Shown here: piece after piece, positions 1-64,000 of the stretch
How positions within the stretch are numbered: position 1 is the stretch's first letter
How the letters are laid out: the number at the start of each line of letters is the position of its first letter
Origin: Psammoneis japonica
Lineage: Eukaryota
Direction: 5' to 3'
NCBI GenBank assembly: GCA_008632985.1
Contig: QPGO01000042.1
Coordinates: 310,001 to 374,000 of the forward strand
DNA: 64,000 bases
Position numbers and translations under genes: made by a program
Notes under the pieces: model-generated
Database searches by the model: none
Seen by the model: only the letters and a program-made list of their open reading frames with translations
Told to the model about the DNA's origin: nothing

Positions 1-291
1 GTGAAGGATCACTCGCCACTGATCCTCTTTCTTCTTTTCCTCCTCCGCTTTCGACTCAGTTCTGTCCTTTGTAATGGTAGAAACACCCTTCTTGGTTGAC
101 TTGGAGCGTTCTTTCGAGGACATGAAAAGAGCCGTAGAATGACTTCGGCCGGCTACAAGTTGATCCGATAAAGCGATCTCGGCATGAGACTGGTGCAATC
201 TGGTGGGCAACGGGACAACGACGGAGAATCCCATCGTGCAGCATGCTAGCATCAACAACTGCATCGTTGCGCACAATACAGCCTTCATCAT
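1..291 (-). CDS. Plastid-targeted ClpS-like N-degron adaptor, 5' part only (runs off the window)
   Basis: Manual translation from ATG at 291: MMKAVLCATMQLLMLACCTMG-FSVVVP...STALFMSSKE...EDQWRVILH. This gives a signal peptide with Phe at +1 and a transit peptide, then the start of a ClpS-type (Y/W)RVILHND motif. TA content is normal. Confidence 0.65.
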   Translation of the reverse strand, partial: MMKAVLCATMQLLMLACCTMGFSVVVPLPTRLHQSHAEIALSDQLVAGRSHSTALFMSSKERSKSTKKGVSTITKDRTESKAEEEKKKEDQWRVILH

Positions 292-834
292 TTTTTTCTT
301 CCTCGAAACTCAACAAAACTCAATATGGAATGAAACGAAAATACACGATATATCGAGAAACCAACGTGCGACGACAATTAATAGAACTAACGAAGCAGGT
401 TGTCGATGCTCGATGCAGATGCACGATGCACGCATCTGGATTTCCCCTTCAGAAGTAAGTGAAAAAAGCAGAAAACCTTCCACGTGTCGACAGGATGATT
501 GTTTATGCAGATCTGCACGCCTGGCCCGCCACCTCAATCAATCATCCTGAATGACTCATCATCAGGAACTAACGGGGGGCCGACCAGGATCGTTGCGTCT
601 CAAATTATCTCAAGAGTTCGTTGCAGCCAGGGGAATGTCTGCTTGGCCTTGCATGTGCTGGCAAAACAGAGGTGGCATGGATCGAATGGAAGAACCCCCT
701 TTGTTGTCAATGCCATTGTCACCTCCCTCGTTTTCTCTTTTTTTTTTTGCTGAAAGGACAACACTTGGAATTGAGGTTCTCAGTCACGTCAACAACTCTC
801 AACTCGCTCAAAGTGTTGGAACATCAGGGGAAAG

Positions 835-1024
835 TGTCAGCCTGCCCCATGCAGGGCACATGGGCAGACTGTGTGCAGACAATTGTCAGACCATTTTAGA
901 TGGAAGAGATGGCAATCTCTGTGAGATCTTCTTTCACTCTTTCTCACTGGTGCACGTGTTGTCCACTGTCGCTGGTTTGCAGGGAGCTCTTTAGTGTGTT
1001 GCTCATGCCATTGGCATCCTGACA
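835..1024 (+). repeat. 5' LTR of Copia element 1
   Basis: Direct repeat of 7684-7869 with TG...CA termini. Confidence 0.9.
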
Positions 1025-4000
1025 GGTTGTGGCCTTGCCAGGTTGCTTGTTCCTCTGCAACAAAAATCCCACTTTGATTCATTTGGTTTGTGAGCTCAAC
1101 AAGCCGGCTGCCATTTTTGATCCTGAGTCCGATTTTTTCCATCACAGGTTCTGCAAAACAGCACCGGGTTTTCTGCGCGTGCATGACCAACAAAAATTTT
1201 GTGCACCTCATCAACCATGGCACCCAACTCTTCCAAGAAACAGGCTTGTGATGGCATTGACAAAATGTCTGTGATCTTTGCTCCACACGGACGCAACGAT
1301 GATGCCAGCCGCGCCACTCAGGTCTTCAATGCCCTGTGCCGCAAAAAATCACAATCAATCTGGATCAATTTTTTGATGGTGCAAAATGCAAACCATGCAC
1401 AATCCAAGGACAACATTGTCGATCTGTTGAGAGAACACATCCTCCATGAACTTGTCCTGCCAGAAACCCTCAATCCCGCCAAAGAATCAACAGTCGCATC
1501 TCTCTTCAGGAAGGCTCCCCTCAAGGTTGACAGCCCCCAGAATCCTGCAAACTGGTCTCGCCTTTCCAGGCAGATGTTGGATCACAAAGTTCAGGATGCT
1601 CTCCAAGCCCGCCAATGATGTGTTGTCATGCCACTGCAACATCTGCTGCTTCAGGATCCATGGATGTGAAAGATTTGATTGATGCCCTGAACAACAACTG
1701 TGCAATGTCTCGAGCATCCCCCAAGACAGGATCTGGCACAACCACATCCTTGTCATCAAAATGTCTTTTCAACCCAGATGCTCTGTCTGAGGATGTTTGT
1801 GCTCATTTTGATTGGAATGCTTTGGGAAAAGTCATCCTCCAGAATTCTCTTGCAATGCACTCCAGTGGTCACATGCACCATCTGGATGGCACCAATTGTC
1901 TCCTCCTGGCAGACAGATCACTTTTCACCATGGAAACAACTCTGGACCACAAAGCATGACTCTGTGAACTGTCCTTGTGCCATGATGACACTCCACATGG
2001 CATGTGTCAATGGCATCTCAACTTTCAACAACATGCCGCCAATTGTGGGCATCACATGCACCTGCAGTGGGCTTTCCTCAGGCACCAACACACAGTGGAG
2101 ATCAAGATTCACCATTGAAAATGATCCCCATCATTGTCTCCCAAAATGCATGCATGCACACTGCATGGCATCCTCACACCCTGCACAAACTCTTGTGTTG
2201 TGCCGATGTGTTGCCCAAGAACAGCTGACTCCACCAAATCATTGCATCATGTCATGGCAATGGATGCATGGCTTTGAAGCAAATCCTTTTTCAAGTGCAT
2301 CCTGCTTTTTGTGAGGAAGCTGCAGTCCCAGCAGATTCATGCCCCAAACAAGGAAATCTGTTGGCAAATTGTTGCTTTGTTCCATTCAAGGATTTTTTGC
2401 AACTGGCAACTGCGCGCACACATCTTTGACACCAGCTCATCATTGGACGACCCTCGAGAAATGACTGTTTTTGTCCAGAACACCAAGTGCTCCAAATTTC
2501 TTGCCAGGATTGCCAGAAATGAATGTGGTTCTCTGGCTCACTCACACAAGCATGCCAAGAAACACATTGTTGAGAAGATCAGCACATTTTTGAGTCAGGC
2601 TGACAGCCCAACTTGCTCAGACAATTCTTCCAATTGCACCTGGAACCCATGCCAACAATGTGACCACCATCCGGACAACTCCTGTCATCCTTCAGCAAGT
2701 GTCAATGCTGTGGACTTCGCTGCCCCCTCACCCCATGATGATCACACCCCAGACATTGGAGTGGACAACCCACCACAAGTGCCGCTGATGTCACCCCAAC
2801 CAATGAAACATTTGATGACTTCTGTGATGAGCTGCACTTTCTTGAGGTTCCTTTGGATGACAATGTGACTGCATTTTGCATCACACTTGTTCGGCATTGG
2901 CATTCAAACTCAATGTTGCTCACACTGAAGCCACCAAATGTCTGTGTTTGGCATGTGCCAGGGATCATTCATTCAACGGTCCTTGTGAACAACCCACACA
3001 TCAAAGGTTTTCACATCCACTTTGGTCAATTTTTGAAACAAGAAGCTGCTCAATGTGCAGCCACTTTTGCTGGCCACCATGGTCTCCCACCCTGTGGACA
3101 GAATGGACAAGGAACCCCATCCACTGATTTTCTGGCATCAGATTTGCGCTGTCCATCTTCTCCGCTCAAGACACAACCAATGCAGGCAGGGCAACTGTGA
3201 AAGAGGGACTGACCATTTCATCACCTTCCACTGTTTCACCTCATTCTCCAGACGCTGGTTTGGACATGGACCTCATGTCCAAACCGGACCCACCCCCAAC
3301 CACCCCTGGCATCACAAATGACACTTTGCATCAGGATGAACAGGGGAGGGCAGAGGAGCATGTTGACTCACCTTTGGAACCTTTTGACCCTGAACACCAT
3401 GGCCCTGTTGACGACACTGTCTTTGCTGCCATTGACTCTGTCTGGATCACAACCAGTGACTCCTGGGCATCTCCGGAAATTTCTTGCGATGTCGATCAAG
3501 AATCCTTAAAAGTGAATGACACCCATTTTGAGACTGATGAACATTGTGCACAGTTTGACACTGGTGCTTGTGTCTCATGCACTGGTGACATTGATGTCTC
3601 ACACCAATGTCAAGTGTTTGCACCAGACAATCCTTGTCCACTCAAGGTCAACCTGGCTCTTGGTCAAGGTGCAATTCCACGTGGATTTGGACACTCAAGC
3701 ATGCCCACTGAAACAGCCTCCAGACATGTTGCTGTTCATGCTCACTGCCATCCACTGCTCTGATCCACCCTTGTTGATGAGTGTGCCTTCCACTCTTGCA
3801 ATGGTGGGTGCAAGCACAACTTTGCAGTTGATTGTCTTCTCAAACTTCATGACAGAGCTTCGTGCAAGCATGTTGTGAAACATCACCTTTGCTCCAGCCA
3901 TGATGTTGTCATCCATGGTCAACTGATCAATGGCAAATGTTTTTCTCATCCATTGATTCTTCCGGAATCAAACAAGCTGCTTGATGAATCCTTTCAAGAA

Positions 4001-7000
4001 CTCAAGGCTGATGATCAACTTTCACTGAGGAATGTGACACCCTTGTTGCCTGTGTGATTGACATGCACAAGATGAACCAGAAGGCTGCTTCAGACAACAA
4101 GATGAAGAAAATTCCCCATTGTTGCCAAGACATCCCTTTCACAATGTGCGTTGCTGACAACCAAGTGCCTGTGCGGGCACTCAAGCTGATGGTGAGTGAC
4201 CACTTTGGCACCAGCACCTTGGGCATCCCAGTGATCACCACCTTCCTCACACTCATGAACACATTGATGGCATTTCCAGGTTTGCCCATGGCACTTCTCA
4301 TTTGGACACTTGCCCCATGTGCATCCAGGCAAAGCAAACCAAGACACCTGCCGGCCCCAATTTCACAAGCACTGCCACCAAACCTTGTCAGGGCCTCAAC
4401 ATTGACTTTGCATTTTTGGGTGCAAAGCCCAAGAATGAGGATCGCAAGGTGGGCTGTGTTGGTCTCAGCAATGGCAAAACTTGTTGGGTCACCATCTATG
4501 ACCATTGCTCCCCACATCTCCATGGAACTGCTTGTGTCTCAAAGGCTGCACCCATCTCATGGCTTTGCCAATTTTTGAAGGACCATTTGCCAAATTGTCC
4601 TGACAAACATGTGTTTGTGGACCAAGGAGGCAAGTTGCACTCCAACCCTGCAGTTTGCAGACTGTTTCAACAACAACAATTTTAATTGTGCCCTTTGTCC
4701 CACCACTGGGACTGACACCTCCTGGCAGGTGGGCCCTGTTGAACGCAGTCCCTTGATGGTGCAGAATGCTGTCTGAGCCATGCTCATTGGCATCACTGAC
4801 TTTTCCATTAAATTTTGGCCACATGCTTTCCATCATTGCCTGCATGTCAAGAATGCCTTCCCTTCCAAGGATCAAGGTGTTGCCCTGATTGCCCTTGCCA
4901 CTGGCAAATGGGAAAATTTCTCTGTGCTCCACACTTGCCACATTTGGGCTCACAAGAATCATTGCCACCTTGCTGCCATGTGTGGCAACTTGGTTCTGGG
5001 AATCTTCCTTGGGCACATCCTGGACATGAAGCAAAATGTCATGTGGCATGATCCCACTGTGTCTCAAGTAAAAACAGACATGCATGTGTGGCATGATGAG
5101 GGCATGAATGACATCCCACACAATGCGACACCTCCCAATGTGGTTCATTTGCAACCAACACAGAATGGCAACCCTCTCCCTTTGGAACATGGTGAATCTG
5201 TGGTTGGTCAGTTTCATTTTTCTGCCAACCCCTTTGCCATCACCCTTGCATGCCATTTGAAGTGCACCCTGTCACCAGATGCAATGTTTGGCACAGAGGT
5301 CACAGCTGATGCACTCTTCAATCATGCTTGCTTCTCGGGCATGCAATGCAGCCATCAGTTCTGCATCTCATCAATTCTTGTCTCTGAAGGCTGCTTCAAA
5401 CAAGATGGTGGGTGCCTGCATTGTGTTGATTGATGGCATTGATGTTTTCATGTGTGAACCAGTTGTGGCTGAACTCCATCACCTTCATGACACTGACAAT
5501 CCCAACTTCAAAATCCTGTTTGCTCTTGAGCAATGTCTTGATTCAAAACAACTTCAATGGGCACTTGTGGAGCATGACATTTTTGCCCCTCTGGATGAGG
5601 ATCAAGAGCATGTCCCAAAGCTTGTCTTGGCCAATGCACACTCCATTGCTGCACTGCAATTCCCTGACATTGATTTCTTCTCTCTCAACAATGTGGATGC
5701 TCCCCTCTCCCCATTCATTGACCATGATGTTGGCGCTTTTAATCTTTTTGCTGTTTCTTTTCATGCTGTCACCCCTGAGGAGCAGGCTTTGGATGGGTGC
5801 ACTCATCGCCACCTCAAGAAGCCACCAACTTGGCCCCTTTGGTGCAATGGGGAATTTGAGCAATTTGATCAATTCCACACTCTCAGCATGTTTGGCACAC
5901 CGACACCCCATCCCAAGGATGCTGTTGTTCTTCATCCCCACTGGCAATGCAGTGTCAAGACTGACAGCACATGCCAGTCTTGCCACTGCTGTGATGGATC
6001 CTCTTGAGCAGCCCCTGTGTTGCACAGTCTGCAGCTCACATGCTCATCATGCATGGAGCAACCCATTCAACGTCTCTTGTCAGGTGTGCTCTGGTGATGC
6101 TCAAGATGTTTGTGCTCACTCACCACCTCCATCTGCACTGGTCCATCTTCAAATTGATGATGCCCATGCCGCGTGGGGGTGCTCAGATTGGTTCGCGTCA
6201 ATCTGGATCAGTCCATGGTCTTGCCTGTTTTGCATGCACTGAAGGGAGGACAGTCCCACCAGAATCCACCATTCTGTGGGAGAACCACATCTGTTCCATC
6301 CTCACAGACCCACAGCTGCTCTTTCCAAACACCACCCACAACCAGCGCATTTGCTCTGGTGCCTGCAATGGTGAGCAAATTCTCCTTCTCCATCAAGTCA
6401 ATGATTTTGCAATCACGTGCCCTGTGGAATCCTGTGCCATCAAGATTTTTGACACCATTGGTGCCTCTTTCCATTTGCCTGGTGAGGATGCCATCCCTTT
6501 CAAGCATTTGGGTCTCTGCATGCAGTTCAACAGTGTGGACATCCACCAACATGATGATTTGATCTTGTCTGCATGCCATGGACACATTGACTGAGTCTTC
6601 TGATTGCATGGTTGGCTGCAACCTGCTGCAGAAGAATTTGGTTCTGATTTCATGGTTGCTCCCCTTTCCATCTGCTCAACTCTCAATTGCACTCTGATGT
6701 GGGTCCTGTGGAAGGTGCACCCAAGCATCATGAATTGGCAGAAGCACAGGGTTTTGGGTGTCGCAGCACCCTCCTTGGTGAATTGTCACATGCTTGCATG
6801 ATGTTTGCCATGTCAACATTGGCTGCACCATCACTGCACTCTCCAAGTTCACGTTGCATCCACTGGCACCTGTCCATCATGTGGCATTAAAGGGCATTGC
6901 CAAGCACCTCTGGCACATGAAGTGCTGGGATGTCAACTGTCACAAGCCATCCAAGGATGCTTCTTTGCCGCCACACCCGTTTGAGTGACTCACCTCTGAT

Positions 7001-7683
7001 GACATCATACCTCCTTTTCTGAACCTGGACTCCCTGCATCAGCTGCATGCTTTTTTGGATGTGGCTTGTGGCAATGACCTTTGCAATTGTCACTTGACTG
7101 CTGGCCATGCATGTGTCTTGCCTGGCACTGCTGCTGCACATCAATGCAAGACACAGATGGTGCCCACCACCAGCTCAATGGAGGCAGAGTTCTGCACTGC
7201 TGGCTGTGTTGCCAAGCTTGTGTCGCATCTTCATTCAATTCTTCAAGAGCTTGGTTTCCCTCAAGATGGCCCAACCCCATTGTTTGTTGACAATGAACTG
7301 AACATCAAGATCATCAACAATTGTTCTGACCTGGCATGCTCAGCCACATTGACATCCAGTGGTTTGCTCTCCAGGACTGGAAGGATGCCAGCCATGATGT
7401 CACATGACATGTTCCTGGCATTGTCAACCTGAGTGATGATGACCTTGCCAAGGTTCTTGGCTTGATGCTCCATGCCTGCCATGCCCATCAGATGATGGGA
7501 CATTTTGCTGATTTGTTGTTGCTGGAATCTGCAGAATTGCCCTCATTGTTTTGTGTTGCCTGACTCCTCCCAAGAGTCATCTGATCTTTTTTCTGTGTCC
7601 CTTTGGTTGATTGTTTTGTCTTCCCTTTTTCTTGTTTGGTGATCTGCATTGTCTTTTTTGAGACATGTTAGATCAGGGGAGGG

Positions 7684-7869
7684 TGTCAGCCTGCCCAACA
7701 CAGGGCACATGGGCAGATTGTGTGCGGACAATTGTCAAACCATTTTAGACAGACAAGATGATCTCTGTGAGATCTTTGCTCACTCTTTCTTGCTGGCACA
7801 TGTGTCATCCACTGTGCCAGTTTGCAGGGAGCTCTTCAGCATGTTGCCCATGCCATCGGCATCCTGACA
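7684..7869 (+). repeat. 3' LTR of Copia element 1
   Basis: Direct repeat of 835-1024, preceded by a purine tract. Confidence 0.9.
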
Positions 7870-7899
7870 GAAAGCTGAAATCCACAACATGACACACCA

Positions 7900-8500
7900 C
7901 TCAACACATCACAATGGCACACCACAAGAGCACCAAGCAGATGTTCCATGGTGCCCATGAAACTCAATGTAGACAGCTGTGATCACCTCCCTGAATGAGG
8001 ACAATGGCATCCACCTGACCCCTTTTGCCATTGACCATCTTGGTGCCCCTGGGCACTTTGCTCACCACCTCCTCTTTGGAGCCAACCAAGACTGCCCCGC
8101 ACCAGCCCCGCTGGCCCCACCCTGAGTGCCTGCATCTTTCAACACCCATCAGCACACTGCCTGCACCAGTGCCCAACTGTCCCCATCTGGTCTGCCCCCT
8201 GTTGCCAGTGCAGCCACCTGGACTACACCACTTCCGCCCACTTCAGGCCTCACCTCTCACACCACCACTCCCACACAATGGGCTCCACAAAGCCTCAGCT
8301 TGCCATCACCAAGTCCCTTGCCAACCAACCACTCCAATGTTCCACCAAACTGCACACCCAATTTGCCACTCCATCTCTGTGAACCCACCTGAGCCCCACC
8401 TGCACAGTGCTGTTTCACCCCACTGCACCGCATGTTGCTCACACTGCACCACTGGGTGCCACTGAAATGCTCAACACAACAGCACTGCTTGCATGTCATC
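7900..8500 (+). pseudogene. Possible C-terminal remnant of a restriction-like-endonuclease (CRE/R2-type) non-LTR element
   Basis: Manual translation ~7980-8080 gives VITSLNEDNGIHLTPFAIDHLGAPGHFAHHLLFG, resembling the PF(T/S)(V/I)D..GG.G...F end of REL domains. TA-depleted. Confidence 0.3.
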
Positions 8501-8799
8501 AATTGTGTGTCTGGCACTCCTCTTGCCAAGCAATGCAAGCACTGCACAGAGATGGACAGAGAGAGCAAGGTGTGTGCCATTTTGTTTGAATTTGTGCTGG
8601 TTGCTTGTGCTTTTGTCAGAACACAAATCCACTTTGCCAGTGTGATTGTCGCACAATTTGTGGTTGCCATTTTACAGTTTGCAGTGGTGGCATGGTGGTC
8701 ACCATGATGTGGTTGCTTCCACAATGTGGCAGCTGCCAGCCATGATGTGGTGACCGCAACATTTTCTTCTCTCACAACAACTGCACTTGTTCTTGCTTG

Positions 8800-11720
8800 C
8801 TTTGTTTTTCTTTGCCAAAGGATGATGGACCCAAGCTCTGCACATGATGGAATCAAGGAGCAAGTGCTGCAAATTCAGATGTGTGAAGAGGAGGACCCCT
8901 TTTTGTGGATGGGATTGACACTCATGACTTTGTGCCTTTTCACAAGCATGATCATTCTCTGAAAAAGTTTCCAGTGGTTCCAGGCACAGATTCCCTCCCA
9001 CACCCAATGGGACAACCAAAAGCAAATCAATCAATCAACCAACTCAATGATTGTCTGTCAAACCCAGTGCACCCTGTGGGCTTTTAGCCACCTGGGTGCA
9101 AGACTCCCCAGAGAGGCATGCTCCACACCACCATCCAAAAGGGAAAATTTGTTTGAGCAAGGCAAACTCAACAAAGAGTTGAGGAGCATGCTGCAAGTCA
9201 TTCTGCCATGGTGAGGCCCTGATGTGGGATGCTGCACTGTCCATTTTCAACAGAACAGGTCACCAGTGCCACTGATGAAATGAGAAAGCCTGAAATCTGG
9301 CACAACTGTTCCAAGTTGGAGGCAGAGTCCCTGGATGCTCTTGTCTCATCCTGTGGTTGACAATTGTGATGAGGTGGATGAGATGATGAATTGTGTGGTT
9401 GTTGGTGGGTTCCTTGATTGATTGGTGGCCTTGCTGCCACCCATTTGTGCAGCAGGGTTCTTTCTGCTTGCAGCTGCACTCTGATTCCCAGCAGCCCAGA
9501 CTGATGTTCCCAGGCACCAGTGGGCAATGTGCTCAATTTTGAAGTGCAGCCACAACAAAAACATGAAAGGACTCATTCTGTGTGGACCTCAATCATTGGG
9601 AGGAGGTTTCAGGCCATCAGATGTTGAGCAAGGCCTGGCACAAAATGACTCATTTTGCACAAACCTGAATTGCTGGGAGGAGGTTTGGGCCAACAGACAT
9701 CGAGCAAGGCCTGGCACAAAATGACTCATTCTGCACAAACCCCAATTGCTTGGAGGAGGTTTCAGATTCTCAGATGTTGAACAAGGCCTGGCACATGTGC
9801 TGCAGCTCTCATCCAGTGATCAACTGCAAGTTCCTTGGAGGATGTGCATGCTCCTCACCCTTGTTGCCAATTTTTGTGGTTCTCCTTGGTTCATTCCTTC
9901 CTGCATCAGACAGGTGGAAAAATTGTTCTGTCTGACAATGAAGGGCTTCCCCTCAATGGGACAATGATCAACACCTGATTGACGTCACTCTGGGATCTGC
10001 TCTGTTTTCTTCCCTGGAGATTCAATGGATCAACTGCTGTTGGTTGCATCTCCAAGTCCTTGCCATCTCCAACATCACTCTCTTGCCTGCAGCTTGGAGC
10101 TGGATGAATTCAAGATTTGTGGTGACCCCACTTTCTTGAGTGGTGCTGGCAAGCTCAACAATTTCAAGCAGGAAAAGCCATGCCACCAGCCTTGGAGCCC
10201 TTGGATGTGTTTGTGCAAACATCTGTGCAACCCTGATTCTGCCAAGATGCGCACCCATCCAGGCAACTGGCTTGTTCGACCCTCCCAGATGTGCACGCAG
10301 GCTGCAGCATGCTTCTCCATGACAGAAGAACACCTGGGTGGTGTTTGGCCACCAATGGGCTGTGACACATTTCTGGTCAACAAAGACATGTCAGAGTTGA
10401 TTGACCAGATGGAGACTGTTCCTGAACCATCAGATGATTCTTTCCCAGCAGAATTTGGTGCCACACTGGATGGCAATTGGAGGATCACCCAACACATCCT
10501 TCAAGACTTGCCCTTGAAGCTCCCCTGACTCTTCCTCATTTGTTTCAAAGGCATTTGAACAAGGCTCTGCCTTCTCAGGAATCTGCTCTTTTCTTGGATC
10601 TTGTGGTCCATGTTTCCCTCCAAGACTTGGTTGACTGTGTGGTTGCCAGGAGCTGCACAACTTCTGGAAGTGATGGATCTGTGCATCTTCAGAGAGCAAC
10701 CTTTGGATGGACAATTGCAGTCAACAGTTCCCTGTTGGTGGATTGTGCCAGTCCTGTGTTTGCACACACCCCAGCTGTTGTCACACCACACAGAAGCACA
10801 CAGAGTCATTTCCCTCTTGGGTTTTGTCTTTTGTGTTTTAGAACACTGCTGCATCACAAGATGCAAAAGAGGGGACAAATGGTGCAATGACAAGGTTCTG
10901 GTGAATGTCCTTCATCAGTTGTGCATTTCAAGGCCTGCCACCAACCCTCTCAGCCAGTCAAATCCTGAGAAAGATTTTCAACTCCAGCACTCTGTCTTCA
11001 GATTGGGGATGTCATCAACAAAACTCACCAGACATCCATTGACATTGAATCCACAATTGGCTCATTGCCCCTTGGACAGGTTCCAACAACCACTTGGTGC
11101 AATGGACACCAAGATCAGCACGCACCTGTTGCATCTCTTCCCCTCAATGCACAAGCTGATGACATGCCAACAGACAAGTTGGCAGGTCAATGTCAAGGTC
11201 AATTCATGTTGAACACAACACAAGTTTTGCAGTTCCCACATTGCCAACCACATCACAGGTTCTCTGATGACGGTGAAATCACAGCTTCTCTGATGATGGT
11301 GAGATCACAGCTGGCCTGAAATCTGCCATTTGACATGCAGCCATGGCCCCTGCCCTTTTGTGGTGTGCGTGCCAGAGCAAAATGGATGGGACAAATCCCT
11401 GATCAATGCGATTGATTGGAAAGTGCATGCTGCCCTTGTTCAATGATTCTATAAAAAGCTAGCGTCTCTGTTTGAGTTGATCCATGACATCCTTCAAGTC
11501 AATGAGATTGTCCACCAATGCAATCCAGTGCAGCCCAACTTCTGTCATGCTTGTGAGCATCCAATGGAAGACAGAGATCACATGCTCAAATGTTCTCACA
11601 ACAAAGGCTGGTGCCATGCCTTTGCACAGGGCCTCCACAAGTGTTGTGATGAGTTCAACACCATGGCATGGCCATGTGACCAAATGATTCATGAATTGGA
11701 CAAATGCCCCATGCTGGCAC
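8800..11720 (+). mobile_element. Decayed LINE-like non-LTR retrotransposon (RT C-terminus, RNase H-like region, C-terminal CCHC finger)
   Basis: Motifs ILCGPQSLGGGFR..VEQG (~9575), SDGSVHLQRATFGW (~10670) and CHACEHPMEDRDHMLKC (~11545). Confidence 0.55.
9571..9795 (+). repeat. Three tandem ~76-bp copies inside the LINE remnant
   Basis: gactcatt...ggaggaggttt...caaggcctggcaca occurs three times in tandem. Confidence 0.8.
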
Positions 11721-12249
11721 AAGGCAGCTTTGGCAAGATGACAGACAGAAAATGTTGCAGTGAAAGATCACAGACAACTGGCAGTGATGTCATGAACTTG
11801 CACTTGCAAATTCTCCATGAACATGGGTTTCATGCTCACTTTTCAGCTTCTGTGGCACCAGGACAACACAGTGATGTGGTGACAGTGTTGGAGATGTGTT
11901 TGCAGTCCATGCAGCAAGTCTGGGTGTTGACGAGACTTGTGTGGGATGGTGGTTGGTGGGCCACAAAAAGTTTTGAGGGACACAGAAGTTTTCTAAAAAG
12001 GGGAGGCTGGGAGGAAGTCAAGAGAGGAATCCAAGGGAAGCCTGGGAAGTCAAGAGGAATCCAAGACTTGGTTGGTGTGACTGATTGTGGCACCCAAGCT
12101 TGCTGAGCTGACAAAAGTCATTGTGAATTTTGTTGTTCTGGCCAAAGGAGTGAATGGACAAGAATTTGTTGCTCTGGCCAAAGCAGCGGCTGGCAAAAAA
12201 ATGGTCTCTGGAGGGCCTTGCTGAGAGAAAGCTGTGAGGGTCCACTGAT

Positions 12250-13130
12250 TTGAAACAGCGGGTGTGTGGTGAGACACCATTGCCAAGTTGGGTTGATGCA
12301 TGCCAACTGGTGCATGGAAGCCATGCAGAAAACAAAAGCATGCATGTCGAAAGAGGGTTTGGGCTGGAGATGCAGGCAATGGTGTCTCTGATGCAAGAGA
12401 ACAAAGTGGAGCAGCCTGAGTGTCCATCAGGTGCAATCAGGTTGGAGAAGAAGGACAGTGCAGTCTGGGAGAAGGCACCAAAGGCATTCAACACAATGAC
12501 GGGACAATGCACAAAGACAGTCCATCACAAGGTTGAAGGAGCGACAGAGTTCACAAGGGTCACGAAGAAGTTGCACATGGCAGCACTTTGTTGGAGTCAA
12601 GTCAATCTTGTTTGGTGCAAATGAGAGAATCCACCCACATGCTCAGGCTGTCAAGGCTTGGAAGCAATTGGCACTCATTCATCAGGACAAAGGAGAGGTG
12701 CTTCAAGATTGTTGCGGTCAGTTCACAAGTGTTGTTGAGATGATGGAAGGGTCTTGCAGCAGAGTTGTCTGAGAGGAACTCACCAAGAAAAAAGATGGAT
12801 TCAACAAGGGAGCTGATGATGCCCAGAAGAAAGAGAGGGACAAGTTGTCAGCTGTGTTGCAGGTGGTGGAAGGTGGATGCCAAAAGCAATGTTGGTGCAT
12901 CCTGAAGGATCTGCGCTGGCAGTTCTCACTGGGGGTTGACAATTGCCCCAAGTCAGCCAAGGAGGCACTGCACAGGTTTTGGACATGTGCGGGGCTGACA
13001 CGAAACCCAATTGTGCAAGTTTTGCACAATGCAAGAAGAGAAAGATTAAATCATAGAAATGTGACAAGGCTGGGGGCATGTGAAGAAGAACTGTCCTTTG
13101 CTCAATGATGATGACAATCATTTGGTGGCA
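12250..13130 (+). pseudogene. Decayed Copia-type gag fragment
   Basis: AFNTMTGQCTKTVHHKVEG and GVDNCPKSAKEA resemble diatom Copia gag motifs; frameshifted and TA-depleted. Confidence 0.45.
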
Positions 13131-13156
13131 GAGTTGGATGAAGTGAGCCATGGGTC

Positions 13157-13345
13157 TGTCAGAATGCCAGCGGCATGACTGACACAACAAGGAGCTTCCT
13201 GCAAACCAGCAACAGTGGACAACATGTGTGCCAACAAGAAAGAGTGAGAGAAGATCTCAGAGAGATCATTCTGTCTGTCTGAAAAGTGTCTGACTGTCAT
13301 CCACACACAGTCTGCCCATGCACCCTGTGCCAAGCAGGCTGATGA
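13157..13345 (-). repeat. Isolated inverted LTR of the Copia-1 family; homology extends through the PPT to ~13374
   Basis: Reverse complement matches 835-1024 and 7684-7869 (cagcctgc..cagggtgcatgggcagactgtgtg..ggcattctgaca). Confidence 0.85.
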
Positions 13346-14479
13346 CTCCCTTCCCTGATTTGACATGTCCAACAACAGAGGTTGTCAAGGAGCAAGTCCT
13401 CATGGCCAATCTCATTGGCAATGCAGCCACTGCAATGTGGCATCAATTGTCCACGCCATCAAATGAGTTTTCTGTTGCCAAAGTCTTGGCTGCAGCTGCC
13501 ATTCATGCGGCCCAGGTTCTGGAGCATCAGGCATGTGAAGAATGTTCTCTAACAAGCAAATTGGTGCCTGCACTTTGACAAGCGCAGCTTCCAAAAATGA
13601 CCCTCTGCAATCTTTGGCAAGAGACAAAACTGGTGCAATTGCAGTGCAACAAGGAAGAGCTGCACAGACAGCAGAGACACAATTTGGCATTGACCAGCAG
13701 AAACCTGCTGCCACAGACAAAACAGAGTGCAGTGTGCAAGCACAGACCAAAACCAAAATGCAAAATTGAGTCACAACCATGTCTGTCTGTGCCCCCCCCC
13801 TGCCCTGACCCTGACCAGACCAGCGACAGACTGGTGAGATGAAGTCGGGGTTTGGGACTGACCAATTTCAAAATGACCAAATTCACAAGCAGTCTTTGCA
13901 CACAAAATGGCATCCAGTGACTTTCAAAGGTTTTGGAACTTCATGAAAATTCCTGTTCAAACTGATGCAGAACATGCCAAATTCTGTGTTGCCTTGGTGT
14001 CATTTTTGGGTTGGGATTCCATTGTCTCCTGAACAATTGATTGGCTGTTTTTCCATTTTGAGGTCATCAAAATCAAATGTTTGAACATCAGTTGCTCTTG
14101 TCTTTCAATTGTTCATCTTTGCAGCACTTCTTTTCCATTGACATGATGGATTTTTGGATTTTGTGCTTTTTGCATGCACGCACTCACTTTCAAACCAGGA
14201 GCAGTGGCTGCACAAAAACAACTCAACCCTGCCTTGTTTCCGTGCCTGATGAGGACAATCACATGATGCAAGCCCAGATCATTGTTGCATGTTAAAAAAG
14301 TCACTGTCCAGTGCTTGCAATTTTTGGCTGCAATGCCTTGCATGGTCATTTGCAGCAGGAGCCTGACACCAGCCCCCCTTGTTCTTTAAGCCCTCTTGTG
14401 CTCCTGAAGTGACCAAGGAACTCATTCAATGCCAACAACATGCCCTTCATTTTCCTGCCATCAAGCTTCTTTCTAAGAC

Positions 14480-17400
14480 AAAGTGCCTTTCTTGTTGTCA
14501 CTCTCTAGATGGAACTGCGTAAACTCAGTTGTCTCTGCAGTCAAAGTTGCCAACAACCAGAGTGGCTCTTTCTGCTGCTCACATGCACGGCCTGCTTTTC
14601 TGGGGCATCTGGGCATTCCTGCTGCACATCAGAAAGGCTGTTCAGGCTGCCAAGGTGAGCCAACTTGCAATGCTCCATGTTGCGATGGCATCGCTGACAA
14701 AAACAAAATGGCCAGCAGCACAACTGTGGCCTGCCCCTGTCATTGATCCCACACAAACCATGGCCCATGAATGGTTGTCTGCATTTCTGTCATGAGCTGG
14801 ACAAGGGCATGCTTTGGAGGGAACACCAGCAATGGCGGGGGCACCGGAGCAGCTCCACTGACAACTCCAAGGTGAGATTTTGGATCAGAGTCGTCGTCCG
14901 TCACCAGCTTGAGGTTGTGAGCTTCCAACAGTTTGCAAAAGTTTTGTTTGGTCAGAGACATGCTGAGTCACAATGCAGCATTGTGGCAATTGAGGCTCAA
15001 TTGTTTGGAGGCTGGCAATGCACCCTCTTTTGGTCCAGCAAAGCATCCTTTGGGCATGGCAAGGAGAGTCATGCCTTGCAGAAGCACTTGTCTTTGCACT
15101 TGTCAGCATCTGGTTTGCTGCAGCTGATCAGGAATGACTGAAGAATCTTGTGTTGATTCTGTGCGTTTTCCACTGAGACTGTGCTGGACACCAACAACAA
15201 TTCCAAAAACGATTGATGCACCTTGAGGGAATTAAAACACTGTTGGCATGACTTCTCTTTGGCAAAAGTGACAAAGAACAATGATGTGATGATGATGCAA
15301 TGTTCAGCTGATCAAGAATGGACAAGACACAGTGCACGGTCGGGCAAGACATCAATGCTCTTGTCCATGTTGACTGTCTCTTGAAGCCAGTTGCCACACT
15401 CTTTCTCCAAAGCGTCAACAGCACTCTGCTCAATGACAACAACATTGTTGGTCAGCATTGACTGCAGAAGCTGTTGCAGGATGTTGCGTGCACCTTTTGC
15501 AAGTGACTCCACAGCAGGAGGTGTGCAGCGACTCTTGTTTGCCCCCTGCAACTTCATCATGACATTTCCAATGACCTTTTTGTTTTCATTTGTTGTGGGC
15601 TTGGTCAACAGTGTCTTCAACTTGGCAAGCACTTTTTGCAGTTGGAGCTCGCGTGGACTCATCTTGATGGAGTTTTCAAAACCGCCACAATGGTCTTCTC
15701 CACCAGACTCCATGGCACGATTGTTCATGATGAAGCCTCCTTTGGGTGGCAATGGCAAGAGCACATGCCAAAGAAACTTGGACGTCTTTGACATTTCTTG
15801 CAGTCGCAATGGAAGGGCAGGCCAAGCAAGCTGAAAGAACATCCCACTTGGTGGAATGGGCACATCAACCATGAGTGCCTTGGCATCATTGTCAATGGGA
15901 ACTGGCACGAGGGTGTCCAGTGCTTTCAAGGATGGGAAAGCAACAAGCCTCTGACAGGACCCCACTTGCTTTTGAACAGTGGCAATGCTGCTGCTTCTGC
16001 CACCTGCATCATGATGAGATCATCAATCTCCTGTTGATGATCTGGATGCATGACAAGACCATCCAGTTCCAGAGCTTTGATTTCGGCAAGCAGCTGCTGT
16101 GGAAGGATCTCGTAAATCCATTTTTGATCTAAAAGTTGTGCAGCAAATCAAATGTCTGTTTGTTGTTTGACACACTTGCGGCAATTGAATGATGCTCCAA
16201 TCTTGATTTTTCCATCGGCTCAGACAATGATGCAGATGCCCATCTCATCATCTTCCAAGGTGACTGGTTGCCGCCATTCCTCATGAAGTTTTTCCATGTT
16301 GTTCTTGCATTCTTGTCAGAGGTGTTGTGTCAAGCATTGTTTGAGTTGCGCCCGTGGCAATGCACGCCACAAGTCGAAGCTGTTTGGACAAATCTTGAAC
16401 TGCATCGCTCAGCTTCTTGCAGGTCTTGGGAGTTGCAAGATGGCATTTCTTTCCTTCCCATTCAATCCTTGGTTTCTTCTTTGCCATCTTGGAGTTGGCA
16501 ATTGTGGCAACAGTGTGCGTTGATGGAACGTGCAGCACGGAGCAAGTGACAGTCATCAGAAACTTGGTGTGTGGAGTCATGATGACCCGCCGCAAAAGAT
16601 CAATGAGTTGATTCATTCTGCAGAAAGTGGGCAGAAGCATGGCACGGTTGCAAGCAACATTCTGTGAGAAGTCAAGGTGCAATGACTGCAGCATTGTTGG
16701 CATGCAAGTTGAGACAATCTGATTGCTGTGGCGGGCACCAACATGCACAGGCAAATGGCAACAGCACCAGTGACAATGGAGACAACAGAAAGAAGCATGA
16801 TGATGTTGATTTTGCATGGCAGCAAGCACGTGATGGAAAGCATGTGTCAACTGAAATCGACATGTGTGCCAAACCAAAAATGCAACAACAACGGCAAGCA
16901 AAGATGCTGCAACCATGCGATGTGTGTTGCGACACATGTCAACAGCATGTCTCTTGAGTGGCAAATGAACGAGCATCATTGTTGATGCTTTGCGTTCCTC
17001 CCCTTGTTGTTGATTGTGGTGAGTGTGTGAAAAAAAAGCCAGAATGGAGACTGCGCTGAGGTGCGTGAGACGCAGATTTCTGCATGACCATGCCAAAAAA
17101 CTTTTCCTGCCAAACAAGTGTGACGCCAGCATGAGGCAATGGCTGTGCTTCCAACCCAACAACTGCATGCCAACAACATGCCAAAGCAAAGTTCATGACA
17201 ACTTGATGGGCTCCAGCCCCAGGTGGGACTTTTTGTGACATTGGGCCCCAAGAATTCTGCGCACAAGCTCCACAGTGAAATTGTCAAGCAATGGACATGT
17301 CAATGATTGCCAACAGAAAAAGAGGCAATTTTGCAATTGCATCTCCTCCTCCACACTTGAGGCACATTCTTTGCAGCATGTCTGGGCACATTCTTCAGAC

Positions 17401-17760
17401 ATTGAAGAACACACCCAGCATGATTTCATTGTCACAAATGTGGGTGACAGAAAGCCTTTGGCTTCGCAAAACAGGCAGTGTGGAACAATTTTTTATGACA
17501 GAACACATGGAAATGTGCATGTGAAACACATGATGGATGACAAAAAATGGTCATGTCACAGTTCAGCAGTGCGAGGTCCCACCCAGAGCTGGAACGCATC
17601 ACTTTCAGGGTCACAAGCAGAGAGTCGCATTGGCTGCAGACACAAGAGCAGCCACTCTTCTTTGCACACCATTTGTGTGACAGTTGAGCTCAGATGTCAA
17701 ATGGCCAGCTTTGTCATCAAAAGGCAAGCTTGCTTTCACTTCATCTCCACCTCAAGAGAA
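14480..17760 (-). mobile_element. Unclassified dispersed repeat, copy A (more decayed homolog of 45270-48749)
   Basis: Colinear homology with ~45300-48070 over ~2.6 kb; ends in tcatctccacctcaagagaa. Confidence 0.75.
17205..17600. mobile_element. 396-bp MITE, ~25-bp imperfect TIRs, 4-bp TSD ACTT
   Basis: Left end gatgggctccagccccaggtgggac, right end gtcccacccagagctggaacgcatc; ACTT on both sides; empty site in the paralog at ~40605-40625. Confidence 0.85.
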
Positions 17761-17761
17761 A

Positions 17762-20700
17762 CATTTTGCACCCTTTGTGACTTTGAGCCCTTGGCCATTT
17801 TGCACCCTTTGTGCTTTTGAGCTCTTGGCCATTTTGTGCCATTTGTGATTTTGCACCCTTTGCTGCCATTTTGCGCCCTTTGTGATTTTGCGCCCTTGGC
17901 CATTTTGCACCCTTTGTGCTTTTGAGCTCTTGGCCATTTTGCGCCATTTGTGATTTTGCACCCTTTGCTGCCATTTTGCACCCTTTGTGATTTTGAGCCC
18001 TTGGCCATTTTGCACCCTTTGTGATTTTGAGCTCTTGGCCATTTGGCGCCCTTTGTGATTTTGCACCCTTTGCTGCCATTTTGCACCCTTGGCCATTTTG
18101 TGCCCTTTGAAGCACTGAGCACTTGGCCATTTTGTGCCCTTTGTGGCATTGAGCCCTTGGCCATTTTGCACCCTTTGCCACCATTTTGCACCCTTTGTGA
18201 TTTTGCCCCCTTGTCCATTTTGCACCCTTTGCCGCCATTTTGCACCCTTTGTGAGGTTAAGCCCTTTGTGATTTTGAGCCCTTTGGCCATTTTTCCACCC
18301 TTTGTGGTTTTGCACCCTTTGCCGCCATTTTGGCCCTTTGTGATTTTGAGCCCTTGGCCATCTTGCGCCCTTGGTCATTTTGCACCCTTTGTGACTTTGC
18401 GCCATTTGCGACTGTGCACCCTTGGCCATTTTGTGCCCTTGGCCATTTTGCACCCTTTGTGATTTTGCGCCCTTTGTGATTTTGCGCCCTTGTCCATTTT
18501 GCACCATTTGTGATTTTGTGCCCTTGTCCATTTTGCACCCTTTGCTGCCATTTTGCACCCTTGGAAATTTTGTGCCCTTTGAAGCACTGAGCACTTGGCC
18601 ATTTTGCACCATTTGTGGCATTGCGCCCTTGGCCATTTCACGCCCTTTGTGAGTTTGCACCCTTTGCCGCCATTTTGTGCCCTCTGTGATTTTGAGCCCT
18701 TGGCTGTCTTGCACCCTTGGTCATTTTGCACCCATTGTTGTTTTGCGCCATTTGTGATTTTGCGCCCTTGGCCATTTTGTGCCCTTTGTGATTTTGCGCC
18801 CTTTGCCAACATTTTGTGCCCTTTGTGATTTTGCGCCCTTTGTGATTTTGCACCCTTTGCCACCATTTTGCACCCTTTGTGAAAATGGCCAAGGGCTCAG
18901 TGCCACAAAGGGCAAAAAATGGCCAAATGCTCAATGCTTCAAAGGGCACAAAATGGCCAAGGGTGCAAAATGGCAGAAAAGGGTGCAAAATCACAAAGGG
19001 CGCAAAATTGAAAAGGGCGCAAAATCGCCAAGAGCTCAAAATCCCAAAGGGTGCAAAATGGCCAAGGGCTCAAAATCCCAAAGGGTGCAAAATGGCGGCA
19101 AAGGGTGCAAAATCACAAAGGGCACAAAATCACAAAGGGTGCAAAACAGCGGCAAAGGGCACAAAATCACAAAGGGCACAAAATGACCAAGGGCTTGAGA
19201 TGGCCAAGGGTGCAAAATCACAAAGGGTGCAAAGTGGCAGCAAAGGGTGCAAAATCACAAAGGGNNNNNNNNNNNNNNNNNNNNNNNNNNNNNNNNNNNN
19301 NNNNNNNNNNNNNNNNNNNNNNNNNNNNNGCGCAAAATCACAAAGGGCGCAAAATCACAAAGGGTGCAAAATCACAAAGGGTGCAAAATGATGGCACAGG
19401 GCACAAAATCACAAAAGGTGCAAAATCACAAAGGGCTCAAAATCACAAAGGGTGCAAAATGACGGCAAAGGGTGCATGATGACCAAGGGCTCAAAATCAC
19501 AAAGGGTGCAAAATGGCGGCAAAGGGTGCAAAATCACAAAGGGCGCAAAATGCTTGCCAAAGGCACAAAATCACAAAGGGCTCAAAATCACAAAGGGCGC
19601 AAAATTGTGGCAAAGGGTGCAAAATCACAAATGGCGCAAAATGGACAAGGGCGCAAAATCACAAAGCATGCAAAATGGCCAAGGGCACAAAATCACAAAG
19701 GGCTCAAAATCAAAAAGGGCGCAAAATGGCGACAAAGGGTGCAAAATCACAAAGGGTGCAAAATGGCCAAAGGTGCAAAATCACAAAGGGTGCAAAATGG
19801 CAGCAAAGGGTGCATTGTGGCCAAGGGCGCAAAATCACAAAGGGTGCAAAATGGCGGCAAAGGGTGCAAAATCACAGAGGGTGCAAAGTGGCAAAGGGCA
19901 CAAAATCACAAAAGGCGCAAAATGGCAAAGGGCGCAAAATGGCCAAGGGTGCAAAATGGCCAAGGGTGCAAAATCACAAAAGGGCGCAAAATGGCGGCAA
20001 AGGGTGCAAAATCACAAAGGGCACAAAATGGCCAAAGGTGCAAAATCACAAAGGGCTCAAAATCACAAAGGGTGCAAAATGGCGGCAAAGGGTGCAAAAT
20101 CACAAAGGGCGCAAAATGGCCAAGGGCTCAATGAAACAAAGGGCGCAAAATGGCCAAGTGCTCAATGCTTCAAAGGGCGCAAAATGGCCAAGGATGCAAA
20201 ACTGCAGCAAAGGGTGCAAAATCACAAAGGGTGCAAAATCACAAAGGGCGCAAAATGACCAAGGGCTTGAGATGGCCAAGGGCACAAAATCACAAAGGGC
20301 GCAAAATGGCAGCAAAGGGTGCAAAATCACAAAGGGTGCAAAATGCTTGCCAAAGGTGCAAAATCACAAAGGGCTCAAAATCACAAAGGGTGCAAAATGG
20401 CAGCAAAGGGTGCAAAATCACAAAGGGCACAAAATGGCCAAGGGCGCAAAATCACAAAGAGTGCAAAATGACCAATGGCTTGAGATGGCCAAGGGCGCAA
20501 AATCACAAAGGGTGCAAAATGGCGGCAAAGGGTGCAAAATCACAAAGGGTGCAAAATGGCCAAGGGCGCAAAATCACAAAGGGCACAAAATGACCAAGGG
20601 CACAAAATGGCCAAGGGCACAAAATCACAAAAGGGTGCAAAATGGCGTCAAAGGGTGCAAAACCACAAAGGGTGCAAAATGGCGGCAAAGGGTGAAAGTC

Positions 20701-23700
20701 ACCAAGGGCGCAAAATGGCCAAGGGCACAAAATCACAAATCACAAAGGGCACAAAATGACCAAGGGCTTGAGATGGCCAAGGGCGCGAAATCACAAAGGG
20801 CGCAAAATGGACAAGGGCGCAAAATGGCCAAGGGCGCAAAATCACAAAGGGCGCAAAATGACCAAGGGTGCAAAAACACAAAGGGTGCAATGTTGGCAAA
20901 GGGTGCAAAATCACAAAGGGCACAAAATCACAAAGGGCGCAAAATCACAAAGGGCGCAAAATCACAAAGGGCGCAAAATCACAAAGGGTGCAAAATGATG
21001 GCACAGGGCACAAAATCACAAAAGGTGCAAAATCACAAAGGGCTCAAAATCACAAAGGGTGCAAAATGACGGCAAAGGGTGCATGATGACCAAGGGCTCA
21101 AAATCACAAAGGGTGCAAAATGGCGGCAAAGGGTGCAAAATCACAAAGGGCGCAAAATGCTTGCCAAAGGCACAAAATCACAAAGGGCTCAAAATCACAA
21201 AGGGCGCAAAATGGTGGCAAAGGGTGCAAAATCACATGGGGTGCAAAATGGACAAAGGCGCAAAATCACAAAGCATGCAAAATGGCCAAGGGCGCAAAAT
21301 CACAAAGGGCTCAAAATCAAAAAGGGTGCAAAATGGCGGCAAAGGGTGCAAAATCACAAAGGGTGCAAAATGGCCAAAGGTGCAAAATCACAAAGGGCTC
21401 AAAATTACAAAGGGTGCAAAATGGCAGCAAAGGGTGCATTGTGGCCAAGGGCGCAAAATCACAAAGGGTGCAAAATGGCGGCAAAGGGTGCAAAATCACA
21501 GAGGGTGCAAAGTGGCAAAGGGCACAAAATCACAAAAGGCGCAAAATGGCAAAGGGCGCAAATGGCCAAGGGCGCAAAATGGCCAAAGGTGCAAAATCAC
21601 AAAGGGCGCAAAATGGCGGCAAAGGGTGCAAAACCACAAAGGGCGCAAAATCACAAACGGTGCAAGACAGCCAAGGGTGCAAAATCTCAAAGGGCGCAAA
21701 ATGGCAGCAAAAGGTGCATGATGGCCAAGGGCGCAAAATCACAAAGGGTGCAAAATGGCGGCAAAGGGTGCAAAATCACAAAGGGTGCAAAATGCTGGCC
21801 AAAGGTGCAAAATCACAAAGGGCTCAAAATCACAAAGGGTGCAAAATGGTGGCAAAGGGTGCAAAAACACAAAGGGCACAAAATCACAAAGGGCTCAAAA
21901 TCACAAAGGGCTCAAAATCACAAAGGGTGCAAAATGGCAGCAAAGGGTGCAAAATGGCAGCAAAGGGTGCAAAATGGCGGCAAAGGGTGCAAAATCACAA
22001 AGGGCACAAAATGACCAAGGGCGCAAGACAGCCAAGGGTGCAAAATCACAAAGGGTGCAAAATGGCGGCAAAGGGTGCAAAATCACAAAGGGCGCAAAAT
22101 GGCCAAAGGCGCAAAATCACAAATGGCTCAAAATCACAAAGGGTGCAAAATGGCGGCAAAGGGTGCAAAGTCACAAGGGGCGCAAAATGGACAAGGGTGC
22201 AAAATCACAAAGCGTGCAAAATGGCCAAGGGCACAAAATCACAAAGGGCGCAAAATCAAAAAGGGCGCAAAATGGTGGCAAAGTGTGCAAAATCACAAAG
22301 GGCACAAAATGGCCAAGGACTCAATGAAACAAAGGGCGCAAAATGGCCAAGTGCTCAATGCCTCAAAGGGCACAAAATGGCCAAGGGTGCAAAATGGCAG
22401 CAAAGGGTGCAAAATCACAAAGGGCGCAAAATGACCAAGGGCATGAGATGGCCAAGAGTGCAAAATCACAAAGGGCACAAAATGGCGGCAAAGGGTGCAA
22501 AATCACAAAGGGCGCAAAATGGCCAAGAGCTCAAAATCACAAATGGCACAAAATCACAAAGGGCGCAAAATGACCAAGGGCTTGAGATGGCCAAGGGCGC
22601 AAAATCACAAAGGGTGCAAAATGTCGGCAAAGGGTGCAAAATCACAAAGGGTGCAAAATGTCGGCAAAGGGTGCAAAATGACCAAGGGCACAAGACAGCC
22701 AAGGGCTCAAAATCACAAGAGGCGCAAAATGGCGGCAAAGGGTGCAAAATCACAAATGGCACAAAATGGCCAAAGGCGCAAAATCACAAATGGTTCAAAA
22801 TCACAAAGGGCGCAAATTGGAGGCAAAGGGTGCAAAATCACAAAGGGCACAAAATGGACAAGGGCGCAAAACCACAAAGCATGCAAAATGGCCAAGGGCT
22901 CAAAATCACAAAGGGCGCAAAATCAAAAAGGGTGCAAAATGGCGGCAAAGAGTGCAAAATCACAAAGGGCACAAAATGGCCAAGGGCTCAATGAAACAAA
23001 AGGCGCAAAATGGTCAAGTGCTCAATGCTTCGAAGGGCACAAAATGGCCAAGGGTGCAAAATGGCAGCAAAGGGTGCAAAATCACGAAGGGCGCAAAATC
23101 ACAAAGGGCATGAAATGACCAAGGGCTTGAGATGGCCAAGGGCACAAAATCACAAAGGGCGCAAAATGGCGGCAAAGGGCGCAAAATCACAAAGGGTGCA
23201 AAATGGTGGCAAAGGGTGCAAAATGGCCAAGGGCTCAAAATCACAAAAGGCACAAAATGGCAGCAAAGGGTGCAAAATCACAAAGGGCGCAAAATCACAA
23301 ATGGCACAAAATCACAAAGGGCGCAAAATGGCCAAAGGCTTGAGATGGCCAAGGGCGCAAAATCACAAAGGGTGCAAAATGGCGGCAAAGGGTGCAAAAT
23401 CACAATGGGCGCAAAGTGGCCAAGAGCTCAAAATCACAAAGGGCGCAAAATGGCCAAGGGCTCAAAATCACAAGGGCGCAAAATCACAAAGGGTGCAAAA
23501 TCACAAAAGGCGCAAAAAATCACAAAGGGCGCAAAATGACCAAGGGCTTGAGATGGCCAAGGGCGCAAAATCACAAAGGGTGCAAAATGGCGGCAAAGGG
23601 TGCAAAATGGCCAAAGGCACAAAATCACAAAGGGCTGAAAATCACAAAGGGTGCAAAATGGTGGCAAAGGGTGCAAAATTACAAAGGGTGCAAAATGGCC

Positions 23701-24062
23701 AAGGGCACAAAATCACAAAGGGCGCAAAATGACCAAGGGCACAAGACAGCCAAGGGCTCAAAATCACAAAGGGCACAAAATGGCGGCAAAGGGTGCAAAA
23801 TCACAAAGGGTGCAAAATGGCCAAAGGCACAAGATCACAAAGGGCTCAATGTCACAAAGGTTGCAAAATGGCAGCAAAGGGTGCAAAATCACAAAGGGTG
23901 CAAAATGGCCAAGGGCGCAAAATCACAAAGCGTGCAAAATCACAAAATCAACAAGAGCTCAAATTCACAAAGGGCGCAAAATGCCAAAGGGCTCAAAATC
24001 TCAAAGGGCGCAAAATGGCGTCAAAGGGTGCAAAATCACAAAGGGCACAAAATGGCCAAGGG
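17762..24062. repeat. 17/20-bp satellite array with polarity switch at ~18880 and an N gap at 19265-19329
   Basis: Units TCACAAAGGGTGCAAAA and TGGCCAAGGGTGCAAAA (17 bp) and TGGCGGCAAAGGGTGCAAAA (20 bp); reverse orientation over 17762-18880. Confidence 0.95.
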
Positions 24063-26398
24063 CAACTTGGCTTGGTTGGCCATGCGGAATGGCTTCTTCT
24101 GACGAAGTGCCATCTTGCAAAAACATCTCCATCCTTTGGTCTCTAGAAGGCCTTGCTCACGCGCGCAGGCGGCACAGGTGACGGGGTCATCCTTGGCAAT
24201 GATGGCAAGGGGTTTGGATGTGATCTTCCCACTCTCCCATTCAAGCATGACGTTGCAGCTTGAGCCTTTCCATGAGGGATCATGGGGTCGCAATGGTCCT
24301 TCGTGCAATGTGATGCGTCAGAACTTCCAGAGAGTGGTGCCCTCATCTTCTTGCTCAATGTGGTGCATGGTGCAATTGCAGGCCAGGACTTCCTTGCATT
24401 TGTCATTGTCAATGGAGCAAATGAACTTGACCAGTTCAGGGTTGCCTCCAATTTTCCAGTCGTGGTCCTCAACGGCTTTGATGATGCGGGCTCTGTGGTG
24501 TTGTCCATCCTCTTGTGGCTTCATGAGGAAGGTGTGTCCTGTGATGCCCTCGGGGTCAAAGACCGGCATTTTGGGCATCCTGATCGCCTCCCCATCTGGT
24601 GAATCTGGTGAATCCTCAGAGTCATGGCGGGATTTAATGACAGGGTCAGCAGATTTCTTGTCAGGAGGATCAAGATGCAGGTTTGGAGCGGACGGATCAC
24701 GGGCGGAGCGCACGTTGGAATGGCAGAGAATCTTCTGAGTGTCGTCAGAAAGAATCTTGAACATCATTTGGTGACCAACATGTTCGGTGATGCCAACGAA
24801 GCGACCGCGCAATTCACAAGATTCGGGCAGCCAGTCGGAGTCATCCAGGTGGCAGTGCGCGGGTTCCCACCATTGAAAGCGGAGGAGCAGGCTAATGTCG
24901 GGAGCAGAGCCGGACAGCACCTTGGCGGGGGTGTGCCAGTGGAGCTTGGCGGACGCCGTGTGGTTGAGCACAAAACACACGTGCATCAGGGCAAGCAGCC
25001 AGGTGTGAGCCGGGGTCCCAAAGCAATCCATGACAGTGTTGGCCATGGTCTTCACAGTTTGGCAGCTGTGTTCAGCAAAATTCTGATGCTGGTGGCGAGG
25101 CTCGCTTTGCCAACTGGAGATGAAGAGGGCATGAAGGATGCCAAGAACCTTGTTGCTGATCTCAACCTGAGCACGGTTGCTGATGAGCTTGGACGGGGCA
25201 CCGCGGTTGCGAATGTTGTCTTTGAGGGTGTTGACAAATTCTTTGTCAGTTTTGGTGCCGTGCACATCAGTGACGAGAGATTCCGTGCCAACAAAGAGCT
25301 GGGCGCTGTTGCAGCCAGAGTCAATGGCAGGGGTGTCGGAGCAGACCGTGTCGGTGGCAACAGGTTCATTGTGTCAGTGGACATTGAGAGCCAGGTTGGG
25401 CGATTTGCGTGCCTTTTTCAGGTGCGTGCTGGCTGGCATGCGGGCATGCTGCATCGTGCAATCGAAAGTGCGGCAAACAGTGTCCTTCAGGAGAAAGCCA
25501 AAGCAGGGGTGGAGGGACTCAAAATCAGGATCCTTGGGATTGAGTTTGCGCTCATGGCATTCACAGAAGAAATCAGATGTTGGGAGCAGGTGATCATCAA
25601 GGACGGAGTCTGCAAGCATGGCGTTGTTGACGACATGGCGGTGACGACAGTCACCAAACTCATCAAAGATGTTGGCAGTCGGGTCGTCTTGGAGGTCAGA
25701 CATGGCATCATGCCATGTCTCATTGTCCGTGAACTGGTGTTCAAGGACAGATGGATCCCATGTGTCATCGCCAGCGAGAATGACATGCCACAGAGTGTCC
25801 CATTCAGTGTCGGTGTGCGGGCGTGTGGCGATGTGTGGGAGGCCGGCTTTAATGTCGATGGGAATGACACGTGTCCATCAATGGCGGTGATGTGCTGCAG
25901 ACCACTGGGGACCTTGATGGACCTGTCATTGACATCGTGCTTGCACCACTCGAGCTGGCCGCAAGAGTGTGTTGTCTTCCCTTTTCCAGTGCAGGCGCAC
26001 TGGTGAAGGATGGCAATGGCAGGGCCACGTTGCATGTGGATGACACCACCGGCAGCAACAATGGGGGTGTCGACCAGCTGGTGATCGTCAATGCCTTGGA
26101 CATCAACCTGGCGACCAGTGTGGGCAATGACACAAACATCGTCACTGGCGATGCCACCGTTTGCACCACGATCCACGAGAGCACCTTTGTGAGTTGACTT
26201 GTGGGTCAAGGCAGAGCAGACAACATTGTGGTTGTTGATGCGACGGCATTTGTGGCAGTTGATCTCAATGTCAGCGTCAATGGGCTTTGTGTCGGAGCGG
26301 GCAGAAGGTGCAGATCCGGGCGGTTTCTCGCCGGAATGGGCGGAAGGAGGCCGTTCAGGTGCCAGGAGACGTTGCAAGTTGCCGGGTGGCAATGGGGT
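24063..26398 (-). mobile_element. Copia (CoDi-like) element 2: protease-integrase part, truncated at the satellite
   Basis: ALVDRGANGG protease; integrase KEFVNTLKDNIRNRGAP..SEPRHQHQNFAE; HEGPL..NVMLEWESG..DDPVTCA; ends RMANQAKL at the satellite junction. Confidence 0.9.
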
Positions 26399-27040
26399 CA
26401 AGCAAATCTGGATGGAGGGCTGTGTTGCAATTGGTGGTTGGTTGAGACATGTGGATCGAGTGGTGCTGCAGCGACACGCTCACAATCTAATCAGGTTTGG
26501 GTTCGCATTGACGGTGTCACTGCTTTCTGTTTAGACTTGAGGTGTCGTGCTTGTTCTTTCGTTGCATCAAGATTTGTTCGCTTTGTCAGAGCCAAGACAA
26601 AAAAGACAGAGCAAAATGGTTTCGAATGCAACTCGTCATGGACGATTGTTTGTTGTGTTGTTTGCATGGAACGTGCAGCTGTAGAAATGGCACTGAACTG
26701 TGCGCGATGCATCAGAATTCGGATTGATGCGCACGATGATGCGTCTCGTGTCGCTTGTTGTGATGTCCACAAAAACAGCTTGCAATGGCAATGCTCGCAA
26801 AGATGGTCACTGTCCTCACATGTGCAACGGGTGTGAAGGGACTGCGGCATTGGGTGATGTGCCCGAGCGTGTGCTCAACAATGTCGGTTGACATGAATGA
26901 CACAGGACTGATCACCCTGACGTCGGGTGGCTGTGTGAACCCGTCATCACAACACAGAGAAAGTGTGGCCATCATGACCATGCAGACTCACAGCTGCATG
27001 TTCCCGGTGCGGGACCTTCACACCCTTTCTCTGTTGTGGG

Positions 27041-28585
27041 ATGGCAGCAGCGGCAGCACCAGCAGCAGCACTTGCGGCGTCAGCCGCGGCAGCTGACGTT
27101 GACGCAGTTTTACAAGTTTGTGGTGTTGCTGACCAGAACGCAAGGGCGAGGTTGGTCTTCTGTGAAGGGTTCGCGACTTTGGAAAACATCGCAGTGATGG
27201 AGAGTGACCACGATGTGGAAGACATGGCGCAGAGGGCGTCTCGTCGCACGGCGGCCCACGGACGTGTGACTCTTGGGACTGTTCAGATCAAGAACTTGCA
27301 GGCGCTAGTGTGGTGGTGCCAGGATTTGCTCAAACAGAATCAGCCATTGGTTGCGGCAGACTTTAATGTGGCAGCCATGGCTGCAGCCTGGAATGGCAGG
27401 CACATCAAAAAGGAGCGCACGGATTCGGACGCGTCGGCAAGCGGTCTCGTAAAGTTTGAGCCCGATGACTTCGATGTGTGCGAAGATGCTTTCCTGAATC
27501 TCTTGGCACAGAAATTTGGCATGTTGAAAGAACCCCTTCGCCATGTCGTAAGGACAATGCCAGCTCCGGCTGCATTCACGGATGCTCAACAACAGTGCAC
27601 GCACCAGATGCCATTGAATGGCGCCGCATGTGACGAGGACAACCGCAGCGTTTGCCGCATGTTGAAGGAACACTTGGTCGACATGGCAGGATGGGCATGG
27701 ATCGAACCGTTTGACGTGACAGAAGACGGACGTGGAGCATTCAACGCATGGGTTGACCATTGCAATGGACAGGGCGAGTTGAGCAAGCGCATCCATCTGG
27801 CTGCGGCAACTGTTGAAACCTTGTTTTACAAAAAGGAAGGATCGCTCCCGTTCGAAAAGTTCAATGAGAAACTTGCAAGTGCTTTCGCCACTTTGAACAA
27901 ATCACCGGACGACCACAAATCTGAACGACAGAAAGTTGACATTCTTCCAAAAGGGATCCGAACGGATGACACTCGTCTTGTTGCAGCAACGGCTGTCATC
28001 AGCAGTCAGCACCCTCGTGACTTCGCGGGGGCATGTGCTTGTTTCTCATCCGAAGTCTCTCGTTTGCACGCAGGTGCTCAGTTGGAAGCCCGGCGTTGCT
28101 CGAAGCGCAAGATTTCTGAAATGAGCCGTGGTGGCGGCGGTGGCCGCGGTTTTTATCGAGGTCGCGGTCGCGGAGGAAGATTTGGACGTGGGGGTGGACG
28201 CGGACGTGGTGGTGGCCGTCAAGGCAGAGGTGGTGACCACACTACGATGATCAATGGAGTTGATGTGTCCGACCCTGCAAGGAGCTTCAGCGCTCAAGAA
28301 TGGGAAAAGTTGCAGCATGATGGGGGCATGAGCTGCGTGTTCCAAGCTCGCAAACGAATGGGTCATGGACGCGGTGGTGGCCGTGGGTCTCCCGCAGGTC
28401 GACAAGGATGCGATGGGGGCAGCAGGCATGCAGCTGAAGCCCAAGTCTGTCAAGATGGCCAAGGCCAAACCCAACAACAGGATCAGGAGCAAAGGAGTGG
28501 TGGGCGTGGTCGCGGCGCTGACCGGGATCGCGGTGGACGCAATGGACGTGCCTTCGGTCGGGGAGCCTACAATGGTTCCACCTGA
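27041..28585 (+). pseudogene. gag of Copia element 3 (RGG-rich C-terminus)
   Basis: 514-aa ORF with DGRGAF..DHCNGQGE gag motif and GRG repeats; Tyr mostly replaced by Cys/His. Confidence 0.85.
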
Positions 28586-28594
28586 CTCCTTGGG

Positions 28595-31500
28595 GTGGCA
28601 ACAGCCACTGGAGCATTGGCGCATTTGGCGCATTTGTCGTTTTTGCTTGTGTCACTCTTCTTGCTGTTGACCAAACCCCACCCAATGTCTTGTTTCAAAG
28701 GAAAGGCGACAAAGAGGCACATTGCCGTGACATCAAAACGTGTGATCCGATCGACGAGTTCTGCACAGATGACAAATTTGACGACACCTGGGTTCATCGC
28801 TCGAAATGAATGTGATGCTCACGCGGACACTTGTTGCGCTGGGGCGAACTGGAAGCTCATGGAGATGACAAATGAAGTGTGCGAGGTGCATCCATTTCTG
28901 GACTCTTGTGAGCCGATCAAACAGATTCCTGTGGCACGTTGTTGCACCGCATGGACAGATCCAGAAACGACTCATGAATGTTCACTGGTTGGTGATCAAA
29001 TGCTCTGGTTTGGGACCGACATGGAACACTCACTTTTGAATCCCAACCAACTCCGTGCGTGCAACATGCCCGCACACGACAACCCTTGCGACACCCGAAA
29101 CGGATTTGGCATTGAAGCTGACGAAGCTTTCATCCCTTTCAATGCCACGGGGACAATTGTGTCTTTCAAGTCTCGTGTTCCGACGGATTGGGAAGTGCAG
29201 AACTTGCCGGTTGTGCTGTTGACAGGTGACGTGTGGGATCCAGCACAGGTGGACATGGGCTTGCCGGAGCGCACCAGAGAGCAGGCGGAGATGCGCACTG
29301 TTCGATCATCAACCTCTGGCATGCGACAAGAACAGGTCTCGGAATTAAGGAGCGAGAAGGCAAAGTCCCAAGCAGCACGCTGGGGCGAGGTCGAAATGCA
29401 ACTGTCGTCCATGTCTCCCATCTGTCAACTTCAATCGTTTTGCGACAGGCTCATCAGCTAAGTGAACGTGGCTTGCACATGTCGCGACAACATGGACAAG
29501 AGGCAGAGGGCAGTCAAAGATTTGTGCAGCAAGGATTGGCACTCGAAGGTTGACGCTGAAGAGCTGGCCCGAAAATGGAGTGTCGGTTTAGAAACGGCAA
29601 AAGATGCTCTCAATGTAACAACTCAGTGCGGTGTACGAACGGCGACCCAGCCGATGTCACAAAGAGTGAGGGTTGATCATCTTGACTTGCATCGGAAGCG
29701 TCTGAAAGGAACATGGTTTGTGGACACTTTGACATCCAAGGTGAAGTCTTTGCTCGGTGACACGTGTGCCAATGTTTGTGCTCAGGGCAAATTCGTGAAG
29801 GTTGTGCCGATGACCGCTGGGTCGGAGGCAGGTTTGTCTCTTGTTGAATTCACAGACGACGTGGGTGCACCAGAATGTCTTGTGTTGGACGGGGCAGGAG
29901 AGTTCACAGGAAGGAGCACCGAATTTGCGAGACAAGCACGACGCATGAGAACACAATTGGGAACATCAGAGCAGGGTCGGAAGAACCAGAACCAGGCAGC
30001 AGAGCGCGAAATTGGTTTCTTGGCCAAACGTTGGCGGCTGCGGATGACGAAGAAGAAGGTGCCAAAGCCATTGTGGGATTTTGGTCTTGTTTGCGAGTCG
30101 GAATTAGTGTTGCGCATGGCAAGAGGCAGGGACAAGAGGACTGGACATGAAGAGGTCACTGGGCAGACACCAGAGACAGGCGAGCATTTGGATTTTGGTT
30201 TCCACGACATGGCATGGTGGTGGGACAGGCCCAACAAGCCGAGTGCAACTGACGATCCTCGAAGGCTTGGACGGTGGCTTGGCATCTCACACAAAGTTGG
30301 CTCGGACATGTGCCATTGGATCATTGCGGAAAGCGGGAAGATTGTCTCCAAAACATCGGTCGAGCACGTGACACAGGCTGACATGGCACAACCGGATGTT
30401 CGCGTTGAGGTCGACAACTTTAATGAGCAGCTGGAGAAGCAATTGGATGACACTGACTTTGTCTTAAAAGGCGATGAAGCTGTGCCCGCATTCGTGTTGG
30501 ACGATCTTGCAATTGATGGCAACCTCGGTGTGGAACATGAGGGCGGCATCACGCCAGAGGACGAGGAACATGGCAACATGCCATTGCCCGACGAGCGACC
30601 AGATGACGACGACGAGCAGGCAATCGATCAACACCTGGGAATGGAACTCATGTTTGACATCGGAACTGACGGCGAGCGACGTGGTGTTGCAACGAAACGT
30701 GCAAGAGGACAGGATGGGCGTCCAATTGGGACTCGGCATCAAAACCCATTGTTTGACACTTGCGAACACGAAGTGGAACATGCCGACGGAACCACAGACA
30801 AGCACACAGCCAATGTCATTGCCGAGAACATGTTTGCTCAGGTCAACAGCGAGGGCAACCAGCGCTCCATCTTACACGAGATGCAGGACCACGAGAGGAG
30901 TGACAATGCGGTGTCGATTGCTGACGGCACCGTGCGAACCACTGGCGGGAAGGAGAAGAAGAAGATCACAACAAAAGGATGGAAGTCATTGGTCGGATGG
31001 AAGGATGGCAGCTCATCTTGAGTCAAACTCAAAGATCTAAAGGACTCTGACCCCATTGAAGTTGCTGAGCATGCTGTTGCGAACAGGTTGACGGAGGAAC
31101 CTGCTTTTGCTTGGTGGGTCACACATGTCCTGCGCAAACGGAGTCGCATTGTGTCCAAGGTCAAGAAGAAGTGCTGGCGCACGACTCACAAGTTTGGGAC
31201 CCGATTGCCCAAGTCCACGGAGGACGCTTTGCGGATTGATCAGGAAACGGGGACAGATTGTTGGGCTCGTGCAATCAACAAGGAGATGGCAAAGGTGAAG
31301 GTGGCATGGCGCGAGCACGAAGCTGAAACCCCTCAAGTCGTCCGGGAAGGCAAGAGTGCAACTTTGTGTGGTTGTCAGGAGATCAGGTGCCACATGGCAT
31401 TCGACATTGAAATGGATTTCACCAGAAAGGCAAGGTTTGTAGCTGGCGGACACACGACAGAGGCCCTGGCATCGATCACTTGCTCCAGCGTGGTTTCCAG

Positions 31501-32920
31501 AGACAGTGTGCGACTTGGATTCTTGTCAGCAGCCTTGAATGGTGTCGACATTGCGGCGATTGATCTGGAGAATGCTCATCTCAATTCACCGTGCGCAGAA
31601 AAGACATGGTTTGAAGGCGGAAAGGAATGCGGCGAGCACGAAGGAAAGGTGCTTGTTGTTGCTCGGGTGTTGTGTGGCTTAAAGAGCTCGGGACACTCTT
31701 GGAGGTCTGCACTGTCATCGGTCTTACGTGACTTGGGCTTCGAATCGACGAGAGCGAACCCAGATGTCTGCTTGCGTGCGGCGACTCGTGAGGATGGGCG
31801 TGAGCATTGTGAAATGCTTTTGGTTTGTGTCGATGACACACTGATCATTTCCCATCAAGGGAAGTCTGTTGTTGCTGCAATGGGTGAACACTGTGCCATG
31901 AAGCCCGGCAGCGAAGGAGAACCAGAAGTTTGTCTTGGAGCTAACGTTGAGAAGGTTCAGACTCAGGATGGGCGCACAATCTGGGCGAGTTCACCAAGGT
32001 CACATGTCAAATCGGCAATTGAGACTGTGGAAGGCCTGTTGGATGAAGACGGCAATGGAGAGGTTCTGAAGAACAGTGCAAAGGATCCACTGCCCCCAAA
32101 GCACAAACTGGAACTGGACGTGACGGATGAGTCAGGCCCCGACTTGGTGGACAGGCATTTGCAGCTGACAGGGATTTGTCGTTGGGCGATCGAGTTGGGT
32201 CGCATCGACATCTTGCGTGAGGTTTCAATCCCATCTCAATGTCAAGCTAATCCGAGGAAAGGACATCTTGAGGCATTGCATCATGTGTTTGCGTGCATGA
32301 AGAAACACCAGAACGTCGGACGCATCGGATTTGATCCAAAGGAACCAGTGATTGTTGAATCTGTTTTCAATTCGAACGCAGACTGGACCGAGTTTTACGG
32401 GGACGTCGAGGAGGAACTGCCGCCACGGGCACCGAAGCCTCGTGGTAATCCGGCAAACATCTGTGCATTTGTTGACGCTAACCATGCAGGGAATGTTGTC
32501 ACTCGCAGGTCGCACAGCGGGATTCTGATGTTCGTCAATGACGCGCCAGTGGCATGGTTCAGCAAGCGGCAGAACACGGTGGAATCGGCAATGTTTGGAA
32601 GTGAATTGGTTGCGATGCGGATTTGTAAGGAATTGATTGTTGCTTTGCGTTGCAAGCTTTGTATGTTTGGGGTTCCCCTTGAAGGACTGGCAAGCATCTT
32701 TTGTGACAATCGCGGTGTTGCAAAGAATGCAAGTGTGCCCGAGTCGGTTTTGCACAAGAAGCACAATGCCATCAACTGCCATGTTGTGCGAGAAGCGGTC
32801 GCAGTGGGAATTGTTCGTGTTGGCAAGGAGGACACGGAAACGAACTTGGCCGATCTACTTGCGAAGGTGGTTGCAGGAGAGCAGCGATGGAAGCTTTGCT
32901 CGTGCATTTTTTGGCAATGT
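28595..32920 (+). pseudogene. pol of Copia element 3 (protease, integrase, RT, RNase H) with two in-frame stops
   Basis: DAHADTCCAG; LDGAGEF..QNQAAEREIG; FTRKARFVAGGH, LCGLKSSG, VCVDD (degenerate YVDD); FVDANHAG, FGSEL, TETNLADL. Stops at 29459 and 31019. Confidence 0.92.
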
Positions 32921-33263
32921 CCCGACACCAAGGCCAGGTGCCTGTGGCTCTCACCCACGCATTGTGGCCTCCCAAGCCAGTGTGTCTGGTGGTTTAATTT
33001 GGGTTCTTGTGGTTTGCCTCTCTGTGAGAGGATGTCACATGTTCAGACGAATCGGCATTGTCATTGCCATTTCGCGGGGACCGAGTAAATCTGGATGGAG
33101 GGCTGTGTTGCAATTGGTGATTGGTTGAGACACATGGATCGAGTGGTGCTGCAGCAACACGCTCACAATCTAATCAGGTTTAGGTTCGCATTGACAGTGT
33201 CACCACTTTCCATTTAGACTCAAGGCATCGTGCTTGTTCTTTCGTTGCATCGAGATTTGTTCG

Positions 33264-34400
33264 GGGTTGGCATCAGCTGCATCTGCTGCAGCGTCAGATG
33301 GTGCGAGTTCCGATGCAATGTCATGGGTGTTGGCGGACAAGTTGACGTTGCCGTCGCTGCCAAGATGGAGGTCGTGCAGGTTGACCATCGTCGAGTCATG
33401 GCAGTTGCCGGTGTGGGCACTGCGCGAGCCAAGAATGATGGCCTTGGTGGACTGGGGCAAGGTGTCCCAAATGCGCTGATGGTCCGGCGGAATGCGACGC
33501 CATTGTTCCCTGGTGAGGGAGTTGCCGTGGGTCTGTGCGGCATGAGCTTGGATGACGTCAACATCACTGTCGATGTCGAAGAATGCATCTTCGTCAGGGT
33601 CGTCAGGAACCAGGTCATGTTCGTAGATGGCACGGCGTGGAGTGCGAGGAGCGGTCTTGGGGGTGAACATGCTGTCGCACTGTGCTGCAGCAGAAAGCAG
33701 AAGTCCACAGTGCTCTTCACAAGAGAGACCCTTTCCATTCTGCACGCAGAACTGATCAGCTTGATTCTTTGCCAAACGGAGTTCTTTGACAGGATGAACG
33801 GCGTTCTCAAGCATGGCACGTTTCTGGCCAGCAGAGAAATGGTCCGCACCCAGGATGAGAGCTTCGCACTTGCAGAGCTGGTCCTGCCAGTGAAGTGTGA
33901 AGGCATGGGTGGATCCCTTCCAGGTGCCATCACCGAGGCGAGCAGTGGCGAGGTGCGTGAGAAGGGTCGAGGACTCCAGGGATGCGCGAGCAGAAGTGAG
34001 GGCGCACTTGGAAAGGTCGCGATGCACCACTTGAGCATCAGAGGAGTCGACATGTTGACGAACAAGCACCTTGCCTTTGTCATTCTGCAAGATCCATTCG
34101 AAGACGGCAAACATGTGTTTCTGTTGTTCATCAAACAGGGCCTTGTCCTCAGCTGTGGAGGGCTTGTGCTTCAGATCAAGAACGAGTTCAAAATGTGCCA
34201 CGTGTGCCGCTGTTGTCCTCGTGGACCTTGCAGGACTGTAGAAGACCAGCAATCTGGTGCAGATGCGCGGCGGCAGACTTGGTGTGCGTGGAGCAGAGCC
34301 AGAGTCAGGGATTCATGTCATGTGCACGTGGACGTGTGCAGATGCATTGGTGGGATCCGCTGCAAGGAATCAGGAATCTCAGATGTCTGAGAATCAGGGA
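33264..34400 (-). pseudogene. gag of Copia element 2 (5' part, split off by element 3)
   Basis: 350-aa ORF LFDEQQKHMFAVFE..GTWKGSTHAFTLHWQDQ..MLENAVHPV; joins 26398 across the TSD. Confidence 0.85.
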
Positions 34401-35986
34401 ATTCCTGGCCAAACAAATGTCTGTTGAACAAACACATCCAACGATGGGAGGTGTCGGACAGATCCAAACATGTGGATTTAATCCAGTGTCCAGCAGTGAA
34501 GAAGGCAGACATGTGCTTCCACCACCAACGGTGCGCGTCGTCGAAAAATTTCTTGATGACGATGATGAACACTCAACGGACAATGAAGAGCAAGGCTGTC
34601 AATCTGTCAGAAAATGAAGATGACTGGGTGGAAGAAAACAACAACTCCTTGCTGCCATCTAAACAGCAGATGAGTCTCCGTGCAGAGGCCATTGCAGGAG
34701 CCGAAAGACTGGTGTCATGATGTCGGCACTGCTGTTGTCATTCTTGTGAGCCATGTGGCTCAAAAGCAAACTACATCGCGCAACGTGCACGGAACTGAGA
34801 GCACACATGATCATGTGTGACAAACTAAAATCTTGTTCAAATCCTGTCAGTTGATCCAATTCAACAAGGACATCACATCAGTGGTCATTTTGTCCACTCT
34901 TGTCTTCATGTCCAAGTTGTCAAGTTTTTCACTTGGTGCAATGCATTGGTGCTCTTCCTTGTTTCCTGAATCAATGCATCTCCTCTTGCTGCCACAATGG
35001 CCACCCATTGCATCATTGGCAAGATGGCCCTCATTGTTGCTCACAATTTCATCATGATCGGTGCATTGTGCAGAGATGAAGTTGCCCCCGCTTGGGTTCA
35101 TCATGCGTGGGGTGACTCCAATGTCGCCAGTTGCTGAGCCAAACAAATTGATGGCACAACAGAAATGTGTCAGAGTGGCCAACTCTGGTGCACTCCTGAA
35201 GTCATCCGAATGCTTGGTGACCATGTGGAAAAAACGGTTGAGTCCGGTTTGACAGCTTGCCACAACAGCCAGATGTGTGCACCCACGAACATCCAAGACA
35301 TGACAAATGTTGAACGTTGGGGTTGTTGCAAGGGACAGCCAAAGATTTGGCACAACCAACGCAGGAAACACCAATGCATCCTGCATCAGGTTGCCCTTGG
35401 ATCTCAATGACACAGGCTCCCATGGACAACCATCATCTGGGAAATTTTTTCTGGATGATGACAAGACAAATCACCCTTGCACAAATGAGTGGGGCCCAAG
35501 TGCTCCCTGATGAATCAGCTGCAGCCAAGAGAGAGGCCTGCAATGTCATTGATGGCAAGGCATTGCTCAAAAAAGTGGCACAATCCCTTCTCAGGATTGT
35601 GCCACAAATGAGGCAGCACCAGGAAGTCGGGGCCAGGAGTCCGGTCAACCTTGGAAAGGAAGAGCTTCCTCCTGTGTTGCGTTTCTGTTGTCCTCCAGAA
35701 ACAACTTTTGGCAATGTGGTGTTCCCCATTGCCACTTGTGAAGACAATTGCATCTTCGTCAGTCTTCAATGCTGCCAAAATTGAACAAAAACGGATCAGA
35801 AAACGGCGCACAGCAGATGAGGAATGAGTGGAAAAAAGGACATGATGCACCACATTTCTTGGCACGAGCAGATTTTCCAGAGGAAACACAGGTGCTTTTG
35901 GCATCATCATTGCTTTCGTCAGTGTCATCGCAGTGGCCACTGTCGTCAAAAAGATCGTCGGAAAACTCGTTGTCCCCGCGAAGGGC

Positions 35987-36383
35987 GACGGGTTCCAGTC
36001 CTGGGTGGGACTCCATGTGACATTGGGCCTGCAGAATTCTGCGTGCAAGCTCCACAGTAAATTTGCACTGCAATGAAAACACAAACAATTGCCAACAGAA
36101 AAAGAGGCAATTTTGTGAACGCATCTCCTCCTGCATGCTTGAAGCACTTCATCAACAGTTTGTCCGGGTGTGTTCTTCAGACATTAAAGAACATGCCCAG
36201 CGCATTTTCATTCTCACAAATGTTGAAAATAGAAAGCCTTTGGCTTCGCAAAACAGGGAGCATGAAACAATTTTGGAGAACACAACACACAGAAATGTGC
36301 ACGCGCGACATGCAGCACGATCCAAAAAACCACTGATGTCACAGTGCAGCAGCGCGAGGTCCCACCTGGAGCTTGAGCACGTC
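35987..36383. mobile_element. Second copy of the MITE (397 bp)
   Basis: Homologous to 17205-17600; TIRs gacgggttccagtcctgggtgggac / gtcccacctggagcttgagcacgtc; flanks GGGC/CGGC (3 of 4 match). Confidence 0.8.
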
Positions 36384-38360
36384 CGGCATCACCTCCGGAG
36401 AGGATTGCATGCCATCCGTCTCTGCAGAACAAATGGAGTCTTCTTCATCAGCCAAAGAATTGTCAGATCCGGATTTTGCACCTGTGGGGAATGTGTCCGG
36501 TGATCTTTCTTGGCAAACGTCAATGTCTGCAAGAGCAAGAGACCAGCCAATGAAGCACCCAAGGTGGACAGAGAGCTTGTCCTGTCCTGTCAATGGCATG
36601 CCAACAGCTTGGTTTGGTTTCACCCGTTTGGGGATTCCCAAAAATGGCAATGGCAAGGGGGAGCTGCCTTGCCCTTTTGGGGAATTCCCGGGAAATGAGG
36701 GCAATTTAGTGGGAAGGAATGACCAAAAGGGCTCGGGGAGGGGAACAAAAAACAAGTGCATTGTGGCAATTCCTGTTTGATTTGGGTTGGGCCGGTGTGC
36801 CTTTTTCTTGTTTTCATCCAGCCGGGCAACAAGTTCACAGGGCAGAAATTCTGCAGAGACGGCGCAGGCAGGACAAATCTGATTGCAGCGCAATTGGCTG
36901 GCTGAAAACAAGGTGAGTGTTTGTGGTGTGATCGCTGTTTTTACTGTGCAGGCACATGATGTGACAACATGCAACATGAAAGCATTGCGTGCAACAATTT
37001 CAACGGAAAATTTTGGCGACATCACTCAACGGTGACAAAGAGTGTGGAAATTTGATGGAGTTGCTGAGAGCAGAACATGCATGTGCCGGTCCAGCGAAAT
37101 TTTGTCTTGTTTCAGGTGGGAATGTGAAAGACAACAATTTTGAGTTGTGGGGCAATGATCGTGTCAAAAATGAGTGAGCAAGGGTGGAAATGAATGACAA
37201 ATGTGGAGTGCCAATGAGCAAACCTGCACTTCAGTCAGAGAGGTGTGCTCCCAACAAATGAAGGAGCGTGCTGAGAATTGCAAGGCGGGCAACAATGCCC
37301 TGTGACTTGTGCACCCTTTTTTGCCTCTCTGATGTTCCGTCCAGAACAGAGGCAGCACGCAGCCCATGTTCCTCCTCCTCCTGTCCAAGTGCCTGGGCCG
37401 TTGGGCATTGTCACACACGGCATCTGCACAAATGGTCAGGAGCCATCTCGCAAGGCCACATTGGCTTGCTTCTCTTGCTTGCAACACAGCTTGCAACCCA
37501 CCTGGCATCTCTGCAGCTGTGTGCAATGAAAATGTTTCTCTTGACTGATGATGACAAAGTTGCCCATGACAACGCAATTGAGCACATTCATGGTGCTGGA
37601 GTTGGTGGAGAGCATTTCAAACTGACTCTTTGGAGCAAATGCATGTGGATCTTCAAAAGTTTCATGGACAGTCCAGTTGTCAAAGAAGGCCGCAAGAATG
37701 GCTTTTGTCCATTGTTCCTTTGCAAGCAGGTCATCAACTGGCAATCCAGGGGCAAGTTTTGTGCCACTCTTTCCACCACAGACAAATGTGGCAATTCCAG
37801 TTTCAGGCTCATTGGATTTTGGCATGACAACACATGTCCAGGTCAGAGTGCTTTTGCAGATTTGGGCTTCTTCTTCATTGAAGCAGATGGATCCTTTCCA
37901 ACAATTCTTCATGGCAGGTCTCACTCTGCCATGTGATTGCTGGTGTCTGTCATGCAACCCTTCTTGTTTGTTCCTGTGTCAATCTCCCATTGCAAAAATC
38001 AGAAAAATTCATTTTTGTTTCAACTGCATTGAATTTGCACATGTCGCTTGCCATCCAAAAGCCAAAAAAAAGCACATTCATTTCATCTGCAAGCACTGCA
38101 CATGCATCTTGTTTGCAACTCTGTTCAATGCATCAAACATTTGCCTTTCAAAATGGCTCCATTTGCGCAACAATCACTTTTGCAATTCCAAAATTTTGCC
38201 CAGTTGTGAACCTGTCACAACTCGTCATTCATTTCATTTCATTTCATTTCAAACCGTTGCCATGCACAGGAAACTCATCCTCAAACTCACACAACAACCA
38301 CTTTGAGGATTTCACAAACTTTCTCCATCACAAAAGCACCCGCACTGCACCAACTCACCC

Positions 38361-38953
38361 AAGCCCTTGGCCATTTTGTGCCCTTTGTGATTTTGCGGCT
38401 TTGGCCATTTTGCACCCTTTGTGATTTTGCACCCTTTGCTGCCATTTTGCGCCCATTGTGATTTTGCACCCTTGGCCATTTTGCACCCTTTGTGACTTTG
38501 CACCCTTTGCGCCATTTTGTGCCTTTTGTGATTTTGCACCCTTGGCCGTCTCAAGCTCTTGGTCATTTTGCGCCCTTTGTGGTTTTGCGCCCTTGGCCAT
38601 TTTGTGCCCTTTGTGATTTTGCACCCTTTGCCGCCATTTTGCACCCTTTGTGATTTTGCGCCCTTGGCCATCTTAAGCCCTTGGTCATTTTGTGCCCTTT
38701 GTGATTTTGCGCCTTTTGTGATTTTGTGCCCTTGGCCATTTTGCACCCTTTGTGATTTTGCGCCCTTTGCCGCCATTTTGCACCCTTTGAGATTTTGCGC
38801 TCTTGGCCATTTTGTGCCCTTGGTCATTTTGCACCCTTTGTGATTTTGCGCCCTTTGTGCTTTTGCACCCTTGGTCATTTTGTGCCCTTTGTGATTTTGC
38901 ACCCTTTGCCGCCATTTTGCACCCTTTGTGATTTTGTGCCCTCTGTGATTTTG
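38361..38953 (-). repeat. Second block of the 17/20-bp satellite
   Basis: ttttgcaccctttgtga and cccttggccattttg units. Confidence 0.95.
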
Positions 38954-38989
38954 CAAAATTGGTTCTGCCATTGCTGCAAACTTGGTGGC

Positions 38990-39790
38990 TGTTTTTTTTT
39001 CTTCAACATGTGTGGAGAGAGTGGCTCCACATTTGGACTCAGGACCTCAAGCATTTGGATGCAATGCTCTCCACAAAAGTCTCCTTGGCAGTGAGCTGAT
39101 TTGAGTGTGCATGCCATTGAGCTTGAGCAATCTGAGTGGCTTCGGCTTTGCTCAAACAGAACAAAAGGCTGCTCTGAGCCAAAGCTCTGGGAGCAGCTTT
39201 CACTTCTTTTGAGTTGATGCCATTGGCTGCAGTGTCAACAATGTTGCCGAAAGACATCTGCTGGGCCACTCTTTTGTCCTGCAAGCAGAGGAGAACGACT
39301 CGTGTGTTGGCAACATGCAAACAACACGTGTGACGTGCAGCAGCAGGAAACTCATTTTGCTCACCTGAGCAACTGGTTGATGCATCACAAAGCCCAGCTG
39401 GACTGCCACATCAGGGTGAAACCTCTTGATGTGAGCCATGCCTTTGTTGGCAGCCCAAGCATCCTTTCCTGGTGTCTTTGTGAACTTCTGGAACTGCTCT
39501 TGCTTGCAGTGGCCTTCGTCACAAGCACAAATGTGTGTGCACTCACTGGCTTTGGGATGATCAAGCCCCAAACAAGAGAACATTGCCAAAACTTTTGAAG
39601 CCTGTTTTCCCTTTGTTGGGCTGTTGCTGTGAGTGTTCCACAAAGGATTTGTGTCCCAAGGTGCGTTGTCGTCTTTGTTGTCCTTTGTCTTTTCTGCTTC
39701 ATTTTCCACTGCCGGCGCTTCCTCCACAACACCAGAATGATCAGCGGCATCATCTTGACTCATGCTGCAGAGTGGCTTCTTGCTCATTTG
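38990..39790 (-). pseudogene. Probable hAT-like transposase N-terminus (BED-like zinc finger)
   Basis: THICACDEGHC...AHIKRFHPD followed by AQWHAHSNQLTAKETF..MLEVLSP; frameshifted. Confidence 0.4.
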
Positions 39791-40780
39791 ATGACACCTG
39801 ACACCTTGTCACACAATGCAGTGAAGAGATGCCAAACGAGCGGCAGCTGTTGGCTTTTTTGTTTTTTGTTGTTGAAGTGAGTGGGAAAGAACTGAGACAA
39901 TGAGCGAGGTGAATGACAGCAACCTTGTGGTCTTTTGTTCACCGCGGTGAAACACAGGAACCTTGTGATCTTCAGCTCCCCAAGATCTTTGCCAACCCGT
40001 GTGTCAAATGTCCAGATTGTTGTGAACGGCTGCAACCGCGATTGTGACAACGGCGCTTGTGGTCACTGTGCTCCTGTCTGGCAAACGCCTTTCACAGCAA
40101 TTGACCCTCAGATCTGGTGGTCATTTGTGATCCACATTGCAATCACATTCTGCAGTTTAAGAACCATGATTTGCTTGCCTTTTTGCAGCTGCCGGCTTTG
40201 GCTCAGCGGGTGCCAAAAATCCGGCAAATGACAGGTTGATGCATCGTCTGCGCATGCAACGTGGCATCACGAAAGGGTGCAATGGTGTGTTTGCACAAAG
40301 CTCGACTCGCTGCCATTTTCTGATGGTCCCTTTGCAACCCCAAATGAAAGACAGTGCAATGAACCTGCTGTGTTTTGGACAGGTGTGACTTCATGTCCAT
40401 GTCAGGGATTCGAACATCCGTCACCATGTCTGTCCTTCTGCCCCAATTTTTGGCTTGTAAATCAACAAATTTGTGGCTCGCAGGCAACAGGTTTGCTCGC
40501 CATCAAAAAAAATTTCCCGCCAAACCAGTGCAATGCTGGCAGTGTGAGGCAACGGCCATGCTTCTACCCCATCAACTGCACACTGACAACATGCCAATGC
40601 GAAGTTCATGACAACTTTTGGGGTCGCAAGCAGAGAGTCGCGTTGGTTGTAGACACAAGAGCAGTCATCCTTCTTTGCGCGCCATTTGCATGACAGCTCA
40701 GCTTGGATGTTGTGCAATTAATTTTTCACCAAGAGGCAACGTCAAGCTTGCTTTTGCTTCATCTCCACCTGAAGAGGAAC

Positions 40781-40905
40781 ATTTTGCAACCTTTGTGATT
40801 TTGAGCCCTTGGCCATTTTGCGCCCTTTGTGATTTTGAACTCTTGGCCATTTTGCCCCATTTGTGATTTTGCGCACCCTTTGCCACCATTTTGCGCCCTT
40901 TGTGA
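40781..40905 (-). repeat. Short third satellite block
   Basis: About seven degenerate units directly after ttcatctccacctgaagaggaac. Confidence 0.85.
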
Positions 40906-41935
40906 TGTTCCACGAGAAGTCATGGTGTGACGATTGTGGCATGGTCGGCTTTCCTGTCAATGTGCTTTGCTGTGGCAGATGCCAATGTGCGCGGGCAAAT
41001 GGCGACAGCGATGACAAGAATGGAGACAAGAGAAAGAAGCATGATGACACTGATTTTGTGTGGCAGCAAGACGTGATGGAAGCACGCGTCAATCAAGATC
41101 GAACTGTGCAATGAAACAAAAACGCAACAAGAATGGCAAGCGACGATGCTGCAACATGCGACGTGTGTTGCGACACATGTCAACAGCATGTCTCTTGAGT
41201 GGCGAACAGACGAGCAACATCATTGATGCGTCACGGTGCTTTGCATTGCTTGCTTCGCACCCATTGATTGACTGTGGCGAGTGTGTGAAAAAATGCCAGA
41301 ACAGCGACCATGCTGAGGTGCACCAGCCGTAGATTTCTGCACAACCGTGCTAAAAAAATTTCCTGCCAAAGGAGGGATGCCTGGGATGAGGCCCAACGCG
41401 GTCCAAAACCCCCATTTTTTACCAAAATGAGTTTCTACCAGCTGGCCGACTGCTGCAACATCACACTGTGTGGTGCTGGTTTCCCGGCCATGGTTTGCAC
41501 AATTGTTGCACAAATCTTTCAGTGTTCAATTGCTGCAGTGCAGTGCTCTCCGTGGAGCTCCTGGCAACATTGTCAGTCCAGCAGAAACAGCACGTGCACT
41601 CCTGCTTAACATGTTTTTAGTGTGCATGTGCATGAAACAGAGAGTGTTTTTGTCTGTGTGTCATTGTTGTCCCTGCTTTGGGTGTGTGTCAGTGATGGCT
41701 CTCACTGCCCAATTGACAGCTGTCATCTGTCTTTGTGCGTCATTGCGTCTGTTTGTCATTCTCTGTTCTGTCTCATGCGAAAACCTGCACAGGCAATCAG
41801 TGCAGCACCGGCGCTCGCTCAGCGCTCACAGATCCTGCACCGGCACTCATTGCGCTCATTCATTCATTGAACGATCACATGATGAGCAACCCGTTTGACA
41901 TGTGCAGCCTGTGGAATTGTCGCCGCCCTTCTGTG
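40906..41935. repeat. Partial copy of the unclassified repeat (homologous to ~47595-48600 and ~16720-17100)
   Basis: Shared stretches from gatgttccacgagaagtca to gatgagcaacccgtttgac. Confidence 0.85.
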
Positions 41936-44479
41936 AATCATCCCAAGAGATGTCTGGTGTCAATTTCAAGAAGGGACAACCCGAATTTTCTGTTTGTTTT
42001 GGTCAACTGGTGCTGTTGGTTGTTGTGCATTTTGTTTTGCCTTTTTCCATTGGCAGCTGATGAATTCTTTGGCTTCATGCTGTTGGCTTTGGGGAGCATT
42101 TGCACTGTTTTGCTGTTGCAGGTGCTCATGAGAGCGCTGCACTGTTTGCTGATGTGGGTGATGACAGCCTTGCAAGTTTTGTTTGTTTGTGCCATTCAAC
42201 CTTTTGACAGTTGTGTGTTTTGTTTTGTCTTGTTCCATTGGCAACTGTTTGAAGTGCGGTTTCCGGCACGGGCAGGAGTGGACGGAGCATCATCTTTGTC
42301 CATCTTTGGGAGGGTCAGGGGGATCTTTGCTGGTGGGGCTGGCCTGCGGCATTGGAGAGATTGTCATGGTGACAAGAACGCAGCACAAAACACACGCAGA
42401 ATTCCACATGTGGAAACCATTGATGTGAAGCTGTGCAGAAAAGTGGCTCATAAATTAACAAATTTGTGGCTTGCAGGCAACAGGCCTGCTTGCCATTTCA
42501 TCTCCACCTGAAGAGGAAATTGCAGATGATCTTTCCGTTGGAACAATTTTGGATCGCTGAAACTGCACCCGACAACCCACTGCTGAAGATGGTGGCGAAC
42601 TCATTTTGACATGCCTGAAAGCTGTGTCAATGAAGAAGACATCAAATTTGTTTGTTCTTCAGATTCTAAGTCAGACAATGTGTGTCAAGTTTGAACGTGG
42701 GTGCTGTTTCACCTGTCAAGGGAGAGCAATCTGATCTGCCTCCAACAGCGCACAAGCAACATTGTCAAAACCTCGTTGCCGGCATTGTTTGCGCGCAAGT
42801 GCGAGCCATCTCTTTTTTTTTTTCCGAGCTGCTGTCTCTGTCTTGATCCCAATCATTTGCACGGGCGTCTTGTGTCTTTACAAAGTTGCATTTGCAATGG
42901 AGCGACAAGAACAAGACAAGCCATTGCACCAATGTTTGTCAAATCACAAGTGCACGAGTGTTGCCATGAATCTGTCATCATTTGATTTTTTTCCTTCATT
43001 GGAGAGTCGGATTGGTTGCATTGCCACAAGGAGAAAACGGACGGCACTTTTCTGAAGAAGATCTTCATTTGTTTCTTGATTGCATGCAGGACAAGTGCTT
43101 GATGGAATCAACACAAAACCGTCCAACGTGGCATGTGCACAATGACTTTGGGAAAGATGTGAAGATGACATTTGGCGAGGCCCTTGCAGAGGTGTGGAAA
43201 GTGGCAAAAGACAAGATGAAAGGGTGTGGAGCGCGGGTGCAGAAAATGATTGGGAAGAGTTTTGATGAAATCGATGATCCCATTGAAGACCTTCTTCTCT
43301 TGCACATGGGTGTTGACCTGCTTGGCTCGCTGTGGCCAGCTCTGCCATTTGGCACAAGACTTGATCAATCTGTGCTTCATTCACCAAGGCCAGCTGGAGA
43401 CTGCCCTCGATTGAAGGCGCCACTTTGTTGGAGTGGAAGGCATGTTGTTTGGAGCCGCACGCATCATTTTCAACCTCATCATCCTTCCATTGTGGTGCGC
43501 ATGATGCATCTTGTTGTTTCATTGTTTTTTACAATGTCACATGATTGAATTCTCATGTTTGATTTCCATGGGTTTTTCATGGTCAAGGACCCTGCTAGAG
43601 TGCGGCATGCCCTGACAAGAAAGTTTGCTTTTTCAATTGTGGTGCATGTGAACATCACACGTCCATTTGTTGAGTCTAACAAAGAAGCAGATTTTTTGCT
43701 GAAGTCTTCTGGATTTCTGCAGGCAATCTCAGTGCAGTCTGCACGTCACCCCCAAAGGTGGAAAAAGCACGAAGAACCTGTTCTGCACAGAGTCTCACTC
43801 GCGCGATGTCGCGCATGAACATCCCAGATTTTCTTGCAGCAGGAGCTTGTTTTCTGAACAACAAGCAGTTTTCAGGTGAGCAGAAGCAGATTGAACAGAT
43901 TTTGAGCCATTTGGCAAAAAACGTCATGATGTCGGAAGTTGAGTTTTTCGGTGACACTTGTGAATGGTCTTGACAACCAACTCCTTCAGCATTGATGCAG
44001 TCTTCTTCTCATTTGCTTTTCCGGTGAGTCTGTGAAACATCTCAGTCCATGAGATCATCTCAAAGTGCCTGTGTTTAGCACATTGTGCGTCATTTGTTCA
44101 TCGTCTCTTTTCTCTCGTTCTGCCTGCAGCACACACTGCACTGTTGTTTCCAAATCATTGGTTTGCACAATCTGCCGGAAACACATCCTCTTGGCATCTC
44201 ATGCATTGGCACCGGCACCTGCACAAAACAGCAAATGTGAAAGTCTGCCACACACTGCACTTTTGCTTTGCTGATCTGTTTCGCCCAGTCAACTGCATCC
44301 ACTTTTCCCATGCAAAGTCTTTGACATCAGAAAAAGTCTGCTTCCAGCTCGTGGTCATCTCAATGCATGGTGTGCAATGAAGTGTCGTCCGAGTGTGCAT
44401 CTGCTGAGTGATCGTTGAAGTCAGTGGCCAACTCCTCATCAAACCTTTCACCGAAAACAGTGGTTTCTTGCGGACTCGA

Positions 44480-47400
44480 GGACCTGATGCATTGCTCTCA
44501 CTCACAGCAACTCCACGGCCTCTTCCTCGGGGATGTTGCTCTCTGTAGATTCGACGGTGTCAACTGAAGCAGTGCCGGTGGGGTTCGTCAAGCCTGGTGC
44601 ATTGTTCTCACTCGTTTCCAATGCAGCAGCCTCTTGCTCAGCGTTGTCGCTCTTTGTGGGCTCGACGGCATCAACTGAAACAGCACTGGTGGGCTTCGTC
44701 AAGACTGACTCTGGCTGATCCTTCTCAGTCACATCAGCAGCCATCGTCACGGTCGATGCCACAAATGCCAAAGCCTTCCTCTTGTTTGATTCCTTCCCAG
44801 AAACGGGAGTGGCGTTGTAATTGGCAACAAGACGCGAGCAATGGACCTCGCAAGTGCCATTTTTTGGTTCTCTTTGCCACGAGTGCTCCCTTCCAATTCA
44901 GCTCTGGCTGTTGCAGCTGCTGCACGCTCCTCGTCAGAGACCTGGTGCTTTTCGCGAATGGTCCAAATTTTCTGACTCTTGGCTGCCCTCGCCAAGTGCT
45001 TTTCTGCCGTTGCACAGCACTGACATTTCCAGCAAAGCAGGGCCCGGCCACACAACTCGTTGAACCAATCGTTGTGTTTGTCACCTCTTTTTTGGATGTC
45101 TCGACTTTCTTTGGTTGACTTTTTGCGAATTCCGCGGCTCTGTTGGTCTTGCTCCTTGGCGGCCCTTTTCCTCTTCCGTTCTGAATGAAGAGCATGGTCA
45201 GTGGCAAGTTCTTTTTGTCGACGGTCCTGGTGGTGCCGTTGCTTGATGCGTTCCTTGTTCTGCACAATGATGAGACCAAGTGTTGCGACTTCTGTCTCAC
45301 GCACTTGCCTCGCGTGTTCACGATGATGCTCGACCCTCCCTTCTAGTGCATCGAGGCGTTCCTGCTGCTCACCGGAAAGGCTGCTCAAGCTTTGAAGGTG
45401 CGCCAACTCGCAACGCTCCATTTTGCGATGGCATCGCTGACAAACAAAATGGCCAGCACGGACCCCTGTCATTGACCCTGCGCAAACCATGGTCCGAGAA
45501 TCATTGTCCACATTTTCGTCATCAGCCGAACAAGGGCACACTTCGGCGGGAATGTCAGCAATGGCGGGGGGGNNNNNNNNNGGGGGCAGGGCAGCTCCAG
45601 TGAAGACTCCAAGGTGAGATTGGAACAGAGTCGCCATCCGTTGCCAGCTTGAGGTCATGAGCTTCCAACAGCTTGCAAAAGTTCCGTTCGGATGGAGACA
45701 TGCCGAGCCACAACGCATCGTGGCAATTGAGGTTCAATTGTTTGGAGACCAGCAATGCACCCTCCTTTGGTCCAGCAAAGTGTCCTTTGGGCATGGCAAG
45801 GAGTTGCGCCTTGTAGAAGCAATCGTCTTTGCACTTGTCAGTGTCTCATTTGCTGCAACTCATCAGGAACGACTGGAGAAGCTTGTGTTGATTCTGCACG
45901 TTTTCCGCCGAGACGATTCCGGACGCCGACAGTAATTCTAAAAACGATCGATGCACTTTGACAGAATTAAAACGATGTTGGTGCAACGTCTCTTCGGCAA
46001 AAGCGACAAAGAAAGATGACGTGATGATGATGCGGTGTTTCGTCGATCAAGAACAGACAAGACAAAGTGCGCGGTTGGGCAAGACATCAATGCTCTTGTC
46101 CACGTCGACCGTCTCTTGGAACCATTTGCCATGTTTTTCTCCAAAGTGGCAACAGTGCTCCGCTCAATGACAATGACATTGTTGGTCGGCATTGACTGCA
46201 GAAGCCGTTGCAGGACGTCACGTGCACCTTTTGCGAGAGATTCCGTAGTTGGATGTACGCAGTGACTCTTGTTTGCCCCCTGCAACTTCGTCATGACGTT
46301 TCCAATGACCTTTTTGTTTTCATTTGTCATCGGCTTGGCCAAAGACGTCTTCAACTCGACAAGCGCTTCTTTCAATTGGAGCTCACGTGGACTCGTCTTG
46401 ATGGAGTCTTCGAAACCCCGCAGTGATGTTCCCCAACAGACTCCATGGCTCGATTGTTTGTGATGAAGCCTCCCTTGGGTGGTGGAGGCAAGAGCATGCG
46501 CTGAAGAAACTCGTTGGTCTTGGACATTTCTTGTGATTGGCGCGGGAGTGTTGGCCAAGAAAACTGAAAGAATGTCCCACTTGGTGGAATGGGCACATCA
46601 ACCATGAGTGCCTTGGCAGCGTCGTCGATGGGAGCCGGTGCCAGGGTGTCCAGGACTTTGGACAATGGCAATGCGACAAGCCTCTCTCCGACGGGTCCCC
46701 ACTTGCATTCAAACAGAGATGACGCCACTGCTTCTGCCACCTGCATCATGATGAGATCGTCAATCTCCTGTTGATGATCTGGATGCACGGCGAGGCCATC
46801 CAGTTCCAGAGCTTTGATGTCGGAGAAGTTGCTTGGGAAGGAGCTCGTAAATCCGTTTTTGATCTAAAAGGCGTGCGGCGAATTGAATGTCTGTTTGTTG
46901 TTCGATGCGTGTGCGGCAGAGGATGACGCTCCAATCTTGATTTGTCCATCGGCTCGGACAATGACGTAGATGCCCATCTCATCATCTCCCAAGGCGACTG
47001 GCTGCCACCATTCCTCGTGAAGCTTTCCCTTGTTGTTCTCGCATTCTTGTCACAGGTGTTGCACCAAGCGTTGTTTGAGCAGCTCAGTTTTGTTGGTCGT
47101 GACGGATGTCGATCTGTCGCCACCTGTGGCAACACGGGCCGCAAGTGAAGCCGTTCAGACAAATCTTGAATCGCATCGTTCAGCTCCGTGCAGGTCTTGG
47201 GAGTCTTTGGAGAGAACTTTTTGCCTTCCCATTCGACCACTGGTTTCTTCTTCACCACCTTGAAGTTGGCAACAGCGGCAAGAGTGCACAGCACAATGAA
47301 GGTGCGGTGCAGAGCGCGCAGCATTGTCAATCTGCATCGATGCGAAGAACTCGACAAAGCAGTTGGACGAAATGTGACAACAATGATCGGCACATGTGGC

Positions 47401-48749
47401 GTCATGGTTCTTTGCTTGCCTTGTTGCTGTTGCAGTGGTGACAGCTGCGGCAAACAAATGGTTGTGATGTCGATTCACAGGAGCAGCAGCCGTCTGAAAC
47501 TTGGTGTGCGGAGTCGTAACGGCTCTCCACAAAAGAGAGCAACAAGTCGATTCAACCTGCGGAAAGCAGATGGAAGCACGGTGTGGTTGTCAGTGATGTT
47601 CCACGAGAAGTCACGGTGCAATGATTACGGCATGGTCGGCTTTCCTGTCAATGTGCTTTGATTGCTGTGGCAGACGCCAATGTGCACGGGCAAATGGCAA
47701 CAGCGACAATGAGAATGGAGATGAGAGAAAGAAGCGTGATGACATTGATTTTGCATGGCAGCAAGCACGTGATGGAAGTGCGCATCAATCAAGATCAAAC
47801 TGTGCAACGAACCAAAAACGCAACAAGAACGGCAAGCGACGATGCTGCAACCATGCGACGTGTGTTGCGATGCACGTCAACAGCATGTCTCTTGAGTGGC
47901 GAATGGACGAGCGTCATCGTTGATGCACCATGGTGCTTTGCACTGCTTGCTTCGCACCTCGTTGATTGATTGTGGCGAGTGTGCGAAAAAAATGCCAGAA
48001 CGGTGACAGTGCTGAGGTGCGCCAGCTGTAGATTTCTACACAACCGCACTAAAAAAAATTTCCCGCCAAAGGAGGGATGCTGGGATGAGGCCCAACGCGG
48101 TCCAAAACCCCATTTTTCGCCAAAATGAGTTTCCACTGGCCCCAGCAGCCGACTGCTGTAACATCACACTGTGCAACACTGGTTTCCCGGCTGTGGTTTG
48201 CACAATTGTCATGCAAATCTTTCAGTGTTTGATTGCTGCAATGCAGTGCGCGCCGCGGAGCTCCTGGCAACATCGTCAGTCCGGCAGAAACAGCACGTGC
48301 ACTCCTGCTTGACATGTTTTTGGTGTGCATCTGCATGAAACAGAGAACATTTTTGTCTGCGCATCATTGTTGTCCCTGCATCAGGTGTGCATCAGTGATG
48401 GCTGCAGCCCAGTCGATGGCCGTCATCTGTCTTGGTGTGTCATGACGTCTGCTCGCCGCTCTCTGTTCTGACTCGCGCGAAAACCTGCGCAGCACCGGCA
48501 CTTGCATGCACCGGCGCTCATCATTCATTCATTGAACGATCACACCCACGATGAGCAACCCGTTTGACGTGTGCAGCCTGTGGAATGATCACCTCCCTTC
48601 TGCAGCATGATTGCACGCCATTTGTGACAGTCAGTTAAGCTTGGACACCATGTCTGTCCTTCTGTCTCAATTTTAGCTTATAATAAATAAATTTTTGGCA
48701 TGCAGATAACAGGCCTGCTCGCCATTCATCTCCACCTGAAGAGGAAATC
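44480..48749 (-). mobile_element. Unclassified repeat, copy B, with a disrupted minus-strand ORF containing a GIY..KIG motif, coiled coil and Cys-rich region
   Basis: Reverse complement of 46921-46977 reads MGIYVIVRADGQIKIGASS; ORF fragments 44747-47453; ends at gaggaaatc directly before tRNA-Met. Left boundary uncertain. Confidence 0.65.
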
Positions 48750-48822
48750 GCTCCTTTAGCTCAGTAGGTAGAGCGTCGGTCTCATAATCCGGAGGTCGCC
48801 AGTTCGATCCTGGCAGGGAGCA
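48750..48822 (+). tRNA. tRNA-Met (CAT), elongator type
   Basis: GCTCCTT/AGGGAGC acceptor stem, TAGCTCAGTAGGTAGAGC D arm, CTCATAA anticodon loop, GTTCGATCC T loop; T6 run ~8 bp downstream. Confidence 0.95.
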
Positions 48823-49237
48823 TGCCTGAATTTTTGTTCCTGCATGGTACAGTGCAGTGCAGACTGGAGGTGTCAGCCTTGTGTGCTGCACACCGCACAA
48901 GTAACGTTATTTCAAAAACACACTCCTTTTATTACCCACAAAGAGCTTGTTGAACACATCTGGAAGTCACCAGTTCGTCGATCTGGCAGGGAGCAACCAG
49001 GGTGACTCCTCGTACGGTATGTAGGTAGTATGTACCATCGCTCGTAGATCGTCTGTCGTCGTTCGTACGGTAAAAGTTCAAAACAAACTCGTTTCACAGA
49101 ACAAAGTAACAAGATTCACAGACAGGGCGTGCTTTTTGTTACTGTATGTCATGCTTTACATAATAAGCAGACGTTTGCCTAGATCGCTGATCGATAGAAC
49201 AGCAGCCTACTGTCGTTGCTAAGCTAAGGTAAAAGAA

Positions 49238-50297
49238 TCAAATGTCTTTCTTACTTCCAAATCCCATGGGAGAAGACGACATTTCCATCTCGTGTGGGCT
49301 ACTGAATCCGTCATCCCCATCGCCGTCAAGAAGACCACGCTGTTCGCTCGCGGTCGCGCTTTGCCCGCCCGTTCCACCGCCCTGACCGTTCCTGCGGGCA
49401 CTCATGTTAGCATTCCACTGGGCTGCCAGCATTGTCAAGCGTTTCTTTGCATTTTCGCCCATTTCTGGAAAAGGGTAGTCACTTAAAGGATTAGCCGGAG
49501 GAAGCGTACAGCTGTACAGTCGATTCAGCACTGACAAAGCAATTCGCGGTACTTACCTGACAATTTATCCATAATGGGAGGACCATCAGCACTTGTTCGT
49601 CTCTGACCGGTTACTGACGAGGCGCTAACTTGTCCTTGACGCGCTGAATGATTCGTAGGCCTCCCACCGACTGTGCGGGGCCTATTCCGTGATAGATGAG
49701 CGAACTCCGGATTATTTGCAAGCTCCTTTGTTGGCCAAGCATCGCAAGCAGAAAGGTGTAGGAAATAGTACAAGAGAGAAGGGTGAGAAAAATCGAGCAA
49801 GGGAGGCAGTCGCGGTAAATTCAATAAGATTGGAATAGGTAACGAGGCCTACTTGCCTGAGAAAAGAGTTCGTCCTGCAGCATGCGGGCCAACCTTTCGT
49901 CAGCATCCACGCCACCTGTACTAGGAATCTTATATCCTGGTATGCGTAGGAAATCCGGCGGAAGTTCCGTTGGGGTTCCGCGACCCTTTGGTTTGGGGGC
50001 AGTCTCAGGTCGTGACTGTGATGAACTGTGGCTGCTACGTTCTCGTTCTTCCTCTTCCAGCTGCCTCGCCAATTCTTCGTCCATACTGGTAGAGGCATTC
50101 GTTCCGGACTTCTCGCCATTCTTGAGACGATCGAGAAGAACTTGGGGGTCGCCATCGCCATGCCCGAGCACAGTCTCGACAGTATTCTCCATGTGTCCTT
50201 CGTGGTGCCTCAAAACAGCATCCAAACTCTCTTCGTTCCATGGTGACCCGAACATGGACGTCAACGTGGCCAGCGCTTCCTCATACGTGATCGACAT
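49238..50297 (-). CDS. CUE (ubiquitin-binding) domain protein; exons 50297-49857, 49725-49557, 49464-49238
   Basis: N-terminus EEALATLTSMF..LDAVLRHHEGHMENTVETVL; DEELARQL and DERLARMLQDELF motifs; frame-preserving splice sites. Confidence 0.85.
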
Positions 50298-50952
50298 GTT
50301 CCTTCTCTTCTTGCGATAGGCTCTCAGCACAGATATTGCTTGGCACTTCTAACGCACTCCTTTAATTATCTTCTTACGATAAGCTCTCCGCAGAGCCGAG
50401 TTCCCTGACACACTTCTAACGAAGTCCTTGTGTATGGTACTAACTCTCAGTCGCATTCACGCCTTTTTCATACTTCGACCGAGTGAAGCATGATGATGAT
50501 GTTGCTCGCTTTTCACGTCGAAGTTGGTCGAAGCTCGAACCGCAACCTGCCTTGCGCTCGAAGGATCGCGCGCTCGAGCAAGGAAGCGAGCACGCATGCC
50601 AAATCAATCGTCATTATTACGTCATCATCCTTCACGCGCACGAACGCACGCACATCAAACCACAGGATCAAGGATCACACAAAGCGCAATGGTCGACAAC
50701 ACATTGCATTCAAGCATCATCGTTCTCTCCGCATTTCGTGTTTCGTCGCTGTTCACCACCATCTTTACCCTATCGTGACCGAAATTTGCGAGCTGCTGAG
50801 CGTTTCTCTGTTACTTTTTCTATTTTCTTCTAAAATCTTCGCGTGATTTTTTGTGTTGCGGGCGGTGTATTGGATTATCTATCTTCCATTCAAGCTCGAC
50901 ATTTTATGGATCCTTGATCACTTATTGTCGGGTTCAAAGACTGTAGCAAAGA

Positions 50953-52421
50953 ATGCCTTCTTCATCTTCATCATCAGAAATAGCTTCAGAGAAAACCGAG
51001 ATCCTAAGCGAAGAAAACAGCGCGGTGCTGGCAAGTGCGAGGAACGACGATAATGCTTCCAATGAATCTAACGACGCTGCTCCCACTGCACCCAAAGACA
51101 ATATCGTATCCCGAGGTGATATTGGCCAATCGTCGGTTCATTCCATTGATGATGATGTTAGTATTACAGAGAGACGAGACTTTAGAGGGCTGACAGCAAA
51201 GAGTATGCACTCTTTCTCCGACTTCGTCAATGATCACCTCGTCGCTCTTCGATACAGTACTTTCGCGTCGATTGCTCTTCTTACGGCTTATTCGATTTCG
51301 AAAACTCCGCTTCTCTTCCGATATAAAACAGTGTCTGATATCCCTGGTAAGTGACTGTTTGCGATGCATACAAAGATCGTGTTGCTTAGCTAGCTTTTAG
51401 TTCAAAACATCCTTCCTATCTTCTCACTACAGGTTCTCTTTTCACATCTCGAAAGACTCTTCATGGGAGATTGGTTCGTGTGATTGAAGAAGATAGTGAC
51501 TTTGTGAAAGGTATGCTCAATGCTCTTTCTCATTTGTACGAGACTTTTGGCCACACGACTCTGAAACTTTCCGAAAATTAACATGGCTTTTTCCTGTTTC
51601 AGGTGACAAAGAAAAGCCGATTATTTGTCTTGTACGGCATGTTTCGCCGATAGGCAGACTATTGAGTAGAAATGCGTTCGATTTCTTCCACCGGGCGAGT
51701 CCAGCCGCGACGATTGGGAAACGAATGGATGATGAAGCTGAGTTACTCAAAGTGGAAATTGGTAGGTTAGCTCAACCGTTCTTACAATAACTCCGATAAT
51801 GTTCGACCTAAACTGGCAGCATCATTTCCTGTTGTATGCTTGTTCCTTCCGACAACAGCTGGAGTCACTTCGCCTCCATTCTACATTGCGCCATCTCATA
51901 TGGAGCAACCAGGAGAGTGGATACGGCGTTTAGCAGAGCAGCGTGCATGTGTAGCTCTGAAGTTACTTGCCAGGCGAGTCAAGACCCGAGAAACGACAAT
52001 GGCAAAACGCGACGCTGCCGCAGCCTTTCCGGAACTTCGTGATGTCTTTGAGAAGGAAAGTATCGATCCTCATGATCAGATTGCGGTATGTCGGATGGGG
52101 TACCGAAGTGGGTTTAGTTTGTTTCAAACCGACGTGGCAATGTCTATGGTGCGAAGCGGACGCGCCGTTGTCTCGTCCAACTTGTACGTTCCGGATGAAT
52201 CAAGGATCACTGTAGACGCCACCACTCGTCTCGAGGACTTGAAATCAGATGCCGCATACTTGGAAAAGGTTGCTAATGGAGAATTCGAAGCTGCAAACAA
52301 GTACTTGGGTATGTGGGCTGATCCAAAAATTCGAGACGATCACAAACACACGGTAGACGAAGCCAATTTTCAAGCGACCGCGAATATTTTTCAAAGACTG
52401 TGGAGATGGCTGAGAGGATAG
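50953..52421 (+). CDS. C3orf33-like / SNase-fold membrane-anchored protein; exons 50953-51346, 51433-51510, 51603-51761, 51859-52421
   Basis: TM segment, then RYKTVSDIP..RKTLHGRLVRV; C-terminal EAANKYLGMW; GT-AG introns keep the frame. Confidence 0.7.
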
Positions 52422-52516
52422 TTTAAGATGAAATTGAAGGTAGTAATGCAGTGTCCATTTCTCTATATTCAATCAATACCAGGTACGGTTCTTGTCGAGC
52501 GAAGAGCGAAGCTTCT

Positions 52517-53008
52517 TTACGCGCCGCTGGTTCCCTTGTACGTCATGAGCCAGTAGAGAAAGACCATGACACCAACGACAAACGCAACCATATAACACAT
52601 GTGCTTTGCTCCACCGCTCTCTAGCATAGTTCCGATGCGCTGAAGAGAGCCGGTCAACATGTCTCTCGTGGCCGAGAAAGCATCTCCCATATCGTCCAGC
52701 GATCTGTTTTGCTCTCGAACTTCGTTTCCAATATCGATCGTAAGTCCTTTGAGGAGAGCTACTTGGTCTCCAAGCTCTGAGAGGCGTTCATTGTTCTGTT
52801 GCTCCATAATGTTAGCATTCGTGTCGCTGACACTCATTCCGCCACGGCTGCTCCTCCCGCTCTCGAGACGCGACGGGTCATAGCCGCTGCTACTTCCTCG
52901 TTTTCCGTACATATTGCTGTCGTTATTCCCAAAGTGGCCGTTTCCGCTGTTCGGTGTGCTCCCAGTACTTCCGCTTCGACGTTGGTGCATTGGCAGGGAC
53001 GATGACAT
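52517..53008 (-). CDS. BET1: BET1-like Qc-SNARE
   Basis: MEQQNNERLSEL..LKGLTIDIGNEVREQN SNARE motif plus C-terminal TM. Confidence 0.88.
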   Translation of the reverse strand: MSSSLPMHQRRSGSTGSTPNSGNGHFGNNDSNMYGKRGSSSGYDPSRLESGRSSRGGMSVSDTNANIMEQQNNERLSELGDQVALLKGLTIDIGNEVREQNRSLDDMGDAFSATRDMLTGSLQRIGTMLESGGAKHMCYMVAFVVGVMVFLYWLMTYKGTSGA

Positions 53009-53800
53009 TCAAGAATGACCGTTGAAACAAAAAACACCTCAAGCGGTGTTTCTACTCGTGGTTGCTAAGCGATACGAATACGAATCAATCTCCTTCTTCT
53101 TCAGCTCGATATCTTTTGCCAAGCCGTTTGTTTAAAATGCAATTCGGTGTACCGGTAGCTCTACAGTATTGAAAATACAGTAAACGCGAACGGCAATGAC
53201 GATTGCGCAGTGCTCTTTGCTTTTTCTTGTTGCTTGCTGTGTGCTGTGCTGTGCGAAAGTGCTGTGCAGGCGGTGTGTGTGCAGGTGCAGGGCGACGACG
53301 GAAATCGTTTCTCGTCGTTCACTCTTGTGTCCGTCGCAGGACAGACTGCGAATTTTGCGGCGAATTTGCTTCTCTGACATCACCCCATGTTTACGGAGAA
53401 ACCAGTACAGTTTCTACGGAAGATTCTTACCTCAACATCTACATATTGACATATTAAATACTGTTTACAGTATTCATTGGGTCGAATTAATAAATTATGA
53501 CTTGAATACCTGTATAAGATTTTTAGCTTTGTTTTGAATGAAGTCAATCGTTTCTACACGAGGATGTACATACAGGCAAGTTCAACTGGTTGACACCACA
53601 ACAGGCGCGTCGATAAACGAACGCAAATTCAGCACTCTTCCCGAACAAGTTGTTGCTGCCTCGGTTATTGGAATCATTTTCTGTGCAGTTGGGAGGAGGG
53701 GAACTCGGCTTGTCGGTTCTTCAAGGAGGTCATCTGCAGCAAACAAGCTTAAATTTGCTGCTGTGTATCACTGTCACGTTTTGTTGTAAAAATTGCAAAG

Positions 53801-54809
<1,009 letters not shown>

Positions 54810-55461
54810 CAAATGCTAAACGATTTAGGATGCAAGGGCGCGGCTTATGTAGCCCGTTATTCACACTGTACATCATCATGGTTTTAACAAACGCAATCGC
54901 ACGTACACCTTTTGTGCGCATGACATGTCTTTCTTGAGCTCTAGTAGGGAGCGTCAACCTATCTGCCACCTACAGATGGATTCGATGAGTAGTAGAAACT
55001 ACACACCGCGTTCTCGCTTTAACGGCAAGCCAGCACGAGGGCCCTAGATGCGCACAAGATAACTTCTCGAGTTCACTTTGGAACCACTCTTATCCTTGAG
55101 AAGATCGTCGAAGGACAACACGTTGACGGCCTCGACCGCCCGCAGGCGCGACATCCAACACGTCTGGTCGAGGGTCGGAGGTTCCGACAAGTTACGCGTA
55201 CAATTATCTTTGCACTAATGCCACGCTTGTTTGATTGAGCATCTATATCTTGCTATAGTAGAAGCGGATAATAGATAGTTTGCAACGATACGTTCTATAG
55301 TTCAACTTTAGCCCCAATACAGTACCGTACAGAAATAGAACTTGAGCCGTGCAAAGAAACGTGTGGCACAGCAAGGCAACAGAGAGAAGAGACGTTTGGT
55401 CAAGACTGGGATTGAAGAGGGCCAACAACTGCCGTGTAGGTATGGAAGAAGAAACCGACTG

Positions 55462-56636
55462 TTATGTAGCCTGTACACGTATAGTTTCATCCCCTGAATT
55501 CCGAATGGACGTTTGTTTTCTCACACCTCGTACTGTTATTTCCATCTTTCTAACCGAGTTTGTTTTCAATCCCTTTTTGTCAATGCTTGGTCGCACATAT
55601 TCATCCAAGTACTCGTTCAGGCGCTCGATAAAGTATGGTCTTACTTGCGAGTGAACATTGTTGTGCCCCATCCCTTCGATATAGATAGGTTTCGTCCGGC
55701 TACCGACTGGAATCGCTTCATACAAACTTTTGGAATGATGAAAAGGAACAATCTGGTCGTCTGATCCATGAATCAGAACAACCGGACACGCCATCATTGG
55801 ACACAAGTCAATGTTGGGAAACTTGTCCCCGTATAAAGTACAGCCAGAGTCTAACACTATTCTGTATACGGAGAGAAAGGGTGCGTGGAGAATCAAGCCT
55901 CCCACCGGGCCTTCTTTTGAATCATCTCTGGATTCGCTTGCTGAGCCCGCCGCAAGATGACACGAGGGCCCTGATCCCAACGATCTCCCAAATAGCACAA
56001 TGTTGCTAGCAGGAATACTCAAAGTATTGCGAAGAAAGCCGTAGGCGGCGTCAATATCAGCATAGCAATGTTCCTCGGAGGGAGGTCCTGTTTTCGAAAC
56101 GATTCGGGGCAAACGAGGAAGCAAGAGAGAAGAGAACGGGCGACAGCAACGAAGGTAGTGAAAGCGAAAAAGAGACGAACGATGGTTAGAGATAAAGTAT
56201 CAACAAAACTCAAATCGTTTGTACTCAAAGAAAGCTCAATCACAACGAACAGCATACACAGAGCCGTTCACGATTCACGGGTACGCTCCGCTCTCCACTC
56301 ACCCTGATCATAAGCCATACCATACCCCGTGTAATCGTATGCGAATATATTCACTTTCAGCATTTTGCTCAGGTATTTGCACCACGGATATATACTTCCC
56401 AAGTCTTCAGCATTCGCGTGCGAGTAAAGAACTGTTATGCCTGGTCCAGGGCCGTTCTTCATCAAATCGTCCCGTGTGACAGACGCCGAACTTACTCCAT
56501 CAGGAGTTTCGCGATAGCTTATGTAAAACGCTGGTATCCTAGACCCCCTTTCTGTCTTTATCCATACGATCTTGTGCTCCCTCAGCTTGGTGGGCGGAGG
56601 GGGCTGGAACAGCAAAGTGCTGACAGTATCACCCAT
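55462..56636 (-). CDS. ABHD17-like alpha/beta hydrolase; exons 56636-56303, 56087-55462
   Basis: LYSHANAEDLG, YDYTGYG, GRSLGSGP nucleophile motif, IHGSDDQIV, GHNN. Confidence 0.92.
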
Positions 56637-57568
56637 TGGTTCGCAGGACGGCAACCACTTCAACTCTTGCATAAATGGTTCTTCCACTAACTCTCACACT
56701 CTTAATTGCTAAATCTCTCTATAGAACGACAGGGTCTTCGTTCATTGCCGGTTATCGTCGTTGTTGTTGACTCCTTCTCTCTCTGTCGATGCCGTTCCCC
56801 ACGCTCAACGTGCTTGTGCAACAACACCACCGCAAACATTCCGCCCGCGGTGGCAGCACCCTGGTGAAGCGGGACTTAATATTATATAGAATGCCTTATA
56901 TAAATTTATGTCACATCCGTTGGATGATTAGTTTGAATTACATTAATTCTCGTAGGTTGATGATTTACGTAAGCTCAACGGACGATGTTTGAATTCCAGC
57001 GCGTTCCGTTATTTGCCCGCCGAATCTGAAATATTTGTCAATATGGTGAAACTAAAGGAACGATGATATATTTGAGTTGAACGGCAATAAGATGAAATTG
57101 GACAATTTTGTTATTTAGATTTCTATCCATAGCGACCCCTCAACGGCTTTACTATTGAAATTTTGTGTATATTATATGCTTTGAGCATGGATATCAAATG
57201 AACGGAAGTGTTGCGCCCACAAAATCACTACTACAACTCTCGAGAAAAGGAAGTCTCGAGTTGTCTCGTGACTGTGTTGCAGGACTTGCTGCCTGTTGGA
57301 AAGGCTTGTGGTGATCGAGAGTTGAGTCACGTTGGCAAACAGCTGGAGCAATGATGCATGGCGCATCATGATGGTCCTTCTTCAGCTGCAAGAGGAACTG
57401 CAAGATTGCCGTACCGGAGGTATTCCGGTCACTTCGTATGTATTGTAAAAGGAAAACCTAACTAGAGCCAAAGCTAGAGAGAAACTAACAAGGACGACTT
57501 TCCTAGGAGGAATGCTACAGTCCATACAGGTATCGTCATTGCTGCTTGTCTGGTCGTCAACCTCTACT

Positions 57569-58342
57569 TTATAGATCGTCCGTAAGATCCAAAACAAGAT
57601 GCTCTTCCCCTGGTTTGAATGCTGGTTTCCCCAGATAAGGGCAGCTGGCGCACCGGAAAGCATCGCCCAGTCCACATTTTCCACAAGAGCTCGTGGGAAC
57701 CTGCTTTGGCTTGGATTTATCAGCTTCTCCACTCTCGCGTTCTGCCCTGCCACAGGTGCAGTTATCGCATGCAGTTCTCCCACCGCAATCGTCCAGAGCC
57801 GATTTCACCGTGTCCGAAATCTCGGGAGGCGCTGCCAAAACTCCTTGCCCTTCCTCATCTAACAAGCCGTCTTCGTCGATTAAATCGTCCTCGTCTAGAC
57901 CATTCAACACCACAACCGGTTTAGGTTTCAAGTTGAGAGGAGCGGCGGTCGATTTCGCCTTTTGCTTTCTCGTTGCTGTAACCACCGTCTTTTCATTTTC
58001 TCGCCTTTCGGAGGCTCCCGAAAGTCCCGCCAGGAGAAACGAGGTATGGACGGGCTGCAAGTCGACTGCCGGGCTCTTTCCCAAGACATGAATTGAAACA
58101 GTCGCTCCGGGACTCAATTTCGAAACCCAACCCGATAGCGCCATGGGGTCATAACGAGCCGAAAGATCCTCTATCATTACGAACACCTCCATTTTATCGC
58201 ATGAATCAGGTGTAACATCCGAAAGTCCAGCCGAAACGTCTGCTGATGAGGCGACGGATACAACGCGAGCGCCGTCCGATGGCATATCAGCGGCAGCCTT
58301 GGAGGCCGATCCGAGGCAAATGCGCAGGTATGAGGACGACAT
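57569..58342 (-). CDS. DRE2: Anamorsin / Dre2 (CIAPIN1) Fe-S assembly protein
   Basis: [10 protein letters not shown] linker; [13 protein letters not shown] and [29 protein letters not shown] motifs. Confidence 0.95.
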
Positions 58343-58700
58343 TGCTCGATAAGTTTATGAGATTACAGTCAGTTGCAACCCTCGTGAGGTTTCTGAGGAG
58401 TCCTTCTTTGCTGTTTCTTCGCTGTCTTCGTTGCTTTCTCCGACACTGAGTTCGGATTCGCGGCTTCAGCTTGCTTGAGGGAGTTTTGAGAGATTTCGAA
58501 AGAACGCGACCCCTCCAAAAATGGGCCGTAAAATCAACGTGGATTTTGTACTGACGAAAAGATACACCCAACCCCGACACCCGACACCCGAAAAAAAAAA
58601 AACGTGCCGCCGACAGTCAATCACGACGGATTGTGTTGGGTGTAGACTACTGTAGTCTCCCTCTCTAGTTCTAGCTACTAGTGAAAGCTTTCAAGGAAAT

Positions 58701-59675
58701 ATGCCGGCTTACACTCCTTCACGACTTCCAAGGCCGTCAACACCACCCGGTGTTCCTCCACCCAACGCGCAAAGGCCCAAGTCCAAGTTGTCCTTTGGCG
58801 TTGTCTGTTCCAGTAACATCAATCGTTCCATGGAGGCACATGTCGTGTTGGGAAATGCAGGTAAGCTCATTCTCGTTTTGACCGCAGCTCGCATGAGTTG
58901 TGCCTTTGATAATATCTTACTTTGTGGTGTTGACATACCTGCTGCTTCTTAGGCTTGACTGTGGAAAGTTATGGGACGGGGACGCAAGTTCGGTGTGTTA
59001 TTCTTCTGCTTCGTGGTATTTTCGTGTGTATTATGCTGCCGTTCTCACTTTCCGTGTCATTCTCACATCAATGCTTCTTAGCCTTCCCGGAAGGAGCGCG
59101 ATGGAGCCTCGAATCTTCAAATTCGGTACACCATACGAAGAGATGTACAACAGTATGAATGCAACTCCCGAAGACGCTGCTTTCTTTGCGCGAAATGGAG
59201 TCTCTCAGCTGTGTAGAAGAGGAGCAGCTGTCAAGGTCAGTGAGATGAATTATAGCGGGATTTGCTTTTCTTTGTTTTCATTTTCAAACACAACTCACCT
59301 TCTGTGAAATCCTTTTCTAATCGCGTTGCAATGTAGACAGCGCCACAACGTTGGCAAGATATGCCTTCAGAGTTTATTGCTACGCACGATGTAGTCATTG
59401 CCTTTGAAGAGAGAATTTTCGATGCAGTTGTCGAGGACTTACAGTTGAGAGAACCTACTGAAAACTTTGAACCTATTCATGTTGTTTGTCTAGATACCAA
59501 AGATAACCCACATGAAGCGCAGTTGCAGGGGCGAGTCGCATTGGAATTATGTTGGTTGCTGGAAGCAGAAGCGGATGATTTGGTGGGACAGGCGCCAGCC
59601 GTTGTAGATGCATTTCAGCGAGAGCGAATGACACACACGCCCATTAAGGTCTTGTATCAGTTGTGCTACTTGTAA
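58701..59675 (+). CDS. SSU72: SSU72 RNA Pol II CTD phosphatase; exons 58701-58860, 58953-58992, 59082-59235, 59337-59675
   Basis: VCSSNINRSMEAH catalytic motif, SYGTGTQVRLPG, PQRWQ, FEERIFD, DTKDNPHEA. Confidence 0.95.
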
Positions 59676-60523
59676 CAAGGAGACTCATTCAACACTTTTG
59701 AATCGATATCCTTTTGCCCGGATCATTGTGGTTGTGGCACAGGAACTCTAGACGATTCGTAGAAAGCAGATAAGAAAATGGTTTTGTTTAGGACGGGTAC
59801 TTTGTTAATCCAACTTTCAAAGTGGCTCAGCGTTGGACGGCAGAAAGTTACCGTGCAAGAGAACGTTTCGACTGCTCGTTTAGCCGAAGAAAATAGACTA
59901 GTTACCGGCACAAAATCTCCACAATGCCTAGATTGATGAGGATAAAAAGTTTAGCCTCCCGGCACACATGTAGGTAGTGACTAATGAACCCCTGGTAACA
60001 TTAAGTAATCGCTCAGACAAAAGCCTCCCTTCTAAGGAACCTGAACAGACACGTGCACTCCCAGCTTTTCACCCTTGATGATCACGCTACAGACAGGTGA
60101 AGTCCATGGTTGTGATCTAATGCGCCCTCCTTTTTCAGAATTGAGCTGATCTCACTTCCCATTTTCAAGTGTGTGCCAGGCACTACCACATAGTGCTTCA
60201 TGTTCTCTCTCACACACAAGCAACATGAGCTCTTTGTTCTGCAGCATCTCACTGTTTGCGTGTTCTTCCAAGAGCAACACACAAAAAAGAAGAAAAGAAG
60301 TGTGCCCATGCTGACTTCATCACAGCCATGCAAAAGTCTTGGCATTTGGCACATGTTGAGGATCTTCTTCAAGCATGGTCAGTTTGACCAGTTCAAGAGG
60401 ATTGCCTCTGCTTCTGCCAACACAGGTGCTCTGGTGATCCAGCCCCGGGTACAAAAGTCCATTGTTGCTGCTTTCATCATTAAAAAATCTTGATCATCCA
60501 GCAATGGCATGTGCAACATGCGT

Positions 60524-63500
60524 TGTCATGTACGTATTATATATGTATATCTATATATTAAATAAAAGTATATTTCAATCGTACGTCAATCGTGGGTTCG
60601 TACGAAGTACAGATCAGTCACACAGAAGTGATCGGATGTCGAGAATCGCAAATGCGATCGTACGATGATGTTGACATCTTATGTGTCAACATCAATCGTA
60701 TCCGGACAATCTGTCGTCACGATCATATTCTCCGAAAGGCCTTTTGTCTGTAGGAGCAGCACAAAAGGTTTAGGCTGTTGAGAACCCGTTCGGAGAAACC
60801 CAAAATGATTGCGCAGAAACAATTCTCACAATTTTCACCTTTTGAACTTCGTTCTACTTTCGTTTACACTCGTTCTTCGAGCACAGTGCATTGTGTATAC
60901 ACACCACAGAAGGTAATAAGTTCAAGATGAAGCTTTCACCTCATGTGACCAATGCCAAAACTTCGTCAAGGCAGGAGAAAATCGTCCCTCAACCGCTGGA
61001 ATCGAACTCCGAGCCAAAGAGCCTCAAACCGAGCCAGTGCCTCAAGATGGAGCAACGTTTTCATCCCCGAGAAGAAGGACAGCCGCACCTGCACCATCAA
61101 TGTTGAGTGCTACAAGAAACAAGGTGTCCCCAAGTTCATCGAATTTCTCAAGAGCTGCGATCAACTTCTGGTGGGCCAGAATGTCAGGAAGCAATCTGAC
61201 AAGTTTCGTCTCATGCGCATGTTACTCCAAGGAGACGCTCTACGTGCTTTCGAGAATGCGGCAGCGAACCTTGAAGACGAATCTGTGGAAGGAAGCTTCA
61301 AGAAATGCCTGCAACATCTCACGAGGCATGTGTTTCCCAAGAATGCACTTTCGGTGCAGAAACGTCATTTGCATCGTGATCTCAAGAAGCCGGAGTCCAT
61401 GAAAGTGCGCGAAATTGCTGCTTGGGTCCAGGAAGTCAACGAAGACCTCAAGTTCTATCCTCCCTTTGGGAAGGAACAGAAGATCGAGGACGACGAGCTC
61501 AAGGACATCCTCTTCAACCTTGCACCTCGAAAGTGGCAGCGTCAGTCGACCGTCCAGGGTTTCGAAATTTTGAAACACACCTGTGACGAGTTGGTTGAGT
61601 TCTTGGAGCGCCTGGAGGTCGCAGAAGACACATTTGATGGCATTCATGCCAAGGCTGATGGCAGTGGCGGTGCTGCATCAAAAGCCAAGAGTGGTTCCCA
61701 ACGTGGTTCCAAAAATGGTCACCAACATGGTGCCGAAAAATCTCAGTCCGAGAAGTGGTGCATTTTGTGCGAGAAATCCACTCACAACACGGACAAGTGC
61801 TGGTCGATCAAAAGACTTGTGAAAGAACGCCGTGGGAACTGTGAACCCGACCCGAAACGGCGCCGTTCAAATGGCAATCGCACGTGGTCTCGTCGCGACA
61901 ACGACAACGCCGCTCGCAAAGAAGAGTTGAATGCCACGGCGATCCAAGCAGTTCAAAAAATGCTCAAAGCGAGTTCTTCGAACAATGACAAAAAACACAA
62001 GAGCAAAGACCATGATTCTGACACCCTTGACGAGGAAAATTGTCAGTTTGAAAAAATGACGCGCAGTCATTCTGAGGAATGACTTGCACCGCAAGAGGAG
62101 TCTTGCGCTCTGCTGGACATTGGGAAGCCCAGAAAAAGGGCCAAAGTAATTCACACTAGTCCAGCAGTCGTCGCCCATGTGAATGCTTCATTGGGTGAGG
62201 CGAAAAACAAGCCTCCACGCATTCTCCTCGACAGCGGAACATCGTCAACCACAATTTTGCGCAAATTCACGCGGAAACTCAGAACAAAAACATCCGCCAC
62301 CAAACTCTGGGAAACCAAAGGAGGGCTCTTCACGACTGATGGTCGATGTAAGATCCAATTCTCCTTGCCCGAATTTGACAAACATGAGATGATTGAAACA
62401 ACGGCACATGTTGACAACTCCCCTTCTTCTTCGAGTCATTGTGACATGATCATGGGACGCGACTTAATGTCAAGTCTTGGGGACAACATTGGACTTCTCG
62501 AATGAAGAGATTAAATGGGGAAGATGCAACTGCTCCCATGAAGAATGTTGACACACTCTTCGATGCCGATGTTTTTAAGTTGATTGCCGATCACATTGAG
62601 GAATCTCATGCAGTGATTGGTCTTGATGACAGGGTCAATCGGATCCTTGACTCAGACTGTCACGCTGCAAACCTCAATGATGTGACCGCAGCAGCCACTC
62701 ATCTAACTCCTGAAGAGCAGAAGCAGCTGAACTTCCTCTTAAAAAGATTTGAAAACCTTTTCGATGGTTCTCTGGGCAAGTGGACCGGGAAACCGGTGGA
62801 TTTAAAGTTGAAATCGGGCATGAGTCCGTGTCGTGCCAAACCATTTCCCGCACCACAAGCCTTGGAGGCGACCACTCGCAAAGAGGTTGAAAGACTGTGC
62901 AAGTTGAAAGTCTCAAGAAAAACAAACTGTTCTGAATGGGCGGCTCCAACCTTTGTTCAACCCAAGAAAAATGGCAGAGTTCGGTTCTTGTCCGACTTTC
63001 GTGAGCCAAGTGAGAGGTCAATTCGTGCTCCGTTTCCTCTGCCCAATGTTCAGGATGTGCTGCAGAAGCTCGAAGGCTTCATGTGTGCAACGTCCCTGGA
63101 TTTAAACATGGGACACTGTCACATCGAATTGACGCCGCGCGCACGTCACTTGTGCACGATCGTCATGCCTTGGGGCAAATGTGAGTGCTGTGGACTCCCG
63201 ATGGGAATCTGTGGAGCTCCAGATGTTTTCCAAGAGCACATGAGTGAGCTCATGGCAGGTCTGGAGTTCGTCAGAACTCACATTGACGACATGTTGTGTC
63301 TTGCAAAAGGCGATTTTCAAGACCACCTCAAGAAGCTTGAAACGGTGTTCTTGCACCTGGAACAAGCCGGATTGAAGGTCAACGCCGAGAAGCCCTTTTT
63401 CGCCAAACCCGAAGCAGACCATCCAGGCTTTCATGTCACCCGCAAGGGCATCAGCCCAATTCCAAAAAAAACAGAAGCGATTCACGCGATCGCAACTCCT

Positions 63501-64000
63501 GAAACTCGCAAGGAATTGCGGCGCTTTGTCGGTGTGATCAACTGCTGTCGAGACATGTGGCCTCGACGATCTCATGTTTCAGCTCCTTCAGCCAAACTCA
63601 CTTCTACCCAAGTAAAGTGGCAATGGACCGAAACAGAACAAAAAGCCTTCGAAAACATGAAGCGCATCATCTCCAAAGATGTGCTGTCATCATACCCGAA
63701 TTTTAACGCACCCTTTGAGATGTGTGCCGATGCCAGTAATTCTCAATTGGGGGCGGTTGTTACTCAGAAAAACCGACCAATTGCCTTCTACAGCCGCAAG
63801 CTGAATGGAGCGCAAACGCGTTATGCTACAACAGAAAAAGAACTATTGTCCATAGTGGAGACGTTAAAAGAGTTCCGCAATATACTGTTTGGCCAACAGA
63901 TAAATATATATACGGATCACAAAAATCTCACACACAAAAATTTCACAACGGACAGAGTCATGCGTTGGCGTCTAATAAAATAGAAGAATACAGTCCCAAA
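60524..64000 (+). mobile_element. Ty3/Gypsy LTR retrotransposon, 5' part (putative LTR ~60524-60908, gag, protease, RT, RNase H)
   Basis: gag with CILC..H..C knuckle (60952-62082); ILLDSGTS protease; RT WAAPTF..SDFR..LDLNMG..THIDD; RNase H ADAS..IAFYSRKL..TEKELL..YTDHKNL. LTR limits inferred only. Confidence 0.92.

Follow-up and report, generated by a model that had tools for sequence, protein, structure and literature searches.

De novo hypermutation of TpA to TpG or CpA has been described in the chlorarachniophyte Bigelowiella natans, where it affects integrated NCLDV and virophage DNA (bioRxiv 10.64898/2026.01.13.699255). In two viral regions, 230 of 231 mutations were A>G or T>C, each of these 230 at a TpA site, and the mutation rate was approximately 6e-7 (bioRxiv 10.64898/2026.01.13.699255). 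Coding sequences in TpA-poor clusters are enriched in reverse-transcriptase and DDE domains, and the tRNA adenosine deaminases ADAT2/3 and TadA, as well as ADARs, have been named as candidates (bioRxiv 10.64898/2026.01.13.699255). This 2026 preprint, on one chlorarachniophyte and, in its accessible text, without an enzyme, is the sole description of the signature that we found. A report of TpA hypermutation in a diatom was not found in openly licensed PMC articles and bioRxiv. The preliminary description of the DNA studied here knew of no described system, a statement that is now out of date.

Other known systems share parts of this pattern. Fungal RIP also introduces wholesale transitions into repeat and transposon DNA, which loses its coding capacity while adjoining genes stay intact. 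However, RIP changes C>T and G>A and creates TpA, whereas the change described here is A>G or T>C and destroys it. Decay of 5-methylcytosine at CpG likewise converts a self-complementary dinucleotide to TG or CA, on either strand of silent DNA, but both the dinucleotide and the base are different. APOBEC3 represents retroelement hypermutation by a host deaminase in a dinucleotide context. Its C>U edits are strand-asymmetric and made in single-stranded cDNA prior to integration, whereas the change here is at A:T, post-integration, and symmetric. ADAT2/3, TadA, and ADAR carry out A>I chemistry, read as G, although they are RNA-acting enzymes. ADAT/TadA naturally act on A34, directly 3' of U33, which fits the 5' T/U context. 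ADAR, in contrast, tolerates a 5' A, whereas ApA is untouched here.

Here, we describe a 64,000-nt window of the genome of Psammoneis japonica. A silent, transposon-derived block of this pennate diatom has probably undergone DNA-level, post-integration hypermutation of TpA to TpG or CpA. Since the signature matches the de novo hypermutation of B. natans, we infer that a chromatin-guided genome defence of the same kind acts here. The two cases share the dinucleotide target, the products, and the involvement of both strands. Both are confined to silent DNA of foreign origin, next to genes that mutate normally, with TpA-poor clusters rich in CpA and TpG, and both have a rate excess of about 1,000-fold. 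They differ in the host, a chlorarachniophyte (Rhizaria) there and a diatom (Stramenopila) here. The targets described there are giant-virus inserts, whereas here they are LTR retrotransposons and other repeats. The depletion is also deeper, with a rho of 0.45 given for the NCLDV region and TA at 6% of expected, near saturation, in the diatom. Finally, de novo events were measured in B. natans, whereas the end state alone is seen here. New relative to the accessible preprint text are the LTR proof of post-integration change, the hierarchy of 3' neighbours, and limits at the 100-bp scale.

A TpA-depleted repeat block in a diatom

The block (610–48,640, no strand assigned) is depleted in TpA, enriched in TG and CA, and without a recognisable host gene. 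The near-absence of TA from about 48 kb of repeats, set in the preliminary description against its abundance in the genes at 48.9–60 kb, is real. In 2-kb bins, TA O/E is 0.01–0.12 from 2,001 to 48,000 (1–13 TA per bin) and 0.56–0.75 from 48,001 to 60,000 (73–105 TA per bin); within the window, genes and repeats thus clearly differ. The interval 1,001–48,600 contains 125 TA. Base composition predicts 3,003, and the O/E of the gene region 1,985. About 94% of the TA of the block is gone. When the satellite arrays are excluded, 121 TA are found against 1,662 expected. Bases 1–500 hold 15 TA (O/E 0.40–0.44).

Across the block, O/E is 0.04 for TA, 1.70 for TG, and 1.74 for CA, and there is no depletion of AA (1.34), AT (0.94), or TT (1.28). 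The nearly equal excess of TG and CA indicates that both strands were mutated about equally, as had been proposed. CG is at 44% of its expected count. The combined gain of TG and CA (3,803) is explained to within 6% by the losses of TA (1,860) and CG (1,717). Roughly half of the excess of TG and CA stems from ordinary CpG loss, which occurs alongside the loss of TA and cannot account for it.

The best-characterised element is a hypermutated Copia-type gag-pol at 26,978–33,085 (+), a single frame with three in-frame stops (TGA, TAA, and TGA). Its ORF at 31,022–33,085 matches RVT_2 (Pfam, E 5e-11) and contains the motifs TCSSVVSRD, LCGLKSSG, and HCEMLLVCVDD, which had been read from the sequence earlier. 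The catalytic YVDD has become CVDD. The Copia frame has kept 15% of the expected TA and 83% of the expected CG, and the window bins that cover it have a TA O/E of 0.08–0.12. A tblastn search with eight Copia relatives found this single element and no further Copia copy in the window.

Comparison with relatives gives the direction of change. Against 26 relatives with 16 conserved Tyr columns, the window has 10 Cys, 5 His, and 1 Tyr. A larger set of 120 relatives defined 22 Tyr columns, 18 of which are aligned in the window; here, 17 of 18 are changed, with Cys in 10, His in 7, and Tyr in 1, again about evenly split between the strands. Of the 2,451 cells of the relatives, 2,237 are Tyr and just 39 are Cys or His, 15 of these from one protein, P0019. 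Native Cys or His in intact relatives had been raised as an objection, but Tyr is retained in 119 of the 120. P0019 has Cys or His at 15 of 18 Tyr columns, and another public record of a related element, L018, at 11 of 13. Of 63 amino-acid differences from the family consensus, 25 are reverted by a single step from TG or CA to TA, compared with 8 by the CpG rule and 0–12 by seven other dinucleotide rules. Together with paralogues that have kept TA, the Tyr changes polarise the process from TA to TG/CA, which upholds the direction originally suggested.

Limits of the depletion and its sequence context

The limits of the block are sharp. Dense TA ends at 606 on the left and resumes at 48,636–48,688 on the right, with a transition within approximately 100 bp. 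The preliminary description had set the right end at 48,690. A tRNA-Met (CAT) gene (48,750–48,822, +; ARAGORN) lies about 80 bp beyond this limit. Just outside the edge is a TA-rich copy of a short repeat (48,646–48,751, +), whose TA sites are mostly TG or CA in the copies inside the block (40,422–40,503 and 42,444–42,523). On the left, an open frame from an ATG at 123 runs off the window edge (1–123, −) and may mark a gene start some 500 bp away from the limit. The TA-normal gene region on the right includes an adenylate kinase exon (53,753–54,319, +; Pfam), the named best matches of which are all diatoms.

A second, partly TpA-depleted tract (60,920–63,600, no strand assigned) lies outside the coordinates first reported. 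It has 14 TA in 2.7 kb, and normal density returns from 63,605. This limit falls within a Gypsy-type pol ORF with RVT_1 and RNase H (62,445–63,980, +). Before 63,600, its 10 Tyr columns are 6 Cys, 3 His, 1 Phe, and no Tyr, while the four columns after 63,600 are 3 Tyr and 1 Cys. The limit could instead reflect a join in the assembly or recombination of a mutated with an unmutated copy.

One edge (a single such case) lies close to the tRNA gene, at some 80 bp, and another inside the Gypsy ORF; the limits look like those of chromatin domains. The process stops, over some 100 bp, where active chromatin presumably begins. The locus had been called repeat-targeted and RIP-like. Confinement to repeat DNA beside normal genes stands, given the difference in O/E and the sharp limits. 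A homology trigger is not supported as proposed, but may be involved: each 500-bp bin between 41,000 and 48,500 is above single-copy depth and thus multi-copy, yet TA-keeping paralogues coexist and one limit lies within an element.

The surviving TA depends on the 3' neighbour. Relative to 77 unmutated relatives, the surviving fraction is 0.009 for TAT, 0.10 for TAC, 0.15 for TAG, and 0.20 for TAA. These residual counts show an apparent preference in the order TAT > TAC > TAG > TAA; the baselines are surrogates (the gene region and environmental relatives, which give the same order), and some of the residual TAs may have arisen anew.

An unclassified repeat family provides a pair of copies for comparison. 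Copy a (14,598–17,114, +) is CpG-poor and TA-poor and has about 78% identity to copy b (45,341–48,070, +), which is TA-poor with CpG largely retained. At 59 aligned dinucleotides, one copy has TG and the other CA. CpG decay is seen in 60 (TG,CG) and 49 (CA,CG) pairs. A runs test for strand tracts on the 59 discordant sites gave z = -0.64. The 25 inferred Copia sites fall into 10 runs where 13.3 would be expected (by hand), and the TG/CA sites of the LTRs are 5 of 5 in one direction. P0019 has 3 runs in 15 sites (z of about -2.8, by hand), and strand clustering is absent from the Gypsy ORF.

A 17-bp satellite, with the unit ATTTTGCGCCCTTTGTG, occupies 17,762–24,053 (no strand assigned), with an orientation flip near 18,860–18,940 and an N gap at 19,265–19,329. 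A second array is found at 38,363–38,955 (+). The TG positions of the unit are invariant, and CG, TG, and CA alternate at its CpG position alone. The satellite had been counted among the TpA-mutated repeats. It was rejected as evidence, as the unit itself is TA-free and shows no TG/CA alternation outside CpG.

Timing, rate, and rival explanations

The two LTRs of the Copia element date the change. The 5' LTR core (26,401–26,580, +) and the 3' LTR core (33,084–33,263, +) are 91% identical. Over the 178-bp core, they differ by TG versus CA at five sites, TG versus TA at one, and CG versus CA at three, with just one other difference. The 5' LTR has TG at all five TG/CA sites, and the 3' LTR has CA at all of them. 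Because the LTRs disagree at these sites, the changes arose in genomic DNA after integration, in agreement with the double-stranded DNA process proposed earlier. An indirect rate ratio, worked by hand from the LTRs, puts TpA change at roughly two to three orders of magnitude above background substitution. In this young Copia element, TpA was lost about ten times faster than CpG decayed, which is a further difference from 5-methylcytosine decay.

This speed bears on a passive explanation. A modified base at TpA, either an oxidised thymine of the 5hmU/5fU type or N6-methyladenine, could decay in heterochromatin through mispairing or mis-repair, much like methylated CpG, with no dedicated mutator. 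The 5-substituted uracils mispair with G, and such decay would fit the strand-symmetric pattern, its confinement to a domain with sharp limits, and the accompanying CpG decay, a mark of methylated silent DNA. However, the decay would have to be extremely fast, as Copia has lost 85% of its TpA and 17% of its CpG while its LTRs differ at one of about 178 ordinary positions. To our knowledge, no TpA-specific modification has been described in diatoms. The bursts in B. natans (2–45 mutations per line, and none in 4 of 15 lines) also fit a switched enzyme better. We therefore consider passive decay unlikely.

Editing at the RNA level is far less probable. An ADAR-like enzyme would act on the double-stranded RNA of transposons, which would then be reverse transcribed and inserted. 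The best-characterised affected elements are indeed LTR retrotransposons, and ADARs prefer a 5' U (bioRxiv 10.64898/2026.01.13.699255). But LTRs are identical at integration, so their disagreement at five sites contradicts this route, as do the intact ApA and the similar mutation of both strands. The depletion also extends to non-coding repeat copies and to DNA between elements, and its limits ignore element ends.

A sequencing or consensus artefact, with true TA carrying a modified base miscalled as G or C, is similarly remote. Palindromic modified motifs give strand-dependent miscalls on some platforms, and the platform used for run X1 is unrecorded. Read-derived contigs of this run, at 55–61x (single-copy depth), nevertheless match 41,955–42,554 and 44,103–44,625 with 0 differences, and reproduce the mutated sequence exactly. 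X1 may be the source data of the assembly itself, so this comparison does not control for the sequencing chemistry. Paralogous contigs from this run keep TA where copy b has TG or CA. Among 40 listed differences between window and contigs, 8 are TG/CA in the window and TA in the contig, and 0 are the reverse. The Tyr>Cys/His signature is also present in P0019 and L018, two other public records.

Native composition, selection against TA, or GC-biased gene conversion among repeats is barely credible: a TA-free satellite unit does exist here, but 80 environmental relatives have a TA O/E of 0.26–0.98, the replacement of catalytic and conserved Tyr is unfavourable under selection, and biased gene conversion predicts a depletion of AA, AT, and TT that is not observed.

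Candidate enzymes, wider distribution, and annotation

In the chromatin-guided hypermutation favoured here, TpA would become TpG or CpA, an A:T>G:C change at TpA on either strand. Transposons would be destroyed as every Tyr codon turns into Cys or His. Enzymatic deamination of a T-preceded adenine to inosine, read as G, is the likeliest, though still tentative, route, with a TadA/ADAT2-type or other deaminase-fold protein as a candidate. TpA is its own reverse complement, so adenine and thymine targets are indistinguishable from sequence. The original term "adenine-directed" is thus not supported, a thymine target fitting equally well.

Somewhat more tentatively, the process may represent an old chromatin-guided genome defence common to at least two SAR lineages (Rhizaria and diatoms). 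It would saturate on diatom transposons, would be fenced at the nucleosome scale by active genes such as that for the tRNA, and would use a novel natural enzyme that targets adenine (or thymine) of chromosomal DNA and prefers TAT. Every Tyr codon and TAA or TAG stop would be erased while ordinary divergence stays below 1%.

The process may be widespread, as the same rare A:T-to-G:C signature is described from the viral inserts of an unrelated alga. Near-saturation on ordinary diatom retrotransposons would mean that it reaches beyond a single algal species and beyond DNA of viral origin. The enzyme could then be sought by phylogenetic profiling, through genes common to B. natans and affected diatoms and missing from unaffected ones. 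The question would also move to a group with transformation and gene-editing tools. A natural enzyme that acts from A:T to G:C on chromosomal DNA would be of interest to base-editing research.

The loss of Tyr codons and of TAA and TAG stops would also affect annotation, leaving long spurious ORFs and elements missed by domain searches. We scanned 156 ORFs (19 + 67 + 70) with Pfam, and inside the block found just the Copia RVT_2 and a sub-threshold gag_pre-integrase at 4,200–4,682. The 67 + 70 further ORFs had no LINE, DDE, or other transposon domain, and these 137 are without a confident domain. Of the repeat classes named in the preliminary description, Copia is borne out by RVT_2, and neither LINE nor MITE was verified in the 156 ORFs. 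P0019 is likewise without a precomputed Pfam hit. Among the contigs of run X2, none was seen to match the block at 99% identity or more. This run, labelled 'DNA?', is transcriptome-like and skips GT..AG intervals of 92–131 nt in the gene region.

TpA loss and its direction

The block, a stretch of repeat DNA at 610–48,640 that is adjoined on the right by a gene region, is nearly devoid of TA. The observed/expected ratio (O/E) of TA is 0.01–0.12 in the 2-kb bins of 2,001–48,000, with 1–13 TA per bin, versus 0.56–0.75 and 73–105 TA per bin on the gene side (48,001–60,000). Positions 1,001–48,600 contain 125 TA, compared with 3,003 expected from base composition and 1,985 expected from the O/E of the neighbouring genes. 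These values bear out the preliminary description, which had reported a near-absence of TA over about 48 kb of repeats and its abundance in genes. TG (O/E 1.70) and CA (O/E 1.74) are enriched in the block.

The direction of the change can be read from Copia, a hypermutated element with a gag-pol reading frame at 26,978–33,085 on the forward strand. Its ORF at 31,022–33,085 encodes the Copia reverse transcriptase (Pfam RVT_2, E 5e-11), and the altered motifs quoted earlier are confirmed in it. Among 26 relatives, 16 columns are Tyr in 70% or more of the sequences, and there the window has Cys at ten, His at five, and Tyr at one. The 120 listed relatives define 22 Tyr columns, and at the 18 where the window is aligned, Cys stands at 10, His at 7, and Tyr at 1. 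In the same 120 proteins, 2,237 of the 2,451 cells are Tyr and 39 are Cys or His, 15 of these in one pol relative, P0019. A single TG/CA>TA step reverts 25 of the 63 differences between Copia and the family consensus. The CpG rule reverts 8, and seven other dinucleotide rules revert 0–12 each. TA O/E is 0.08–0.12 in the Copia bins and 0.26–0.98 in 80 environmental relatives. A TA-rich short repeat at 48,646–48,751 lies just outside the block, and most of its TA sites are TG or CA in two internal copies. The proposed direction, TpA to TpG/CpA, is thus supported both by the replacement of Tyr at 17 of 18 columns and by the TA-rich edge copy.

A precedent and the nature of the mutation

The best reading is chromatin-limited, TpA-specific A:T>G:C hypermutation of silent transposon DNA in a diatom, of the kind described in Bigelowiella natans (bioRxiv 10.64898/2026.01.13.699255). 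According to this preprint, two integrated viral regions receive 231 of the 302 nuclear mutations in mutation-accumulation lines. All but one of these (230/231) are A>G or T>C, and every such mutation is at TpA. The rate is approximately 6e-7 per site per generation, and 11 of the 15 lines carry mutations in the NCLDV region. The genome also contains 124 TpA-poor clusters rich in CpA and TpG, and reverse-transcriptase and DDE domains are enriched in a set of TpA-poor coding sequences. The earlier remark that no described system acts in this way is therefore out of date. De novo events were measured in viral inserts of B. natans, whereas the diatom window presents an end state in transposon DNA. 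The main text of the preprint makes no mention of diatoms or stramenopiles, and a TpA signature in diatoms was not found in the literature searched (openly licensed papers and bioRxiv).

The preprint authors propose an ADAT2-like adenine deaminase. For the window, adenine deamination at 5'-TA would be the leading guess for the chemistry. The main rival is a modified T or A that decays at TpA; the change reads as A:T>G:C at TpA, and an adenine target is indistinguishable from a thymine target by sequence. A general drift from AT to GC does not fit, since AA, AT, and TT (O/E 1.34, 0.94, and 1.28) are not depleted in the block. CG is reduced to 44% of its expected count, and both CpG and TpA are lost in the older parts of the block. 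The TG+CA surplus of 3,803 is close to the TA deficit (1,860) plus the CG deficit (1,717), which indicates two superimposed processes with the same products, ordinary CpG decay and a TpA-specific loss.

The survival of TA varies with the base 3' of A (by complementarity, the base 5' of T). Compared with 77 unmutated relatives, the surviving fraction in Copia is 0.009 for TAT, 0.10 for TAC, 0.15 for TAG, and 0.20 for TAA, and the order is identical when the entire block is set against the gene region; because both baselines are surrogates, more weight rests on the ranking than on the individual fractions. Residual tetranucleotides include 26 TTAA and no ATAT in the block, and 18 TTAA and 41 ATAT in the gene region. 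The word "trinucleotide" is absent from the main text of the preprint.

Not all repeats of the block contribute. The 17-bp satellite at 17,762–24,053 had been counted among the affected repeats but is rejected as a sign of TpA mutation, because the unit itself has no TA. Its TG positions are invariant, and alternation occurs only at its CpG (CG/TG/CA in 45/22/54 of 141 units for the single CpG in the long arm). The satellite flips from forward to reverse complement near 18,860–18,940, forming a large inverted junction that is followed by an N gap at 19,265–19,329. The listing of LINE and MITE sequences was not confirmed by Pfam scans of the window ORFs. Tests for strand-coherent tracts (LTRs, repeat copies, the Gypsy ORF, and P0019) gave mixed outcomes.

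Timing and limits of the depletion

The LTR pair of a single insertion is identical at the start. The LTR cores of Copia (5', 26,401–26,580; 3', 33,084–33,263) are now 91% identical. Over approximately 178 bp, five dinucleotides are TG in the 5' LTR and CA in the 3' LTR, one site is TG versus TA, three are CG versus CA, and only one further position differs. The five TG/CA discordances exclude RNA or cDNA editing before integration, and the claim that the process acts on DNA holds. By a hand estimate from the LTRs, TpA would mutate at hundreds of times the background rate. Across the full element, TA stands at 15% and CG at 83% of the expected count, so TpA loss outpaces CpG loss roughly tenfold. 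The bases that follow the 5' LTR, at 26,581–26,600, read CTTTGTCAGAGCC; they may resemble a tRNA-Met-type primer-binding site of the kind known from Copia elements, and a TA>TG change would lie within it.

Depletion begins at approximately 610, about 500 bp from the open frame of a candidate gene on the minus strand (ATG at 123, running off the window). It ends between approximately 48,640 and 48,675, before a tRNA-Met gene (48,750–48,822). A second depleted tract (approximately 60,920–63,600) stops inside an uninterrupted Gypsy pol ORF. Of the Tyr columns conserved there, the ten before 63,600 hold six Cys, three His, one Phe, and no Tyr; the four after it hold three Tyr and one Cys. Across this limit, TA counts go from 7 over 1,156 bp to 21 over 380 bp. 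Since the limits match neither element ends nor repeat ends, they point to a chromatin-domain limit as the likely bound of the depletion. In the Gypsy ORF, a similar limit could also arise from an assembly join or a recombinant element. The triggering by sequence homology that the earlier RIP-like label implies is at most a candidate. The confinement to repeat DNA proposed earlier is upheld, with TA O/E of 0.56–0.75 in the adjacent genes.

A TA-rich microsatellite-like stretch at 60,531–60,571 (13 TA in approximately 40 bp) persists between TA-poor sequences at 60,251–60,500 and 61,000–63,600. It either lies outside the affected chromatin or is regenerated by slippage. A short repeat of roughly 100 bp precedes the tRNA-Met gene (48,646–48,822 region) and has decayed copies in the block at 40,422–40,503 and 42,444–42,523, both lacking the tRNA part. 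This repeat may represent a mobile element linked to the tRNA, or what is left of duplicated tRNA loci.

Reads, host, and related sequences

The mutated sequence is judged real and is recovered in contigs from X1, a public sequencing run that may be the assembly's own data (platform not on record) and was compared at the contig level. Contigs over 41,955–42,554 and 44,103–44,625 show no difference from the window at 60.7x and 54.7x, which is single-copy depth by the 55.6x of the gene region. Among 40 listed differences from paralogous X1 contigs, 8 are TG/CA in the window and TA in the contig, and none is the reverse; 531 more differences lie outside this tally.

The best named relatives of the adenylate kinase exon at 53,753–54,319 are only diatoms, at 77% identity or less: Nitzschia inconspicua, Fistulifera solaris, Pseudo-nitzschia, Fragilaria crotonensis, Cylindrotheca closterium, Epithemia, and Mayamaea. 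F. crotonensis is also among the named Copia relatives. Both results indicate a pennate diatom host, not Bigelowiella.

Two other public sequences related to Copia share the signature: at the Tyr columns, P0019, which has no precomputed Pfam hit, has Cys or His in 15 of 18, and the metagenome contig L018 (TA O/E 0.26) in 11 of 13. Their patterns differ from that of the window, so they are independent mutated copies. Two further environmental Copia relatives, the metagenome loci L027 and L028, have CG O/E of 0.03–0.06 and near-normal Tyr columns; this heavy CpG decay without the TpA signature indicates that the two processes can occur apart. P0097, a Copia pol relative, carries the name of a bacterial MAG (Marinobacter sp.) in a public database and probably reflects mis-binning of a eukaryotic contig.

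In a second run, X2, labelled "DNA?", contigs on 49,464–54,661 omit GT..AG intervals of 92–131 nt, like spliced transcripts. X2 also contains a high-depth contig of 2,156 nt, approximately 90% like 45,616–48,073, in which TA is retained. Expression of an unmutated paralogue from the corresponding repeat family is therefore probable.

Follow-up and report, generated by a model that had tools for sequence, protein, structure and literature searches.

A Ty3/gypsy-like element of the diatom Psammoneis japonica with nearly all TA changed to TG or CA in its middle and both ends spared

RIP, which operates in Neurospora and other ascomycetes, introduces dinucleotide-specific transitions in place and on both strands, leaving sharp-edged tracts in which coding capacity is lost. 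It converts CpA to TpA, which raises TA, and requires duplicated sequence above a length threshold. APOBEC3G and AID are cytosine deaminases (C to T) that are not specific for TpA; APOBEC3G edits one cDNA strand, and AID tracts begin shortly downstream of the promoter and span 1–2 kb. ADAR disfavours U 3' of its target. On double-stranded RNA it changes A to I (read as G) and prefers a 5' U/T, according to the main text of a recent preprint (bioRxiv 10.64898/2026.01.13.699255). The same text describes de novo A:T to G:C changes, at TpA only, in silent integrated DNA of mutation-accumulation lines of Bigelowiella natans (Mettrop et al., bioRxiv 10.64898/2026.01.13.699255), the targets being integrated giant-virus and virophage DNA. 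The resulting footprint (TpA down, CpA + TpG up) was also observed there in reverse-transcriptase-bearing sequences, and an ADAT2-like adenine deaminase was proposed (bioRxiv 10.64898/2026.01.13.699255). Flanking bases, borders and diatoms are unmentioned in the main text of this preprint. Open-access papers and bioRxiv yielded no account of TpA-specific hypermutation in diatoms, and a TpA to TpG/CpA process was found in print only in this 2026 preprint, as far as its main text describes it.

Here we analysed 64,000 nt of the pennate-type diatom P. japonica (contig QPGO01000042.1, positions 310,001–374,000; hereafter the window), which ends within a Ty3/gypsy-like element whose 5' start lies near 60524. 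In the middle ~2.7 kb of this copy nearly all TA has become TG or CA, and both ends are spared. As in B. natans, judging from the main text of the preprint, the changes turn A:T into G:C at TpA, yield TpG or CpA depending on the strand, and are limited to regions of presumably silent or foreign DNA within an otherwise normal genome. The two cases differ in host (a chlorarachniophyte there, a diatom and thus a different supergroup here), in target (retrotransposons and satellites here) and in the degree of depletion (TA o/e about 0.03 over 47 kb here, compared with a Rho of 0.45 in the NCLDV region). Moreover, the border described here lies inside one 5-kb element, whereas the B. natans regions measure 25–186 kb, and de novo events were demonstrated there, whereas we infer them here.

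This low TA content is the result of a TpA to TpG/CpA process that emptied 1–48 kb of the window. The ratio of TA to CA+TG is 124:10,075 in the old depleted DNA and 520:1,535 in a TA-normal gene island (48636..60006), which contains tRNA-Met (48750–48822), adenylate kinase (Pfam ADK, 1.2e-33), an alpha/beta hydrolase and CIAPIN1 (2e-15); over the whole window, o/e is 1.59 for CA and 1.56 for TG. The footprint is confined to DNA that is presumably silent or foreign, and the genes of the window are spared. The old TA-free domain is saturated as far as its edge at the gene island, which is sharp (48159, next TA at 48636) and coincides with the end of the right LTR of an older LTR retrotransposon (40960..48500, plus strand), which was used as an in-window control. 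Its two LTRs (40960–41800 and 47655–48500) share 87.5% identity across 826 aligned nt and differ by 19 CA/TG doublets, 5 cases of TA versus CA/TG and 31 of CG versus CA/TG. The 19 CA/TG doublets imply in-place action of the process on chromosomal DNA. Mutated LTRs are also seen in the older elements of the window. The initial annotation of the gypsy copy had proposed a process that acts in tracts of a few kb, which does not hold generally, since one TA-free domain of the same window is unbroken for ~47 kb. A modified base or sequencing artefact was rejected as a source of the pattern, as the single-copy TA-poor flank of the gypsy copy is one full-depth contig with no CA/TG alternatives listed. 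The window also contains two runs of N, 65 N at 19265–19329 and 9 N at 45573–45581.

The sequencing data consisted of one study with three runs in contig form: X1, which was the main source, X2, which contributed one contig, and X3, which contributed none. In the old flank between the gene island and the gypsy copy (60007..60523), TA and CpG are both depleted (7 TA in 517 nt, o/e 0.19; CG o/e 0.26). This segment is single-copy, with a contig depth of 50–64 in run X1, and its contig (depth ~60) has two differences from the window, one of which, at 60089 (TA in the window, TG in run X1), is the closest hint of a recent TpA change in resident DNA. Next to the flank is a candidate 5' LTR with a short leader (60524..60917, plus strand), which is TA-normal and whose initial 85 nt are TATA-rich. 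It was recognized by a 400- to 700-fold depth step (in run X1 from ~60 to 24,000–45,000 at ~60530, then ~7,000 beyond ~60930) and by the variable loose ends of 21 contigs at 60890, which place the 3' limit of the LTR at ~60890–60920. The assignment as 5' LTR is indirect, because the 3' LTR falls outside the window. No convincing terminal inverted repeat was found for the candidate LTR, and a comparison of 60871–60960 with the window's tRNA-Met plus CCA gave no match of at least 8 nt that could represent a primer-binding site.

The coding part of the element begins with gag (60928..62082, plus strand; ORF open over 60949–62082, stop TGA), which has a CCHC knuckle at 61759–61800 (CILCEKSTHNTDKC, CX2CX4HX4C) and a C run at 61065 that is one base longer than in 58% of the family depth. 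The protease (62083..62520, plus strand) has DSG at 62230–62238, with LLDSGTSS (~62224–62247) and IMGRDL in its translation, and one additional base in each of two G runs (62479/62482 and 62517), in both cases missing from part of the family depth. The gag and protease pieces gave no Pfam match. Reverse transcriptase (RT; 62445..63580, plus strand; Pfam RVT_1, E = 1e-10) is saturated with TA to TG/CA changes, and the RNase H domain (63693..64000, plus strand; Pfam RT_RNaseH, E = 2.5e-28, and RT_RNaseH_2, E = 1.4e-27) is TA-normal. All three Pfam domains lie within a single ORF (62445–63983), and the reading frame from RT to RNase H is uninterrupted. At ~63977 a two-base insertion creates a TAG at 63981; both aligned contigs are without those two bases. 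The window stops at 64000, upstream of any integrase; in most of the 120 longer relatives listed (54–62% identical), the integrase domains rve PF00665 and PF17921 follow RNase H, the PR-RT-RH-IN order that sets Ty3/gypsy apart from copia. The order RT then RNase H, together with the CCHC gag and DSG protease, agrees with the initial assignment to the Ty3/gypsy type.

The segment comprising gag, protease and RT (60918–63604; hereafter the tract) contains 14 TA in 2,687 nt (TA o/e 0.08), and we estimate that about 100 of about 115 TA steps have been changed. CpG is largely retained, as had been noted at the outset (142 CpG, CG o/e 0.86). In the LTR (60531–60917) there are 28 TA in 387 nt (o/e 0.80), and in the RNase H part (63605–64000) 23 TA in 396 nt (o/e 0.74). 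Fisher tests of TA versus CA+TG separate both from the tract (P = 6e-16 for the LTR and P = 9e-12 for the RNase H part).

Erasure of Tyr between ~61000 and ~63690 and its persistence in RNase H had been noted in the initial annotation. The strings MCATSLDLNMGHCHIEL, WGKCECC, VRTHIDD and INCCRDMW were all found in the window translations, as were SYPNF, IAFYSRKL, RYATTEKE and IYTDHKN from the RNase H region, and the Tyr and TA loss pattern of this copy was confirmed as real in the assembled sequence. As reference we used the consensus of 29 relatives (53–60% identical to the window protein), which reads YATSLDLNMGYYHIEL, WGKYEY, AYIDD and NYYRDMW where the window has altered strings; a column was regarded as conserved Tyr if at least 80% of the relatives have Tyr. 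None of the 11 conserved Tyr is retained within RT residues 1–414 (8 are Cys and 3 His), where 156 of 191 non-Tyr conserved columns are retained, and residues 415–512 keep 3/3 conserved Tyr and 62/72 of the other columns. The Tyr content is 2/377 in gag, 0/140 in the protease, 0/379 in RT residues 1–379 and 4/96 in the RNase H part, and the relatives have 4.0% Tyr across the matching RT columns. The RT active-site Tyr was indeed destroyed: the relatives' AYIDD is THIDD here via TA to TG/CA, the Tyr codon of YIDD (63279–63281) now encoding His. Changing CA/TG to TA undoes 23 of the 44 conserved-column mismatches in RT, and a mock change undoes 3. Four of the nine conserved-column mismatches of the RNase H part are also compatible with TA loss, suggesting that this part may carry a few TA changes.

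Other copies of the family reveal the ancestral state at individual sites, although these readings rest on 40 of 513 variant places. At 62830, 63192, 63404, 63424, 63501 and 63580, TA is present in 83–98% of the family depth, and the window has CA or TG. Altogether, 21 sites with a known TA ancestor comprise 12 TG and 9 CA, arranged in 10 runs by hand tally (~11 expected if random). Thus both strands were affected, and the changes in the element are shown to be A:T to G:C at TpA on both strands.

The TA that survived also bear on the specificity of the mutator. In ATA or TAT contexts TA is nearly all erased, and TTAA is the most frequent survivor, accounting for 6/14 TA in the tract, 32/138 in the window's depleted DNA as a whole, counting the tract, and 23/571 in normal DNA (tract versus normal, P = 2e-5; all depleted versus normal, P = 3e-11). 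TA with a preceding A or a following T make up 1/14 in the tract versus 14/23 in the RNase H part. The mutator is thus sensitive to the base that follows the target A, with the preference TAT > TAC > TAG > TAA. Since the contexts of surviving TA agree, with TTAA enriched both in the tract and in all depleted DNA, the tract and the older TA-free domains of the window are products of the same TpA to TpG/CpA process. As a predictor of which strand was mutated, the 3' base was rejected (at sites unselected for difference it was right 8 times and wrong 5 times, with 3 ties) and was kept as a survival bias; at doublet sites, which were chosen for differing from the majority, it disagreed in 5/5 cases. 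This mutator differs from ADAR in that TAT is its best target and that it acts on both strands and on chromosomal DNA. ADAR-type RNA editing followed by retro-copying was rejected, because a retro-copied edit would appear on one strand only and both products are present.

We then placed the borders of the tract. On the 5' side the last retained TA is at 60917 (ATAA) and the first demonstrated change at 60946–60947, where the window has TG and 89–91% of the family depth has CA, so that the border interval (60918..60946, plus strand) holds the gag ATG at 60928. Likelihood alone fixes this change point loosely (60610–60946); 60610–60917, where 5 of the 11 TA are in easily mutated contexts, differs from the tract (11 TA to 49 CA+TG versus 14 to 446, P = 2.5e-5). 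On the 3' side the last demonstrated change is at 63580, and the TA at 63605 (CTAC) and 63613 (GTAA), being in resistant contexts, are uninformative. Past the tract, 63693 (ATAC) is the earliest TA whose context mutates easily, which gives a border interval of 63581..63692 (plus strand); beyond it, 14 of the 21 TA in 63693..64000 have such contexts. Maximum likelihood puts the change at 63691|63693 (63580–63761 within 2 log-likelihood units). Thus the sequence passes from saturated to spared over 29 nt at the 5' border and 112 nt at the 3' border, and the sharp internal boundaries described earlier are narrow as assembled. The coordinates then given were in part revised: the 5' border is at 60918–60946, not at ~61000, and ~63690 holds for the 3' border only as a point inside 63581–63692. 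A search for a marker at the 3' border found no feature, and no clean polypurine tract is visible in 63581–63692.

In run X1 the summed contig depth is 24,000–45,000 over the LTR, 5,000–12,000 over the interior and ~60 in the flank, indicating roughly 100–200 interiors and several hundred LTRs, with many copies mutated. Of the sampled words of the stretch, 51% were present in this run, because contigs drop rare variants, and none of the contigs listed for it bridges either border or covers the stretch from end to end. The window has minority letters in every part of the element: C at 60715 in the LTR (2%; 98% of the depth has T), letters at 62780, 63393 and 63471 in the tract (2–5%) and at 63708, 63737 and 63815 in the RNase H part (13–17%). 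Such letters, carried by 2–17% of the depth, speak against a collapsed consensus. Differences from the family majority without relation to TA number 17/2,687 in the tract, 1/394 in the LTR and 3/396 in the RNase H part, which argues that the three parts belong to one lineage rather than to a consensus patchwork. Within the 64-kb window, blastn and tblastn matched only the element itself. Protein relatives reach at most 62% identity among the longer and at most 67% among the shorter proteins, and among 43 metagenome loci identity peaks at 70% across a short piece and at 64% where most of the query is covered; both sets were rejected for nucleotide comparison as too distant.

Region-limited targeting in place is the explanation that we favour for the mutated middle of the element, although tentatively and at somewhat less than an even chance. 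A high-copy Ty3/gypsy copy would have inserted into old TA-free DNA, ~0.5 kb from the gene island, after which its gag-protease-RT part, from 60918–60946 to 63581–63692, would have been saturated by the TpA to TpG/CpA mutator of the window. The chemistry may be that a tRNA-adenosine-deaminase-like or other deaminase converts adenine in DNA to inosine, which the following round of replication reads as G; a regional signal (chromatin state or guide RNA) might bring this enzyme to silent DNA. In this copy the signal would have covered only the stretch from the start of gag to the RT/RNase H junction, and the LTR and 3' part would have escaped. A shade more cautiously, we propose that the mutator may be aimed in place at sub-element resolution, with signal borders stable to ~30–110 nt. 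Candidates for such a signal would be a guide RNA that has a portion of the element as its source, or a chromatin state beginning just past the LTR that is linked to transcription or typical of TE bodies; a chromatin or RNA-guided border is possible for the tract. Several observations sit uneasily with this explanation. A slow multi-hit process would need identical borders for every event, and a spreading chromatin signal must skip the LTR, because flank and tract are mutated and the 394-nt LTR between them is spared. In addition, the LTRs of the older elements in the window are mutated, unlike the LTR here, nothing was found that marks the 3' border, and, with the second LTR outside the window, mutation of the gypsy copy after its insertion is presumed. 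"Untouched" is perhaps too strong a word for the RNase H part, given the mismatches there that fit TA loss, and the 3'-base strand rule was right 8 times versus 5. The location of the 5' border at the LTR/leader-gag junction (60918–60946; LTR end ~60890–60920) would also be expected of a recombinant or converted copy, in which the borders would be crossover points and thus uninformative on how the mutator is aimed. We regard such a copy as unlikely, but as a serious alternative. LTR retroelements recombine often during reverse transcription, donors are abundant (many of them mutated), and the change from saturated to spared within so few nucleotides at both sides would fit a crossover. It could have arisen by a single RT template switch between co-packaged mutated and intact RNAs near 63.6 kb, which with the normal strand transfers would yield intact LTRs, a mutated gag-RT and an intact 3' part. 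Alternatively, a fully mutated copy could have regained its LTR and 3' part through ectopic recombination or gene conversion; the conversion route, however, requires two separate events. In a saturated donor the TATA-rich LTR promoter would have been a prime target, and such a donor would be poorly transcribed and packaged unless already a mosaic. The C at 60715 makes a random LTR donor unlikely, and the RNase H part likewise bears minority letters, at 3 of its 396 sites. Non-TA divergence gives no sign of two ages (17/2,687 in the tract versus 4/790 outside). TA at 60896–60917 extend up to 27 nt beyond 60890, which exceeds the usual length of a primer-binding site, although the LTR end is loosely fixed.

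A mosaic made by the assembly, in which copies of a repeat present 100–700 times were joined or gap-filled, appears improbable. It would be consistent with the depth of 5,000–45,000 versus ~60, with the N gaps (65-N and 9-N), which suggest a scaffolded, gap-filled assembly, and with a window that may end near the contig end inside a repeat. The incomplete word recovery in run X1 (51%) and the lack of a listed contig over either border also count for it, and the latter counts against in-place targeting. So do the four small indels relative to other copies (61065, 62479/62482, 62517 and 63977), which lie in base runs or A-rich sequence and could be real or reflect an error-prone assembly. On the other hand, consensus collapse predicts majority letters, and the window differs at 60715 in the LTR and at 63708, 63737 and 63815 in RNase H. 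A mutated LTR would be unique and would assemble unaided, so that nothing would lead the assembler to put another sequence in its place. A misjoin between long overlaps would not fit within so short an LTR, and the RT/RNase H frame is intact across the 3' border. Far less probable still are APOBEC3-like changes made before integration on replication intermediates, early double-strandedness having shielded the LTR and the sequence beyond an internal plus-strand primer site. One border does coincide with a replication landmark, the LTR/leader junction, and the drop in mid-pol resembles APOBEC3G-edited HIV, in which editing drops past the central polypurine tract. Editing of minus-strand cDNA, however, predicts one product, and both strands are about equally affected here (12 TG, 9 CA); the 3' border interval shows no clean polypurine tract; and the process works on integrated DNA both in the window, as seen in the older LTR pair, and in B. 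natans, according to the main text of the preprint.

Targeting in place would make the tract resemble the products of RIP, in that a transposon is ruined in place on both strands within a sharp-edged tract; the direction is different, with TA falling to o/e 0.08 from an ancestral state of TA. Homology pairing, suggested by the initial annotation, appears unlikely because the LTR, although repeated more often than any other part, is spared, and TA persists in most copies at the six sites listed above; as 83–98% of the family depth keeps TA there, repetition alone is insufficient as a trigger. A RIP-type duplication trigger was rejected on the same evidence, considering that the family has ~100–700 copies, with the caveat on LTR sparing that an LTR of ~370–390 nt sits near the RIP length limit. 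As with AID, the tract starts just past the promoter-bearing end, here the LTR, and as with APOBEC3G and AID, a deaminase, here a presumed one, would drive hypermutation of retroelements.

Writing A:T to G:C at TpA in chosen chromosomal stretches runs counter to the usual GC-to-AT bias, and the edges of the tract may mark the limit of a little-known DNA-mutating defence, unless the copy is recombinant or a mosaic made by the assembly. Diatoms contribute heavily to primary production and are amenable to genetic manipulation. If the mosaic is true on single molecules, it offers a saturated target beside a spared control within one element, and two narrow borders to set against small-RNA, methylation and histone maps. 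If sub-element targeting is true, the gypsy copy would be a natural footprint of the targeting signal, and its surviving TA a footprint of the site preference of the enzyme; if the copy is recombinant, mutated copies would still enter retrotransposition. For a true mosaic, TAT > TAC > TAG > TAA would be the preference that any candidate deaminase must reproduce. One change outside the TpA motif was seen, at 62833, where the family has CA and the window CG.

The final 3.5 kb of the window (60524-64000) translate as an LTR retrotransposon on the + strand, of which the 5' two thirds are present. A candidate LTR (~60524 to ~60890-60920, +) is followed by gag (+; ATG at 60928, open frame 60949-62082 ending in TGA) with a CX2CX4HX4C knuckle at 61759-61800 (+), by protease (+) with the motifs LLDSGTSS and IMGRDL, and by RT and RNase H in a single ORF (62445-63983, +), in which the Pfam domains are ordered RVT_1 (E = 1e-10), RT_RNaseH (2.5e-28) and RT_RNaseH_2 (1.4e-27). 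The best 120 longer protein relatives show 54-62% identity to this copy, and most contain integrase 3' of RNase H. Judged by its domain order and these relatives, the copy is a predicted Ty3/gypsy element that the window cuts 5' of integrase.

As assembled, this copy is half-mutated and sharply bounded. It is a further, unusually informative example of the TpA-erasing process of this diatom. Its middle tract (60918-63604) has 14 TA in 2,687 nt (observed/expected ratio, o/e, 0.08), compared with 28 in 387 nt of the LTR (o/e 0.80; P = 6e-16, Fisher test against the tract) and 23 in 396 nt at 63605-64000 (o/e 0.74; P = 9e-12). Applying the TA/(TA+CA+TG) ratio of the neighboring gene island (520/2,055) to the 460 such sites of the tract gave ~116 expected TA; with 14 left, ~100 are therefore estimated arithmetically to have changed. 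The tract holds 142 CpG (o/e 0.86), in agreement with the CpG retention described in the initial annotation.

The same annotation had proposed that Tyr was largely erased from the middle of the element. All eight peptide strings it quoted were found in our translations, and the consensus of 29 relatives indeed has Tyr where this copy has Cys or His. Within RT residues 1-414, Tyr is kept in none of 11 conserved Tyr columns (8 Cys, 3 His) and the conserved residue is retained at 156/191 of the remaining conserved columns; for residues 415-512 the corresponding values are 3/3 and 62/72. The proposed loss of the RT active-site Tyr was also recovered, AYIDD in the relatives' consensus being THIDD here. 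Tyr accounts for 2/377 residues in gag, 0/140 in protease, 0/379 in RT and 4/96 in RNase H (4.0% in the relatives). CA or TG to TA changes revert 23 of the 44 tract mismatches at conserved columns (Tyr to Cys/His, Leu to Ser/Pro, Ile to Val, Lys to Glu, Arg to Gly, Thr to Ala), whereas the same transitions outside this context revert only 3 of the 44.

The 5' border falls within 29 nt (60918-60946), between the last easily erased TA that is kept (60917) and the earliest change shown (60946-60947); the gag ATG falls inside this interval, which is 0-55 nt downstream of the LTR end. The 3' border falls within 112 nt (63581-63692), between the final change shown (63580) and the first easily erased TA kept (63693). 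Two TA in between, at 63605 and 63613, have resistant contexts. A likelihood change point between 63691 and 63693 is consistent with this interval, over which the RT/RNase H reading frame is uninterrupted. In the RNase H part, 14 of 23 TA are in contexts that almost never survive in mutated DNA; this part is possibly not fully clean, because four of its nine mismatches fit TA loss.

The process extends well beyond this element. From ~1 to 48.1 kb, TA o/e is ~0.03 and CA+TG o/e is ~1.9, and the gene island at 48.6-60.0 kb (tRNA-Met, adenylate kinase, hydrolase and CIAPIN1) is TA-normal. The host is a diatom: the adenylate kinase ORF shares 77% identity with a protein of Nitzschia inconspicua, and the remaining named matches are all from diatoms, mostly pennate. 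The old TA-free domain is saturated to its edge (final TA at 48159, next at 48636). It contains an older, fully TA-depleted retrotransposon whose LTRs (40960-41800 and 47655-48500; 87.5% identity) differ by 19 CA/TG doublets (opposite TpA products at one site), 5 TA versus CA/TG and 31 CG versus CA/TG sites. These LTRs were identical at insertion, so the TA losses struck integrated DNA, each LTR independently; the pair is direct evidence that TA erasure and CpG decay both post-date insertion. The right LTR stops at the domain edge, and the tRNA-Met gene (48750-48822) lies ~250 nt into the TA-normal side of this sharp border.

We compared surviving TA contexts between mutated (1000-48100 and 60918-63604) and normal DNA (48636-60006, 60531-60917 and 63605-64000). 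TTAA represents 32/138 TA in depleted DNA, tract included, versus 23/571 in normal DNA (P = 3e-11), and TA with a preceding A or following T represent 11/138 versus 283/571. In the gypsy tract itself the values are 6/14 and 1/14, respectively. This common survival bias indicates that the same agent produced the tract and took it to saturation. By the base 3' of the target A, its apparent order of preference is TAT > TAC > TAG > TAA.

Other gypsy copies were examined at contig level in X1, a public run under the same organism label. Summed depth is ~60 in the flank, 24,000-45,000 in the LTR and 5,000-12,000 in the gypsy interior, showing that the family is very abundant. Transitions make up 442 of 497 variant places. 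We examined 40 of 513 variant places, in all of which the non-window letter has at least 83% of depth. Among these 40, six have TA in the family by X1 depth and CA or TG in the window (62830, 63192, 63404, 63424, 63501 and 63580), eight are CpG in the family and TG or CA in the window, and five are CA/TG doublets with the opposite product in the majority. At these TA-derived doublets (60946, 62011, 62216, 62340 and 62873), the opposite product has 85-98% of family depth. Thus, the majority lineage seems to carry its own fixed TA-loss scars, and the window copy seems to come from a different sub-lineage. TA ancestry is known for 21 sites, which comprise 12 TG and 9 CA in 10 runs (~11 expected at random, by hand tally), so both strands were hit, without long one-strand stretches. 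Compared with other members of the family, the window copy carries single extra bases in C or G runs (61065, 62479/62482 and 62517) and two extra bases in an A-rich stretch (63977). They disrupt gag, protease and the RNase H end, and represent either true decay or run-length errors of assembly.

Why only the middle was affected has several possible answers. The likeliest, held tentatively, is that the copy was mutated in place by region-limited targeting, as the process acts in place elsewhere in the window with sharp, saturated edges. Minority-lineage letters occur in all three parts (LTR 60715, 2%; three tract sites, 2-5%; three RNase H sites, 13-17%), and divergence unrelated to TA is similar among them (1/394, 17/2,687 and 3/396, respectively). 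A recombinant or converted copy is a rather less probable origin. One template switch would explain why saturation reaches the edges and why the 5' border sits at the LTR junction, but it requires a saturated donor still transcribed and packaged, although the mutator would destroy the TATA-rich LTR; conversion from a random LTR donor would give T at 60715, where the window has C.

An assembly mosaic is unlikely. It would fit the four run-length indels of the copy, the N gaps of the assembly and the finding that none of the listed contigs crosses a border, but minority letters are not expected in a collapsed consensus. Editing of replication intermediates would fit a 5' border at a landmark, but equal use of both strands is a misfit, and we regard it as very improbable. 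Homology pairing, suggested in the initial annotation as what might set the tracts, fits poorly, as the LTR, the most repeated part, escaped mutation and TA persists in most copies at the checkable sites. For two silent viral inserts of Bigelowiella natans, 25 and 186 kb long, Mettrop et al. (bioRxiv 10.64898/2026.01.13.699255) described de novo A:T-to-G:C mutations that affect TpA alone and can fall on either strand; their candidate enzyme is an ADAT2-like deaminase. The signature of the gypsy tract matches this process as described there; the main text of that preprint mentions neither diatoms, borders, flanking bases nor a 3' neighbor bias. Our literature search, covering open-access papers and bioRxiv, found no report of such a TpA process in diatoms. 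Fungal RIP, in contrast, has the opposite chemistry and is triggered by duplication, which is not how the diatom process acts at the gypsy copy.

Other parts of the window showed related features. A copia-type element (ORFs 26978-33088, +; RVT_2 E = 5e-11) is TA-depleted and CpG-retaining, its successive ORFs adjoin, separated by one stop codon each, and two copies of a 187-nt repeat (26394-26580 and 33077-33263) are spaced by 6,683 nt; this element, too, looks recently mutated, as the gypsy tract does. At 19400-24000 (+) and, in opposite orientation, at 38340-38980 and 40760-40910 lies a satellite of 17-nt period, with units such as CAAAGGGTGCAAAATCA; it is nearly TA-free and strongly strand-skewed (AT skew ~0.6). 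The single-copy flank differs from its X1 contig at 60089 and 60096, and one difference is TA in the window versus TG at full depth (60.3) in X1, which could reflect a strain or allele difference caused by this mutator, or a mistake in the assembly.
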